A stretch of DNA of 63,090 bases, filler included, from Perkinsus olseni (Eukaryota): the NCBI GenBank assembly GCA_013115125.1. It is 2 parts of 2 records of this genome, joined end to end, with 100 filler letters (N's around TTAATTAATTAA, not from the genome) between each part and the next. Parts side by side here need not be neighbours in the genome. Positions count along the whole stretch, not along the records: positions 1 to 31,546 come from JABANN010000413.1; positions 31,647 to 63,090 come from JABANN010000414.1. One strand, written 5' to 3'. The notes beneath the pieces are model-generated. The model was not told where the DNA came from. It did no database searches and worked only from the letters and a program-made list of their open reading frames with translations. Shown here piece by piece: positions 1 through 63,090 of the stretch. The position numbers and the translations under genes were made by a program. How positions within the stretch are numbered: the first letter of the stretch is position 1; the number at the start of each line of letters is the position of its first letter.

Positions 1-12548: not shown

Positions 12549-13447
12549 CTAGAATCTTGGAGGCTGCCATTCGGTCATGCTAGTGACGAAGTATTGTTCA
12601 TAGAATCGGAATGTTTTCACGGCAATCAACCTTCTTGTGACGGCGATACCGACCAGCACGCTGATGCAGACGAGGGCGATCTCGAGGCAAATGAGTACGA
12701 CCTCGAAGCTCGTCAAACACGAACTGAAAGACACATCGACGATGCACAGAGGAAGCGATCGTACGGGCATGCTGCTGCTGTCAATTCTTGCACCTGATTG
12801 CGTGTGACGAGGATGGCGACGAGTATGACGAGTAGTGGGAAGATGGATAGCACCAACCAGAGAAAGAGATGCGGTACCTGCGAAGCAGCGCCTGAGCGGA
12901 CACTGGTACACAAAAGCATCGAGCGGTGGATCCGCGCTTGGCTAGCTGTGGTCTCGGGTTAGAATCGTAAAGTTCAGATCTATAGCCCTTTAAATTGTTG
13001 AAGCCTTAAGACTGAGTCTGCGGTCAGGAGAGTTGGAAAACTGCAAACCAATATCCAGGCAATAACAATGAACCACTAGCAATGATTCTCTGTAGAGCTG
13101 ATGATTCACGCGGGCTTGGCAGTGGGTTTATAGAAGCGAAGCAGAGCCCTCACCCTCTCTCCGAGATTGCCGCTGTAGCCGAGGGCAAGTCGAGGCCCCT
13201 CAAGGGCAAGGGCAACGATGACCATGGGAAGCAGGACTTGATAGGATCTCTCATGGACCTCGGAAGATGCGGCCTGTCGAGCGGAGTTTGAGATTCTTTG
13301 CTGTGCGCAGATGGGCTTCACCTTGAGAATCCATGCAATGATCGTGCCAGGCGCAAATAGCAGAGCGTCAAACACAGCGTTGAGGTGAAGAAGCCGCTGC
13401 AGGAGGACCGAACTGGTCACGGCTGCTAGCCGGACTACTGAGTCCAT
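12549..13447 (-). CDS. TMEM17: Ciliary transition-zone membrane protein, TMEM17/Transmemb_17 family (about 4 exons)
   Basis: TSSVLLQRLLHLNAVF...LALEGPRLALGYSGNLGER|VPHLFLWLVLSIFP...FEVVLICLEIAL matches the family motif E..RLYLGY.GNL.E.VP.L. Confidence 0.8.
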
Positions 13448-14493
13448 TTTGTGGCGCGTGACGATGTCTCAGCCACTGTACCATGGTCTCTTCTAATATC
13501 GCTGTTCTCATGCGCCGTCCCCGGCTGCTGCTGCACTGACTCGCGAACGCTACGAGACATGGGCAACGGGAGAAGCCTTCCCCACTCAGATCGAGACGAA
13601 GGCGGGTCAGTCTTCCCCCTATCGTTTTACTAGCACTTAGCGCAATAACCAACGGCTAGGGTGGCAAGTGAGTGACATGTTATGTAACACGAGCTCTTCT
13701 GAAGCTACTTTTCGGGGTAAACCACGCGTCGCCCGGAGAATCATCGAGCAATGGCAGAGGCGCCTGGCCGTATAACCTGCCATCACGGACCGGAAGCCCT
13801 ATCATTAAATTTGAATTTGACAAAATGAATCGTGAATCATTGTGGCGAGAGAAAGAGGTCCGTACTTCCGCTTGGACTCACCTCCGCAGTCGGATAGCCT
13901 CTCGAAACACTGCCCACGCTGACCTCAGCTGCCGTACGAGGATGCCATAGGCGATGCCCCGGAGTCGAGAGGAGCTCACGGTCTGGGGAAGGCCCGTGAC
14001 GACTGGCCGTGGTCTCGACGACCTACCTTGTCCCGCCACAAAATGAAGTGATGGCCTATGAGCTCCCGGTACGCTGATCGAGCAAATCGGATTCTTCTAG
14101 CGACATCAGACCATCCGTTGAAGCACCCTGAGGCATGGACGTGAACTTCCCTCACCTACTTACGAAATTGACTCAGTAGATTTCGCCATTGGCTGACGTA
14201 GCCGAATGCAGTATGTAACACCGAGAAAGTTCGACATGTAAAATGAGGCCACTATGCTACGCGGTGGCGAGGCGAGAACGCCGGTCGTCGAACTATCGTA
14301 TCATGATGATAAATTGAGGCCACTACGTCTTGTGGTGGTGTAACTACTGGAGCAGCACTGGGCCAACTTCTGAGTACTTTGCTGGTGCCCTTGCTGCCGC
14401 GTGGCTTAGTGGCCTCACTCATCGTATATCTCTTCTCCCGTCACGGGCTAGATTATCGAGTGGAATGGAGGATGTGCAAATACCGGGCGGAGG

Positions 14494-17119
14494 TCATTCG
14501 GACTTACTGTTCGCTAAGTTGATACGGCTATTGAGGAGGGCCCAGTGGAGGCGCTGCATGCGGGTGAAGTACTTCCGCAAGATCAATTGACGCAAAGCGG
14601 AGCGACGCGAGTGCTTCAACCGCCGGACTGCCACTGTTTTCCTGTATCTCTTGAATGCCCGTCGTAGATCAAAGTCACGCGCCACAAAATTACTCCTCAT
14701 AAAATCCCAAATCTTCCTTTGCCGCAGCGTTTTGATATCGGACGTCTTTCGGCGGTCATCCAGTCTCGAGCGTATCTTATGTCGATGATAGCATCGAAAG
14801 CTCTTCAAAGATCTTCGCATCGTGAGCAGATCGCCGCGTCGTACAGCCAGTCCAAGTCGCAGCCACGCCGCAAAGATTCTTCCGCGCTCTGTCGGACGAG
14901 TCCAAGAAATTTGCCTTATCCTGATTCGACTTTTCGAGATGCTAGCCCAACGGGTGAAGCAGAAGGCTAGCCTCCCAGCCAGGCGTAAGTACCCGCCGAC
15001 CCTGCCGGCTCGGGCCGTCCACAACACGCCGTACCACTCTATGAAGTGGTGTGCAGCAGCGCGTTGTTTCACCCTCTTCGAGACCGCACGTGCTATCTTT
15101 GTCGATTCCTTCCACGTTTCGAACACGTGCTCAAGGTACCATCTTTTCCTCTGCCGTCCGAGCGCAAGCCAGGCGAAGGTAACAACGGCAATAAGTCGGC
15201 GCTCCAGTGAGCTCCGACGGGACTGATATCGCCAAAAGACGAGCAAACGTTTCAGTCTGTTCCGCCGAGATCGTTCTTGCCAGCGCAAAAGATTTGCCCT
15301 TAGTCGCTCTGTAACGAGCTTGCTTCGAGCTAAGATTCGCCGCTCCGTTGCGGTGTGCCACGCAGATAAATGACCGAATATCTTAGCGCGCACAGCAAAG
15401 ATTGCTATCAGATCCGTCATCCCTTGCTCTTTCTTCCACAGCGCAATGCCCTTCCGATATTGGCGGAAAGCCCTAGCCGAACCCCGAAGATTGTAGCATC
15501 GATCTCGAACTTGCTTCCATCCCTCCACGACAGCCCGGAGGCTTTTCAACAACTTTGAGGAATTCAGCGCGCGTCCTGAGTTCATGAGGTTGTTGTGTGC
15601 CTTCCAAGAGGATAATACACGGCGACAAAGTGAAAGCGATTGACGGTGTGAAAGGGAGACTGCAGACTCGATACGGCCCAGAGATCTTCGCCACTGTGAT
15701 AGGATCTGCGGAAAATGTGGTATGAGACAGCCCGATCATGAGCGTCTCTCGTACTTCAGAAAGCGACTGGAGCTGTATCCACGCATGAAGGCAACGTGCT
15801 CGGTACAAGAGGTCATTGTGGACTCGGAAGGCCAGGAGGCTCCTGAAGTAGCGGGGAACCGGGAGCGACGTGAAGGGGCGTCATGATGCCAAGGGAGGTC
15901 AACCTCACCTGAACAGAGTTCGCCGTCGGTTCATCTGAATCAAGCTGGCTTGTCGGGCGCTGAGATCGCGCTTCCAAGAAACATGCCTGAAGGCACGGTG
16001 AGACCGTCAACTTCACGGCGAACCCGAGACAGAATTAGCGGCTGGGGAAGGCCGAAAGAAAACGATGTTGAGGGATTTACTTCCACCAAGACTTGAAATG
16101 AGCGTCCATCTTGTTGCGGTCCGCTCCGACCACTAGCCAAGGTTCAACAGTCTTGGCGAAGGACGCGTGAGCGCTCCAGCCCACCAATGCCTGTTGCAAT
16201 AGTCGATTGAATCTGACGTTGAGTGGGTCGGCTCTAGAGTAGCTTCTTGGGGTCACCTTGGGATGACAACCCTCTCGAGAAGACCGCGTTTAATTCGCCG
16301 TAGTCGTCGTGCGGATTTCACTGTGGCGAACCTCCATCGAGCGAAGAACTCGCCGCTCACTGATATGCCCTTGATAGCTCCTTTCCTGATCACCACAACA
16401 TGTCCTCGCATCATGCGTTAGGGACTGACTATTCCTCCCGGGCTGGGGAGTTCCGGTTGGCGTCGTCTTCGCACCCGAGTCGAAGAGTCGTGTCGCTACC
16501 GTAAGGGAAACTCACTTCGAAAGGATCTCAATTTCAACCCTTCCGGGCCTTCCACTGGCCCTCTTTGTTGCGGTGAGTGCGGACGAAGTGGCATCAAGCG
16601 TCAAAAACATCGTACAGAAGAAATCGGACTTGAAATTGAAGTTGCGCCGCTAATCGATCACTATGGCGAGCGCGAAAAGAGGTAAGATCGCGCACGCCCA
16701 ATTGCGCGGCTGGGCTCCTCCTCGTCGCCGACCCACGGGGGATGAGGAAAGGGTGAAGTGGTCGTGACCGTCCAGCGACGGTAGGATGCTTCCCATTTCT
16801 CTTCGTTGACCCTTGTCGTGCGAGGAAGACTGAGTTTTCTCTCGGGTTTCGACAACCCTTCCAAGATCGTCTTTTACACGTTGAATTCAATCTTGGGAGG
16901 GCTCGTATGGAAGATGAGGTTGAGGCTGCCGTGGGAGTGCTCGTGTCGGTTGGCACAAGAGAGGACGTCGCCTATTAGCAGAAAAAGCATCCCGTTGAAC
17001 AGATTTGGGGTAACAAACCCCAAGTGTCTGAGGCGCAGTGACGAGTTCGCGGCAGGGGAGTTTGATAAGGTGGGCTTCGAGTTGCGGGATAGACGGTGAA
17101 AATCTGTACGAGTCATCAT
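14494..17119 (-). CDS. Sfi1-like basic repeat protein (putative centrin-binding), multi-exon; boundaries approximate
   Basis: Long exon 14494-15585 with periodic F/L-x-x-W motifs (FGHLSAWH, LLRWQ, LVFWR, FETWK, FIEWY, FTRWA, FAAWL) in Arg/Lys-rich helices. Upstream exons are low complexity. Confidence 0.5.
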
Positions 17120-17399
17120 ACATTGATGAGCGTCGAAGTTTATGATAGCTGGGGATATATCGTGATTCTACTTCGAGTTCTTCGACCCCTCTAAGGGAAA
17201 TCCCACCGCTACGACCAGTGAATCTTTCCCCGTTGTCTCAGCGCTCTCAGACAACCAGTATGGGCGGAGGGACGGTGATGAGTGCGCGTGTGAAGTCAGG
17301 GATGACTCCGGAATTGAGAATGATGGTGAAGTCGATGGCAGCGACTCGATCGGTCATCAGCACCTTTGCTATCATTCTGGCATGAATGTAAATTGCAGG

Positions 17400-18079
17400 C
17401 GAGGTCCCTGCTCAAGTTGGTGCGGCTAGGTACGGTTTTGATACTACTCTCACCCAGTGGGCCAACTCTAGCAGGGAGAGACCAGGCATGGTTGTTGATG
17501 GAATTCCTGAGTTCTTTAATGAAATGTTCGGCCCTATCCCTCGCCGAGAGACTCTCGTAGTTTGCTCCCATTAATGAGGAGCTATTTGACGACTTTTCCA
17601 TCAGAATGTACCACATCCCCCAAGTGTTGGTGTTCGATGGTACATTCGCGCTCTTACGTTACGCTGGACGAGAATTTGATGTGGCTGTCCGTGAAGACAG
17701 TGGATCTTGAAAAGTTTTCAGTGAAAACAGTCCACTTGTTTTCAGACTGCACCGATCTGAGCGGTTTGATGTGCATGCGTGCATAAATATTGTGTGGCAT
17801 CTGTCCCCCGACAGTTGAGTCATCCTGCCGATGCTATTCATGATCGTGGGTCCGTTCATGAGTCTGAATATCCTCAGCGGTGTCATCTGTGAGATCGTCT
17901 CTCGTACTACTGCTGCTGCAGATAATGACAAGATTCTCACGGGAGCGAGTCTTGGAGTTGCTTTAACGCGCCGCAGCCGCCAAGCGGGGCGGTTATCCCT
18001 TGTCGCTTCCGCTCGGATTTTCGACCCAGTGGATGTGGACAAGCCCGGTAAGCTGATAGAGGATGGATTCAATCAATAG
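17400..18079 (+). pseudogene. Degenerate voltage-gated cation channel fragment with EF-hand-like tail
   Basis: LLKLVRL..WLLMEFLSSLMK (S4-S5 linker-like), VTLDE (pore-like), LFMIVGPFMSLNILSGVICEIV (S6-like) and IFDPVDVDKPGKL (EF-hand-like). Frames are broken. Confidence 0.5.
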
Positions 18080-18660
18080 GCGGGCTTGCGACCCTTGGTT
18101 GGTAGATTCCTTCCCGCAGGCGGGCAATCTTGTGCATCTCCTCGGCCGGTGATTCCCCCACACAAGCGTTCGGTTGTGGTGTGGTGGAACCGCCCAGGCG
18201 GGGTAAAAATGTTATTAGTCTGATGATCAGACTTACGCTGTGCACCGTACATGAGCGACTTAACTGAGACTTAGTCGTTCAGGACGTAAATTCACGGGCG
18301 TTCCAAATAATAGACTCCTATGGGAATGGCGGCATCGAGCAGTCCTAGTTCGTCCATATGCCGCCTGAACTGTTGCAACTACCTCAAGCTCAAGATGTTA
18401 TACTGATCTACTAGACCATTACTGAGGCAGGAGTTGAGGGGGTCAAACGAAAATTTGATGCCCTGATTAACATTATGAAGGACTCGGATCGTTGTCGGGG
18501 GTCTTCTTCGTGCAATGGATGGACGTGACGCAGGAGTTTCATTCTTTAACGATCTTGGCTTGCTGCGTTCTTGAGTCTTCTCCCCCAGAGGGTTCTGCTA
18601 GTTTTGAGTGTATGGATTCACAGTGTGCCCCTAGGTAACCGGGGCGGACAGAGCGAAATG

Positions 18661-18733
18661 TTCCGATGCGGGGACTCGAACCCCGGTCGCGTGGGTGAGA
18701 GCCACGAATCCTAACCAGCTAGACTACATCGGA
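18661..18733 (-). tRNA. tRNA-Glu(CTC)
   Basis: TCCGATGTAGTCTAGCTGGTTAGGATTCGTGGCTCTCACCCACGCGACCGGGGTTCGAGTCCCCGCATCGGAA folds as a full cloverleaf with anticodon CTC. Confidence 0.96.
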
Positions 18734-19143
18734 TGTCGATATATTGTAGTTTGTAACGGTGTGTTTAAAACCATCTCTTATCTTGGTGTTCACCAATCAG
18801 TACAAGGACTCGGTGTCTATCCATACCTTCGAAGAACAGCGGGACAGCGGAAACTAAGTCGGGCAATTGCGAAAAGTGAAAAAGAGAACTCGCGAGCACA
18901 CTCGAGGAAGGAATCTTTTGAGGGGACAGCGGCCACGCAACGACTGGGTCCTCTCGCGGCTAGCGTGCAGCTAGACGATTCTCTCTCTCCTTCGGGGGCT
19001 GCCGGTTGAGGCACGATGATACGCCGTCATTTTGGCGCAGGCAGGAGTTAGAATGGAGTTTGAAGGCTGCTCCAATGGTCAGAGTATCGGGGAGGGTCTT
19101 CGTTGGACTTCTGGTCTGTAGCTCTGTAATTGCCCATTTGTAA

Positions 19144-20884
19144 ATGCCTCTGATGAATTTCTTCAAAAAACACCGCCCAGACGACAGCGTAGTGGGTCCA
19201 AGCGGCAAGAGTTCCGGCGATGTCGAGTTGCATGCTATGGATGACTCCGCCACTGCTGCGATGTCTCCCAAGTCCCCAGCAGCCAGTTCAGGATCTGCGG
19301 ATGTTCCTAAGAAGGACAGTGGAGAGGAAGAGATGCCCCATGGCGAGTGCTCCGATATTAGATCAGTATTCAGTGTCGTGTTATCGGCCATTGGTAAGCC
19401 CTCTCATCTTGGCGCGCTGCTGAGTAGCATGGCAGCTTTTTGATCAGGTATGGGCGTTGTGATGCTTCCCACTGTGTTCGCAGCTTGTGGTTGGGTAGGC
19501 GGGTTTTTATGTCTGTTCCTTGGTGCTTTGTTTGCCGGTTTCAATGTGACCAAACTTTATGATGGCATCGCATTGTGTCCGAAATCGAAGGGGCCCGTGT
19601 ACACCTACGAGGACTTGGGAAAGGCGTGTTACGGCCGAATAGGTAAGGGCGTATGTGTACTTGTCATTTTCACCGTAGTTCTCTTCTCTTGGTCAGGCCA
19701 AATCGTCACTGCCTTTATTGTTCACATCACAATGTCGGGCATTTGCGCGTCATTGTTAGTTCTATTGGGCGAGACGTTGGAGAAGCTCGTCCCTTCTGTT
19801 GGCCAGAGAGGTTGGGTCGCCATCTGGGCTGGAATATTCATCCCCTTCACGTTCTTGAAGACGATGAATGAGGTCTCTTACGTCGCCACGTGCGGCATGG
19901 TCGCCATTCTGGTGCTCTTCGCTGTTGTTGCTGTAAATGGCGTCGTCACAGGAGTAAGAAGACGTCTCGACAATTCGCAATGTTTTCATGATTCTAATTT
20001 AGGTCACAGCTACAACTCCTCCCCATTACGATATTTTCGCTCCTGACTTTATGACAATCGCCACTAACTTCGGTGTATGTATTTTGTCATTCAATGTGAC
20101 CAATTCGGTGGCGACTCTGGTAAGAGATATGGCCAAACCTACACATTTTAAGGGCGTTGCAATAACTGGATATCTAACTATTCTAACAGTGTAAGTCCTC
20201 GCCGCACCAAATTTTCCCCGAATCATATGCTTTCTGTCTCAGTTACATCGGTATCGGTATCTGTGGTTACTACGGTTACGGTGATGAACTAAAGGCGCAT
20301 CCTATTATGGATTCCATCGTCCCTCCTGATCAGCCTGTTCACGGCGTATGGGGTTACTTAACCGAAATCGCTGTCATCTGCTCAAGTATTCCACACTATG
20401 TGGTAAGTGCGCCACAACACATGAACAACTCATCTTGTGTATTTACGATGTTCAGGTCATGTTGTTGCCTATCGCCTCTTCTGTCGAGTACTGGTTTCAC
20501 ATTCCTGTGGACGATACTTCCCGGAAGGCTGGCATCAAGAGGTTCATCGCTCGACTGTGCTGCGTTGGCTTCACGCTGTTGATTGCTGAGGTTGTCCCCA
20601 ACATTCAGAGTCTAATTAACGTCTTAGGCTCTTTCACTATGGTCATTATGGTTGCCATGATGCCATGCGTGTACTACATAAGGATGCAACAGTTCGTCCT
20701 GGGTAAGTCCGCAACGCTCGCAGTTTTCTTCGCTCCGCCGACACCCGATTTTTCAGGTTCTGTCAAGACTTACATCAAGCTGCACAAGATAGAGTTCGTA
20801 ATCATCTGTATTGTGTTGATCTGGTGTATACCTATGATAGTGATTGGCTCCATCGGTGCCATCGAGGACTTCGGAGAATCATAA
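19144..20884 (+). CDS. Amino acid transporter (Aa_trans/AAAP family), multi-exon
   Basis: VFSVVLSAIG|MGVVMLPTVFAACGW, TYEDLGKACYG, GICGYYGYG and many transmembrane segments. Confidence 0.9.
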
Positions 20885-22149
20885 GTATCGTCCCCTTCTC
20901 CTAATAAAAGTCCACTCCTAAGTGTGCTGACGTTTAACAGCATGAAGTCTACGTATGTCCAGTTACCGTTGTTGTTGTCGTTTTCTACCACCGTTATTGT
21001 TGCTGCTGCTGGCTATTGTATAGGTCCGTTGTTGAGTCACGCGTTGCCGCCGCTTTGGTTCAAACTTTTATAAGACGTCTGAGACGTCACGTCTCTATTA
21101 ACCCATTGTTGTTGTTGTTGACCGCTGATCGGCGGCCTGGCCTGCGTCGGACACACTGCTTGGCGAGTCGTGGTGATGGTTTTATTACACTGTTTATATC
21201 CTTTTTCAATCTCTTTACATTTTAGGATCAGCTTCTCATCTACATTGTGTGCTTTTCCTTAGTGAATTACAACGCCTAAAATCGATTATGATTTTTGGCG
21301 GTTGTTTTTTCGGACACTGATTCTATCTCTGCTTACCACGGGTTGAGTTTCATTCACATCATCACAACACTGTCAAAAATACACCGAAATGATAACTAGC
21401 GTTGCGTTCTCGGAGTTGGTCTCGCAACACTAAATCACTTAGCCCAGAAGAAGTGGTTGGAAGTAATGCATCAGGGCGTACTTCGGCAAGAGTCTAACTA
21501 AGCCGGAACCGGCGTTGGACTAAACGTTACCATTCGACGCTCTCGCTGTGTGGCTCGAAAGTTCGCTGGAGACACATAAACTTACCTGTTCTACATAACG
21601 CGGGTGAAGCGTAGCTGCGTGAACTCTCGGAAAGTAAATTAGATCACATTAGTTGTGGCTGGGCTTTGGCGATATATTTTAGAATCTACAGTCCGAACCA
21701 AAATCCTATCCAACTGTTGCGATGAACAGTTCGTTCCAATGAGACAACCTACAACGTTTTCGAACTTCAGTCAAAGTATGTAAATGAATCTTCCAGGCCT
21801 CTTCGCTTCTCCTGCTGGCTCTCCTATGAACTGGCTGAATAATTGACGAGGCAAATGAAGTGGCAACACTTTAACGCAACGATAAAATATCCCGCTAGAA
21901 AAAGTTCTCTGAGTAGCGAGATGATAATAATGATGGTGAATGTTACCACGTAGTATCGATTCATTCTACATAGTGGATACCAGCAACAGTACAAGCATCA
22001 GGGTCGGCGGCGACCACGACGACGACGACGACGAAGAGATAAGGGTGAAGGCAGTCTAATAAGAATTATAACAGCAGCAGCAGCAGCAGCAGCAGCCCGC
22101 TCAGTCAATTATTGCCACTCGCGGGACATCGACGACAAGTACTAGAATC

Positions 22150-24263
22150 TCACTCTGTTAAATCAGGCACTGGTAGTAGCCTCCCAATCACGCTGCTGGG
22201 AGCAGCCAAACTACGAACGATCCTTGTCGTTGTCGTTGTCGTTGGCGTGGTGTTGACTTGTTGCTATTGTTGAATTCAGTGATAGTAGCCCGGAGGAGTG
22301 AGGGGACCTGAGCGTTTCTCACGCTCGAACTGCTCCCTTTGAAATAGTAAATTCTTCATTATTTTACAATCGAGGTGCTCCTCATCGGAAGGATAATTTG
22401 ACCGTAACTGAAAGGAAACCACACTCACCCATCGTACTCAACGGAATCGTACTCGACTGGTCATGAAAAACCCAGTCATCGTCTATCGTCAACGCGGCTG
22501 GACCGCAGCGAATATTTCCGGTACGAACTCTCTCAAAAAAGTACTCGTAGAATGCACGGAAAATGCTTCACGAAAATAATAACAAAAATTCACATGCTTA
22601 TAGTCCGCGATTTTCCCATCATTATAAGGACGACTACTTACCCGAACAGAAGCCATCAATCCCCGCAATTCCTCATATTTGGGCTGCTCATCGAACTTGA
22701 GACCTCGTACTCGCTTCAAGTACTCCGCGAACTCATCGGGCAAGCCTTGACACAGACTGTCGACTCGATGGCTCAGCTTGGACTTGGTAATCTTAGAGTA
22801 CTTCTCCTGCTTAGTACGGGCTTGTAATCCCTAAAGGGAGCACACTATGAAAAAGAGGAAGCCCACTGTGCAGAAAAAGACAGCGCACTGTGAAGAAGGG
22901 AGCCCAGTGTAAATAAGGAGATGAAGGGAGCGCATATTTTATCATCATATTAGGTCTTATCTCTTCATCTTATATATAATACACTAATTTGCATAATTAA
23001 AAATATACGATTTTGTATTATTACCTGCCAGGGCAGACCACCCTTGATGAAGTAGAGTAGCACGTAGCCGAGGGCCTCAAGATCGTCTCGTCGAGATTGT
23101 TCGATGCCCAAGTGGGTGTTGATAGAAGCGTATCGGGCCGTGCCTGCAGCTAGACGTGAAGTGAAAACTCTTCCATTGCAACTTACCGGTGAGGTTTTTG
23201 TTCTCCTTGTAGCGGATATGATGACCTCCCATTCCCGAAGACGTCGCCTCCCAGAAGCGCTTGGCGAGGCCAAAATCGATGAGATACACAATGCCTGCGT
23301 TGTCGCCGCTGCCCATCATAAAGTTGTCAGGTTTGATGTCCCGATGGATGAAGGAACGACTGTGGCAGTATTCAATCCGAGCTATCATCTGCTCTCCCAA
23401 GAGACTACACGTCTTCACTGACAAACGCTTATTGCAGTACCTAGGAGAAGGCGATGAGCTGTCCGCGAACGATAAGGACGGGGCATTGTACAGATTAATA
23501 ACCTTCCGATTAGTATGTAAAACTATGATATAATAAGTAGTATGATATAAACCATAGTAATAGCGCGTGGCCTGCAATTCCGTCTATAATCATTTACGGG
23601 GTCTACTTTTGAAAATTCTACAAAAATCGATTGGCAAACTAGTCTACCCAATGCCATCACCATCTTTCTGAATGCTACATTGAGTATAGCACTCGCCAAT
23701 CCCGTTGTACTCCTACGAGATCATCGAGAAAGTTCTACACTGCGAATTAATACGGAATTACGACGAGATCAGTGAGAGGCGCAACCTTCTCTGCCAAGCT
23801 ACTACGTGAAAAGATCCTCCAAGCTTGGCCCTAGTCGTTCCATAACGAGGATGTTGTAGCCTCCTTCGACGCCGAACCAGAACCTACCAAAGACAACTGC
23901 ACCGAGGGACGTCGAGAAAGGACGCCGTACGCGCTGGGGATGCCTGGTTGATGCTCGTCGGAGAGTAACCGATAGAGCTTCGCTTCGTACAAAAGTTGGG
24001 GATGTTTACAATCAACCGGCTCAAGCTTGGCGGCAAGCTGTTGACCGGTTACTACAGGGAAGAGGAGGATAGGGCGGGAGGGCGATGGCGTTGCTCATGA
24101 TGGACTTACTAGTATCAGTGCAAGCATAGACAGTACCGAAGCTGCCCCCTCCCAGACGTGTGCCCAACCGGTACCTGAAGGGGAGTTTAGGGAGGGTTGG
24201 GCTGTGGTGATGGTAGTAGTACCTGTTTTGGCCGACGAGGAGAGGGATGTCATGAGGTGGCAT
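22150..24263 (-). CDS. CK1: Casein kinase 1, multi-exon; 3' end approximate
   Basis: [76 protein letters not shown]. Confidence 0.95.
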
Positions 24264-24648
24264 CAATCACTAGGAAGTAAATACAACTGAGAATGTGGTT
24301 CACTGCTTGAGCTCTTTTGTATCTTCCCCGGGTCGACCTAAGATACGCTATGGAATTTGTCAAGTGATGAAACGCAGCCCGTAATGGTAATTTAGTATCA
24401 TAGCGTAACATAGGAGCTTGTTGCGTCGCAAAGAAGGCAGCGATAGCGTCACAGCGTCACAGCGCACCGTCACTAACCGTTATGGTTTTTCACTTCTCAA
24501 AGTTGCGATTCTTGGCGCACTTCGCTCCGCCACAATTTTGAAAAATTATGTTGTGTTGGCATATGTTGGCATTTCTCGACGTTGACCTTGTAAGATACGT
24601 ATCAGGTCAAGTGTCTACATCTCCGGAAACAACGCGCAGCTTCTTGCC

Positions 24649-26647
24649 ATGTCATCCTACCATCACCGCGCTGTGCCCTACGGCAGACGCAGGGGCGACG
24701 ACGAAGGGAGGCAGCACATCAACAGCAGCAGCGTTCGAGATAGATACACGGCAACAGACCGACTGAGGTGAGCTACCGGTCCCTATTCTATTGCCCTATC
24801 GTGGTATACCACAATTCTCCCTATCCATGTGGGTGCTGGGCTATCGATCATAACCCGACGTCCCCTAATAACTATCGATAAGTCGTATTAATTTCATCGT
24901 CATCGTCCCGGCGGACTGTATTGTATCATCATCACCCTGTAGGTTCCAAGACGTTCAACGAGACTACGGCCGGTTAGTCACCCGAGACGAAATACGAGGG
25001 ATGACCGTCCATCAACGGTAAAGTCAGTACAGTAGAGGCATCTCAGAGCAATTTCTCAGGCATGAAGTAATGATGAGCATAGCGTTGTCAGCCAGTCGTC
25101 ATCATCATCAGAGCCGATCGGAAGGCAGTGTACGCAGAAGGGCGCGGTTTTGGGTCGTTCGGTGAATTCACGCCCGCGATTGTATACTAAGGAAACACTG
25201 TGGACCTCGGGTTGTCTTCGTTGGGTCGTCACCGCTAGGGGTGTCCCCAATTGACGGTTGAGGTTAGTGATAAAGTAATAATAGCAACCATAGGTTTACG
25301 TAAGAGACATTGAAAGGTCGCTCTACGAGAAGTCGCCATTCTAATCACCATTCGCTCCTCTTTGATGTGATTTCTTATGGCCTCTCGACTCGCTCCTGTT
25401 GCTGTGTCATCAGCATCGACCCCTCAGTGACTACGCCGCGCTGAAGTCCAAACACAAGTTCGTCCGAGAAGCCGAGGACGACGAGGAGGACTCCTGGGCC
25501 AACAGGCTCGCTAAAGCGTAGTCATGATTACCAGCTTCGCTCCGCTAAGATTAGTTTCTTCCAGGTATTACGACAAGTTGTATCATGAATACGTGATATG
25601 CGACCTCAAGGGGTACCGGAAGGACCGAATAGGATTCCGATGGCAAACCCAACAGGAGATGCTCCAAGGGAAGGGCCAGATGAGGTGATGATCTTGGTGG
25701 TGGCGGGGTTCCTCCGTATGACTCGAAGACGTCTTCGTTTTGCTCATTTTTGGACTATGCTAAAGTAAACTCGAGATCAGCGAAATTCATTGATCCAACA
25801 TCGCATAAATCGACAACTTCATATCAATTCGCTGAGAGAACTGATATGAAGTTCGATTTTGGGGTACTGACAGTCCCGCCAGATTTCTCGTCTTCCTAGC
25901 ATTGCCAGGTCGATCCGCCGCCCGATGGTTGTTGTTATCAGGTGCGCTAATATGCGTTGTAATTCCACCCAACATCTGCGCACTTTCGAAGTTGACTTCT
26001 CCTATAAGGAACATGGTGAGCATAAACGAGAGCTCGTTAAGGTAGTAAGGCCCTGGAATTGATGCCGCTCGAAAAAGCAACCGGGCGGCACAGACGGGTT
26101 CTTCCTTCGAACATCACGCGAACGCTCATCAGGTGCGACTGTGCTACTCGTGTAGTATCAAATTGAATTGGAAGTGGATTCGACGGGCTAAGCGGAAGGG
26201 CAAGGAGTTCCGTATCAAGAAGGATGAAGAGGACGGCGGCGAGGACGGAGCAGCCGAGGCCGGGACTGATGTTGTTGATCTATCTAAGGAAGGTGATATG
26301 GGTATCTACGCGTGCGTATCACGAGTCGTATGCGCCTGTCGCGTAAAAGCGACAGGCGCAAGGATTGAACCGGGGATCTTTGGATGAGGAAATGGATCGA
26401 TGTGCTTGGGCCTTAGATACTCGGATCAAAGAGGAGCCGACTGAGGGCAGTGAGAGTGCTGATGATGTTGATGAGAACGACAAGGAAGCCCTGAAGGTAA
26501 AAGTCGCACAGGTTCGATCCCGGGGAGAGGAGTTTTCAGGTACTCGAGGAGCGCATGTGGCGGAGCGACGCGGAAGGAGCTGTCACGAGCGGCGAAGAAA
26601 AACGTGCGAATGAATTTGAAGATTATTTCAATGATCTTTTCCAGTGA
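24649..26647 (+). CDS. FRA10AC1: FRA10AC1 homologue (spliceosome-associated), multi-exon
   Basis: HKFVREAEDDEEDSWANRLAKAYYDKLYHEYVICDLKGY...GFRWQT..E...GKGQ, CANMRC...LRTFEVDFSYKEHGEHKRELVKVRLCYSCSIKLN and C-terminal EFEDYFNDLFQ. Confidence 0.92.
26350..26385 (-). repeat. Intronic tRNA-3'-half/B-box element (antisense to FRA10AC1)
   Basis: AAGATCCCCGGTTCAATCCTTGCGCCTGTCG followed by CTTTT. Confidence 0.65.
26497..26539 (+). repeat. 43-nt intron consisting largely of a tRNA-3'-half/B-box element (sense)
   Basis: GTAAAAGTCGCACAGGTTCGATCCCGGGGAGAGGAGTTTTCAG. Confidence 0.75.
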
Positions 26648-26840
26648 ATCGTAAGTGCTTCGAGTGGAGGGCGAGGGCCAAAATCCGAGAGCAGTCAGGA
26701 AAAGACGACAGGAATTGAAACCTTGTTTTCCGAGTACGTCCGCGAAGTCTGCACTTCCCGCTCGGGTTTCGGGAATTACCAATTAGAGGGAATGTAAGAT
26801 GCAACCAAAGTCGGATTGGTCGGTTGAAACAGAGAAAGAT

Positions 26841-28991
26841 TCATGGTGACCAAATATCGGCGACGGTGAGGCCAGCAGGGAGAGGGTCTGATGGATCCAC
26901 AACGAGAGTGTTGTAACCAGTAATCCAGGCTTGTCCGGTGATGGTGGTGATGATGGCTGGGAAGGGCCCCACCTGAAATGAGGAATTATGAAGATTGCTG
27001 TTCGTGATTTTTGGAAACTGCGCGGATTGGGAGAAACTGGTGAGTGATAACCACTTCCGACGATATTAGATCTTGATCGACCCCCCGTTCCGTAAAGTGA
27101 TTCTGAAAATCAGAATCGGTTCTGGGATTGGTTTTTACGCGTAAACTGCGGTTCCAGAACCCATTCTGAGTCTCAAACTTGGTTTAGTGGACACCATCAG
27201 AGAGTTAACGAATTCGCTCCGTTCGTGATGCAAAGAGAACGAGCGGAGGGGCCGAAGAGTTGCAGCAATAGGGGCCTCGACCAAGTAGGCCATCGATAGA
27301 AATCTTAGAGTATCTTAGGTCGACTCTGTCCAAAGATGGATTCGTGTGGGCGTGATAGTACTGTGGTGCTGTCTAGGATGAGGCCTTCAAAAGTCGTCCC
27401 CAAGATGCCACTATGAACGTACTTCTCTCCGATATGTAATCGACCTCTGAAGGGTCGAAGATGCTAATAAATCAGCAGGTCTCCACTCACCTAGCCTGTT
27501 CAAGTGCCATAACAGCACTGGTGCCGGTGCCGCAAGGACTGCGGTCCAACATGCCAGTCCAAGTGCCCGGATTGTCCCAACTGAAGTCTCCATTCGGCAT
27601 TACCACCGTCGCCTTGTCTCGAGTGCTCGAGCGAAGCACTATGATAGAGATCGAGTTAATCTCGGGGTTTTCTGGGTGGACTACAGGTAACTGAAAAACG
27701 TTCCAGCTGTCAGTGGACGGTGAGTGCCATAACCTTCTGACGAGCGGCTTGCTTGACGCATTCCCCGAAAGTGCACAGTTTCTTCCCGTTCTCCGGTTCG
27801 ATGGGAATATCGTGTTTGGCGTCAACATCGTCCACTACTGCATACCACATTCCGCTGTAAACCACCGATACGAGGACGGGTCCTATGCTCGGGACCTGAC
27901 CGGCGATGAGTGATGGTTGTCGCTCGTTTGGCTGCCGGTAAATAGCTTGGTGAGAGATTTAATGCTACAACGCCTTGTTGGGTTAATGCCTTCTCTCTAT
28001 TACAGAGTTCTGAGAATTTCCAGCGTCGAGTAAGTTGATAATGCTTTTGTCGTTAGCGATCACTATCGACACAGTTTTCGTATTCCATTAACTCTTTTCC
28101 TAAAAACCTTCAAAAGATTTCCGCTGAAGAGACTCCCTGTGATCACCTCGACCTCCTCGTTGTCATACACAACAAAAGCAGGGACGTTGGTGAGGGTGAT
28201 CGACTCGGCCTTCCTCTCTGAACAGCGAGCTTCAATTTCAATCAGCCCAGCAGGAGCCTCCAAGGTGAACTTGGTTGTGGGAACCTCCATTGGAACGAGG
28301 CCGGTCTCTAGAAGTACCGTCGCAGTGCCTGGCCGGATGGGATCGTTCGGGGGAGAGCGACCGGGCGGTTAGTACAGATGGTGTTGTGGCCGGACATTGG
28401 TGGATACTCTCCTTGTTCCATTATGATATATCTGAGTATCTTTGGCTAGTGTAACCTCACACGGTCGAGGTCGCACCCGAAGGATGCCTTTTTCGGGTCC
28501 TGCGGCGACACGATGAGGTCGGCGTTTTGGCAAGGGTAACCTCGAGGTTCGCGTAGTAGCAATTGACGCAGATCATCTCTCGTCGACCGGAAGTACTCCA
28601 TTTTTTCGTATACAGATTTCCTGAAAATATTAACAGCTCATCGTCGTGAAAGAATGTGAAACCTCCAAGACTGTCACAACAGTTCCCTTTAAAAACTGTC
28701 CAAAAAAATCAGAAAAAAAACAAAGTTTCTCGGGAAAAAACTGTTGTGTCGCGTGTGCGATATGAAACTGCACAACACTTTCGTAGGAGACTGTTTATAG
28801 TCCGATCGTGAAATTCAGCATCGATCTTCGCATCAATTCCAGCCGGTGCAACGTGAGGTGTACTCTGAGGCAGGGTAAGCAGCCTACTACCCGGGTCCTA
28901 GAGGATCTCTCACGCCAGACAGGACGATCCTGGCCGGCTCCCCACCACAATGAGCGTCCACGCACTCGATGCGACGGAAGGGAAGAGGCAT
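26841..28991 (-). CDS. Proline racemase / hydroxyproline epimerase family protein (Ser/Cys catalytic pair)
   Basis: VDAHCGGEPARIV, LLLREPRG, YPPMSGHNTIC, LEAPAGLI, DRSPCGTGTSA, ITGQAWITG...DPSDPLPAG. Confidence 0.92.
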
Positions 28992-29089
28992 GGTGATGGC
29001 TGGAAGGGCTGTTGACTAAATCACGCAAGAGAGACGGGGAGAAGAGAAACGATGAGGAGATGATAATACAGTGTACGAAGGAACTGCAA

Positions 29090-31448
29090 TCACGCTTCGA
29101 GGAAGGAGGCGTCCACTTCAGTGAAGTGGCGGTAGAAGCCTTGACAAAGTCGGAGCATCGAGTCAATGTCTTCAACCGAGCAGGTTTCCCTGAACATGAG
29201 ATGGGACTTACAGTCGGAAGGTGTCGAAGACGCGGATAGTTGAAGGCAAGGTAAGGATAATTTTGATGATGCAAAGATTTTGCCAGTACTAGTGGCCGAT
29301 AGGATACTCTTAGGGACTGTAACCACACCATTTCCAGCTCAAGATAAATCCGCTGAACTTGAATGCCGTCGTGGTTTCGAAAACTTGACGTGAAAACGAT
29401 GTAGAGCGGCAGAAGAATGAAGCCGGTCATAATCCGTACTTGGCTACTAAATCCTGATGATACTATCCAGATAGTTCAAAGACTGATAGGTGGATATCAT
29501 ATATTATTCACTATGAAAGTAAACAACGGTTTTGCCCATGATACTGAAGGAGGAGGAGGAGATGATGATGATGAAGGGTTACAGGCACAGGGATATGCAG
29601 AGAGTGTTGGAGAGGAGCTCGAGAGACTTCCTCCCTCCCGAGGCGATGAGAGACTCACCTTATGGAGTGCATAGCCCATTGAGTGATACCAAGATCAACA
29701 GTACGGATTCCGAGGTTGGCAGAGAGCATGGGCCCGATAGTAGAGCCACTGCTCGTACCGTTCTTCACAGTAAACTCCTGCAGGGGCACCTGAACAATTG
29801 GCAAATGACGGATTCGTCGGGTCGAATGGGCGTCGCTTACGTTCGATTTTTCGGCAACGACTCGTGTGATAGCGGTTGTAGCTGCGTTGGTAGCATAAAG
29901 TTGGTTAGGGTTGATCTTAATCGCCACGCCCTTTCCGAGGGCCGTCTTGTGTTCAGCCTGGTGACGCTCAGGATAATTCGGGTGAACTGCGTGCTCTCCA
30001 TCCGCCGAGACCAAAATCGACCTGAACCGACTAGAAATGTCGAGGCCAGGAATCGAACCCGGGACCTCCGGACCTCGCCACGAGCTCAGAATAGTCCTGC
30101 TCAGCTGAGAATCCCGCCAGGACTCGCTCGATCCAAGTTTGAACACTCTTCGAGTTGGCCCCGGTAGCACTGCGGGAGCCGACCTCCTCGTGGTTGAAGG
30201 CGACGGCAACAGACAGCTGGGAACCTGAAAAGCCCGTCGTGATTAGTCGAAGCTTTCTCCACACTACTACTCTTAGCGAGCTCATCAGCTTCGGTGGTGA
30301 TCGCGGAGAAGGCCGAGAAGGTTGAGACGAGATTGTCGAGCCTAGCGGAAGCGAGGAACTCTTCGTAGAGGCCGACGAAGCACGCCTTGGTGGCGTCCAT
30401 CATGCAGATGTCGAAGTCGAGGATATCTTCAACTTTGCATCTGATCGTGATGGAAGATGAGATTCCGGCCATGCGCTTCCTCGGTGTAAGTCGAACCGAC
30501 CCGCACGAATACTTCTCCCATGACGAGCCCTTGTCGTCGTTCCAGCCTAGGGCCGAATCTTCCGCAACTTCCCTTTTAAATCTCATTTCTTGTCTCACGG
30601 AAATTCTCACAGGTCTTAGATTATCACGCAATATCGAATCATCACCGGATTACCACAGAATTACGACGGTCGAGAAGAGTACAGCCAAATACAGAACGCA
30701 AATTCCGACGAGTTCGATGCAGAGCCGCCGAGGGCTGCATTATTATTACCCTGACTCATCCGCAAGTAGTTGGAGGAAGACTCGATGGTTCCCTCGGACA
30801 CGTTCCTCAGCAGAAGTGGCGTACTTCTTGGAGCAAAATACTGGGCTGAGGTGCTGCTCGGGATTGAACTGAAAGCAAGCAAGGACGCAGTGTGAGTGTG
30901 GGATAGAACCTGGGTGACTCGAAGCAAGCACCTACCTTGAAAGCCGCCCTCTCCTCGTTACTCTGCAGATGACGACACAAGTTGGGCATGATAGCGACTG
31001 GGCGAGGCACGCGTACCAACTTTTCGCGAATCTTACCCTCGCTGGCAAAGACGACCTTACCGGCCATCCCGAGGCCTCGGTCGAACCACGTGTGCCACAG
31101 CCCCCCACCATAAGGAGTCACACCGAGCTCGAACATTCCCTCGGACTCCTTGGCCGAGTTAGGGCACAATCTCAAGCAGGGGGAGTCAGTGTGGGTACCG
31201 ATGATGACCATACTAGACGTATTGGGATCGAAGTTCTCACCGACGATGAAAGAAAAGATCTCGGAACCGTCACGGATGGTGAAGTACTTGCCGCCCTTCT
31301 TCAAGTGCCACGTCTCGCGCTCACTAAGTCGTTCGAAACCGGCCTTTTTGAGGAGCTTCTCACATTCTAGAACCGAGTGGTAAGGGGAGCCTGTTTTGTC
31401 GACGAAATCTCTGAAAGCGCTGGCGGCAGCGGTAGGGAAGGCGGACAT
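29090..31448 (-). CDS. DNPEP: Aspartyl aminopeptidase (peptidase M18)
   Basis: GTHTDSPCL, PYGGGLWHTWFDRGLG, ARLDNL, FNHEEVGS, SADGEHAVHPNY, GSTIGP and AMHSIR|ETCS. The last exon ends at 29090. Confidence 0.95.
30022..30073 (-). repeat. Intron consisting of a tRNA-3'-half element (sense to DNPEP)
   Basis: GTCCGGAGGTCCCGGGTTCGATTCCTGGCCTCGACATTTCTAG..., with an intact T-stem CCGGG/CCTGG. Confidence 0.85.
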
Positions 31449-31546
31449 AGCTGGTTGGGAAAGTTATATAACAAAACTACACCCCTCCACAAATTCTTAG
31501 CATATCCGGTTTTTCGACTCGTGCACTGTCACCTGGACGAGTACGG

Positions 31547-31646
31547 NNNNNNNNNNNNNNNNNNNNNNNNNNNNNNNNNNNNNNNNNNNNTTAATTAATT
31601 AANNNNNNNNNNNNNNNNNNNNNNNNNNNNNNNNNNNNNNNNNNNN
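31547..31646. other. Assembly spacer (N-run with TTAATTAATTAA six-frame stop linker)
   Basis: 100-nt N block containing ttaattaattaa at 31591-31602. Confidence 0.97.
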
Positions 31647-31647
31647 C

Positions 31648-31718
<71 letters not shown>
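31647..31718 (+). repeat. (CAA)n microsatellite
   Basis: Perfect CAA run at the start of the second contig. Confidence 0.95.
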
Positions 31719-31733
31719 GTCAACACAATTCAC

Positions 31734-33448
<1,715 letters not shown>

Positions 33449-34249
33449 CCTTGATGATGAGAAGAAAAGTTGGGCTGAGTATGCCAACGACCTCCTTGGA
33501 AACTACTATGCTGCTGCTAGAAAAACCACAACGATGTTCATGTCGAGAGTCGGCAGATTTCTAACGCGAGGACGTGGACGTGACACAACGCTGTCCCCAT
33601 GGCGCCGCACGAACACGCCAAAGCGATTCGATACAGGCAGCTGTCTGTAAAACACGATGATGTTGGTAAGTGCACACTGTCCTGTTAACCTGCCGGAGAA
33701 GGCTCCACACTGATGGGCCGAGTGATGGCAGGACGACTGCGACCAGCGAACACGGCAGAGCTACAATCAACACAACACTCGAGCTTGTGACGGTCGGACA
33801 GGGGGAAAAGCAGAGAGATGATTCATAAGGGTAACAAGAATACGCAATACTTGCCGGGAAAGAGCCCCTAATGATCTTCCAGCCGACTACGACTATGACG
33901 ACGACGATGATAGGAAAAAGTACAACTTGGGAGCCCTTTGTGTGCTGTTGCTGTTGCTGTTGCTGATGACGATGCTGCTATCTCGACCACCGCGCGAACG
34001 CTTACTAAAAATGCGGATATTTCACACGAGGGATGGCGACGAGAGGCCCACTACTGGTGGTACGAAGGTAGAGGGTGGATAGTGTGGTAAGCAGAAAACT
34101 AGCGATGATGAGTATCACGATGGTGGACAAGGCACGATCTGATCACGATGGCAACAACAACAACAACAACAACGAACACAATTGAATACGTCAACACGAT
34201 AATGCCTATTATAAGAACAAGCGCTGCAATCTAGTAATGATGATGGTGG

Positions 34250-37200
34250 TCAGATTGACTTGGGACGTCCCGCTGCTGCTAGCATGTTCGCCTGATCTTC
34301 GAACTGAGAGAACGGCAGGAGCATAGTTAAACAGAGCTTATACGGGCCGGTATTCTTACATTGAGGAAAGTGTTCTTCACAGACACGGGCACAGCAGCAC
34401 TGCTGCCCTCAGGACCAGTACCATAATATTGCTGCTGCTGATGCTGATGCTGCTGTTCATCCACACTGCCCTCTGGACTAACTGACTCCACTGAGCCTCC
34501 AGGGCCAGCAGCGTTCGGACCATTCATTCCCAGCATCTGCTGCCAGTCCGACAGCCCCGTCAAATACCGACCTGACCACCATGACAACTACCACCAAGAG
34601 CAGCAGCTAGCCATCCCCTACTAGGGTCCGCTAGATGAGGCATGTTGCTGGGGGTAAGGCCGTCCAACACGGACTTATTGCCAGCATTGGTGGCAGCATC
34701 ACTGGCCGTGTCTTGTGAGGGCATCCTCGTGAAGGAGCCAATACCGGCGCCGCCGCCAACGACCATTCGGGGTGCTAGATGGGGGCATTGACCGGTACCT
34801 GCCCTCGACGAGTAGCAGGAAATGGGTGAGCGTGTGGTAGCGTACATGGCTGAGGATCCACTTCAGCAACACCATCCAATACAACCATTGGTGACAGGGA
34901 TGCATCATGTAAAGCGGGAGCGGAAGAGACGCCTTCGAACCATGCTGGTGAGTTATTCATACCTAGCATCGACCTAAGATACTCCATCCGACGGGAGCCT
35001 CTGCTTACCAGTCTCCCTAAAGGACCATCTCAATCGTCCGAGATCATACTTGGTTACCTTGCCACAGCTACAATTCTCATCGTCAACCCTCATCACCTAA
35101 AGCGATGCAGCTGGATGGAGGAGGAGGAGCTAAGGCGACCCTACAAACAGCATGGCGGCGATCCTCGTAAAGGAGTCCTTGAGAGTAGGCACTTCTCTCG
35201 ACTTCTTCGCCAACGCTGTTAATACGTTGGCATAGTCGTGGATACAGAAAGTAGTGACTTGTTTAACACAGCATTCAGCCAGCTCCTCCCACAGGCCAGC
35301 ATCACCATAGGACGTGTTAGCTAGAGCCCACATCGAGTTGGACAAACAGTGGGGCGCCAACTCCGGAGCGTCATCGCGGAGCTTCTTGGCACAATCTTCA
35401 ACCTGACCAGCGACAGGCAAACACTACTGTCAAGATCTGGAGAGGTAGGAGATGTCAGCAAGCCACGACCTCACGTCCGCAAAGCGACGTTATGCGCAAA
35501 CGAGTAGGGAAGAGGAGCCGAGGCTGGTAATAGTACCAAATCCGAGTAATCTTCAACTTGACCCATCCTAACAAAACTCCACAGGCATAGGGAAATACTC
35601 TGTGCCGATAGACTGCCGAGGTTATCCCGAAGGACGTCACAGATCTCCTCAATCAACGGCATGACCTGAACCCAACTCGGAAGTACAGGCGGGGATGCAC
35701 GATCTCCTCCTTACCGAGCTGGACGCGGTGTGGCCGAGTTTGACTATGCCGTGCAAGAGCATGGCAGCATCCTGCGCCCCCAGACCAGTGGTCGAGTTTA
35801 TCAAATTCGCACGGTCGGCCAAGGCGTCAATAGCACAACAATCGCAAACACCCATCCGCGCGTAGGCACTAAATATGGTCGCTGAGAAAATATATTCAAT
35901 TCAAGCTGATACCACTCCTTCGCGAGTTCTTACAGATTTCAGCTGTTGAAAATCGGAAGCTCTTAGACTTCACATAGGTTGCTGTGGCGTCGACCAATTC
36001 TGGGTCCTTAGCCGCCAGATCCACGCCCATGTACGCTAGTGCCCATAGACACGTGCCTGACCAAGGGATCGAACCTCTGCGGGAGACGACTACACGGGTT
36101 GCAGACTCACTCAGTTGAGCTGGTGAGTATTTATCCAGATGCTCATCGAGTTGTCTAGCGATAGCGTCACAGCACACTGCGTCATGATAACCAAGTTTAC
36201 ATAGACCCCACGCAGCCGACGTCAAATCTTCGCAAGAGAACCTGAGGAGGACGAAGAGAATAGACGACCCGAAGACCAAACCCCTGCTGGACTTACTTCG
36301 AGGCGAACTGCGCCACACAAGCTTGGCAGGCTTGTATCAGGTCATCATGCTTGATACCAACACGCCCGAACGACTTCAAAATAGTAGCAACATCTTGAGG
36401 GTTAAGTCTCCCGGCCTGCTCATACCAACTTTCCCCCAACTTATTACTCCAACGCTTACCTGTGCGTGCATGAGTGCAACATAGCCACAGCGTTCAAAGA
36501 CCATCTTCACTCGCGTCCGATCCGAGATATGCGGAATCAGTCGGCTGAGGCCCCACAACGTCATCGATAAATCCTGCGGGTTGTACTTGTCGGCTTGCGA
36601 TAGAATCTAACCAACACCAACAATGGGCAACGGGGTGGCTTTATCCACTGGGGAGGCAGAGGTCGAGCAAAATGCATATCCAAAGGAATCTTTGCGCACA
36701 GCGAAGAACACGCATTTCCTTGCTGATAATGCCAGAATACCCGCACTATAAAAGATACGCCCTCCGAGTGGTGCCCTCAACCTACCCTATCACAGACAGC
36801 ACTGAAGTCGATACCCTCATACCAATCAATCTTGGCAAATGCCCAAATCGACCTCGAGATATCCTGGGCGACATACTCCGAGAGATGCTCGCAGAGGTAC
36901 CTGGGGCAGCACGATGAGTTGCCAAAGGTATGGTATTCATATTACGCGACAACAGCGCGTAAAAATTCGGCATCGCTCAACCCAACTTTAACGTGAGCCC
37001 ACAACATCTGTACAGCAACTCGAGGTGTACCTAGAAAAATGCACCACCCTAGAATCGAACCCGCGTCCTTCTCCCGCCCTACTTTTTGCCAGCCGAGGTG
37101 CAGCATAGGCGCACATGTCCCTCACGGGCCCTTCATAGCCGAGTTTGCCACATTGCTCACAAATACCCGTGAGAATAGCCAAATCAAGGCCAGTCTCACT

Positions 37201-38427
37201 GTTAGCCTGAAACCAAAGTTCATTCGGGAACGTCAAGGCGACGTCGCTCTCCTCACGTGATCGGTAGCAAAGACCCGTTTCAACTCGACGGTTATCCACT
37301 CCAAGGCATTGCTAGTGTTCGCCTTATTACCGCTCGTCATCTTCCGCAATTGCCTAAGGCAAGACAACAAGGGCTCTTCCCACAAAAAGCAAGGCGAGGC
37401 GACCAGACTGTCCATCCACCGGCATTTCGGAAGGATGGTGCCAAACCAGAGACGAGGGTAGATTTGGTTCATGGATGAGCTCCAACGATACTATCTTCGT
37501 ACACTCTATCTTCACCATGGGTTTCGAGGATTCCCTGCTGAATTTCGTGGCGCGTGACACATTCCTGACGTACTCCATAGTGTAAGACATCTCTCTTGCC
37601 ATACCATCACCCACGGGTACCGACCTCAAAACGTTGTGAAGATCCTCATCCCCCGGTTCCCGGTCGGACTGCGGAGGAGTCCGTTGTTGTTGTTGCTGCT
37701 GCTGTTGTTGCCTTCTCTGGGGCGGCGTCTGCGACCGGCGTGCATCTGATAAGCGCGTATAACAGATGGCGTGCGGGCCCGAGCACTGGGGACTTCACCG
37801 GGACGTGATGGGGTTAACTCGCTGTCGACCTCCCTCAAAGTCCCATTCGAATCAGCACTAGTGGAGGACCGCGCGCCACGAAATTGCCATGCCTACTTCG
37901 TCCTCCGTTATTCCTGCCACCATGCTGTTGTTGATGTTGATGCTGTTGATAGTCCCGCGGTGCTGGTGACAGCGGAGCACGACCCAGAATGCTAGAGGTC
38001 GTTGGGGGCGTCTGCGGAGGGGCTGCTGCCGCCGAAGGGCTCTGGAACTACAACAAAACGACGCCATGCTCAACTTACCTCACGCGATCGTTAGAGATAC
38101 TACCAGCCACAAGAAAAACATGCGACGATGGACAGTTGATCCACTACTCAAGAGTCTACTGTTATACCCGTGCATCGCTCCGCCTACCAGATTGCCGAAA
38201 AATCCTTTAGATTCTGACCGGCGCTGTTGTTGTTGATGATGTTGCGGCGCTCCGCCGTACGCTCCCGAGGGCATGCTCAGCAACTGCTGCTGCTGTTGGT
38301 AATGATGGGGGCCGCCGCCGCCGCCACCACTGTTGTTGTTATCTCTTCGGGCAGCGTTACCCGTCTCTCCAGCACTACCTGCACCTCCTCCTCGGCTGTT
38401 GTGATGGAATGGCAGGGAAAAGGTCAT
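34250..38427 (-). CDS. Helical-repeat (OPR/HPR/FASTK-like) putative RNA-binding protein with low-complexity termini
   Basis: Repeats of about 37 aa: YNPQDLSMTLWGLSRL, FSCEDLTSAAWGLCKLG, YSPAQL..CLWALAYMG, LSAQSISLCLWSFVRMG, LAPHCLSNSMWALANT. Confidence 0.65.
36057..36110 (-). repeat. Intron with tRNA T-arm element at its 3' splice site (sense)
   Basis: ...TCTCCCGCAGAGGTTCGATCCCTTGGTCAG. Confidence 0.7.
37031..37082 (-). repeat. 52-nt intron consisting of a tRNA-3'-half element (sense)
   Basis: GTAGGGCGGGAGAAGGACGCGGGTTCGATTCTAGGGTGGTGCATTTTTCTAG. Confidence 0.8.
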
Positions 38428-38613
38428 GGCTCTACTATTATGAAGGATTTACTACGACAACCATCCGCCAGGATCCAATGGCCTCCACAACAACGAGGAC
38501 CAACACGTGCATCAGAAATAGACAACATTAAAAGACACGCCTTTCTCAAATATTTTCAATTTTCACCGCTATCAAAGGACCTCGGAGATTCACTGCCATC
38601 TCCGTCCACCAAG

Positions 38614-41600
38614 TCAATCGACTCGTTCATACTTCGTCCCTCCACAGTATCTACCCAGAAGAGCGCTAGAGGTGTCAGAAAACGTCGGCTCCCTACCTCC
38701 GTCGAGCTGCCCATTGTTACCATCCTCAGTCGGCCATCCTACTGGAGTTGAGGAACCCCACTTGACATCGCTAACGGTGGGAGATGCTACCCAAGCCTGA
38801 TCATCCTGAAGCGGCGGCCAGTCTGTCACTATTTCTCCGGTTTTTTCATCAGTTTCTCCACCGGGCCAATCGCCGTTCACCGGAGACTCCGCCCAATCAG
38901 TCGGGACCGGACCAGGCCACTCCGGGGTGGGGGACCTTCCAGTCGGCGACCAAGACGTATCGTGATGTGAACCAGCTTGGAAGAACTCAGGCGAATCGAG
39001 AGAATCATCACCCAGCATACCACCCGTCGATGGAGTGGCTGTAGTAGAGGATATGATAGGCGGAAGAGACGAGGAAGATGGCGAAGCTCCTGACCGACCT
39101 GAGAGCCGCATCTCCTAAGCAAGGACCAAGCTGCCAGTACGACCTGTGTCATCTGCTGCGCTCTCCTCCACACTCCTCGGTACAGCTATTGTTCCTCCCA
39201 AATCCAACTTCATACCCCTGCACAGCCGCCATCTCGACAGGTAGGCCTCCGCTGCAGGAGACTCTAGCTTTACCGCAACAGACACCATCGGCGCCTCCTG
39301 ATAAAAACAAATCATTAACTTCAGCGGAGCGGAGGCAGAATCGGCTAACCTTGCTTTTCTCCTCGAGTGACAAAAGTATCTCAGCTATTTGAGGCCGACA
39401 CCTGAAGAAAGGTACTGCTTGTTTGCGATCCATCAATAATGACATCTGCGGGAATCGAACCCGGGACCTAGTAGCGGCTTAAGCTCCACAGCTACTCACC
39501 CCATAGGCCTGCCGCCTTCCCCAGCCAGACACTTCTCGACAGCTTGCTTCTCATGCAGCAGGGGTTCCACAAGTACCTCGTCCTCCCCTAGTTGCTGCAT
39601 CGCTTTGAAGAGCTCAAGGAGAGAGTTGGCCAGCAGCGAACAAGAAGGATGGCGCGTTATGACCGCTTCCAAAGCAGCAACCATAAAATCTTGCCCAACA
39701 AGCCTCGCCGGTCGACCGTCTTCAGTGGAGACTATCTCATTCGAGCACGCTGTCATTGCCGTCATGACCAGACATATGATCTGCACGCATGCACAATGAT
39801 GCCACGGCGAGAAAGATACTCCCGACCTCGGTGAGCAGTTCCACGTCTTCTTCTTCTTCCTTTTCTCCTCTTCCCGCTACAACTGCTGTGAGCTCAACTC
39901 TCCTCGTAAACACCGACCGAGAAACCCGTCCGGATGCCGAGACTTCACCACCCTCCACCGCAGGTACACAGCTGCCGCTGGGCGTAGATGCCTGACACAG
40001 ATCTGGGTATCGATCTTAATCCTCCCCCCTAAGCACGTCAAAGCCCTCTTATCGACGCAGAGATAACAAGAGGAATTATACGGGATCAACAAGCAGTCTG
40101 CCTGGCGTTGCGATACTGAGAACTACTTAACAAATCGATCGCTCCACCGACTTGCGAGTAACAAGCACTACATCCCAAGCAAGACAGTTGCGCTACGACA
40201 GCAGCTCTTCGGCTCTCAGAGAACGTCATCTCACCACGTAGCAGCAGAAGTCCTCCTCTTCCTCTCCACAACCATCCTCCCTATCCCCTTCCTCATCCCC
40301 TTGCGACCTCAAGTAGAATAACAAACTTGTAACGACATTGGCAGTGCCGCCCATCACAGGCGTATCTTCTGGTATCTTCCCGGTCACTATTCGAAATACC
40401 AGCTTATCAGCCTCTTCTACCAGCCCCTTCGCCAGGCGGGGGACGTACATTGGTCGGGCATCTTCAGATTGAGAATGATCTGAGTAAAAAATCTACCGAT
40501 CAAACGAGACGCATACCCTGGTACGAGTACTACGTAAATCCCTTCCATACACACCCAAGTTCTCTCACGCATGACCGAACTCCGATACAGCAGCCAACGT
40601 TCCGAGAAGCAGCAGCCGTCCCGCAGAGAAGACCCTCATTCAGCACGGGCATCCCTCGCTTACAGCAGAGGAGCTTCTGGAGCAGCTCAGCACCGTTTCG
40701 CGGTGAATCTTCGTTCTGTGGCTTCTCGTCGCAAATCACATCCACAAAGTCGCGGGCAACCAAATTCTCAAATGGTACCTGTCAGTCGGAGACAAGTGCG
40801 ATCTTGGATGAGCATGGAAGGGGCTATGTCGCTCCCCTACAACAAAAGCGAGTAGGAAATCGGCGTGAGGGCGTAGGGCGATAGCAACCTCGAGGTCGGC
40901 TCTCTTGAGCTAACACAAGGCCAGATCTCTCTGCAAGAAATATCTTAAGCACCATCTGAGAGTCCACAGGACACCAAAAATCGTTCGGGTCTGGAGATGT
41001 CTCTTGGATCTCTTAACTATGATAGTTGATAGGCTCGCTCAACTGTAGCCAGCTCTAGCGAGCAACTGAGCGTCTTTGTTTCAGCTGCGAGGAAATGGCG
41101 CGCTAAATTTAGTCCAAGTTCTCGAGAACTGATCCCCAATGTGATTCCCCAATGGCAAAGAAGTCGTCTATGTAGCAGAGTAGAGCGACACCCAAGAGCA
41201 CTCAGCAGATGTGCGTAGAACTCTGGGACATGCGAATGTAGTTCCTGACGGTGGTGATAGCCCCGAAGGTTTGAGCCATGTGGTCGAAAAGCTACGACTT
41301 GTTGTCACATGGGCACTTCGCTAACCCAGCCCGGCAACAGGTATGACTCACTGAGCAGCGCAGTTGTGTGCACGCCGCATTCATGTCGCTCCTTCCTCAA
41401 AGAGGAGAGGATGGTCTGTCCGGACTCAGAGAGGCGTGTAGATATGCGTGGAACGCTCATTTCGACCGCGTTTGCAGCAATTGTTGACTGTGCGAAAGCA
41501 GATGGCAGTGTTGATGTGATCCATCCGGAGGGGGGCTGAGAAATCTGGACCCTGTCGGTGCAAACGACAATGAGGAGCGGCCATGCCGCTGTGGCAATAG

Positions 41601-42848
41601 AGCACAGCGTTGGAGACCGCAAACTGATTTTAATATCCCTATCTGTCCACTATCCCTACCGGTGTATACGCTCGCGACTGGCGATGATGCACTCACGAGC
41701 ACTTCCGGAGGGGGGCTACCCAGTCTGACACCCCAGTTCGTACCGATTTTTCATCCGTTGTAATAAGCATGTTATAAAGAAGCTCGCAAACCGAGAGGTC
41801 ATATAAAAGAGCCAGCAGTGCAGGCTTCAACGACGATTCCATGCTTCCTGAAGAGATAATGATAAAATACTCATAGGTCGGCGCAGCCGCCACTACTTGT
41901 TATGCTTGCTACTCCCCCAGGCCGTTTCTCAAAAATGGCCTAAAAATGGGAGAATTCCGAAGAGATGCTCCCGATGCTCTTACACAAATTGCTCGGGACA
42001 TGTATCCAGATATGACACAATTGAGGGTCTCCTCTGACTCCGACGCTCTGACATACTGAGAGAGAAAACACAATCGGGGGAGGCGACTCGCGCGTCCAAC
42101 ACGCAATTTCCCGGAAAATCCTTCCGGAAATATCGGCGACACTGAGAAGGTATTAGGTCCATCATCGTTCGCAGATCCGGAGGAAGTGAGGTGAAACCGT
42201 GTAAGGTATTCTTGTGACGTCGACGGTTCTCAAGCAGCCAAGCCGGGTGTAGAAACGAAGCGCCTTACCGCTTGAAAGAGGTCACCCAGCGCCGACCACC
42301 CTGTGGTGACATCCCGGTGGACCCAAGCATCCAGAAAGATATCATTATCACAGCTAATAAGCTCAACGCAAACGTAAGGTAGGACGTACTTCCCTGAGAG
42401 GAAGATGTGAAACTCAGCAGAGCGAAGCGATACAGTTTTACCGCTTTTCTCAACCCTGACCCTCCCCTACCTACGATTGTCGGATGATCCATCTGCCGGC
42501 AACTCTGTAAGTATCTTCACCATTCCTTCCAAACTAGACTAAAAGACATAACCTCGACTCCAGCGAGGTCCGAACCCTGATTCTCGCTACCTTCTCGCAC
42601 AACCTGTCCACCAGTTTACTCGAATCAGCTCTTAATTCTTGCACCACCTCATCGTTACTCAGAATTTCCTGATGCATACCAATCTCGATGACATCCTCCC
42701 AACACTCAGACCCCACCTCAAGAGTACTCAAATTTCCTTTCTCTAGCAAGTCGTCCAACTTGCTGAACGATGACCCGCAGCCGTGTAGCCAGCTGTTACC
42801 TCGGGAAGCCTTGGTTGAGAAAAATGACCCCGCTCCGATGTATTCCAT
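38614..42848 (-). CDS. SIT4/PP6 phosphatase-associated (SAPS)-like protein, multi-exon
   Basis: N-terminal KLDDLLEKGNLSTLE|EILSNDEVVQELRADSSKLVDRL resembles SAPS N-termini. Helical middle and acidic Trp/Pro-rich disordered tail. Confidence 0.55.
39446..39499 (-). repeat. Intron ending in a tRNA T-arm element (sense)
   Basis: GTGAGTAGC...CTAGGTCCCGGGTTCGATTCCCGCAG. Confidence 0.8.
42534..42590 (-). repeat. Intron with degenerate B-box element (sense)
   Basis: GTAGCGAGAATCAGGGTTCGGACCTCGCTGGAGTCG... Confidence 0.45.
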
Positions 42849-43052
42849 CAGAGTCACAACAGAGAAAAACTGCCCTTACGTCAATATCGAACGCGTATGA
42901 ACAGAATACACGCAGACGGCTTTGGAAGAGGGGAGCTGAAATAATCATGAAAATTCCTCTTCGACAAGGCGGTGTGAAAAGACAGGGATCATTTTTCCAC
43001 TAGAACTCAGCAACAGAGGGGGGTGGTCGAGAAACGAAAGTTAAGGAATCTT

Positions 43053-44419
43053 TCACGCGGCCCTGGTCATTTTAGGTTCGTGTTTACCGGTCTTGCACTT
43101 GGGAAGAGCCATGAAGTCATCCCAGTCGTAGCTACGAGCTCCACAACACGACCATTCCTTCTTTAGGTCATGGAAAATGGGCCTGATGAAAAGTACACCT
43201 CCTGAGATTTGAACCCGGGACAAACCATTGTCAGGCATGGTGACTACCACTCCTCCCACTAATCCGACAACTACGAGAGTACAACCATCTAGTGTACAGA
43301 GAAACTAATCCTGCATAATCGGTCCCATAAAACTAACGGTAACTCCCATTCGTAATCGAGAAAACGGCTCCCACTACCACGTCTACCACTCATACCACCC
43401 CTTCCCTACTTCCCATCATGATAATGGCAGCAGCCCTCAGCGTTATCCTCAGGATCATACTCCTTGCCACACCCGACATGGGCACAACGATACTTGCCCG
43501 ATGACGTCACCTGAAGGGGGTAAGATAGCAAAACCTTCCCTGTGTGCGCCGATAAGATGCCTCTCGTTCATATCATATTGCCACTTCCTACTAGGGGTTT
43601 CATCTCGACCGGCTCCTCTTCCTCCTTTTTCTCCACTACTGGTGCAGGCTCGGAAGAATCTAAGGTCGACCTCGGCCTACTTCAAAAGAGATATCTTTAC
43701 CCTTGTCATGAGCATCAATCCTAATTGGTGCAGACGAGGGCATGGTCACACCGCCAGTATGTTGATCGATCCGTTGAGGAACCGATGACCGAGCTGATGC
43801 CGGCTGCTGATCCTCAGGCTTGGCTTGACCAACACCTAAAAATACCCTCACTAGGGATCGAACCTGGGATCTCCAACTATTCCTAGCTACATGCCATAAC
43901 GATTGAGGACCAAGAAAATCCTCTACTCATCCACCTCACCTGGCTTCACCGGCTTAACATCCGTATGCGGTCCAACAGCGCAACCCGGGATCTTCATGAA
44001 ATCATCCCACTCGTACTTAACAGCCTGAAAATAGAAGCGTATCTTGAGGTCAAGTTACGGCCTCTCCGCCATACCCCACAACATGTCCATGTCTTTTTGA
44101 TATCCTGGAAAACAGGCCAGCCTGGATGGTACCGGCAAGCCTCCGAACCGTTGTCCGCTTCAGTGTATCTTCCATCAACATGAATGCTCCGATCAGTCCC
44201 CTCCCAACTCCACTCAATAGCGCTCCTCACAATCGTCGGTAGAGGACCATACACTCATCCTTCACGCAAGCTGGCAACATGAAAATAGACAGCCCCACGA
44301 GATATCGTTCCCGTGTGTCCGAGAGAGGATAGTGAGATCACCCAAGCTAAGCTGTGCTACTACTTTTTCCCGCAGCCGTGATGCCGGCAAGTCTTCAGCA
44401 CTTCCTTCGGATCAGTCAT
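43053..44419 (-). CDS. Two-CHORD-domain protein (RAR1/CHP-like Hsp90 co-chaperone)
   Basis: CRHHGCGK...CRYHPGWPVFQDIKKTWTCCG and CAHVGCGKEYDPEDNAEGCCHYHDGKPIFHDLKKEWSCCG...DWDDFMALPKCKTGKH. Confidence 0.9.
43189..43226 (-). repeat. Intronic tRNA-3'-half element (sense to CHORD gene)
   Basis: TGTCCCGGGTTCAAATCTCAGGAGGTGTACTTTT. Confidence 0.7.
43836..43890 (-). repeat. 55-nt intron with tRNA-3'-half element (sense)
   Basis: GTAGCTAGGAATAGTTGGAGATCCCAGGTTCGATCCCTAGTGAGGGTATTTTTAG. Confidence 0.8.
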
Positions 44420-44612
44420 AATTATCAACAATAATAGGAACTACGAAAGCTGTAAGCCAAGCACAACCCAGGTCACTCCAAACAATATAGTAGAAACTGT
44501 CAGGTGAGTAGAAGTGTTATGATGATACTCATAGAACAACGTGAGTATGACAAGGTGAAGCGGAAAGTGGCGATAACGATGACGACAGTAGTAATAGCAA
44601 TGGTGGTAATGC

Positions 44613-46412
44613 TCAGTTCTCGAACTTAGAGTTTGGCGTCTTCGGGCTGGCCATCACCCTGGCCCTCTCCTCATCCATGCTCACGCTGCTCTGTGGAGCG
44701 CTCAACAGACTCTCCGTGAACGTAAACTTCTCCTCCTTAGGGACCTGAACAAGAGAAATGTACCTACCAGGATTCGAACCCCCGACCTCCCGCTCCATTA
44801 CCAATTTCAACAGCGGCAACCGCATGAGCAATGCTACTAGGTATATATAAGCAGTCACAACAAAGGTGTATCGGTAGTCATGGTTATCCATGAGGTATCC
44901 ACCTATCACAGCCGAGCCCGACCACGTCATCGATGACAGGGACTCCAAGGCATTCCACCTCCCTCTCTGATGCGATGGCACAAAGTCCATAATGATGGAT
45001 CGATCTACCGGGTAAATAGCATTTTGAACAGCTCCTCGGATAAGGAAAGTGAAAACGACCGCCGGCAACCAGCGGACCCAGGCCAGGCAGAAAAGACAAA
45101 TAACGCCCATAGCCGAGAAGAGTATACCAGCTTGAACCCGACCGATATGATTCGCCACCTTGTCACAGAACCACGTGAAGAGGCCGAAGGTGAGGCCATA
45201 GAAAGCCCAGAGTAGCTGCACTTGAGTTGGGGTGAAGTTGTAGTCGTTCTTGAAGAAGAGTGGGAAGAATTTGACAGTCATGCCAGCTCCTATGCACGTG
45301 ATGAAGTCGTTGGCACACATGAGATAGGGTATCGTCCATGTCCACTTAAATGTCGTTTTCCTATAAACATGGCCAGCACCTGCAAGGAACCATGGAGAGG
45401 CTCTCCTCCCAGAAAGATCACCACACCAAAAATAAGTGTCATTCATAACAACTACTACTTCTCTCAAGGCATTACAGTTTCCTCGCCGACAAATGGTAAG
45501 CATCTTCTCAAGTTAAGCTTGCCAGAAACAACTTAACGTGATCAGGTCCCCCACCCTGCTACCTGGTCGTCCACTACTGCCACCTAGACCATCCTCATGG
45601 GTCACATCAGCCCATCCGAACAGAAATACATTGGCCGGTATGAAGCCCAGGAAGCCGATGATCAGGACCGTGTGCAACACGCTCAACCTCCACTCGTTAC
45701 CAAAGTAAACGAAAAGGAAGAGGCCAATGAAGGGGCCCACTCCCGAGGCCAACTGGTTCACGACTGATGCCCGAGTCAGCCATTTAGCTCGATGACCCTG
45801 CGCGATGGAGTCCGCGAAGAGAGAGTAGGTTGCGCAGTTCTGCGTAGCGAAATACCCACCAGCAACAGCTAGGGCAAAACATATTACTATTATCTGAGCG
45901 GACAAGATTGACACGAAAAAGCTCGCTCTCGCCTCCCTAGTACATTATCATAATAGATGCCGTAGATCGATAACGCTACCATCAATAAGGAAGCCCAACC
46001 ACACCAACGACAAATCAGAGCCCGAGAAAACCTATCATCCAGACCAAAGATACCCCTACAATAGATGAAGTCCAGACACTACTTGTCCACAAGAATCCCG
46101 GCTGGTATTGCCACCATGACTTGGCTAAGTCCCGAGATGGATTCTGCCCATCCGACAGCTTTATTAGAGTCTCCTGCCATAACGTAAAGATACGCATCAA
46201 AGATACCCATCTGGGCAATAGCTTGACATATACCCTGCAAGCCCGAGTACCTAAAGAATATCTTTCGACCTCCATGCAGGATACGAAACAGGTCAAGCCT
46301 AGTACTACTACATGAGCATGTGATATATATTTCTCTTGCATGCCTTTTCAAAATCCTCCTTGTCCGTGATCGGGGACAGGACCTGATGACCCAGATGGTT
46401 CTTGATGGGCAT
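44613..46412 (-). CDS. Major facilitator superfamily transporter
   Basis: PAGILVDK, LFADSIAQGHR, DKVANHIGRV, SIIMDFVPSHQRGRWNALES and about 12 hydrophobic segments. Confidence 0.88.
44745..44801 (-). repeat. 57-nt intron with tRNA-3'-half element (sense)
   Basis: GTAATGGAGCGGGAGGTCGGGGGTTCGAATCCTGGTAGGTACATTTCTCTTGTTCAG. Confidence 0.85.
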
Positions 46413-46597
46413 GCCCGAGAGCGGTGGGAAATTCTGAACAGTGGCTTTGCTAGCCTGTCCGGCAGTGTCCTACAGGGAATAGACGCACTGTGGCAATCTC
46501 GCTACGCCCTAGTGATCGATTATGACCATCCGTCCCACTCAAACTCGACACCGCCGAGTATACAGTCAACTTATAGTGTACGAATGATGGTCATGTC

Positions 46598-49500
46598 TCA
46601 TGGGGCTTCATCACACTCCCATAGCTTCCTCTGACAAGACGAGGAGTCTCATCCCCAGAAGATGCGTCACTTCCCGCACAGGTTCGATCCCCGGCAGCGT
46701 CACCTTTTCACGCCGGTCATAACGGACAGCCTTTCCCTCCCTCCACCGTTGTGCGGTGCTTTATTAATAGACGGTCTGAAGGTGCACTGAGCCAACTCTT
46801 CCGCCTCTATCTCCAACTGCCGTAACCTCTGCGCCTGGGCTACATCGTGATGCCTTGCCCGATTCCTACAGCACCCCACCTCCGCCCGACGCTCCCTCTC
46901 CGCAGCTACTCGTCTCAGATAGTCGCTGCCACGCTCAACGTCCAAACGAAGCCTCGAAGGGATCTGATACATCCATAGTATGAACCACTACATTCTTTCA
47001 TCCCACCATACGAATTTCCGCCAAGATCACGCTTCAACCTTAGATTCCTAACCATCCCACTCACCTCGTTTAGAGGCCCATCCGGCACCCTTATTATACT
47101 GTTGACAGACCTCCTTCTCTCCTCCTCGGCTTCCTTGCTGTCCTTCAACGTACGTGCCAAGCGTGCTATAGTCTCCCTCCTCCTGCTCATGTCATCATAC
47201 GACATCTCCACCACCTGCATCCTCAATAGCCCCCTTCCCGCCCCCTCTCCCAACCACTCACCGTCCTAGACCGTGCCCGCCGTGCCTTCGCCGTCACTAC
47301 CGGTACCTGGTCAGCAGCAGCTACCACTAGCAGCAGCCACGATAAGGACGCTACGAATGGGCGGCTCATTTCCAATTCCCTCAGCATCCCCTCGCGAGAC
47401 TCCGAGTGCTTCGATCTGATACGCTCGGTCACCTTGGGCACCGACACTCGCCGAGATCGACTAAGCGGCATATACTCCGCAGGCCTCCACTCCGTTCAGT
47501 AGTACTCGCATATCTTAGGTTCATGCGTGCAATCGGCACGAACCTCCCTCTCGAGCATCCCAAGCTTCTCTTGCCGTCGAGCTTCTCGTTCGTTCTGCCG
47601 CGTGAGGAAGCTATGCCTACAAACCACAAACTATATGGTAGGACGTATCTTAGGTCGAACATTGCAAGATACGCATCGATGTCGGCTGGTACCCCCCGTT
47701 CGGGTAGCGGTTACATGATAGTCTGCATCTGGACTTCACTCAACCGAGTCTCGGCCTTTCTTGACGGCATGCCATATCCTCTGCCACGCGACACACGACA
47801 ACGGCCGTGTGAAGCCAATCTGTCGAACACCTGCATGAAAGCGAAGGACAGATACTCCAACATCATAGCATAGGCAAGAAGCGGATGATTCGAGCCAGCT
47901 GAGATGGAGCCATGAAAGCTAGAGTCGCGCAAACGCCCTCACGTTAGTCTCCATGTATTCTCTTGCATGCCTCATGCTCCTACGGACCGTGTTAGTTGCT
48001 GGCGTGAACTCTGATGGTCCTCGCTGGGGAAGGGACGACGACGAGGAACCTACCCATCCAGGAAGCCTAGGCTCATAGTGGGCGACGAGGGGACGAGCGC
48101 TACTCAGTCCTCCGCGGTCATTGAGGAGAGCGGTCGGCCTGACTAAGCTCGAAGCCTCTGACAGTAACCCTCACCTTGCTGTCGGGTAGCCTCGAACAGC
48201 CTGCTACTCCCCTGCCTCATACGTTGGGACTTTCCTATATCCGGCGTGAAGGTACCTGAGCGGTTATTGATGACGATAATGGCAGCATAGAGGTGTGCTC
48301 GACTACATGCCGCAATCTCTTTCTCCTCTCTCGCCTCTTCTGCTGCCTTCTCACGCTCCTTCCTCCGCTGTTCCCATTCCTTAACCTAAGATACCACTCT
48401 TCACCCTACTCCCAAAGCCCCCACCACACACCCTTCGAGACTCACGACGAGTAGCTGGCAAAACAATAAGATTCTCAGGCGTATCAGTTTCCCGTACTAA
48501 CCATACACAGCCTAGCCACACCCAGGTGAATCCCTACCTGCCGAGGCCCTATCCTGGTCTGAGTCCCTCGGCGCTGAGCAGTAGTCCTGGGTTTGAAGTT
48601 GCATTCCCTCATCGAGTCCTCTTCCTTCTCCCTCCTCCTCTCCTCTAACCTCTGCTCCCTCTTCATCGCCCATGCCCCATGCCTCTCATACAGCGATGAG
48701 GAGGAACGCAAGCTGTCCATCACGTTAGCTCGTGACCGTCGGGAGGGAGGAAGTAGCGCTGGAGACGACGATGAGGCTATCGTATCTGAAGAGCACCCAA
48801 GAAGGGCTTCCTCGAGACGGCCCCTGCCGCTCGACTTCACCTCTGTAGGCGATACTATTGCCGATGGTGTTGTCCACGTCATCTCCCATTACTAAGGACG
48901 CGCTCTCCCATGACGAGGGTGTGATGCTCCTCGGTGAGGATGATGCTGTGCTGGAATAACAGCTCACACTGGTCGCACCCAAGTCCACCGCTGTTATCCT
49001 CCCTTTGTCGTATCTGATACCTCGACCTATCCGTTTCCTGCCAGCATGAGCTTAAGATACCTCCTGTCAGTGGCCAAACCCCGATAATGGGCCGCGTAAG
49101 GTCCTGCTGCCGTCACGCCACTAGAAGCTGTTCTGATCGTCGAGGAGGCCGATAAGGGACGGTAGTGGGTATGGTACGTTCGACTGAAAGAAGGACCATT
49201 GCACTGAGAATAGTAATGGGAGTGATACTGAAGCGGCTCACGGCTGACTTGCCTCGGATCTTCCATGGGTCGACGTAGATACGACCAGTCAGGCAGTCGC
49301 CGCTGTGCATCGCTCCGCCAACTCCGCTCAGATAGCACGTGACTTCTATGGTAAGCCTCAGTGGCCAGTCTATTGGCCGAGTCCAGGGACTCCAACAGCT
49401 CCTCTGAATGGAACTCAAGGTGAGCCTTCCCTCGCCTCCCTTCCCTTACCCGGTCCACTGTCATCAACCATACTCAGCCTCCGCAGCTTATCTCGCAGCA

Positions 49501-49642
49501 CGACGCCATCCCTCTGCTCCTGCAGTCGAGTACTCTGCCGGACCGAGGTCCTACAGGGGCAATGGCCTACCAACAGCCGTTCGGCCGCCTCTGGTGTGAG
49601 CAGGGTTGGAACGTGGGTTGAAGGGGCATCCTCAAAGACCAT
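46598..49642 (-). CDS. Coiled-coil hypothetical protein with repeated C(T/N)F(K/R/T)P motifs
   Basis: RECNFKPRTT, TFTPDIG, AQCTFRPSINK and charged helices. Multi-exon, boundaries approximate. Confidence 0.5.
46673..46708 (+). repeat. Intronic tRNA-3'-half element (antisense to host gene)
   Basis: CCCGCACAGGTTCGATCCCCGGCAGCGTCACCTTTT. Confidence 0.75.
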
Positions 49643-49799
49643 CGTTCTACAGTTCCGGCGATTAATAATTGACCAACGCAAGAAACATAACAGAGGGTAA
49701 TGTACGTTCGAAGCCAGCAGAAATCAATTTGGCGCATCACAGGGTTCGGGCCGCTGAGGATTGCTTTGCTGGTCGCCGAGATACTTAGCGTACTTTTCG

Positions 49800-50643
49800 T
49801 ACAGGTCAGGATGCTCCTCTTTCAACTGAAGGTAGGCATGAAAACTCGAGCGCGAAAGCTCAGGCTATATGGACGATCTCCAAGAGCTATCCAAATCAAG
49901 TAGTATGCTTGGTGTAAGGCCCTACTACCTTGGGATAGAGACTGGTCCAGGGGTCCTCGACCATATCATCCTGCACGAAGCGCTGGATAGGAAGGTCCCT
50001 CATGGACTCGACATCATGCCATCTATGGCCTCCCTTGCCTTTACCTGATACTCTTCTCTACATGAAGCCTCCACCCTCCCGTACTACCTTTCCTACCACC
50101 CCCTCCTTTGTGGAAGTGTCCCCCTTTCCCTTTAGACCCTTGTTGCTGCCAGCCTTGCCAGGAGCCGTCCCTACTGCCGTATGGGCCATCACCCCACCTA
50201 CATTAGGAAATCTATTTTATGCTACATTGCCAGCTATAACCTCTGGCCAGGATATGCTGCTGCCTTCCCTTTACCATACCCCTGCTGCTCCTGTTGCCAA
50301 TACCCTCCTCCTCCTTTGGAATACATAAACAGTCAAACTGCCGTTCAACCCAGGACTCAGAAGCAGCCCCAGACCCTTTCCCGAAGCCTTACAATCCCTA
50401 GTATGATACTAACGCAGTACACGAGACGACGGCGTTGTAGAGAAGCTCTAAGGGATGTCCCTGTTTAAATCAGCAAAACGAAATCACTCTACCGTCGACA
50501 GACGGTTCGATGGCGATCTCCTGAGCGAACCCAGACGACAGAGTTTTATCCTCATAAGATTGGTCTTCCACCTACGTACTGCTCTTGGCTTTTTCGTGAG
50601 TGGAAACGGAAATATACACGTGCCGGCTGCCTTTATTGGTCAT
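49800..50643 (-). CDS. Small Gly/Lys-rich protein with MPLKIP/TTDN1-like C-terminal motif
   Basis: Exons give GKGKGG-rich sequence and RFVQDDMVEDPWTSL, resembling the (S)MLEDPW motif. Boundaries uncertain. Confidence 0.35.
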
Positions 50644-50824
50644 CGAAGGCAAACGAAGAAGTGCGCCGTAGACGATTTCGACTATTTGTCTATTTGAAAA
50701 ATCGTGGCTTACTACGCGCTCGCCCAGAAAATCGTAACTTGACGGTTGTCGCCTTAAGAGGAGCTTAGGGTGATTAAGATATTTTCGCTTTTCTCTCAGC
50801 CCCCCTTTACGTTATATATCTTCA

Positions 50825-52636
50825 ATGCCTGAAGCTGAGTCGAGGAAGAGAGCTCTTGATACCGATAAGGTGAAGTCAGGTCCGCCTGAGGTTATCTATG
50901 GTGATTCCAAAATAGAAGTTGCTGGTAGTACCATAAATCCCTCAAATCATGGGAATCATCGTGGCGTCCTCCTTCAGGTCTGTCGGACCCCTCTGAGGTT
51001 CCCCTTGCACGGACGTTCGACGAGTCCGGGCTTCGGAAATCTTTGAAGGAGTATCTAAAGGAGAAGTTCTCGACCCCGTCAGCTATCCAGGCAGCCTGCT
51101 GGCCCCTCCTCCTCTCGGGCTTGGACGTGGTCGGTGTCGCTGAGACTGGCAGCGGCAAGACCCTCGGCTTTGCACTTCCCTTCATGTCCAAGGCCATGCA
51201 TAAGGGAGATGATGGTATGATGATGGTCCTCTCTCCTACCAGGGAGCTAGCCAGGCAGATCCACGAGGTCATCGTGGATGTCGACAAAAAGAAGCAGAAG
51301 CTTCCATCGATCTGTCTTTACGGTGGCACCCCTAAGTGGGAGCAACAGAAGCAGTTGAAGGCAGAGAAGCCTCGGATGGTGATAGGGACTCCGGGCCGAG
51401 TGCTCGACCTCCTCCAGGACGGCTCCTTGGACCTCAGCAAGGTCAACTACGCTGTGCTTGATGAGGCTGATAGGATGCTTGATATGGGATTCCTTCCGAG
51501 TGTGACGGATATCTTTGGGTATCTTCCCGCACCTGATAAGAGACAATCTCTCATGTTCTCTGCTACTTGGAACAAGGAGGTAATAGTATCTTTTATTTTG
51601 TGTCGAGCCAGCTTCGACCTCAGGTGCGGAGGTTATCAAGGAAGTTGATGAAGCGTGAGCGTATTACTGTTACTGTGATGGGCAGTAATGAGAAGAAGAG
51701 CAATCAGGATGAGCTCACCGCCAACACCCGAATCACCCAAACGATAGATATCGTTCATGACCGGAAGCCCAAGATGAATCGTCTTTGGCACCACCTTGGC
51801 AACCTTTGCCCTAACAAGGGAGTCTGGAAGGTACTTATGTCTGGGGGGCAGGGACAGATTCGCTTTATTATCATAAAAAGTTGTGAAGAATTTGGTACAG
51901 CAAGTACCTTGGTGATATGTCACTTTTCTATCGGCTTTTCGTGAGTCTGATTCCCCTCTGTTATGTAGCGTGCTTTTGCTATTACTCACTCTCTGTAACA
52001 GGTCATCGTTTTTGCCCTGTATAAGAAGGAAGCCGCTCATCTTGAGCGAATGCTTCGGGATTACTATGATGTTGTTGGCCTTCACGGTGACATGACCCAA
52101 GTAGCGCGCGAGGCTTCCATTAAGCGATTTACGGAGGGCCAAAATCTGATACTGGTGGCTACTGATGTGGCTGCTAGAGGGCTCGATGTTAAGGACGTCT
52201 CAGGGGTTATCAACTATACCTTCCCATTGGTCATTGAGGATTATGTGCATAGGTAGGGAGATAGGCGAAGGTTCGATCCTCGGCGAGGCCATTTATGTTA
52301 GGATTGGTCGTACTGGTCGAGCTGGTCGTACCGGTCATGCAGTGACTATCTTCAATGCTGAGGAGGAGAAGCAGTTCGCCTTCGACCTCAAGGGACTTCT
52401 GGAACGATGCGGCCAGACGGTGAGAACCTCTCTCCGGCCACAGTCAGATGTGTATCTTCCATCGGCAGGTTCCCGAGGGCCTTGCTAAATTGGCTAACCA
52501 GACGGGTGGGTTCAAGGCTAGCAAGAAGAAGGTCCATCCTATCTACGGAGCTTTCTTCAAGGATGAGGAGGAGATGGCTAAGTTGGAAGCGAAGAAAACT
52601 CATGTCACGTTCTCGGATGACGAGGATGATGACTAG
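50825..52636 (+). CDS. DBP3: DEAD-box RNA helicase DBP3
   Basis: [40 protein letters not shown] and C-terminal [14 protein letters not shown] typical of Dbp3. Confidence 0.92.
52253..52301 (+). repeat. 49-nt intron with tRNA-3'-half element (sense)
   Basis: GTAGGGAGATAGGCGAAGGTTCGATCCTCGGCGAGGCCATTTATGTTAG. Confidence 0.78.
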
Positions 52637-53068
52637 GTCTCCAGCGCTTCCACGACGACGATCGATACTGAGATCTATTTTACGAGCTAATCGTCACTCG
52701 TCTGCTCCTGTATTAGTTACTGCTAGTTTCATTATTGGATATCTCATCGCCGTCGCTGGAGGGCTCGAAGGTCATCGTTACGTTTCTTCTATGTGTTCAT
52801 TAGTCTGGGGTGGGCTGCTGAGACCATCATGGTTTACACTCACTCAACGTACTGGAATCGGCAGGAACTACTGCCTTATCGTAATGACACTGTCCAATTA
52901 TACGCCGGTTTCTTGTAGAATTAGTTGAGTGTAGAGTGAAGGAGGGTCATATTTCAACCTGTTTTGTATCTTACTGGGTTCAACCTAAGATATCATGCTC
53001 GGCAGTTACTGTTTTTTAGTCTAATAATTGCAGCCTAGGCGGATTTAATTGGGGACTAGCGTTAGGGA

Positions 53069-56000
53069 ATGCCAAGAGTTCAAGAGTATCGGATAGTCCT
53101 CCCCATGGAGATTGAGCAATACCATGTGGCCCAGCTGTATATGGTAGCAAAGTCAAGCTTGGAAGACACCACTGGAGGGGCCGGAGTGGAAGTGGTCACT
53201 AATGAACCGTATGATAATGGTAGTAATGGCCGGGAGTGGGGTTCGAACCGGGGACCTAGTGCTGGTCAATAGTCGGGGAGGAAAGTGACTGCAACGAGTT
53301 ACCTCATCTTCCGCTGCATTGAAATATCGGCGGTCCAGCGTAAATGGTCAGGATGTTGAGCTCTCTCAGGGGAGACCCAGGGTCAATTCACTCACAAGCG
53401 TATTTCGATCGCTCCCTACTTACCCTCTTGGGTCACATCGTTGGTCAACCCGGATTGGCTGGTGTTTGACGAAAAGAGTTGGAACGCCTTCCCTCGGTGC
53501 CGCACCGTCTACTCCTGTCCCATGCTGAGCGAATTCTCGATGGAGATTGACAGTATGCACATCGAAGGCAACTGTACCGACGATAATGCATTAAAACTGG
53601 ATGGTAGTAATAGCAGCGACTGGACGTTTAAAGATGCCTGAACCGGGCGGAAAATCACTGTGAACCTCAGAGTCGGATTTGGCTAAGCGTAAAGTTGACT
53701 TCATCGATATCGTTAATGATCGTATATCGAGTAAGGATTATAATCCTGATGAGGATCCGACTAAGTGGCGCAGCGAGAAGGTAAGGCAATATCAACTCCA
53801 CTGGTTGCTGCTGTATTGTCTGCGTGCTAGCTCGGTATGGGCCCGTTGGAGTCGGACTGGATGGACACCACCCGACCAATCATGACCTGCTACAAGGTGG
53901 GTCTGGAATTGGGAGTTGCGATTGGAGTGGTATGGCTTATCAGGTTATACATGTCACTTGCAACCCAGGCTTCATGATGCAAAATAGAGTTGAGAGCTTC
54001 ATTGTCAAGGCCACTAAAACTACGCTTTTCAAGTAGTAGCAGGGATATCGGAGGGCCTGTTGCCGCGGCAAGCTCATGACGCGCCGCGAAGTCTACTGTG
54101 GTATGGTTCGATCTTGCGGAAGTTCAACTTGGATAGGTATCATCGTAAATGCGTCTGCTGGGCTGACGAGTGGGCGGCTCTGACGATGGATGATATCCGG
54201 CTGATGGAGGACAAAGTGCAAAAAAAATTGAGAAAGTTTTGGCGTGACAAGAGAATTGAGGAAGGCTTAGAAGTTCCGGACGATTCCGATAGCAGCGAGG
54301 TCGACATGGAGGTTGAAGATACTCCCAAGGCCGAAGAAGATGCCTCTCCTGGGAGTACTAGTGGCAGGTCGCGTAGTACAAGTCGATTGTCAGCTAACAA
54401 GGATACTACCGGCCTGCTGACGGTCACTGCATCACCGGTGGATCCGGCAAGGACGAGTGTGAGTGCTAGTGTCAACAATGATATATCGATCATTGGGGCG
54501 AGCGCTAAAGCGAATAGGAAGGCAGGAGTGGATGTGATGAGAGCTGGATCCTTGTTCAAGCTGGGAGATGGTATTATTAACACCAGTTGGAATGAGAGGT
54601 AATGAGAGAGGACGGCGTAGGAGAAAATTGGATAAAAAACTAGGACGGATTAATAAGAGCTGAGTACTATTGGATAGGTCCTTGTGATGTGTTGTGATAA
54701 AATAGAAACTCTTACTCTTCGTTCCCTCCTCGTTGAAACGTCTTTTCCGTCGGTCAATGGATGCTCTTTGCTCCGTCCGCTGCCATGACTGCTTCGAATG
54801 TTTTCTACCTGTCATCGGCAAATTTGTTACTTCTATTGTTATCAGCTCCCTCGAATATTGATTTTTCGTGCGCGTTTGGTGCCGAGGAGTAACATAGTAA
54901 AATACGAGTAAGACATGTCGCATCATGATTGTTGAGAAACAATTGGTCAGAGAAAATTTAATTTCGCAGCTCGGGGATCGCAGAGGAATACACCCTCTCA
55001 TTGGGAAATGCCGGTTGGAACAATGGTGGTGATTTTCCATATCGTAACTTCACTGAGGATGGTTATTTCTGAACCAGTCGTTTATTATTCGGAGTTGGTA
55101 TGATATGAAAATTATTGGGAGGAGCGCCTGCTCACCACCGTCCCCCCTTTTATCTGTAATCTTTTCGGTTTGCGGGGACCCAGCTGTGAAGGGCATCGAG
55201 ACGCGCTGCCTTCGGGCTCCTACTTGTAGGCTGCCCTCCTTTTGTAAGGTACTTTGTCCTGTCGGGGTCAGTGTTGAGCTACTATCGAGATTCACGCGAG
55301 TTGAGGCCGAAGGATAGTATCTCCATGAAGGGAGCTGTAGTGCAATGGTGTGGATCACATAAAGGCCGTGAGCATGCCTTCATAGTGGTAGTAGGCATTT
55401 TCTCGCGCGCCACGAAATTACTGATCTCGGCTGAACTGGTCAGATGCCCAGAGATAATCGTCGGCAGATAGTCGTGTCGGGTGGCAGTGAGGGCGAGACG
55501 AGGCAGTGGATGCTGTGGTGCCAGGAGGCAGCTGATAAGGCCACTGCCACGACTTCGATCGAGGGCAGCTCGCCCAAAGCTGTCAGTGCTGCTACTGTCA
55601 CGACGGAGGATCAACCGAGGGAAGAAGAGGCTGCCAAGGTTGAAGCTGGCGCAGGGCAGAATGCCGAGCTTGAGCAGTCCGATCGGGCGGAGTCGGTCGA
55701 GGAGGTGAAGCCGACGTCCACTGGTGGCCTCCTGCCTGATGAGTGTACACGGTACTTGCCTAGGGAGGCCTTAAAGGGAGTGGAAGGCTTGCTGAGGTTC
55801 GTCAGATGCGGGAATCAGAGGAATGATATGTGCGTGGTGTAAGATGTCGGGCGTGGGATTCGAACCGGAGACCTATAGCTCACCATCTCAGGTCCACTGA
55901 TAAGGGTTTAAGACTGTGGAGAGAAGTCGAGCGAGGGAGAGAGGAGGCTAGTTTTACGGTTTTGCTATCAAAAATATGGTCCGAGGCCACCCGAGTGGAC

Positions 56001-58119
56001 TTCTACTCTATACCCCTCTCCATCGCCTTTGCCATCACCACCGGTTTCGTATTCATCCTATCGGTAACTGGTGCTTTTCTGACACCTCTAGCTGTCGTTA
56101 CTCTCACTATGTGGCTTATGTCCCTGCGTGAGCTACGGCCTGTTATAGATGCAGTACAGAAGGGTACCTGTAGTGGTGTAGCGGTCGGAGAGGTCAGCAT
56201 ACCTACCGCCAGCAACGGCTTCATCGAAGCCGCCCTGTTGGACCTCTCGGAGTGGCACCGGTGGACGCCGGCCCTCCACGGTGATGCTGCGGCCAGGCTG
56301 TCCTGCACAGGCTTGATGATGGTGAAGTACAGAGGGCAGGAGATGGTGGAGCACATCATCAGACCAGTCCGGCGGAAGGGCACTCTGCCATCATTGATCA
56401 TGCTGCATTACAGCCAGAAGCGCAATGACGAGTACACCTGCTGGGCCGTCTACCCTCAGTCCTCATCAGTGTCGGTCATGATGGCCGGCACGAACGGGCC
56501 CGGCAAGGCTAAGCGGACGCTGGCCTTCATCAGGGAGTTCCTCAGTGGACTGCAGCTCGTCATGGTAGTCTGTCCCCGACCCCGCCCTTCTCTACCGGAC
56601 CTGGCCATGCCCCGAGGGAGCGAGCATATCCATGCCACCAGAAGGGGTGGTGGGGGCTGGGTGGAGCTGCCAATACCGTTCGGAGTGGCGGGTCTGGATT
56701 CGGCGCTGAAGACGGCGCTGCTGCACAACTCGGAGGAAGCGGTAGTGGGAGGGAGGTTAGAGGGAGAAGATGCGGCCAGTGTGATGCCGACGCTCATGGG
56801 TAGGTCACGGCGGAGCGAAGTTTTTTCGCGGATATTGACGTTGTCTCAGCAATGTCGTATATGTTCCTCCAGTCGAGTGTCTACCTGCCGAGAGCAAGCA
56901 CTGCCGTCGTTAATAATGATGCTCCGCGAGCGGTAGGAAAAATACCAAATGCTAAAATTGAACCCGGGTTGTATACAGCAGACCTCTGCTCAACCGTTTG
57001 GCCGAGTGACCTTCTCAATGGTCTCTTTTGCAGTTACAACTCGTCGCGGCGTCTTTAGTAGGAAGTCTGCAACGCCTCCTCTGTGCTCTCCAGAGCAGCG
57101 ATGCCTTCCTAGCTACCACTCCTGCAGCTGCTGCTGCGTCGAAGGCCGTCATCATCCCGGGTGATACCTGCCAGTGCAGGGCGACCCCCAGAGGAGGAGG
57201 GAGAGGGGGGCAGGGCGGCGCGGAGATCTGCTGGGAGGCCATCAACGCCAACCATGCATACTATCTAGTGACGGAAGAGAAGGGCAATGGACGGTGGACT
57301 CAGAGAGGAACCATCAAGTGAGAAGGGAAAAATGCCGGATCTGGGATTCGAACTGGGGACCTCGTGGTTGACGCACGGCTTGCCAGGTACGGGGTGTCCC
57401 TGTTACCTCCCTCACTGCGCCATAGGACTACTGGGATAGTCCTTAACCTCACAGGCCACCACTATATCGATTTCCTGAGTAGTGATGATGGTAATATCGC
57501 AGCGGAGCGAAGCAACAAACGATCGTCCAACAAGGCTGTCACAGCTAGGGTCACGGAGTTGCCAAAGCTCGTAAGAAAGTGTCACGTGCCGGGGTCGAAC
57601 CTGGGACCTCCTCCTTCACAGGTTTGCCGTCCTCTAAGCGGGTCGTCCAAGCATTGTTTGCTACGGTGGGAAGGGTGTATCACTATCAGCATCCCTGGCG
57701 ACACTGGGGGCACTTGTAAGCTCTCAATAGCCGACCCCTCGACTGGTGAGCAACAGCATCCACCGCCGCTGTTCCCCGTCCGACTCCTCGTCTTCTCAGG
57801 CTTGGTGACTGGTAGTGTCCGCAATGGTCGAGGGGTCCTGCACAGCTATGCTGAGGGCAACATCTTCGACCGTTTATGTTTCGATGGAGAGCCCCTGTGG
57901 ATGAGCGGAGAACTCCCAGACGATTTGGTTCAACCTTCGGAGGAGACAGTGGGGGCCTTCCCGCCTAAGGGGCCTCTGGTCGAAATAGAGGTGGGGTGCA
58001 GGGATCGAACCAGAGACCTTTCGACTGCTTCGTCTTAGGTTGAACCAAACAAGCGTCTCCTGCCAACCGATTGCCACAGTCACCATTCAACTGGCCGCTC
58101 TAGTCGTGTATCATCATAA
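53069..58119 (+). CDS. Multidomain lipid-transfer protein: PITP + PH + START-like + degenerate oxysterol-binding-like domain
   Basis: PITP: EYRIVLPM..EQYHVAQLYMVAK, GVEVVTNEPY, EKSWNAFPRCRT, YHRKCVCWADEW..LTMDDIR. PH: GSLFKLG...WNER|YFVLSG..LSYY. START-like: LLDLSEWHRW. ORD-like: PGDTCQC..., LLPTDC. Confidence 0.8.
53227..53265 (-). repeat. Intronic tRNA-3'-half element (antisense)
   Basis: GCACTAGGTCCCCGGTTCGAACCCCACTCCCGGCCA. Confidence 0.8.
55841..55881 (-). repeat. Intronic tRNA-3'-half element (antisense)
   Basis: GCTATAGGTCTCCGGTTCGAATCCCACGCCCGACATCTT. Confidence 0.8.
56937..56971 (-). repeat. Intronic degenerate tRNA-3'-half element (antisense)
   Basis: AACCCGGGTTCAATTTTAGCATTTGGTATTTTT. 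Confidence 0.6.
57328..57370 (-). repeat. Intronic tRNA-3'-half element with T5 tract (antisense)
   Basis: CCACGAGGTCCCCAGTTCGAATCCCAGATCCGGCATTTTT. Confidence 0.82.
57571..57621 (-). repeat. 51-nt intron with tRNA-3'-half element (antisense)
   Basis: GGAGGAGGTCCCAGGTTCGACCCCGGCACGTGACACTTT. Confidence 0.8.
57991..58038 (-). repeat. 48-nt intron with tRNA-3'-half element (antisense)
   Basis: GCAGTCGAAAGGTCTCTGGTTCGATCCCTGCACCCCAC. Confidence 0.8.
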
Positions 58120-58174
58120 TTGCTGTTCTATTTTTAGTATGTATTATTAATACCATCCTTTCCCCGAATCATCA

Positions 58175-59023
58175 TCATGTCATGTCGAGTTCACAAGGTA
58201 GTGAACGACCCTTTGGCTCAGCTATGCTCCTCCCTTCCTTCCTCCTTCTACCCATCATCGATGCTTCTGTCTGGGACCCAGCGCCCTGCCTTCGTGCATG
58301 CCCGGAGCTCTCCCAGTCAGTGGCCCTGTTGGAGGCCCTGGTGTACTCTCCTTCCTTGATAGCAGCAGCTCTGTCGGGGGGTCCCGAGGCCGGGTAATGA
58401 TAGAGAGGGGAGACTTTGGCCCTTCCAGTGGGTGTTGACAGGTACGAGGCTGTTCGAGAGGATGGGCAATATTCTTGTGTAGCCGAGAAGCTCTGTGGGA
58501 CATGCACGGAGGTGAGGCAGTGGGATGGAACCTGGGACATATTGAGAGCTGCTCGGTGCTTCACCACTTGACCAGGTTTCCACGTGCGACCTTGGTCGAT
58601 GCATCGTCGATAACATAGAGTGTCGGCGGTTGACTGAGCTCACTTCGGAATTGGTGAAGATATGCTACTGCGCCATCGGTGAGGAGGCCCATCACCCCTC
58701 CCCTGCACGACTCATCGCCCCAGGCTATGATATCGGCCTCCTGAGCCAGATGATCGACCCTCAATGGACGGCCGACCCTCCGCTTTGTGAAGGCGGCTCC
58801 GGCGCTCCTGAGGGCACGGCTGAACGGATAGGAAGCTCATGCGGAGGTGAGTATCTTTATCCAGTGTGACAGATCTTCGCTTTCTCGCAGATTTCGAAGT
58901 TTCCGAGTTCCTTGCTGGTACTCGAGACGAGTCTGGCGGCCCTGTAGATAGGGACGATAAGAGCGGGGCGGAGCAAAGCACTTGCAGAGTTATCACGTTC
59001 ATCACCCTTATGGGTATCTCCAT
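58175..59023 (-). CDS. Hypothetical protein, multi-exon; boundaries uncertain
   Basis: Coding-like blocks (LRVDHLAQEADIIAWGD...ARGNLVKW) separated by GT-AG intron 58493-58564, which carries a degenerate B-box GTCCCAGGTTCCATCCC. Confidence 0.35.
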
Positions 59024-59105
59024 GTTATTATAGTTGTTACCATTGCTGTTATCTTGGTTGTTGTGCAGTTGGGAGGGTGTTCACCAAGCATCCTCGTAGC
59101 CGTTG

Positions 59106-62100
59106 ATGTCGTTTAACGGCGGTAGTCCTCCTCCCCCTCCGCCACCACCAGCGCCTCCAGAGGTCAGCCATCCCATAGGGCAGACGGCTGCTGCCAGCGC
59201 CCCTGCCGCGGTAGTGGAGGCCGCGATCGCTGCCGCTGCTGTTTCTTCCCCTCCTCCCCCCGCTCCTCCCCAAGCACCAGCATCGCTGCCAACGACCAGC
59301 AGTAGGCCGCCCAGTGCTGCCGCTAGTACGGCCACCATCAGTACATCGGGAGTCAACACTAGATTGAAGGTTGAGGAGATGAAGCAGTACCTCGATCAAG
59401 CTAAGTGCCTGTAATACTGGTTGTGGAAGAGTGGCACTTGCGGGGATCGAACTTATGCGGGTTTCCCGCAAGATGTTGGTCTCAATTCAGATTCGCCGAT
59501 TCGCCGGGGAAGTACGAGGAATTACTGGAAGTTATAGCCGGTAAGAAGAACATCTCCAGTAGCTTCCTGAGGCTTCCCTCAGGCATGTCCAAGCGGACTC
59601 GACCTCGCCCGCCGCCAACACCCCCACCAGCTAGCGCTGCTACCTCCACTCCGACTGCTCCCACCGCCAGTGGCCTCGGGGCTCTAGTAGGGCAGCTACA
59701 GCAGCTCAGCAGCAATAACACTACCCCTGGCCAGCCGACAGGAGCGACAGCAGTTGGCAGTTCGAGCGTCCAGATGATACAGGCTCTGCAGGGCTTGATG
59801 CAGCACCCCACTCCGCAGGCCCCAGCCCAGCCACAACCAACTCCTATGGAAATCGCTCGGCAGGAAGATGATACATCCGAACTGTGAGGGAGGAGAGATG
59901 TGCGTATCTTTATTACCTGTTCTTTGCCAGGGACAACCTAGATGTTGGTACATTAATCGATCGGCTGTTGAAGATATTCGAAGGTCACGGAGCGGCTAAG
60001 TCAATGGTAGCTTCGGCGGATCGAGCGAAGCCTCCCTTCTGAAGGGTGGGCGTCAGGTCCTTTGTTTCCTCCAACTGTGTCGACTCTCCAACCATCCCGC
60101 TGCGAGTTGGCTGTTTGAGGAGGCGGAGAGGCTGAGGGAAGCTGAGGTGAAGAGACAAAAGGAGACGGAAGAGAAGGAAGCGGTCGGTGGTTAAAATGCT
60201 GCATGCCGGGTTTGAACCGGAGTGTGTTTCAGTTTGCAGCGGTGAGTGCGGCGGCACGCGCTACGGCTGACGTAGTCGGCCCTCCCGGACCACCGATATG
60301 TCTGGATCGCGCAGCGACTATGGCGTTCCTGACTGCTGGTAAGCTGCTACGGGAACATGACTTTTCTCATTATTCTCAACTCAGTCCTTCCAACGCTACC
60401 GAGCAACGTTTATGCGGTAAGCAAAAGGTCCCTGGTTCGATTCCCAGTAGATGTATTTTCCCTCTAGGTCTTAAGCTCGGGTGTTTATCAAGGTCTTGAG
60501 GCCGGTATAGTAAACAGTAACTTCGACGAGGGTATGAGGAGGGTCCTCCAGAACTACGCTATGGCCACTTCAGTGTAAGAGCCGGGATGGATCCTTCCGT
60601 GTCTGTTGGCTCTCTCGCACCTCAGCCAAGACGGGTAACTGAGTGGCTGATGCCGACAGTGGTGGGCAGGTACCTGGCGCATCGTAAGTCTATGATAAGA
60701 GTGCATGGAACCAACGAGTCAGCATTCCCGAGTAAATCCTCCAATACGAGGAGGTTGCCAGCAACAACAGCTAGAGGGAAGAGAAAGCGCGGTGGTCGTG
60801 GTGCGAAAGTGGCTTCTACCACTAGCTCCGAGGAGGTGAGTTTTTCCGGTATCGAGCGTTTTTACGTGAGTTAAAACCTCATAGGCGCTCAACAGGATTG
60901 TGATAATTTCAGAACGGGCAAGTGTCGAGCGAGGAGACCAGCGGGGAGCCTCTCACGCCAGAGTCGGATGAAGGGACTGATCCATCTCTGCCGCCGTCGC
61001 GGCCGGCGAGAGGCCGGAAGAGAAGGGTAATTTCTGATGGAAAAAGTGTGAAATTGATCCACCTCTCACAGGCGGCGGCTGCGCCATCATCATCGGAGGA
61101 TGATGATGCAGTACCGAAACGGCGATCAACTCGTCGAACTAGGAGCACCGCTGTGAAGGTGAGCAGTGGAAGGTGTCATAGTCAGTTTACTTACTATCGG
61201 TCGCTCCAGGCGGAGGCGTCGCGAGGCGGCGGCGGTGCAGTGTCGTCGTCCTCTTCTGAGCTGGACTCGGCTGAGGGCACCAAGCGCGGGGGCCGTACTA
61301 CGTCGAGGAAGAAGGGCAGCAGGAGCTCACCATCGGCTGCTGCTGCTGTTTCCAACATGCCCTCACCGGCGCAGAAGTTGGCGGAGAGGACAACCATTGA
61401 GGGAAGGGAGAGGGCTGTGCTGGAGATGCTGGCCGCCTTGCTACCACCAACACTGGCCCATGAGCTGTAGGGATCGATGAAGTGGTGGAAGTGTGGTATT
61501 GTGGAGGGTTCTCAGGTATAAAACGTTATCCATTTGGTTGGCAGGAGGTTTCGAGGTCTCGACTGTGACAAGCTTCTTAGAGTAAGAGAGAGGGTCGTCC
61601 GTCGTCGTTGGTGGGTACTAGCGTTTTCAGGCGAATCCTTGGCCACTTGCGAGGTTGTGCTACAGCTCCAGCATCAACAGATGATGATGATGAGGAGGAA
61701 GAGGAGGGCGGACCTGATGTCGAAGCGCAGCGGAAACATGATGCTATCTTCGATATCTACACCGACCAAGAACGTGATGATACTCATTGGCGGAGCGAAG
61801 CGTTTCATGTTTACTCATTTTGTAACGTCTTTTAGGTACAGTATTATTGAATCGACTGCGAGAGCTGGACCATGCTGTGGTTGAGGTTTGTAGCAAGCAT
61901 ATCGTCGACCTCATTAATGCCGCCCTTCTCAAAAGGGAGGCGGCCAAGCAACGGAAGGTACAGCGGCGAAGGGCCCCCCTTCCTGTGACCTACAGCTCAG
62001 CGTCAGGTTATGAAGGAAGCCCCGAAGGCTGATGGGTGTAGGAGTTACCTTAGCCACTTGTAGGTGCCTCTTCCTGGTGGCGGGGCACAGCTGCTGCTAT

Positions 62101-63018
62101 CAGGTCATTCCCGGGCGAAAGTGCGGAAGCGGCGGTCTGCAAGGAGCGGCTTCTCAGAACTCCGCCAGGGATTATCAACAACACTTGGATGGGAGTGTCT
62201 TTAGGTGAGGTTTTTACAGCAATACCACACCTTCCTGAGATCACTTGTTTATTAGGGACTGAGGAGGCACAGGACTTCAAGTACTTCCGCCGGAATCACA
62301 GTGAGGAGGCTCTGTTCAACAACGAGGATCACAAATACGCCACCACCTTCACCGTGAAGTGCGTCTCTCTCACGGTAGAAAGCGTGCTGGTCGAAGATAC
62401 TCCATTCGAGTCTTCATCAGGTCCACCGGTTGGAGAGGCTCTTGAAGAAGTTGGAGGGGATGCCCGAGGAGCGGCGGGAGGCGTACAAGCTGTCGATGCC
62501 CCAGGATATCACTAGTCAGCATCTAGAACAAATCATCAATAGGTGAGGAGTATCTTTACTTGGTGTGAGAGGCAAGAATCAACCTTCTAGTTACACCTCT
62601 ACTGCAATTGGGCAGAAGATGGCTGAGGAGGTCCTCGCTCATCCCATGAAGACCCTCCCCTTGCTGGTAGTCATCTCTGGGCCCAGCAGTGGTATGATAG
62701 TAGTACTACGATCATGTCAGTTGACCCGACTGAAAGACACAGAGGCTTCGCTAACGTCGCCGTCGAGCGGTCTGATAGCAGCTGCCTCAAAGGCTTGGTT
62801 GAAGGTTGACAAGAGGAGCTTCCTCCCGGGCCTGGACCATAGGAGCTATTACTTCCGCGGCCACTGTGAGTGGCCATGGTGGTGGCATAGTAGTCTGGTG
62901 GAAGTCGTTTATTATCAGGCTTGAAGAACTCAACCAGCAGAGCCTTCCTTGCTGACCTACGACAAAGTGACACCCCGGTGGGCATCGTGGAAGAGGAGCG
63001 GGAATGGGCTTCTTGGGG

Positions 63019-63019
<1 letters not shown>
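59106..63019 (+). CDS. SIN3: Sin3-like transcriptional co-repressor (PAH + HDAC-interaction domain), 3' truncated by window/contig end
   Basis: RLKVEEMKQYLDQAK..FADSPGKYEELL (PAH1-like). IINNTWMGVSLG|TEEAQDFKYFRRNHSEEALFNNEDHKY and LTRLKD...W....RSFLPGLDHRSYYFR (HID region). Confidence 0.85.
59432..59461 (-). repeat. Intronic tRNA-3'-half element (antisense)
   Basis: CCCGCATAAGTTCGATCCCCGCAAGTGCCA. Confidence 0.65.
60193..60224 (-). repeat. Intronic tRNA-3'-half element (antisense)
   Basis: CACTCCGGTTCAAACCCGGCATGCAGCATTTT. Confidence 0.72.
60417..60467 (+). repeat. 51-nt intron with tRNA-3'-half element (sense)
   Basis: GTAAGCAAAAGGTCCCTGGTTCGATTCCCAGTAGATGTATTTTCCCTCTAG. Confidence 0.85.

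Positions 63020-63090
<71 letters not shown>
63019..63090 (+). repeat. (TAG)n microsatellite at window end
   Basis: Perfect GTA/TAG run. Confidence 0.95.

Follow-up and report, generated by a model that had tools for sequence, protein, structure and literature searches.

Introners, known from Micromonas, Aureococcus, fungi and the dinoflagellates Polarella, Symbiodinium and Amoebophrya, are repeat families whose members form whole spliceosomal introns in many unrelated genes, with splice sites at or beside the element ends, and both properties recur in the sequences described here. Dinoflagellates are the sister lineage of Perkinsus. According to the available portion of the Polarella account (10.1101/2020.10.14.339549), introners there created introns in either orientation and splice sites were recruited at the element ends; creation in either orientation is common to some dinoflagellate classes and to our Perkinsus olseni copies. 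In the portions available, the main text of two large introner surveys mentions neither tRNA nor SINEs nor Pol III (PMC9860276, PMC12130899). Within the genus Perkinsus, mobile DNA is likewise linked to unusually numerous tRNA genes: P. marinus has hundreds of copies of a few tRNA genes, and its Dada DNA transposons (4.7-11 kb) are inserted at a fixed site in the A-box region of real tRNA genes, although the Dada account, as far as its available portion goes, touches neither introns nor tRNA 3' halves (PMC3706591). tRNA-derived SINEs and tRNA retro-pseudogenes are also dispersed, many-copy, tRNA-related sequences with a Pol III B-box; as expected of 5'-truncated retroposition, their 3' end is fixed while the 5' end varies, a trait they share with our copies. 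Finally, the ETC sites of yeast and human and the COC sites of fission yeast are isolated B-boxes that likewise come with neither an A-box nor a complete Pol III gene; there too the DNA sequence is conserved rather than an RNA structure.

All counts given here refer to one window of P. olseni, the whole 63-kb stretch of DNA that was analysed. The species is a clam parasite. A preliminary description of this window had reported dispersed, intronic tRNA 3' halves carrying a B-box, apparently of an undescribed kind, and this descriptive core holds; no published description of such an element was found in the literature searched. In a comparison with dinucleotide shuffles, the B-box consensus GGTTCRANYC was well above expectation, with 19 matches against a mean of 2.40 (100 shuffles; standard deviation 1.63, largest 7). 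These 19 include the true tRNA-Glu(CTC) gene and a palindromic site at 53240 counted on both strands, and 17 distinct sites remain when the gene and the double count are removed. All 20 main sites listed earlier were recovered, with offsets of at most 2 nt. A gapped nhmmer profile made from 23 copies placed 21 of them at 12.7-24.6 bits and left 2 as marginal, while the top non-element match reached 5.2 bits and the null maximum 9.0 bits (10 shuffles); because the copies themselves supplied the profile, these scores gauge separation from noise and not independent discovery. The score distribution was bimodal, with no tail of decayed copies. Four weaker copies had also been put forward: those at 42568 (8.9 bits) and 58522 (9.2 bits) are marginal, whereas those at 30901 (4.4 bits, within noise) and 54105 fail, the last being rejected since it sits in a protein-aligned coding exon of the PITP gene. 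The copies, and the one true tRNA gene, are as follows.

7572-7601, minus strand: degenerate copy with core GGTTCGCTGC, not within a verified gene, in a region intergenic per the ab initio model; PWM 18.3, nhmmer 14.0 bits.
18660-18733, minus strand: true tRNA-Glu(CTC) gene, not a member of the family; ARAGORN, Rfam RF00005 61 bits.
26350-26379, minus strand: element (positions 44-73), strict core, antisense in predicted plus-strand intron 26343-26416 of a FRA10AC1-like gene (putative name); PWM 34.1, nhmmer 18.8 bits; intron from ORF junction and ab initio model.
26503-26532, plus strand: element, subfamily B (CCCGC/GTCGC-ACAGG-TTCGATC), sense in predicted plus-strand intron 26497-26539 (43 nt); nhmmer 17.9 bits.
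30038-30067, minus strand: element, sense in minus-strand intron 30031-30073 of an M18 aspartyl aminopeptidase gene; PWM 39.5 bits; Pfam Peptidase_M18 profile positions 259-305 in the preceding exon and 309-413 in the following one.
36054-36083, minus strand: element, subfamily B, sense in predicted minus-strand intron of about 36036-36093 (boundaries uncertain); PWM 23.0, nhmmer 14.0 bits.
37040-37069, minus strand: element, sense in predicted minus-strand intron 37031-37082 (52 nt); PWM 37.2 bits.
39440-39469, minus strand: element, sense in predicted minus-strand intron 39415-39499 (85 nt); best nhmmer score, 24.6 bits; overlapped by an ARAGORN call at 39440-39509 (90% threshold).
42555-42584, minus strand: marginal copy, core GGTTCGGACC, sense in predicted minus-strand intron 42539-42590; PWM 7.1 bits, nhmmer 8.9 bits, at the null maximum.
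43194-43223, minus strand: element, sense at the 3' end of RNA-confirmed minus-strand intron 43183-43409 (227 nt; RNA contig joint in runs X1 and X6); PWM 32.1 bits.
43843-43872, minus strand: element, sense at the 3' end of RNA-confirmed minus-strand intron 43836-43939 (104 nt); PWM 38.7 bits.
44759-44788, minus strand: element, sense, filling RNA-confirmed minus-strand intron 44745-44801 (57 nt); PWM 36.0 bits.
46673-46702, plus strand: element, subfamily B, in no verified intron, near the upstream end of the minus-strand gene at 43-46.5 kb; PWM 31.2, nhmmer 18.9 bits; RNA depth drops in its bin; weakly placed by the ab initio model as antisense in a 410-nt intron.
52262-52291, plus strand: element, sense, filling plus-strand intron 52253-52301 (49 nt) of a DBP3-like DEAD-box helicase gene, the HRIGRTGR motif being split by this intron; RNA joint and gap against protein P0001.
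53228-53257, minus strand: element, antisense, with a palindromic core (GGTTCGAACC), at the 5' end of plus-strand intron 53223-53369 of the PITP+PH gene; 150-nt gap in the alignment to P0122, and a gene model; the copies at 55857 and 57345 have it as their nearest relative.
55845-55874, minus strand: element, antisense in plus-strand intron 55839-55891 (53 nt) of the PITP gene, from protein alignments; donor GTAAGA is the complement of trailer TCTTAC; an RNA contig piece begins at 55892.
56943-56972, minus strand: element, core GGTTCAATTT, antisense in plus-strand intron 56933-57033 (101 nt) of the PITP gene, from protein alignments; PWM 22.4, nhmmer 12.7 bits.
57333-57362, minus strand: element, core AGTTCGAATC, antisense in plus-strand intron 57318-57386 (69 nt) of the PITP gene; 69-nt gap against both P0121 and P0122; PWM 35.6 bits.
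57580-57609, minus strand: element in plus-strand PITP intron 57571-57621 (51 nt), antisense, donor GTAAGAAAG; the two protein alignments each have a gap of 51 nt; PWM 37.2 bits.
57990-58019, minus strand: element, antisense in plus-strand intron 57979-58038 (60 nt) of the PITP gene; alternative donor 57991; 48-nt gap in both protein alignments, the spliced CDS being open with the 57979 donor.
58511-58540, minus strand: marginal copy, core GGTTCCATCC, in predicted plus-strand intron 58479-58575; PWM 10.1, nhmmer 9.2 bits; A-box-like TGGTCAAGTGG 42 nt upstream.
59432-59461, minus strand: element, subfamily B, core AGTTCGATCC, antisense in predicted plus-strand intron 59411-59490; PWM 18.9, nhmmer 15.1 bits.
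60197-60226, minus strand: element, antisense in plus-strand intron 60183-60232 (50 nt); P0124 reads KEA/FAAV across the segment.
60426-60455, plus strand: element, sense in plus-strand intron 60417-60467 (51 nt); 51-nt gap against P0124, parsed by hand; PWM 38.7 bits.

A copy is laid out as variable loop, T-loop/B-box, exactly 11 nt from C61 to position 73, C72-A73 and then a T-rich trailer, without CCA. AGGTC occupies positions 44-48, with C48 kept in 22 of the 23 copies; C72 and A73 are each present in 17. These flanking features (AGGTC, the 11-nt spacing, C72-A73 and the trailer) are outside the pattern searched for and are nonetheless tRNA-like. Since a genomic T-run and not CCA stands at the end, the source was a gene or primary transcript rather than a mature tRNA.

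About a quarter of the short introns in the window are almost wholly the 3' half of a tRNA gene, in either orientation. Among the introns backed by RNA or protein (n = 45), 12 carried a copy; exons backed in the same way (8,685 nt) carried none, in line with the earlier statement that almost none occur in exons. The chance, by length, of all 12 falling in introns is 7e-7. In the ab initio model, predicted introns hold 22 of the 23 copies, 24.1 kb of intergenic DNA holds 1 and 22.7 kb of exon holds none. The intron assignments are backed by RNA joints for 4 sense copies, by protein gaps for 7 antisense and 1 sense copy, and by Pfam continuity for 1; the introns of 8 others are predicted from ORF junctions and the ab initio model, and 2 copies (7584 and 46681) are unplaced. 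The lengths of the host introns, previously given as mostly 43-75 nt, range from 43 to 227 nt; their median is 58 nt, compared with 51 nt for element-free introns (n = 33, p = 0.11); the shortest host introns have 43 nt and the shortest element-free evidence-based intron 37 nt. Because element-bearing introns are not longer than element-free ones, the element appears to be the intron itself rather than something inserted into an older intron.

Of the 21 copies that could be placed, 11 lie in the sense and 10 in the antisense orientation of the host gene. In every case, and in both orientations, the trailer end of the copy adjoins a splice site. The preliminary description had overlooked both the antisense copies and this anchoring. 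In sense copies, the T-run and YAG are the polypyrimidine tract and the acceptor; in antisense copies, the donor is the complement of the trailer (GTAAGA, GTAGGA, GTGAGA) and is followed by an A-run. Position 73 is 5-32 nt (median 11) from the splice site and the opposite side measures 6-186 nt. Short introns consist of the element plus 5-20 nt on each side, and in all 9 introns of more than 60 nt the surplus is on the tRNA-5' side. A target-site duplication was not separable from the genome's general AG/GT junction signature, which is also found in element-free introns. Restriction to introns, and a nearly palindromic core that puts UCGA into the RNA of both orientations, could also point to a splicing signal peculiar to this species (a consensus for the branch site or for an intronic enhancer) whose likeness to a T-loop is accidental. 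This is very improbable, considering that the motif is absent from 33 of the 45 evidence-based introns, all of them spliced, and that its distance to the acceptor is highly variable. Moreover, the upstream AGGTC and the constant distance of 11 nt to C72-A73 and the T-run are tRNA-gene features without a splicing rationale.

Conservation along the copies is uneven. At positions 52-58 the commonest base makes up 94%, but its share drops to 43% over positions 66-71 and to 41% over positions 39-43, both near chance for 23 sequences. The outer T-stem pairs are at chance level (22%, 52% and 35%), a loss of pairing that had also escaped notice, and host introns fold no better than shuffles (mean z near 0, 12 introns); the loss of T-stem complementarity indicates a constraint on sequence and not on RNA structure. 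The earlier remark that no A-box half is present stands for 20 of the 23 copies, and the other 3 have an A-box-like match upstream. All this would be expected if the host kept the copies as lone B-boxes where TFIIIC binds but Pol III does not transcribe, in the manner of ETC and COC sites, to serve as landmarks of chromatin, replication or transcription, introns being the available room in a compact genome. The occurrence of both gene-relative orientations, as expected of a DNA-level site, and the bimodal scores would fit as well, and so would the location of 19 of the 23 copies on the same DNA strand as the true tRNA gene (binomial p = 0.0026), although this bias is confounded by clusters of related, like-oriented copies within genes. 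Nevertheless, we consider this explanation rather unlikely. It leaves unexplained why the trailer is always at a splice site and why the element is the whole intron, and AGGTC (44-48) and C72-A73, which are outside the B-box proper, are conserved too. Towards its 3' end, Sin3 has a series of at least 12 introns in a row without a copy, which would be odd for a regular landmark. The ETC sites known so far are few, and most are intergenic or close to promoters, whereas the density here is about one element per 1.5 kb, in introns; unlike ETC and COC sites, the copies keep the variable loop, the discriminator and the terminator of the tRNA gene. A TFIIIC-binding role might also be a later domestication of inserted elements, and is in that sense compatible with an introner-like origin.

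The copies are also related to one another. Pairs within the same gene are more alike than other pairs (0.467 versus 0.393 at 27 variable positions, permutation p = 0.0078), the three most similar pairs are all within the PITP gene, and subfamily B is common to 4 copies. No near-identical copies were found among the 23, the best pair agreeing at 74% of variable positions, and so there is no sign of recent mobility. Simple neutral decay of one master copy would not give the uneven conservation described above, and selection on the core during copy-from-copy spread, or selection by the host, would be needed. The true tRNA-Glu gene scored 6.8 bits against the element profile, below the 12.7-24.6 bits of the members, so the family follows a consensus of its own and does not stand for tRNAs in general. 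This poor fit of a real tRNA also speaks against the reading that complete tRNA genes or pseudogenes decayed inside older introns and were trimmed by deletion to the 3' half, without having created these introns. The A-box-like matches lie at about the right distance in a few longer introns (3 of 23, against 0.8 expected) and would favour such remains, as would the very many tRNA gene copies in Perkinsus noted in the available portion of the Dada account (PMC3706591). However, host introns as short as element-free ones would require exact compensating deletions each time, and neither the trailer anchoring in both orientations nor the relatedness of same-gene copies is expected. No copy matched the Rfam tRNA model at E values up to 10, including 131-nt searches of the two longest candidates. 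We regard nested tRNA remains as decidedly unlikely.

With moderate confidence, we propose that the copies are a tRNA-gene-derived, introner-like family that forms whole introns and spreads from copy to copy, often locally. The preliminary description had left it open whether tRNA fragments created or colonised introns; the lengths, the trailer splice sites and the family structure fit creation best. The source would be the 3' portion of a tRNA gene, which starts near position 44, takes in the T-loop/B-box, the acceptor 3' strand and the discriminator, and runs on to the Pol III terminator T-run. Copies would have entered coding sequence with the 3' end fixed and the 5' end variable, a pattern that may reflect 5'-truncated RNA-mediated copying or an element end that supplies a splice site, and such insertions would be tolerated since splicing removes them whichever way they face. 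Existing copies probably give rise to new ones, often a short distance away within one gene and without a change of orientation. The B-box and T-run may be preserved as a requirement of copying or through a host use acquired later. The system looks like an apparently undescribed kind of intron-making repeat. In contrast to known introners, the copies are a tRNA gene 3' half with B-box and Pol III terminator, their introns are very short (typically 43-60 nt), no terminal inverted repeats or separable target-site duplication were seen, and they are highly diverged outside the conserved core. Compared with SINEs, they have no A-box-bearing head, body, or LINE-like or A-rich tail; the T-run follows directly after position 73, as in a tRNA gene, and the copies are almost only the 3' half and confined to introns.

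Three minor observations concern single copies. An 11-bp inverted repeat (26332-26342/26349-26359) overlaps the copy at 26350-26379, and its loop holds the donor GTAAAA. The copy at 60426-60455 and an antisense copy 225 nt upstream share one gene. For the copy at 59432-59461, a perfect 7-mer complement of its acceptor strand lies 22 nt past position 73.

As the preliminary description had anticipated, the B-box motif GGTTCRANYC was far more frequent in the window than in shuffled sequence: 19 matches were found, against a mean of 2.40 and a maximum of 7 in 100 dinucleotide shuffles of the window. Seventeen distinct sites were left after setting aside the double count of one palindromic site and the match in tRNA-Glu(CTC) (18660-18733), the sole true tRNA gene in the window according to Rfam and to ARAGORN at its default setting. 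A weight matrix made from these 17 sites gave 23 matches of at least 10 bits, tRNA-Glu included, compared with 1.1 (largest 4) in 30 Markov shuffles. We also built a gapped profile from the 23 copies of the element, which is the 3' half of a tRNA gene with a T-run trailer. Under this profile 21 copies scored 12.7-24.6 bits, and those at 58523 (9.2 bits) and 42567 (8.9 bits) were marginal; the best other match reached 5.2 bits and the maximum over 10 shuffles was 9.0 bits. Since both models were trained on the copies, they show separation from noise and not independent discovery. The independent support is the flanks outside the search pattern, and a flank-only search, a weak test, gave seven matches, all with the core, where 2.7 were expected by chance. 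The core itself was intact in 17 of the 23 copies and carried one or two mismatches in six. All counts were obtained from this one window. The 20 main sites of the preliminary description were all recovered within 2 nt, and its four weaker copies fared less well: that at 54105 lay in the coding sequence of the PITP gene, that at 30901 was within noise, and the remaining two are the marginal copies 58523 and 42567.

The scores were bimodal. The 40 evidence introns scored either 22-39 bits or no more than 3.1 bits, the 3.1-bit case having a truncated boundary, and the exon controls did not exceed 0.1 bits over 200 pieces. The gapped profile agreed, with introns containing a clear copy or nothing, and no tail of decayed copies was found in the score distribution of the window introns. 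We consider the tRNA-half intron feature to be real and strongly non-random and, apparently, undescribed.

The location of the copies was investigated with RNA, protein and profile evidence. Altogether, 21 copies were placed in introns of at least nine genes. The earlier claim that the hosts are spliceosomal introns was borne out by RNA, protein or Pfam support for 13 copies; eight host introns were assigned by inference, and the copies at 7584 and 46681 were unplaced. Among 45 introns with RNA or protein support, 12 carried a copy, while none was present in 8,685 nt of exon with such support, in agreement with the remark that almost none occur in exons; the chance that 12 of 12 would fall in introns, weighted by length, was 7e-7. 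The RNA evidence consisted of contigs of two RNA runs over 41000-60900, and at least four introns with a strict-core copy were found among the 15 listed of 52 RNA joints. In the PITP+PH gene (+ strand), alignments to the proteins of P. olseni and P. chesapeaki had gaps exactly at 53222-53371, 55839-55891, 56933-57033, 57318-57386, 57571-57621 and 57979/57991-58038. Another Perkinsus protein, P0124, was continuous across 60183-60232 and 60417-60467, and the Pfam Peptidase_M18 profile passed from position 305 to 309 across 30031-30073. The three protein-guided spliced coding sequences were open for 1443, 3447 and 1353 nt. A retrained ab initio model, a rough denominator with exact recovery of 29 of the 40 evidence introns, assigned 22 of the 23 copies to predicted introns and the remaining one to intergenic sequence (24.1 kb predicted), leaving the 22.7 kb of predicted exon empty. 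A first ab initio gene finder was discarded for gross over-prediction (377-566 introns), ORF-length heuristics alone were too noisy for strand assignment, and Pfam searches of ORFs in 58.1-60.9 kb and of several other exons gave nothing usable.

The distribution of the copies was patchy. Towards the 3' end of the Sin3 gene (60900-62900), about 12 short introns (37-72 nt) had no element, and the 6 kb upstream held 10 copies; the first 26 kb of the window had only one degenerate copy.

The copies followed the geometry of a tRNA 3' half, comprising the variable loop, the T-loop GTTCRANNC, 11 nt to the discriminator and a terminator T-run. AGGTC occupied tRNA positions 44-48, and only one of the 23 copies lacked C48; the spacing from C61 to position 73 was exactly 11 nt; 17 of the 23 had C72 and likewise 17 had A73; and a short T-rich trailer followed position 73. 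None of the copies had CCA after position 73, which makes the source a gene or primary transcript and not a mature tRNA. Conservation was sharply uneven along the element, and its lowest values were near the expectation for 23 random sequences.

Share of the commonest base among the copies, by tRNA position
Positions 52-58: 94%
Positions 61-62: 83%
Positions 72-73: 74%
Positions 74-78: 72%
Positions 44-48: 68%
Positions 66-71: 43% (near random expectation)
Positions 39-43: 41% (near random expectation)

The tRNA structure was lost. The three outer base pairs of the T-stem could form in 22%, 52% and 35% of the copies, and about 37% was reckoned for random pairs with G-U allowed. With the Rfam tRNA model (RF00005) at E up to 10, the window gave tRNA-Glu and no copies, and two 131-nt searches with the tRNA model gave nothing. 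ARAGORN at default called one gene in the window and no copies. At its 90% threshold two calls were added, which ended exactly at position 73 of two elements and ran into exons; at 80% there were 42 calls, mostly spurious. By covariance model and ARAGORN alike, the copies did not form a cloverleaf. That the elements are trimmed nested tRNA genes fits worse than an introner-like origin, and we regard it as very doubtful. All copies had the B-box and 3 of 23 an A-box-like match upstream, so the earlier statement that the A-box half is missing stands for 20 copies and is qualified by these three. tRNA-derived SINEs, by contrast, have a promoter with both boxes, and also a body, a 3' tail that is A-rich or related to a LINE, and a partner LINE; the trailer here is a short T-run. 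Nor did tRNA-Glu fit the family, reaching 6.8 bits against the gapped profile, which indicates a family with its own consensus and not a sampling of all tRNAs.

A role as a stable hairpin or T-arm in the pre-mRNA was rejected, because the host introns were no more stably folded than their shuffles: z averaged near 0 for 12 element introns and about -0.2 for eight element-free introns. A mini-helix, with the acceptor strand pairing with the 5' part of the intron or downstream, was rejected as well, there being no general complementarity (p about 0.27). Two copies had local complements of the acceptor strand. At 26332-26342 and 26349-26359 there is a perfect 11-bp inverted repeat, one arm of which is the acceptor strand of an element, with the donor GTAAAA of the element intron in the loop; in the copy at 59444, a 7-mer lying 22 nt after position 73 is perfectly complementary to the acceptor strand. 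By our estimate, chance would give about 0.06 copies with such nearby complements among the 23, where two were seen. Those at 26362 and 59444 could be the start of a next tandem tRNA unit or a snap-back product.

Relative to the host gene, 11 of the 21 placed copies were sense and 10 antisense (6 and 7 among the 13 independently supported). The six copies of the PITP gene were all antisense, the eight in minus-strand genes were all sense, and in one gene two copies of opposite orientation were separated by 225 nt. In every case the trailer end adjoined a splice site, 5-32 nt away (median 11), and the other side of the element was 6-186 nt from its splice site. Sense copies contributed their T-run and the YAG after it as polypyrimidine tract and acceptor; the trailer of antisense copies, read as its complement, supplied the donor (GTAAGA, GTAGGA or GTGAGA) and then an A-run. 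Copies splice out in either orientation because the terminator trailer can act as acceptor tract in one and as donor in the other. In short host introns, the element and the splice sites made up the whole intron, and all nine host introns above 60 nt had their additional length on the tRNA-5' side. Host introns did not exceed element-free introns in length (median 58 vs 51 nt, p=0.11). A branch-point reading of the motif was rejected. That the motif is a splicing signal fits worse than an introner-like origin and seems to us scarcely credible.

We propose that the element is most likely an introner-like element sourced from the 3' half of a tRNA gene with its terminator. The element apparently being the intron itself, its 3' end giving a splice site either way and its variable 5' extent point to insertion into coding sequence, which would have been tolerated because the insert is spliced out. 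Truncated RNA-mediated copying would be expected to leave the 3' end constant and the 5' end variable. AG/GT at both junctions is general to the evidence introns (e.g., 43511-43591, 50925-50977 and 51580-51623), element-free ones included. Among the 15 RNA-confirmed introns listed of 52 joints, the next exon started with GT in 9 and with G in 13, and donors across the evidence introns were purine-rich GTAGKA, not GTAAGT. No target-site duplications separable from this pattern were found in the window introns, no near-identical copies occurred among the 23, and the usual signs of transposition (target duplications, termini and near-identical recent copies) were not seen in the window. The only sign of copying was local relatedness. 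At 27 variable positions, likeness was 0.467 for same-gene pairs vs 0.393 (permutation p=0.0078), and the three most similar pairs were among the PITP copies 53240, 55857 and 57345, the best sharing 74% of these positions. A distinct left half, CCCGC-ACAGG, was common to four copies. The relatedness of same-gene, same-orientation neighbours suggests that copies may spread from copies with a local preference. On the raw count, 19 of 23 copies were on the minus strand of the window; this bias of 19 to 4 is confounded because like copies cluster within genes, and local spread would account for much of it.

The conserved core beside random flanks admits two explanations. A copy-from-copy process would keep what the element needs for copying and let the rest drift, and the pattern is then explicable without any host function. 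Host selection on the B-box, as a putative TFIIIC site used by the host and possibly a later domestication of the element, would give the same pattern; this role leaves the anchoring to splice sites unexplained, and we consider it unlikely. A joint reading is bolder: a quarter of Perkinsus introns would be domesticated tRNA-half introners, whose B-box and terminator are host-selected as putative TFIIIC-bound, strand-oriented landmarks, with RNA-mediated intron spread in addition. We hold it to be decidedly unlikely. Were it true, the landmarks would number tens of thousands genome-wide, the Pol III machinery would be coupled to the way Pol II genes are organised in chromatin or for replication, and movement to nearby sites within one transcript would show intron transposition in action.

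ETC sites are B-boxes without an associated Pol III gene that are occupied by TFIIIC without Pol III. The copies resemble them in having the B-box consensus without a full Pol III gene. Like introners, they are a related sequence family forming introns in many unrelated genes. In Polarella, some classes of introner are reported to give rise to introns whichever way they insert, and their splice sites come from the element ends and target duplications (10.1101/2020.10.14.339549); AG/GT at both junctions here resembles this target-duplication signature of dinoflagellate introners. The main texts of two introner surveys do not mention tRNA, SINE, Pol III or B-box, and their supplements could list Perkinsus (PMC9860276, PMC12130899). 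For P. marinus, 349 gene copies of tRNA-Leu and 116 of tRNA-Gly are reported, along with Dada transposons that sit within tRNA genes, and the sections consulted contain nothing on introns (PMC3706591); introns of this species are reported elsewhere to be mostly short (PMC3101222). The preliminary description did not recognise the system as described, and likewise we found no description of tRNA halves in Perkinsus introns in the literature on introners and on Perkinsus introns, tRNA and SINEs.

The origin of new spliceosomal introns is a long-standing question. Known intron-generating elements are mostly DNA transposons, and a family from the back half of tRNA genes would add a new class of intron source, tied to Pol III genes. 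P. olseni, a commercially important shellfish parasite, is a perkinsozoan alveolate, and the lineage matters because it branches next to the intron-rich dinoflagellates. Intron transposition through RNA is a debated idea, on which local, same-orientation spread within genes bears. Moreover, a B-box so sharply conserved where the tRNA structure is gone is a concrete, testable case for large-scale retention of TFIIIC sites in genes. In practice, such copies will be a source of confusion when tRNAs and repeats are annotated in Perkinsus genomes.

Several other features of the window were recorded. The DEAD-box helicase exon at 50980-51579 was 100% identical to the NCBI entry 'RNA-dependent ATPase [Perkinsus olseni]', and two further genes had their best matches in P. 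olseni and P. chesapeaki proteins. For the PITP gene (53105-58116), the nearest P. olseni protein, P0121, was only 94% identical over the long exon; compared with the helicase exon, this sequence difference suggests a diverged allele, a paralogue or a strain difference. A metagenome scan for orthologues of the gene gave 246 pattern matches, none of them a relative. Its intron at 54599-55248 is about 650 nt, and its other introns are 48-163 nt; a low-depth RNA contig piece (54572-55276) runs unspliced through the long intron and may represent a retained intron or a nested transcript. A near-perfect 70-nt hairpin at 10144-10213, which is a long inverted repeat, was matched by Rfam to a mir-627-like precursor (46.5 bits, under the gathering score of 86), and 5648-5723 (minus strand) gave a weak C/D-box snoRNA-like match to sn2429 (26.3 bits, under the gathering score of 50). 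Two N runs of 44 nt each (31547-31590 and 31603-31646) lie on either side of TTAATTAATTAA, and a (CAA)n microsatellite some 70 nt long comes after them (31547-31718 region).

Follow-up and report, generated by a model that had tools for sequence, protein, structure and literature searches.

A module in the register of a tRNA gene's end

Why does a stretch of DNA from Perkinsus olseni (two joined parts of its genome, with filler) contain so many short sequences that look like the end of a tRNA gene, and why do they seem to lie in introns? Within the window (the whole stretch of DNA that we analyzed, 63,090 nt), GGTTCRANYC occurs 19 times, as compared to 2.40 expected occurrences (standard deviation 1.63, largest 7), and none of 100 shuffles reached 19. 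We considered a set of 20 copies, of which 17 are exact matches and 3 have one mismatch; we left out the one true tRNA of the window and counted palindromic hits on one strand only. The copies span 26.3-60.5 kb, at a density of about one per 1.7 kb, and are spread across at least 8 genes. They share a 35-nt module in tRNA-gene register: AGGTC, then GGTTCRANYCC, six unconserved bases, C-A, and a T-run.

Outside of the B-box, on which this set (n = 20, from one 63-kb window) was itself selected, 16/20 copies have A at +13, counted from the end of the 7-nt loop (P = 3e-7), 18/20 have a purine there, and the preceding base is C in 15/20. From +14 to +18, 75 of 100 bases are T (background 0.24), and 15 of the 20 copies have TTT inside +14 to +20. 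The T-run starts 1-2 nt late in 6 copies, and three copies (36075, 53249, and 58011) have no TTT in +14 to +18. A purine followed by TTT is found in 14/20 copies, versus just 3 of the window's 301 remaining TTCRA sites. No copy has an A-tail, or CCA after the discriminator position (0/20).

In a logo of the 17 exact copies, the conserved positions that were not selected for are C48 (17/17), AGGT (11/17 each), C at position 72 (13/17), A at position 73 (13/17), and the next five positions (T in 11-16 of 17). Information is about zero at positions 66-71 and at all positions upstream of 44. The first-pass annotation of this DNA had argued that the elements keep the geometry of a tRNA gene's tail, and not that of a mature tRNA or a poly(A) SINE. 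The register bears this out: a B-box/T-loop, 12 nt, a YA that resembles C72-A73, and a T-run, without CCA or an A-tail. All seven examples that it quoted are present in the sequence as written (the one labeled 60417 is given by the start of its intron; the tail of that copy is at 60444-60460).

A profile built from the 20 copies gives those copies 13.6-25 bits, which is a match by construction; the next best match in the window has 6.6 bits, and the best matches in 10 shuffled windows have 5.7-8.3 bits, which sets the copies apart as a discrete class. The scan of the window showed no tail of half-decayed copies. Self-BLAST found no long similarity between the copies, whose likeness spans only about 35 nt, and their 12 variable columns have no subfamily structure (3 pairs agree at 9 or more of the 12, versus 0.88 expected; a maximum as high as the observed one arises in 59% of shuffles). 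A metagenome scan found no close relative.

The copies and short introns

Most of the copies appear to form the core of short spliceosomal introns. For four copies, transcript contigs show removal from the mRNA, as introns of 227, 104, 57, and 49 nt, each in three runs (these are 4 of the 15 joints considered, out of 58, so that at least 4 joints remove a copy). For a fifth copy, the M18 protein of P. chesapeaki is colinear across the intron at 30022-30073. The remaining 15 copies were assigned to introns by splice motifs and reading frames only. By our own assignment, which is mostly predicted in this way, 10 copies are sense and 10 are antisense. The module copies are:

26345..26380, - strand: discriminator G, then CTTTTAC; host strand ambiguous; a predicted + strand intron (26343-26388) would make the copy antisense
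26505..26537, + strand: discriminator G, then TTTTCAG; sense in a predicted 43-nt + strand intron (26497-26539)
30033..30067, - strand: sense; fills the 52-nt intron 30022-30073 of the M18 aminopeptidase gene (ortholog protein colinear)
36051..36080, - strand: discriminator A, no T-run; sense in a predicted - strand intron from 36110 (GTGAGT), with 3' end at 36036 or 35882
37034..37070, - strand: sense in a predicted 52-nt - strand intron, 37031-37082 (GTAGGG ... TTTTTCTAG)
39436..39469, - strand: tail TTATT; sense in a predicted - strand intron from 39499 (GTGAGT), with acceptor at 39446, 39418, or 39415
43189..43221, - strand: sense; 3' end of the 227-nt intron 43183-43409, whose joint is in transcript contigs from three runs
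43838..43872, - strand: sense; 104-nt intron 43836-43939, in transcript contigs; the only copy with an upstream 7-bp acceptor-like closure
44754..44788, - strand: sense; fills the 57-nt intron 44745-44801 of an MFS transporter gene, in transcript contigs
46676..46707, + strand: A, then CCTTTTCAC; may sit upstream of the covered transcript (depth falls) and may not be intronic
52264..52296, + strand: sense; fills the 49-nt intron 52253-52301, downstream of DEAD-box exons, in transcript contigs
53225..53257, - strand: antisense in a predicted + strand intron (53220-53272), with the PITP gene on the + strand; tail ATTACTAC is the complement of the donor GTAGTAAT
55841..55874, - strand: antisense in + strand intron 55839-55891; tail TCTTAC, complementary to the GTAAGA donor
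56938..56971, - strand: antisense in a predicted + strand intron from 56933 (GTAGGAAAAAT) to 56981 or 57033
57328..57362, - strand: antisense in a predicted 69-nt + strand intron (57318-57386); T5 run 10 nt inside the GTGAGA donor
57576..57609, - strand: antisense in a predicted 51-nt + strand intron (57571-57621)
57991..58020, - strand: discriminator C, tail TCTATTT; antisense in a predicted + strand intron from 57979 or 57991 to 58038
59427..59458, - strand: the weakest copy (AGTTCGATCC); antisense in a predicted + strand intron from 59411 to 59472 or 59490
60193..60223, - strand: antisense in a predicted 50-nt + strand intron (60190-60239); tail TTTTAAC, complementary to the GTTAAAA donor
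60425..60460, + strand: sense; fills a predicted 51-nt + strand intron, 60417-60467 (GTAAGC ... TTTTCCCTCTAG)

A few copies have peculiarities. An 11-bp inverted repeat extends across the T-run of the copy at 26345..26380, and for the copy at 26505..26537, a - strand intron (26491-26543) is just as well formed. In the M18 intron, splicing actually uses a CAG acceptor that comes 9 nt after a TTTCTAG. The predicted intron at 57571-57621 is in frame and free of stop codons, so the open reading frame cannot prove that it is an intron.

Splicing around the antisense copies was assigned from one contig boundary (near the copy at 55841..55874, contig pieces begin at 55892, after AG on the + strand), splice motifs, and open reading frames. 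Among sense copies, +13 is A in 9/10 and the following positions are T at 40/50, and the T-run leads into YAG. The first-pass annotation had maintained that the T-run is more than a pyrimidine tract and had looked to antisense copies for the same enrichment. In the window, the copies assigned as antisense do have it, with A at +13 in 7/10 and T at 35/50, and to this extent the claim stands. However, the T-run is tied to splice sites in both orientations: where copies are antisense, the complement of the run either serves as the 5' splice site itself (GTAAAA, GTAAGA, or GTTAAA) or lies 3-10 nt inside it. That conservation is similar in both orientations argues against a constraint that acts on the pre-mRNA.

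The T-rich end of the module coincides with the end of the intron, and the left side is variable (6 to ~190 nt), which fits 3'-anchored, 5'-truncated copies. As for hallmarks of transposition, we found no TIR, and no TSD beyond the AGGT that is common to all introns here. AGGT-type microhomology at intron ends is equally common with a copy ("both" values of 1, 5, 3, and 4) and without one (2, 1, 2, 0, 5, 2, 4, 3, 4, 4, and 3).

Relation to genuine tRNA genes

The sole real tRNA in the window is a tRNA-Glu at 18661-18733 (identified with Rfam and ARAGORN). The tRNA covariance model (RF00005) matched none of the copies at E ≤ 10, either across the whole window or in a 1.8-kb search with three copies. 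ARAGORN, at the 85% threshold, called 4 of the copies, and at least 3 of those predictions extend past the intron into a flanking exon. Pairing in the T-stem is at chance: 62% of cells pair, versus 66.5% with shuffled columns, and 488 of 500 shuffles were at least as high. If the partner is shifted by one column, pairing is 59% and 53%. Nor did we find a 5' half with an A-box: the logo has no information from -40 to -9 relative to G52, where the A-box is expected at about -44 to -33 and the first four of its positions fall outside of the logo. Where introns are short, 6-13 nt separate position 44 from the exon upstream of it. The window contains no full-length source element that has an A-box. 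Given the lack of a covariance-model match, the chance-level pairing, and the missing 5' half, we rejected the idea that the copies are tRNA genes or pseudogenes.

What the copies do have are traits of a tRNA gene's tail, namely the B-box/T-loop consensus, a discriminator 12 nt past the loop, and an oligo-T terminator, with CCA not encoded. The earlier proposal that genomic tRNA genes or their precursors were the template thus keeps its support from the gene-tail register, while the T-stems, the covariance model, and the lack of conservation upstream of position 44 speak against it.

Comparison to known systems

The module resembles introners, as described in Micromonas, Aureococcus, dinoflagellates, fungi, and others, in making up most of a spliceosomal intron, with splice sites at or beside the element's ends, and may also be like them in having many similar copies in unrelated genes and in working in both orientations. 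In contrast to introners, the module's copies share only ~35 nt, whole introns are as short as 43-57 nt, no TIR was seen, nor any TSD (other than AGGT), and the content is a tRNA gene tail. Dataset S1 of PMC12130899 gives 0 introner families for assemblies of P. chesapeaki, P. marinus, and P. olseni, and the Perkinsus rows in the supplement of PMC9860276 have zeros, which may mean the same. A Polarella family of 1709 introners has the RepeatClassifier label "tRNA" and was classed by its authors as a DIRS LTR element.

Another similar class is the tRNA-derived SINEs and retro-pseudogenes, which are dispersed, derive from Pol III genes, contain a B-box, and are 3'-anchored with a variable 5' extent. 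SINEs have a tRNA-related head with A and B boxes at the 5' end, then a body, and then an A-rich or simple-repeat tail, whereas the module comprises positions 44-73 and the terminator, without an A-box, a body, or an A-tail. Since it has only the 3' third of the tRNA register and ends in a T-run, we rejected a tRNA-derived SINE. Retro-pseudogenes from mature tRNA carry CCA, unlike any of the 20 copies.

The ETC sites of yeasts and the chromosome-organizing clamps of fission yeast also have an isolated, conserved B-box with no A-box and no complete tRNA. Those of yeasts are few and mostly intergenic, while the module, whose likeness to them is seen here in the B-box sequence alone, occurs about once per 1.7 kb, in introns, with YA and the T-run in register. 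Finally, the Dada DNA transposons of Perkinsus marinus link the same genus, and tRNA genes as a class, to mobile DNA. With a length of 4.7-11 kb and a gene for a DDE transposase, they target the A-box of genuine tRNA genes, where their insertion duplicates TAGCTC (PMC3706591), whereas the module has no A-box and is in introns of protein-coding genes.

Possible explanations

The explanation that we favor, and which we think is about as apt to be right as wrong, is an introner-like family of insertions derived from the tail of a Pol III tRNA-type gene, including its terminator. The dispersed short insertions would carry the variable loop, the B-box/T-loop, the 3' strand of the acceptor, the discriminator, and the oligo-T terminator, and each would be the core of a very short spliceosomal intron in a protein-coding gene, in either orientation. 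A tRNA-type gene, or the primary transcript of one, would be the ancestor of the module, which would explain the presence of a terminator and the lack of CCA. The family would have spread by insertion, most likely of 5'-truncated and reverse-transcribed Pol III transcripts, or perhaps by capture of DNA fragments. Insertions in coding sequence would have survived only where the flanking AG|GT, together with the ends of the insertion, could be used for splicing: the T-run would serve as the pyrimidine tract before YAG if the copy is sense, and its complement as a purine-rich GTAARA donor if the copy is antisense. The conservation of the B-box, C48, YA, and the T-run, but not of the stems, might reflect constraint on the promoter and terminator of a propagating source and not on an RNA fold. 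P. marinus has hundreds of tRNA genes, as well as transposons that target them (PMC3706591).

Conserved blocks beside saturated linkers could equally be explained by selection at the level of the host. The copies might be DNA sites, kept by the host in introns, at which a TFIIIC-like factor or another bipartite binder reads an extended B-box and the YA/T-run at a fixed spacing. Such sites would resemble extra-TFIIIC sites and might act in chromatin organization or in Pol II/Pol III interplay, for example. The conservation is block-wise and linear, is independent of the orientation of the host transcript, and lacks base-pair covariation, which favors an alternative that the first-pass annotation had raised, a protein that reads the B-box plus terminator. 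Also, a linker of fixed length and free sequence is typical of a two-part site, and neither half-decayed copies nor subfamilies are seen. Still, we consider this explanation unlikely. One site per ~1.7 kb in transcribed genes would present roadblocks to Pol II; extra-TFIIIC (ETC) sites are not known to require a terminator at tRNA spacing; and it is left unexplained why the T-rich end is the intron boundary in both orientations. Furthermore, there are genes with short introns and no copy, such as the amino-acid transporter gene at 19.4-20.9 kb, which has five introns of ~46-55 nt (with ends by eye).

The strict form of the first-pass annotation's inference would be that each copy was captured independently from the 3' end of a separate genuine tRNA gene or unprocessed pre-tRNA, for instance as filler DNA at a break or as a one-off retrocopy; no self-propagating family would then be needed. 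This would account for why the conserved positions are general tRNA ones (C48, G53-C61, C72, and A73), the acceptor strand differs in every copy, the terminator is present without CCA, and subfamilies are absent; the copy at 43864 even has a 7-bp acceptor-like closure (at 48 nt, versus 53 nt in the window's real tRNA). But captured tRNAs should show T-stem pairing and covariation, and the observed pairing does not exceed that of shuffled columns. On the family's profile, the real tRNA-Glu of the window reaches just 6.6 bits, no copy matches the tRNA model at E ≤ 10, and several of the acceptor-like strands are AT-rich, which is not typical of real tRNAs. Any decay that could erase the stems should have worn down C48 and the T-run too, and we view independent capture as quite improbable.

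Lastly, we give very little credence to a coincidental likeness to tRNA, in which the module would be a lineage-specific splicing signal (with, say, a branch-site-like TCGA core, and with the T-run as pyrimidine tract or as the complement of purine-rich donor regions). In its favor, the TCGA core, a palindrome, is found 18-33 nt upstream of acceptors whether copies are sense or antisense, nearly all T-runs directly adjoin a splice site, and the donor regions of copy-free introns are 70% purine. Against it, 10 of 15 copy-free introns have no TTCRA on either strand, 5 of 6 sense-strand TTCGA matches are in one gene, no splicing signal comes near the specificity of the 22-nt AGGTCCCNGGTTCGAWYCC block with YA at a constant distance of 12 nt, antisense tails are 70% T versus ~39% A in the other introns' donor regions (both donor values by hand count), and the copies at 56964 and 57354 have a pure T5 run 5-10 nt inside the donor.

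Implications for Perkinsus introns

About 20 very short introns, most of them predicted, that are built around a copy of the last third of a tRNA gene in either orientation suggest that introns can be made or marked in a manner not yet described. Under the insertion-family explanation, genomes of the Perkinsus type might contain a large and uncatalogued class of mini-introns (43-60 nt), each formed when the tail of a Pol III tRNA-type gene, from B-box to terminator, inserted in either orientation and the terminator was reused as a pyrimidine tract or, on the other strand, as a donor region; alternatively, these would be intronic TFIIIC-type sites under selection. We offer this broader view tentatively, and we would sooner expect it to be wrong than right. 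If it is true, then there could be thousands to tens of thousands of these mini-introns (a rough extrapolation from one window), and because only ~35 nt are shared, the family would be invisible to introner screens that cluster introns by similarity. It would also be the first case of intron gain that is driven by a Pol III transcription unit.

A conserved module with the geometry of a tRNA gene's 3' end

All seven examples that the first-pass annotation quoted as having tRNA-gene geometry are present in the window as written, and the pattern is far too frequent to be accidental. The core of the module, GGTTCRANYC, occurs 19 times in the window, versus an expectation of 2.40, and 0 of 100 shuffles reached 19. 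After discarding the genuine tRNA and counting near-palindromic hits on one strand only, we retained 17 exact copies. Adding three one-mismatch copies in the same context gave a set of 20, spanning 26,345-60,460; the first 26 kb of the window has no copies. All of the counts for the module come from this one 63-kb window.

We built a logo from the 17 exact copies, using tRNA numbering. At positions that were not used to select the copies, the variable-loop-like AGGT is found (11/17 at each position) and C48 is invariant (17/17). Position 72 is C in 13 copies, position 73 is A in 13, and the five positions after 73 are T in 11, 13, 16, 11, and 11 copies. The six acceptor-like bases before C72 carry zero information, as do all positions upstream of 44.

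Counting instead from the end of the T-loop, +13 is A in 16 of the 20 copies (P = 3 · 10−7) and a purine in 18, and the base directly before it is C in 15. At +14 to +18, 75 of 100 cells are T. CCA follows +13 in none of the 20 copies. A purine followed by TTT is present in 14/20 copies, as compared to just 3 of the 301 other TTCRA sites in the window. The tRNA-gene geometry is real and far exceeds chance, as the first-pass annotation had claimed.

Module copies in short introns

Short spliceosomal introns have these modules as their cores, apparently in either orientation, and this form is absent from published introner screens for the genus. Transcript contigs from three public runs, over 42,900-62,800, gave 58 joints, and we examined 15 of these. 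Each is a GT..AG intron, and the lengths range from 41 to 227 nt. Four of them contain a module copy, in each case in the sense orientation, with the T-run leading into the acceptor.

RNA-supported introns with a sense copy of the module (from transcript contigs)
43183-43409, intron of 227 nt
43836-43939, intron of 104 nt
44745-44801, intron of 57 nt
52253-52301, intron of 49 nt

In the M18 aminopeptidase gene, the protein of the Perkinsus chesapeaki ortholog aligns without gaps across 30022-30073, so this 52-nt stretch, which is almost entirely module, is an intron. At 30022-30034 (- strand) there are two in-frame acceptors 9 nt apart: TAG after the T-run, and then CAG. Of these, the distal CAG agrees with the ortholog alignment; the proximal TAG would add three residues. 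Because 14 of the 20 copies lie within the 19.9 kb that has the 58 joints, a copy is present in about a quarter of the introns of this stretch (this is a rough estimate, as 15 joints were examined and some joints may be alternatives).

Among the 15 RNA-supported introns (43183-52468), AG|GT is found at the acceptor junction in 9, the number of bases shared on either side of the joint ranges from 0 to 5, and most donors resemble GTAGKR. By eye, five copy-free introns of about 46-55 nt interrupt the amino-acid transporter gene at 19.4-20.9 kb, with four GTAAG donors and one GTGTAAG. Two short introns of the M18 gene, at 30225-30270 and 29790-29840 (- strand), have a T-loop-like TTCGAYY without a preceding GG. 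After the loop come 12 or 13 nt, a C or an A, and a T-run; these may be decayed copies of the module. In a set of 15 copy-free introns, 5 of the 6 TTCGA hits on the sense strand fall in the M18 gene alone. We considered TCGA as a branch site, but this is not general, as 10 of the 15 copy-free introns lack TTCRA on either strand.

Orientation and splice sites

Ten copies read in the sense direction of the host gene and ten are antisense, with most of these calls made by inference from splice motifs, reading frames judged by eye, and a weak codon-usage model. The codon-usage model (1909 training codons) separates known genes and is weak at 26.0-27.1, 46.3-47.0, and 58.9-60.9 kb. Other evidence comes from domains and contigs. 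The gene at 53.3-55.5 kb is on the + strand, judging by its PITP and PH domains. Direct evidence for antisense copies is thin: contig pieces start at 55892, where a + strand AG precedes them, and the copy at 55866 (- strand) lies just upstream. A contig piece that ends at 56798 implies a + strand intron at 56800-56849 (50 nt, GTAGGT ... TCTCAG). (This intron lies within an apparent single long open frame, and has a small hairpin around a T6 run and no B-box.) The host strand is ambiguous for the copies at 26371 and 26511, and if both are in one gene, then one of them must be antisense. The copy at 46681 may lie outside the covered transcript. A perfect 11-bp inverted repeat at 26335-26362 flanks the T-run of the copy at 26371 and pairs its acceptor-like strand with sequence past the tail.

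With orientations that are mostly inferred, the two classes both preserve the register: +13 is A in 9/10 sense copies and 7/10 antisense copies, and +14 to +18 are T at 40/50 and 35/50 cells, respectively. The first-pass annotation had argued that the T-run is not just a polypyrimidine tract. This holds, but a splice site accompanies the T-run in every case. Sense T-runs end in YAG (for example, TTTTTCTAG, TTTTTAG, or TTTCTCTTGTTCAG). Antisense T-runs are followed by AC (for example, CTTTTAC, TCTTAC, TTTTAAC, CTTTCTTAC, or ATTACTAC), so the complement of the run is the donor. For two copies, at 56964 and at 57354, the run is a pure T5 located 5-10 nt within the intron from the donor. A manual count over the donor regions of the 11 RNA-supported introns that lack a copy gave 70% purine and about 39% A, and the 70% T in the antisense tails exceeds what this composition would predict.

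The copies are not recognizable tRNA genes

The sole tRNA gene in the window, according to ARAGORN and Rfam, is tRNA-Glu(CTC) at 18661-18733 (- strand), whose trailer holds just three T. We rejected the idea that the copies are tRNA genes or recognizable pseudogenes: the tRNA covariance model reports no copy at E ≤ 10, either window-wide or in a 1.8-kb search with three copies. (At a 75% threshold, ARAGORN reports 117 "genes" in the window, which is noise.) Folding of three longer copies did not show a cloverleaf (z-scores of 0.02-0.29). T-stem positions pair in 62% of cells, versus 66.5% if the 3' letters are shuffled among copies, and 488 of 500 shuffles gave at least the observed value. Sliding the T-stem partner by one column gave 59% and 53%. 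The only regular T-stem pairing is at the two pairs that are fixed by the B-box consensus.

When scored with a profile built from the 20 copies, the copies themselves reach 13.6-25 bits (by construction), the best scores in 10 shuffled windows are 5.7-8.3 bits, and the real tRNA-Glu scores 6.6 bits. Comparing the window to itself with BLAST did not show any long repeat or longer similarity among the copies, and we did not find subfamily structure in their 12 variable columns.

Possible origins

We favor an inserted module that derives from a Pol III tRNA-type gene, and we give this about an even chance, because the conserved positions match such a gene: an extended B-box, C48, C72-A73, and a terminator. 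The conservation is the same whichever strand the host transcribes, and this speaks against a function in the pre-mRNA and in favor of a property that belongs to the element or to the DNA. The T-rich right end has a fixed place at the intron boundary, and the left side ranges from 6 to about 190 nt, which is the pattern of 3'-anchored and 5'-truncated copies. The lack of both CCA and an A-tail points to a gene or a primary transcript as the source. If modules insert into coding sequences, then they would persist only at sites where splicing can remove them. In the window, we saw no hallmark of transposition, that is, no terminal inverted repeats and no master copy bearing an A-box, and microhomology at the ends is the same for introns with and without a copy.

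A less likely explanation is that a protein reads both blocks of the module at a fixed spacing. The conserved blocks beside saturated linkers, without stem pairing, would fit this, and they are explained equally well by selection on a propagating source for its promoter and terminator. Independent capture of genuine tRNA genes is slightly less probable still. The first-pass annotation proposed genomic tRNA genes or unprocessed precursors as the template, and a gene-like source (unprocessed, with a terminator and no CCA) is supported, but the stem pairing and the covariance model do not support genuine tRNA genes as the direct source. It is quite improbable that the module is a coincidental splicing signal. 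We also considered a Helitron-like end (hairpin, about 11 nt, CTAG) and a bipartite site like a recombination signal, and dropped both, as the hairpin is not kept and the terminal TAG or CAG is simply the acceptor.

Comparison to known introners

Known introners are mostly DNA transposons of at least 100 nt and are detected by clustering similar introns. In contrast, the module is about 35 nt and corresponds to the tail of a Pol III gene. In titles, the openings of abstracts, and some passages of the literature, we found no description of tRNA-like introners or of tRNA-like introns in Perkinsus. Perkinsus is listed with zero introner families in published screens, going by the portions that list the genus: Dataset S1 of PMC12130899 gives 0 families for assemblies of P. 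chesapeaki, P. marinus, and P. olseni, and the supplement of PMC9860276 has zeros for these three species that may refer to introner families as well. Neither Perkinsus nor tRNA nor SINE appears in the main texts of the two large introner surveys. Dataset S2 of PMC12130899 includes one family from Polarella glacialis, with 1709 introners, that has the RepeatClassifier label "tRNA"; its authors assign it to the DIRS-type LTR elements. In P. marinus, some tRNA genes are reported to have hundreds of copies, and Dada transposons to insert into the A-box of tRNAs (PMC3706591). The tRNA copy numbers and Dada are context for the modules and not an explanation for them.

Other features of the window

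Many short open frames in the window encode eukaryotic domains (M18 aminopeptidase, MFS transporter, DEAD helicase, PITP, PH, proline racemase, amino-acid transporter, kinase, and Sin3). In the M18 gene, the first exon shares 80% identity with a P. chesapeaki protein, and the next named hits are mostly from alveolates, at about 50-58%. On these grounds, we take the window to be nuclear DNA from a Perkinsus-like alveolate. A metagenome scan with the M18 exon found no close relative among the 80 loci kept (the best was 55% identical), and these loci were left out of the analysis.

A near-perfect palindrome of 67 nt at 10146-10212 is 96% self-complementary and matches a microRNA precursor family below threshold (46.5 bits versus a gathering score of 86). 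Three blocks (499, 198, and 303 nt) are duplicated in the same order between 7833-9070 and 10769-13387, at 77-87% identity. At 31547-31646 and 31647-31730, there are two runs of N, each of 44 bases, and after them a trinucleotide repeat, which also matches the window's first 32 bases (1-32).

Implications

The modules bear on the question of how new spliceosomal introns arise. Here, 4 of the 15 RNA-supported introns that we examined have a core of about 35 shared nucleotides that resembles the tail of a Pol III gene, and such cores appear to function in both orientations. If this holds across the genome, it would link Pol III genes to intron gain, and it would mean that very short introners escape current screens. 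Conserved blocks without conserved stems would also be a clean system for distinguishing selection for an element's propagation from selection for protein binding. Since P. olseni is a parasite of molluscs, better intron models would improve the annotation of its genes.
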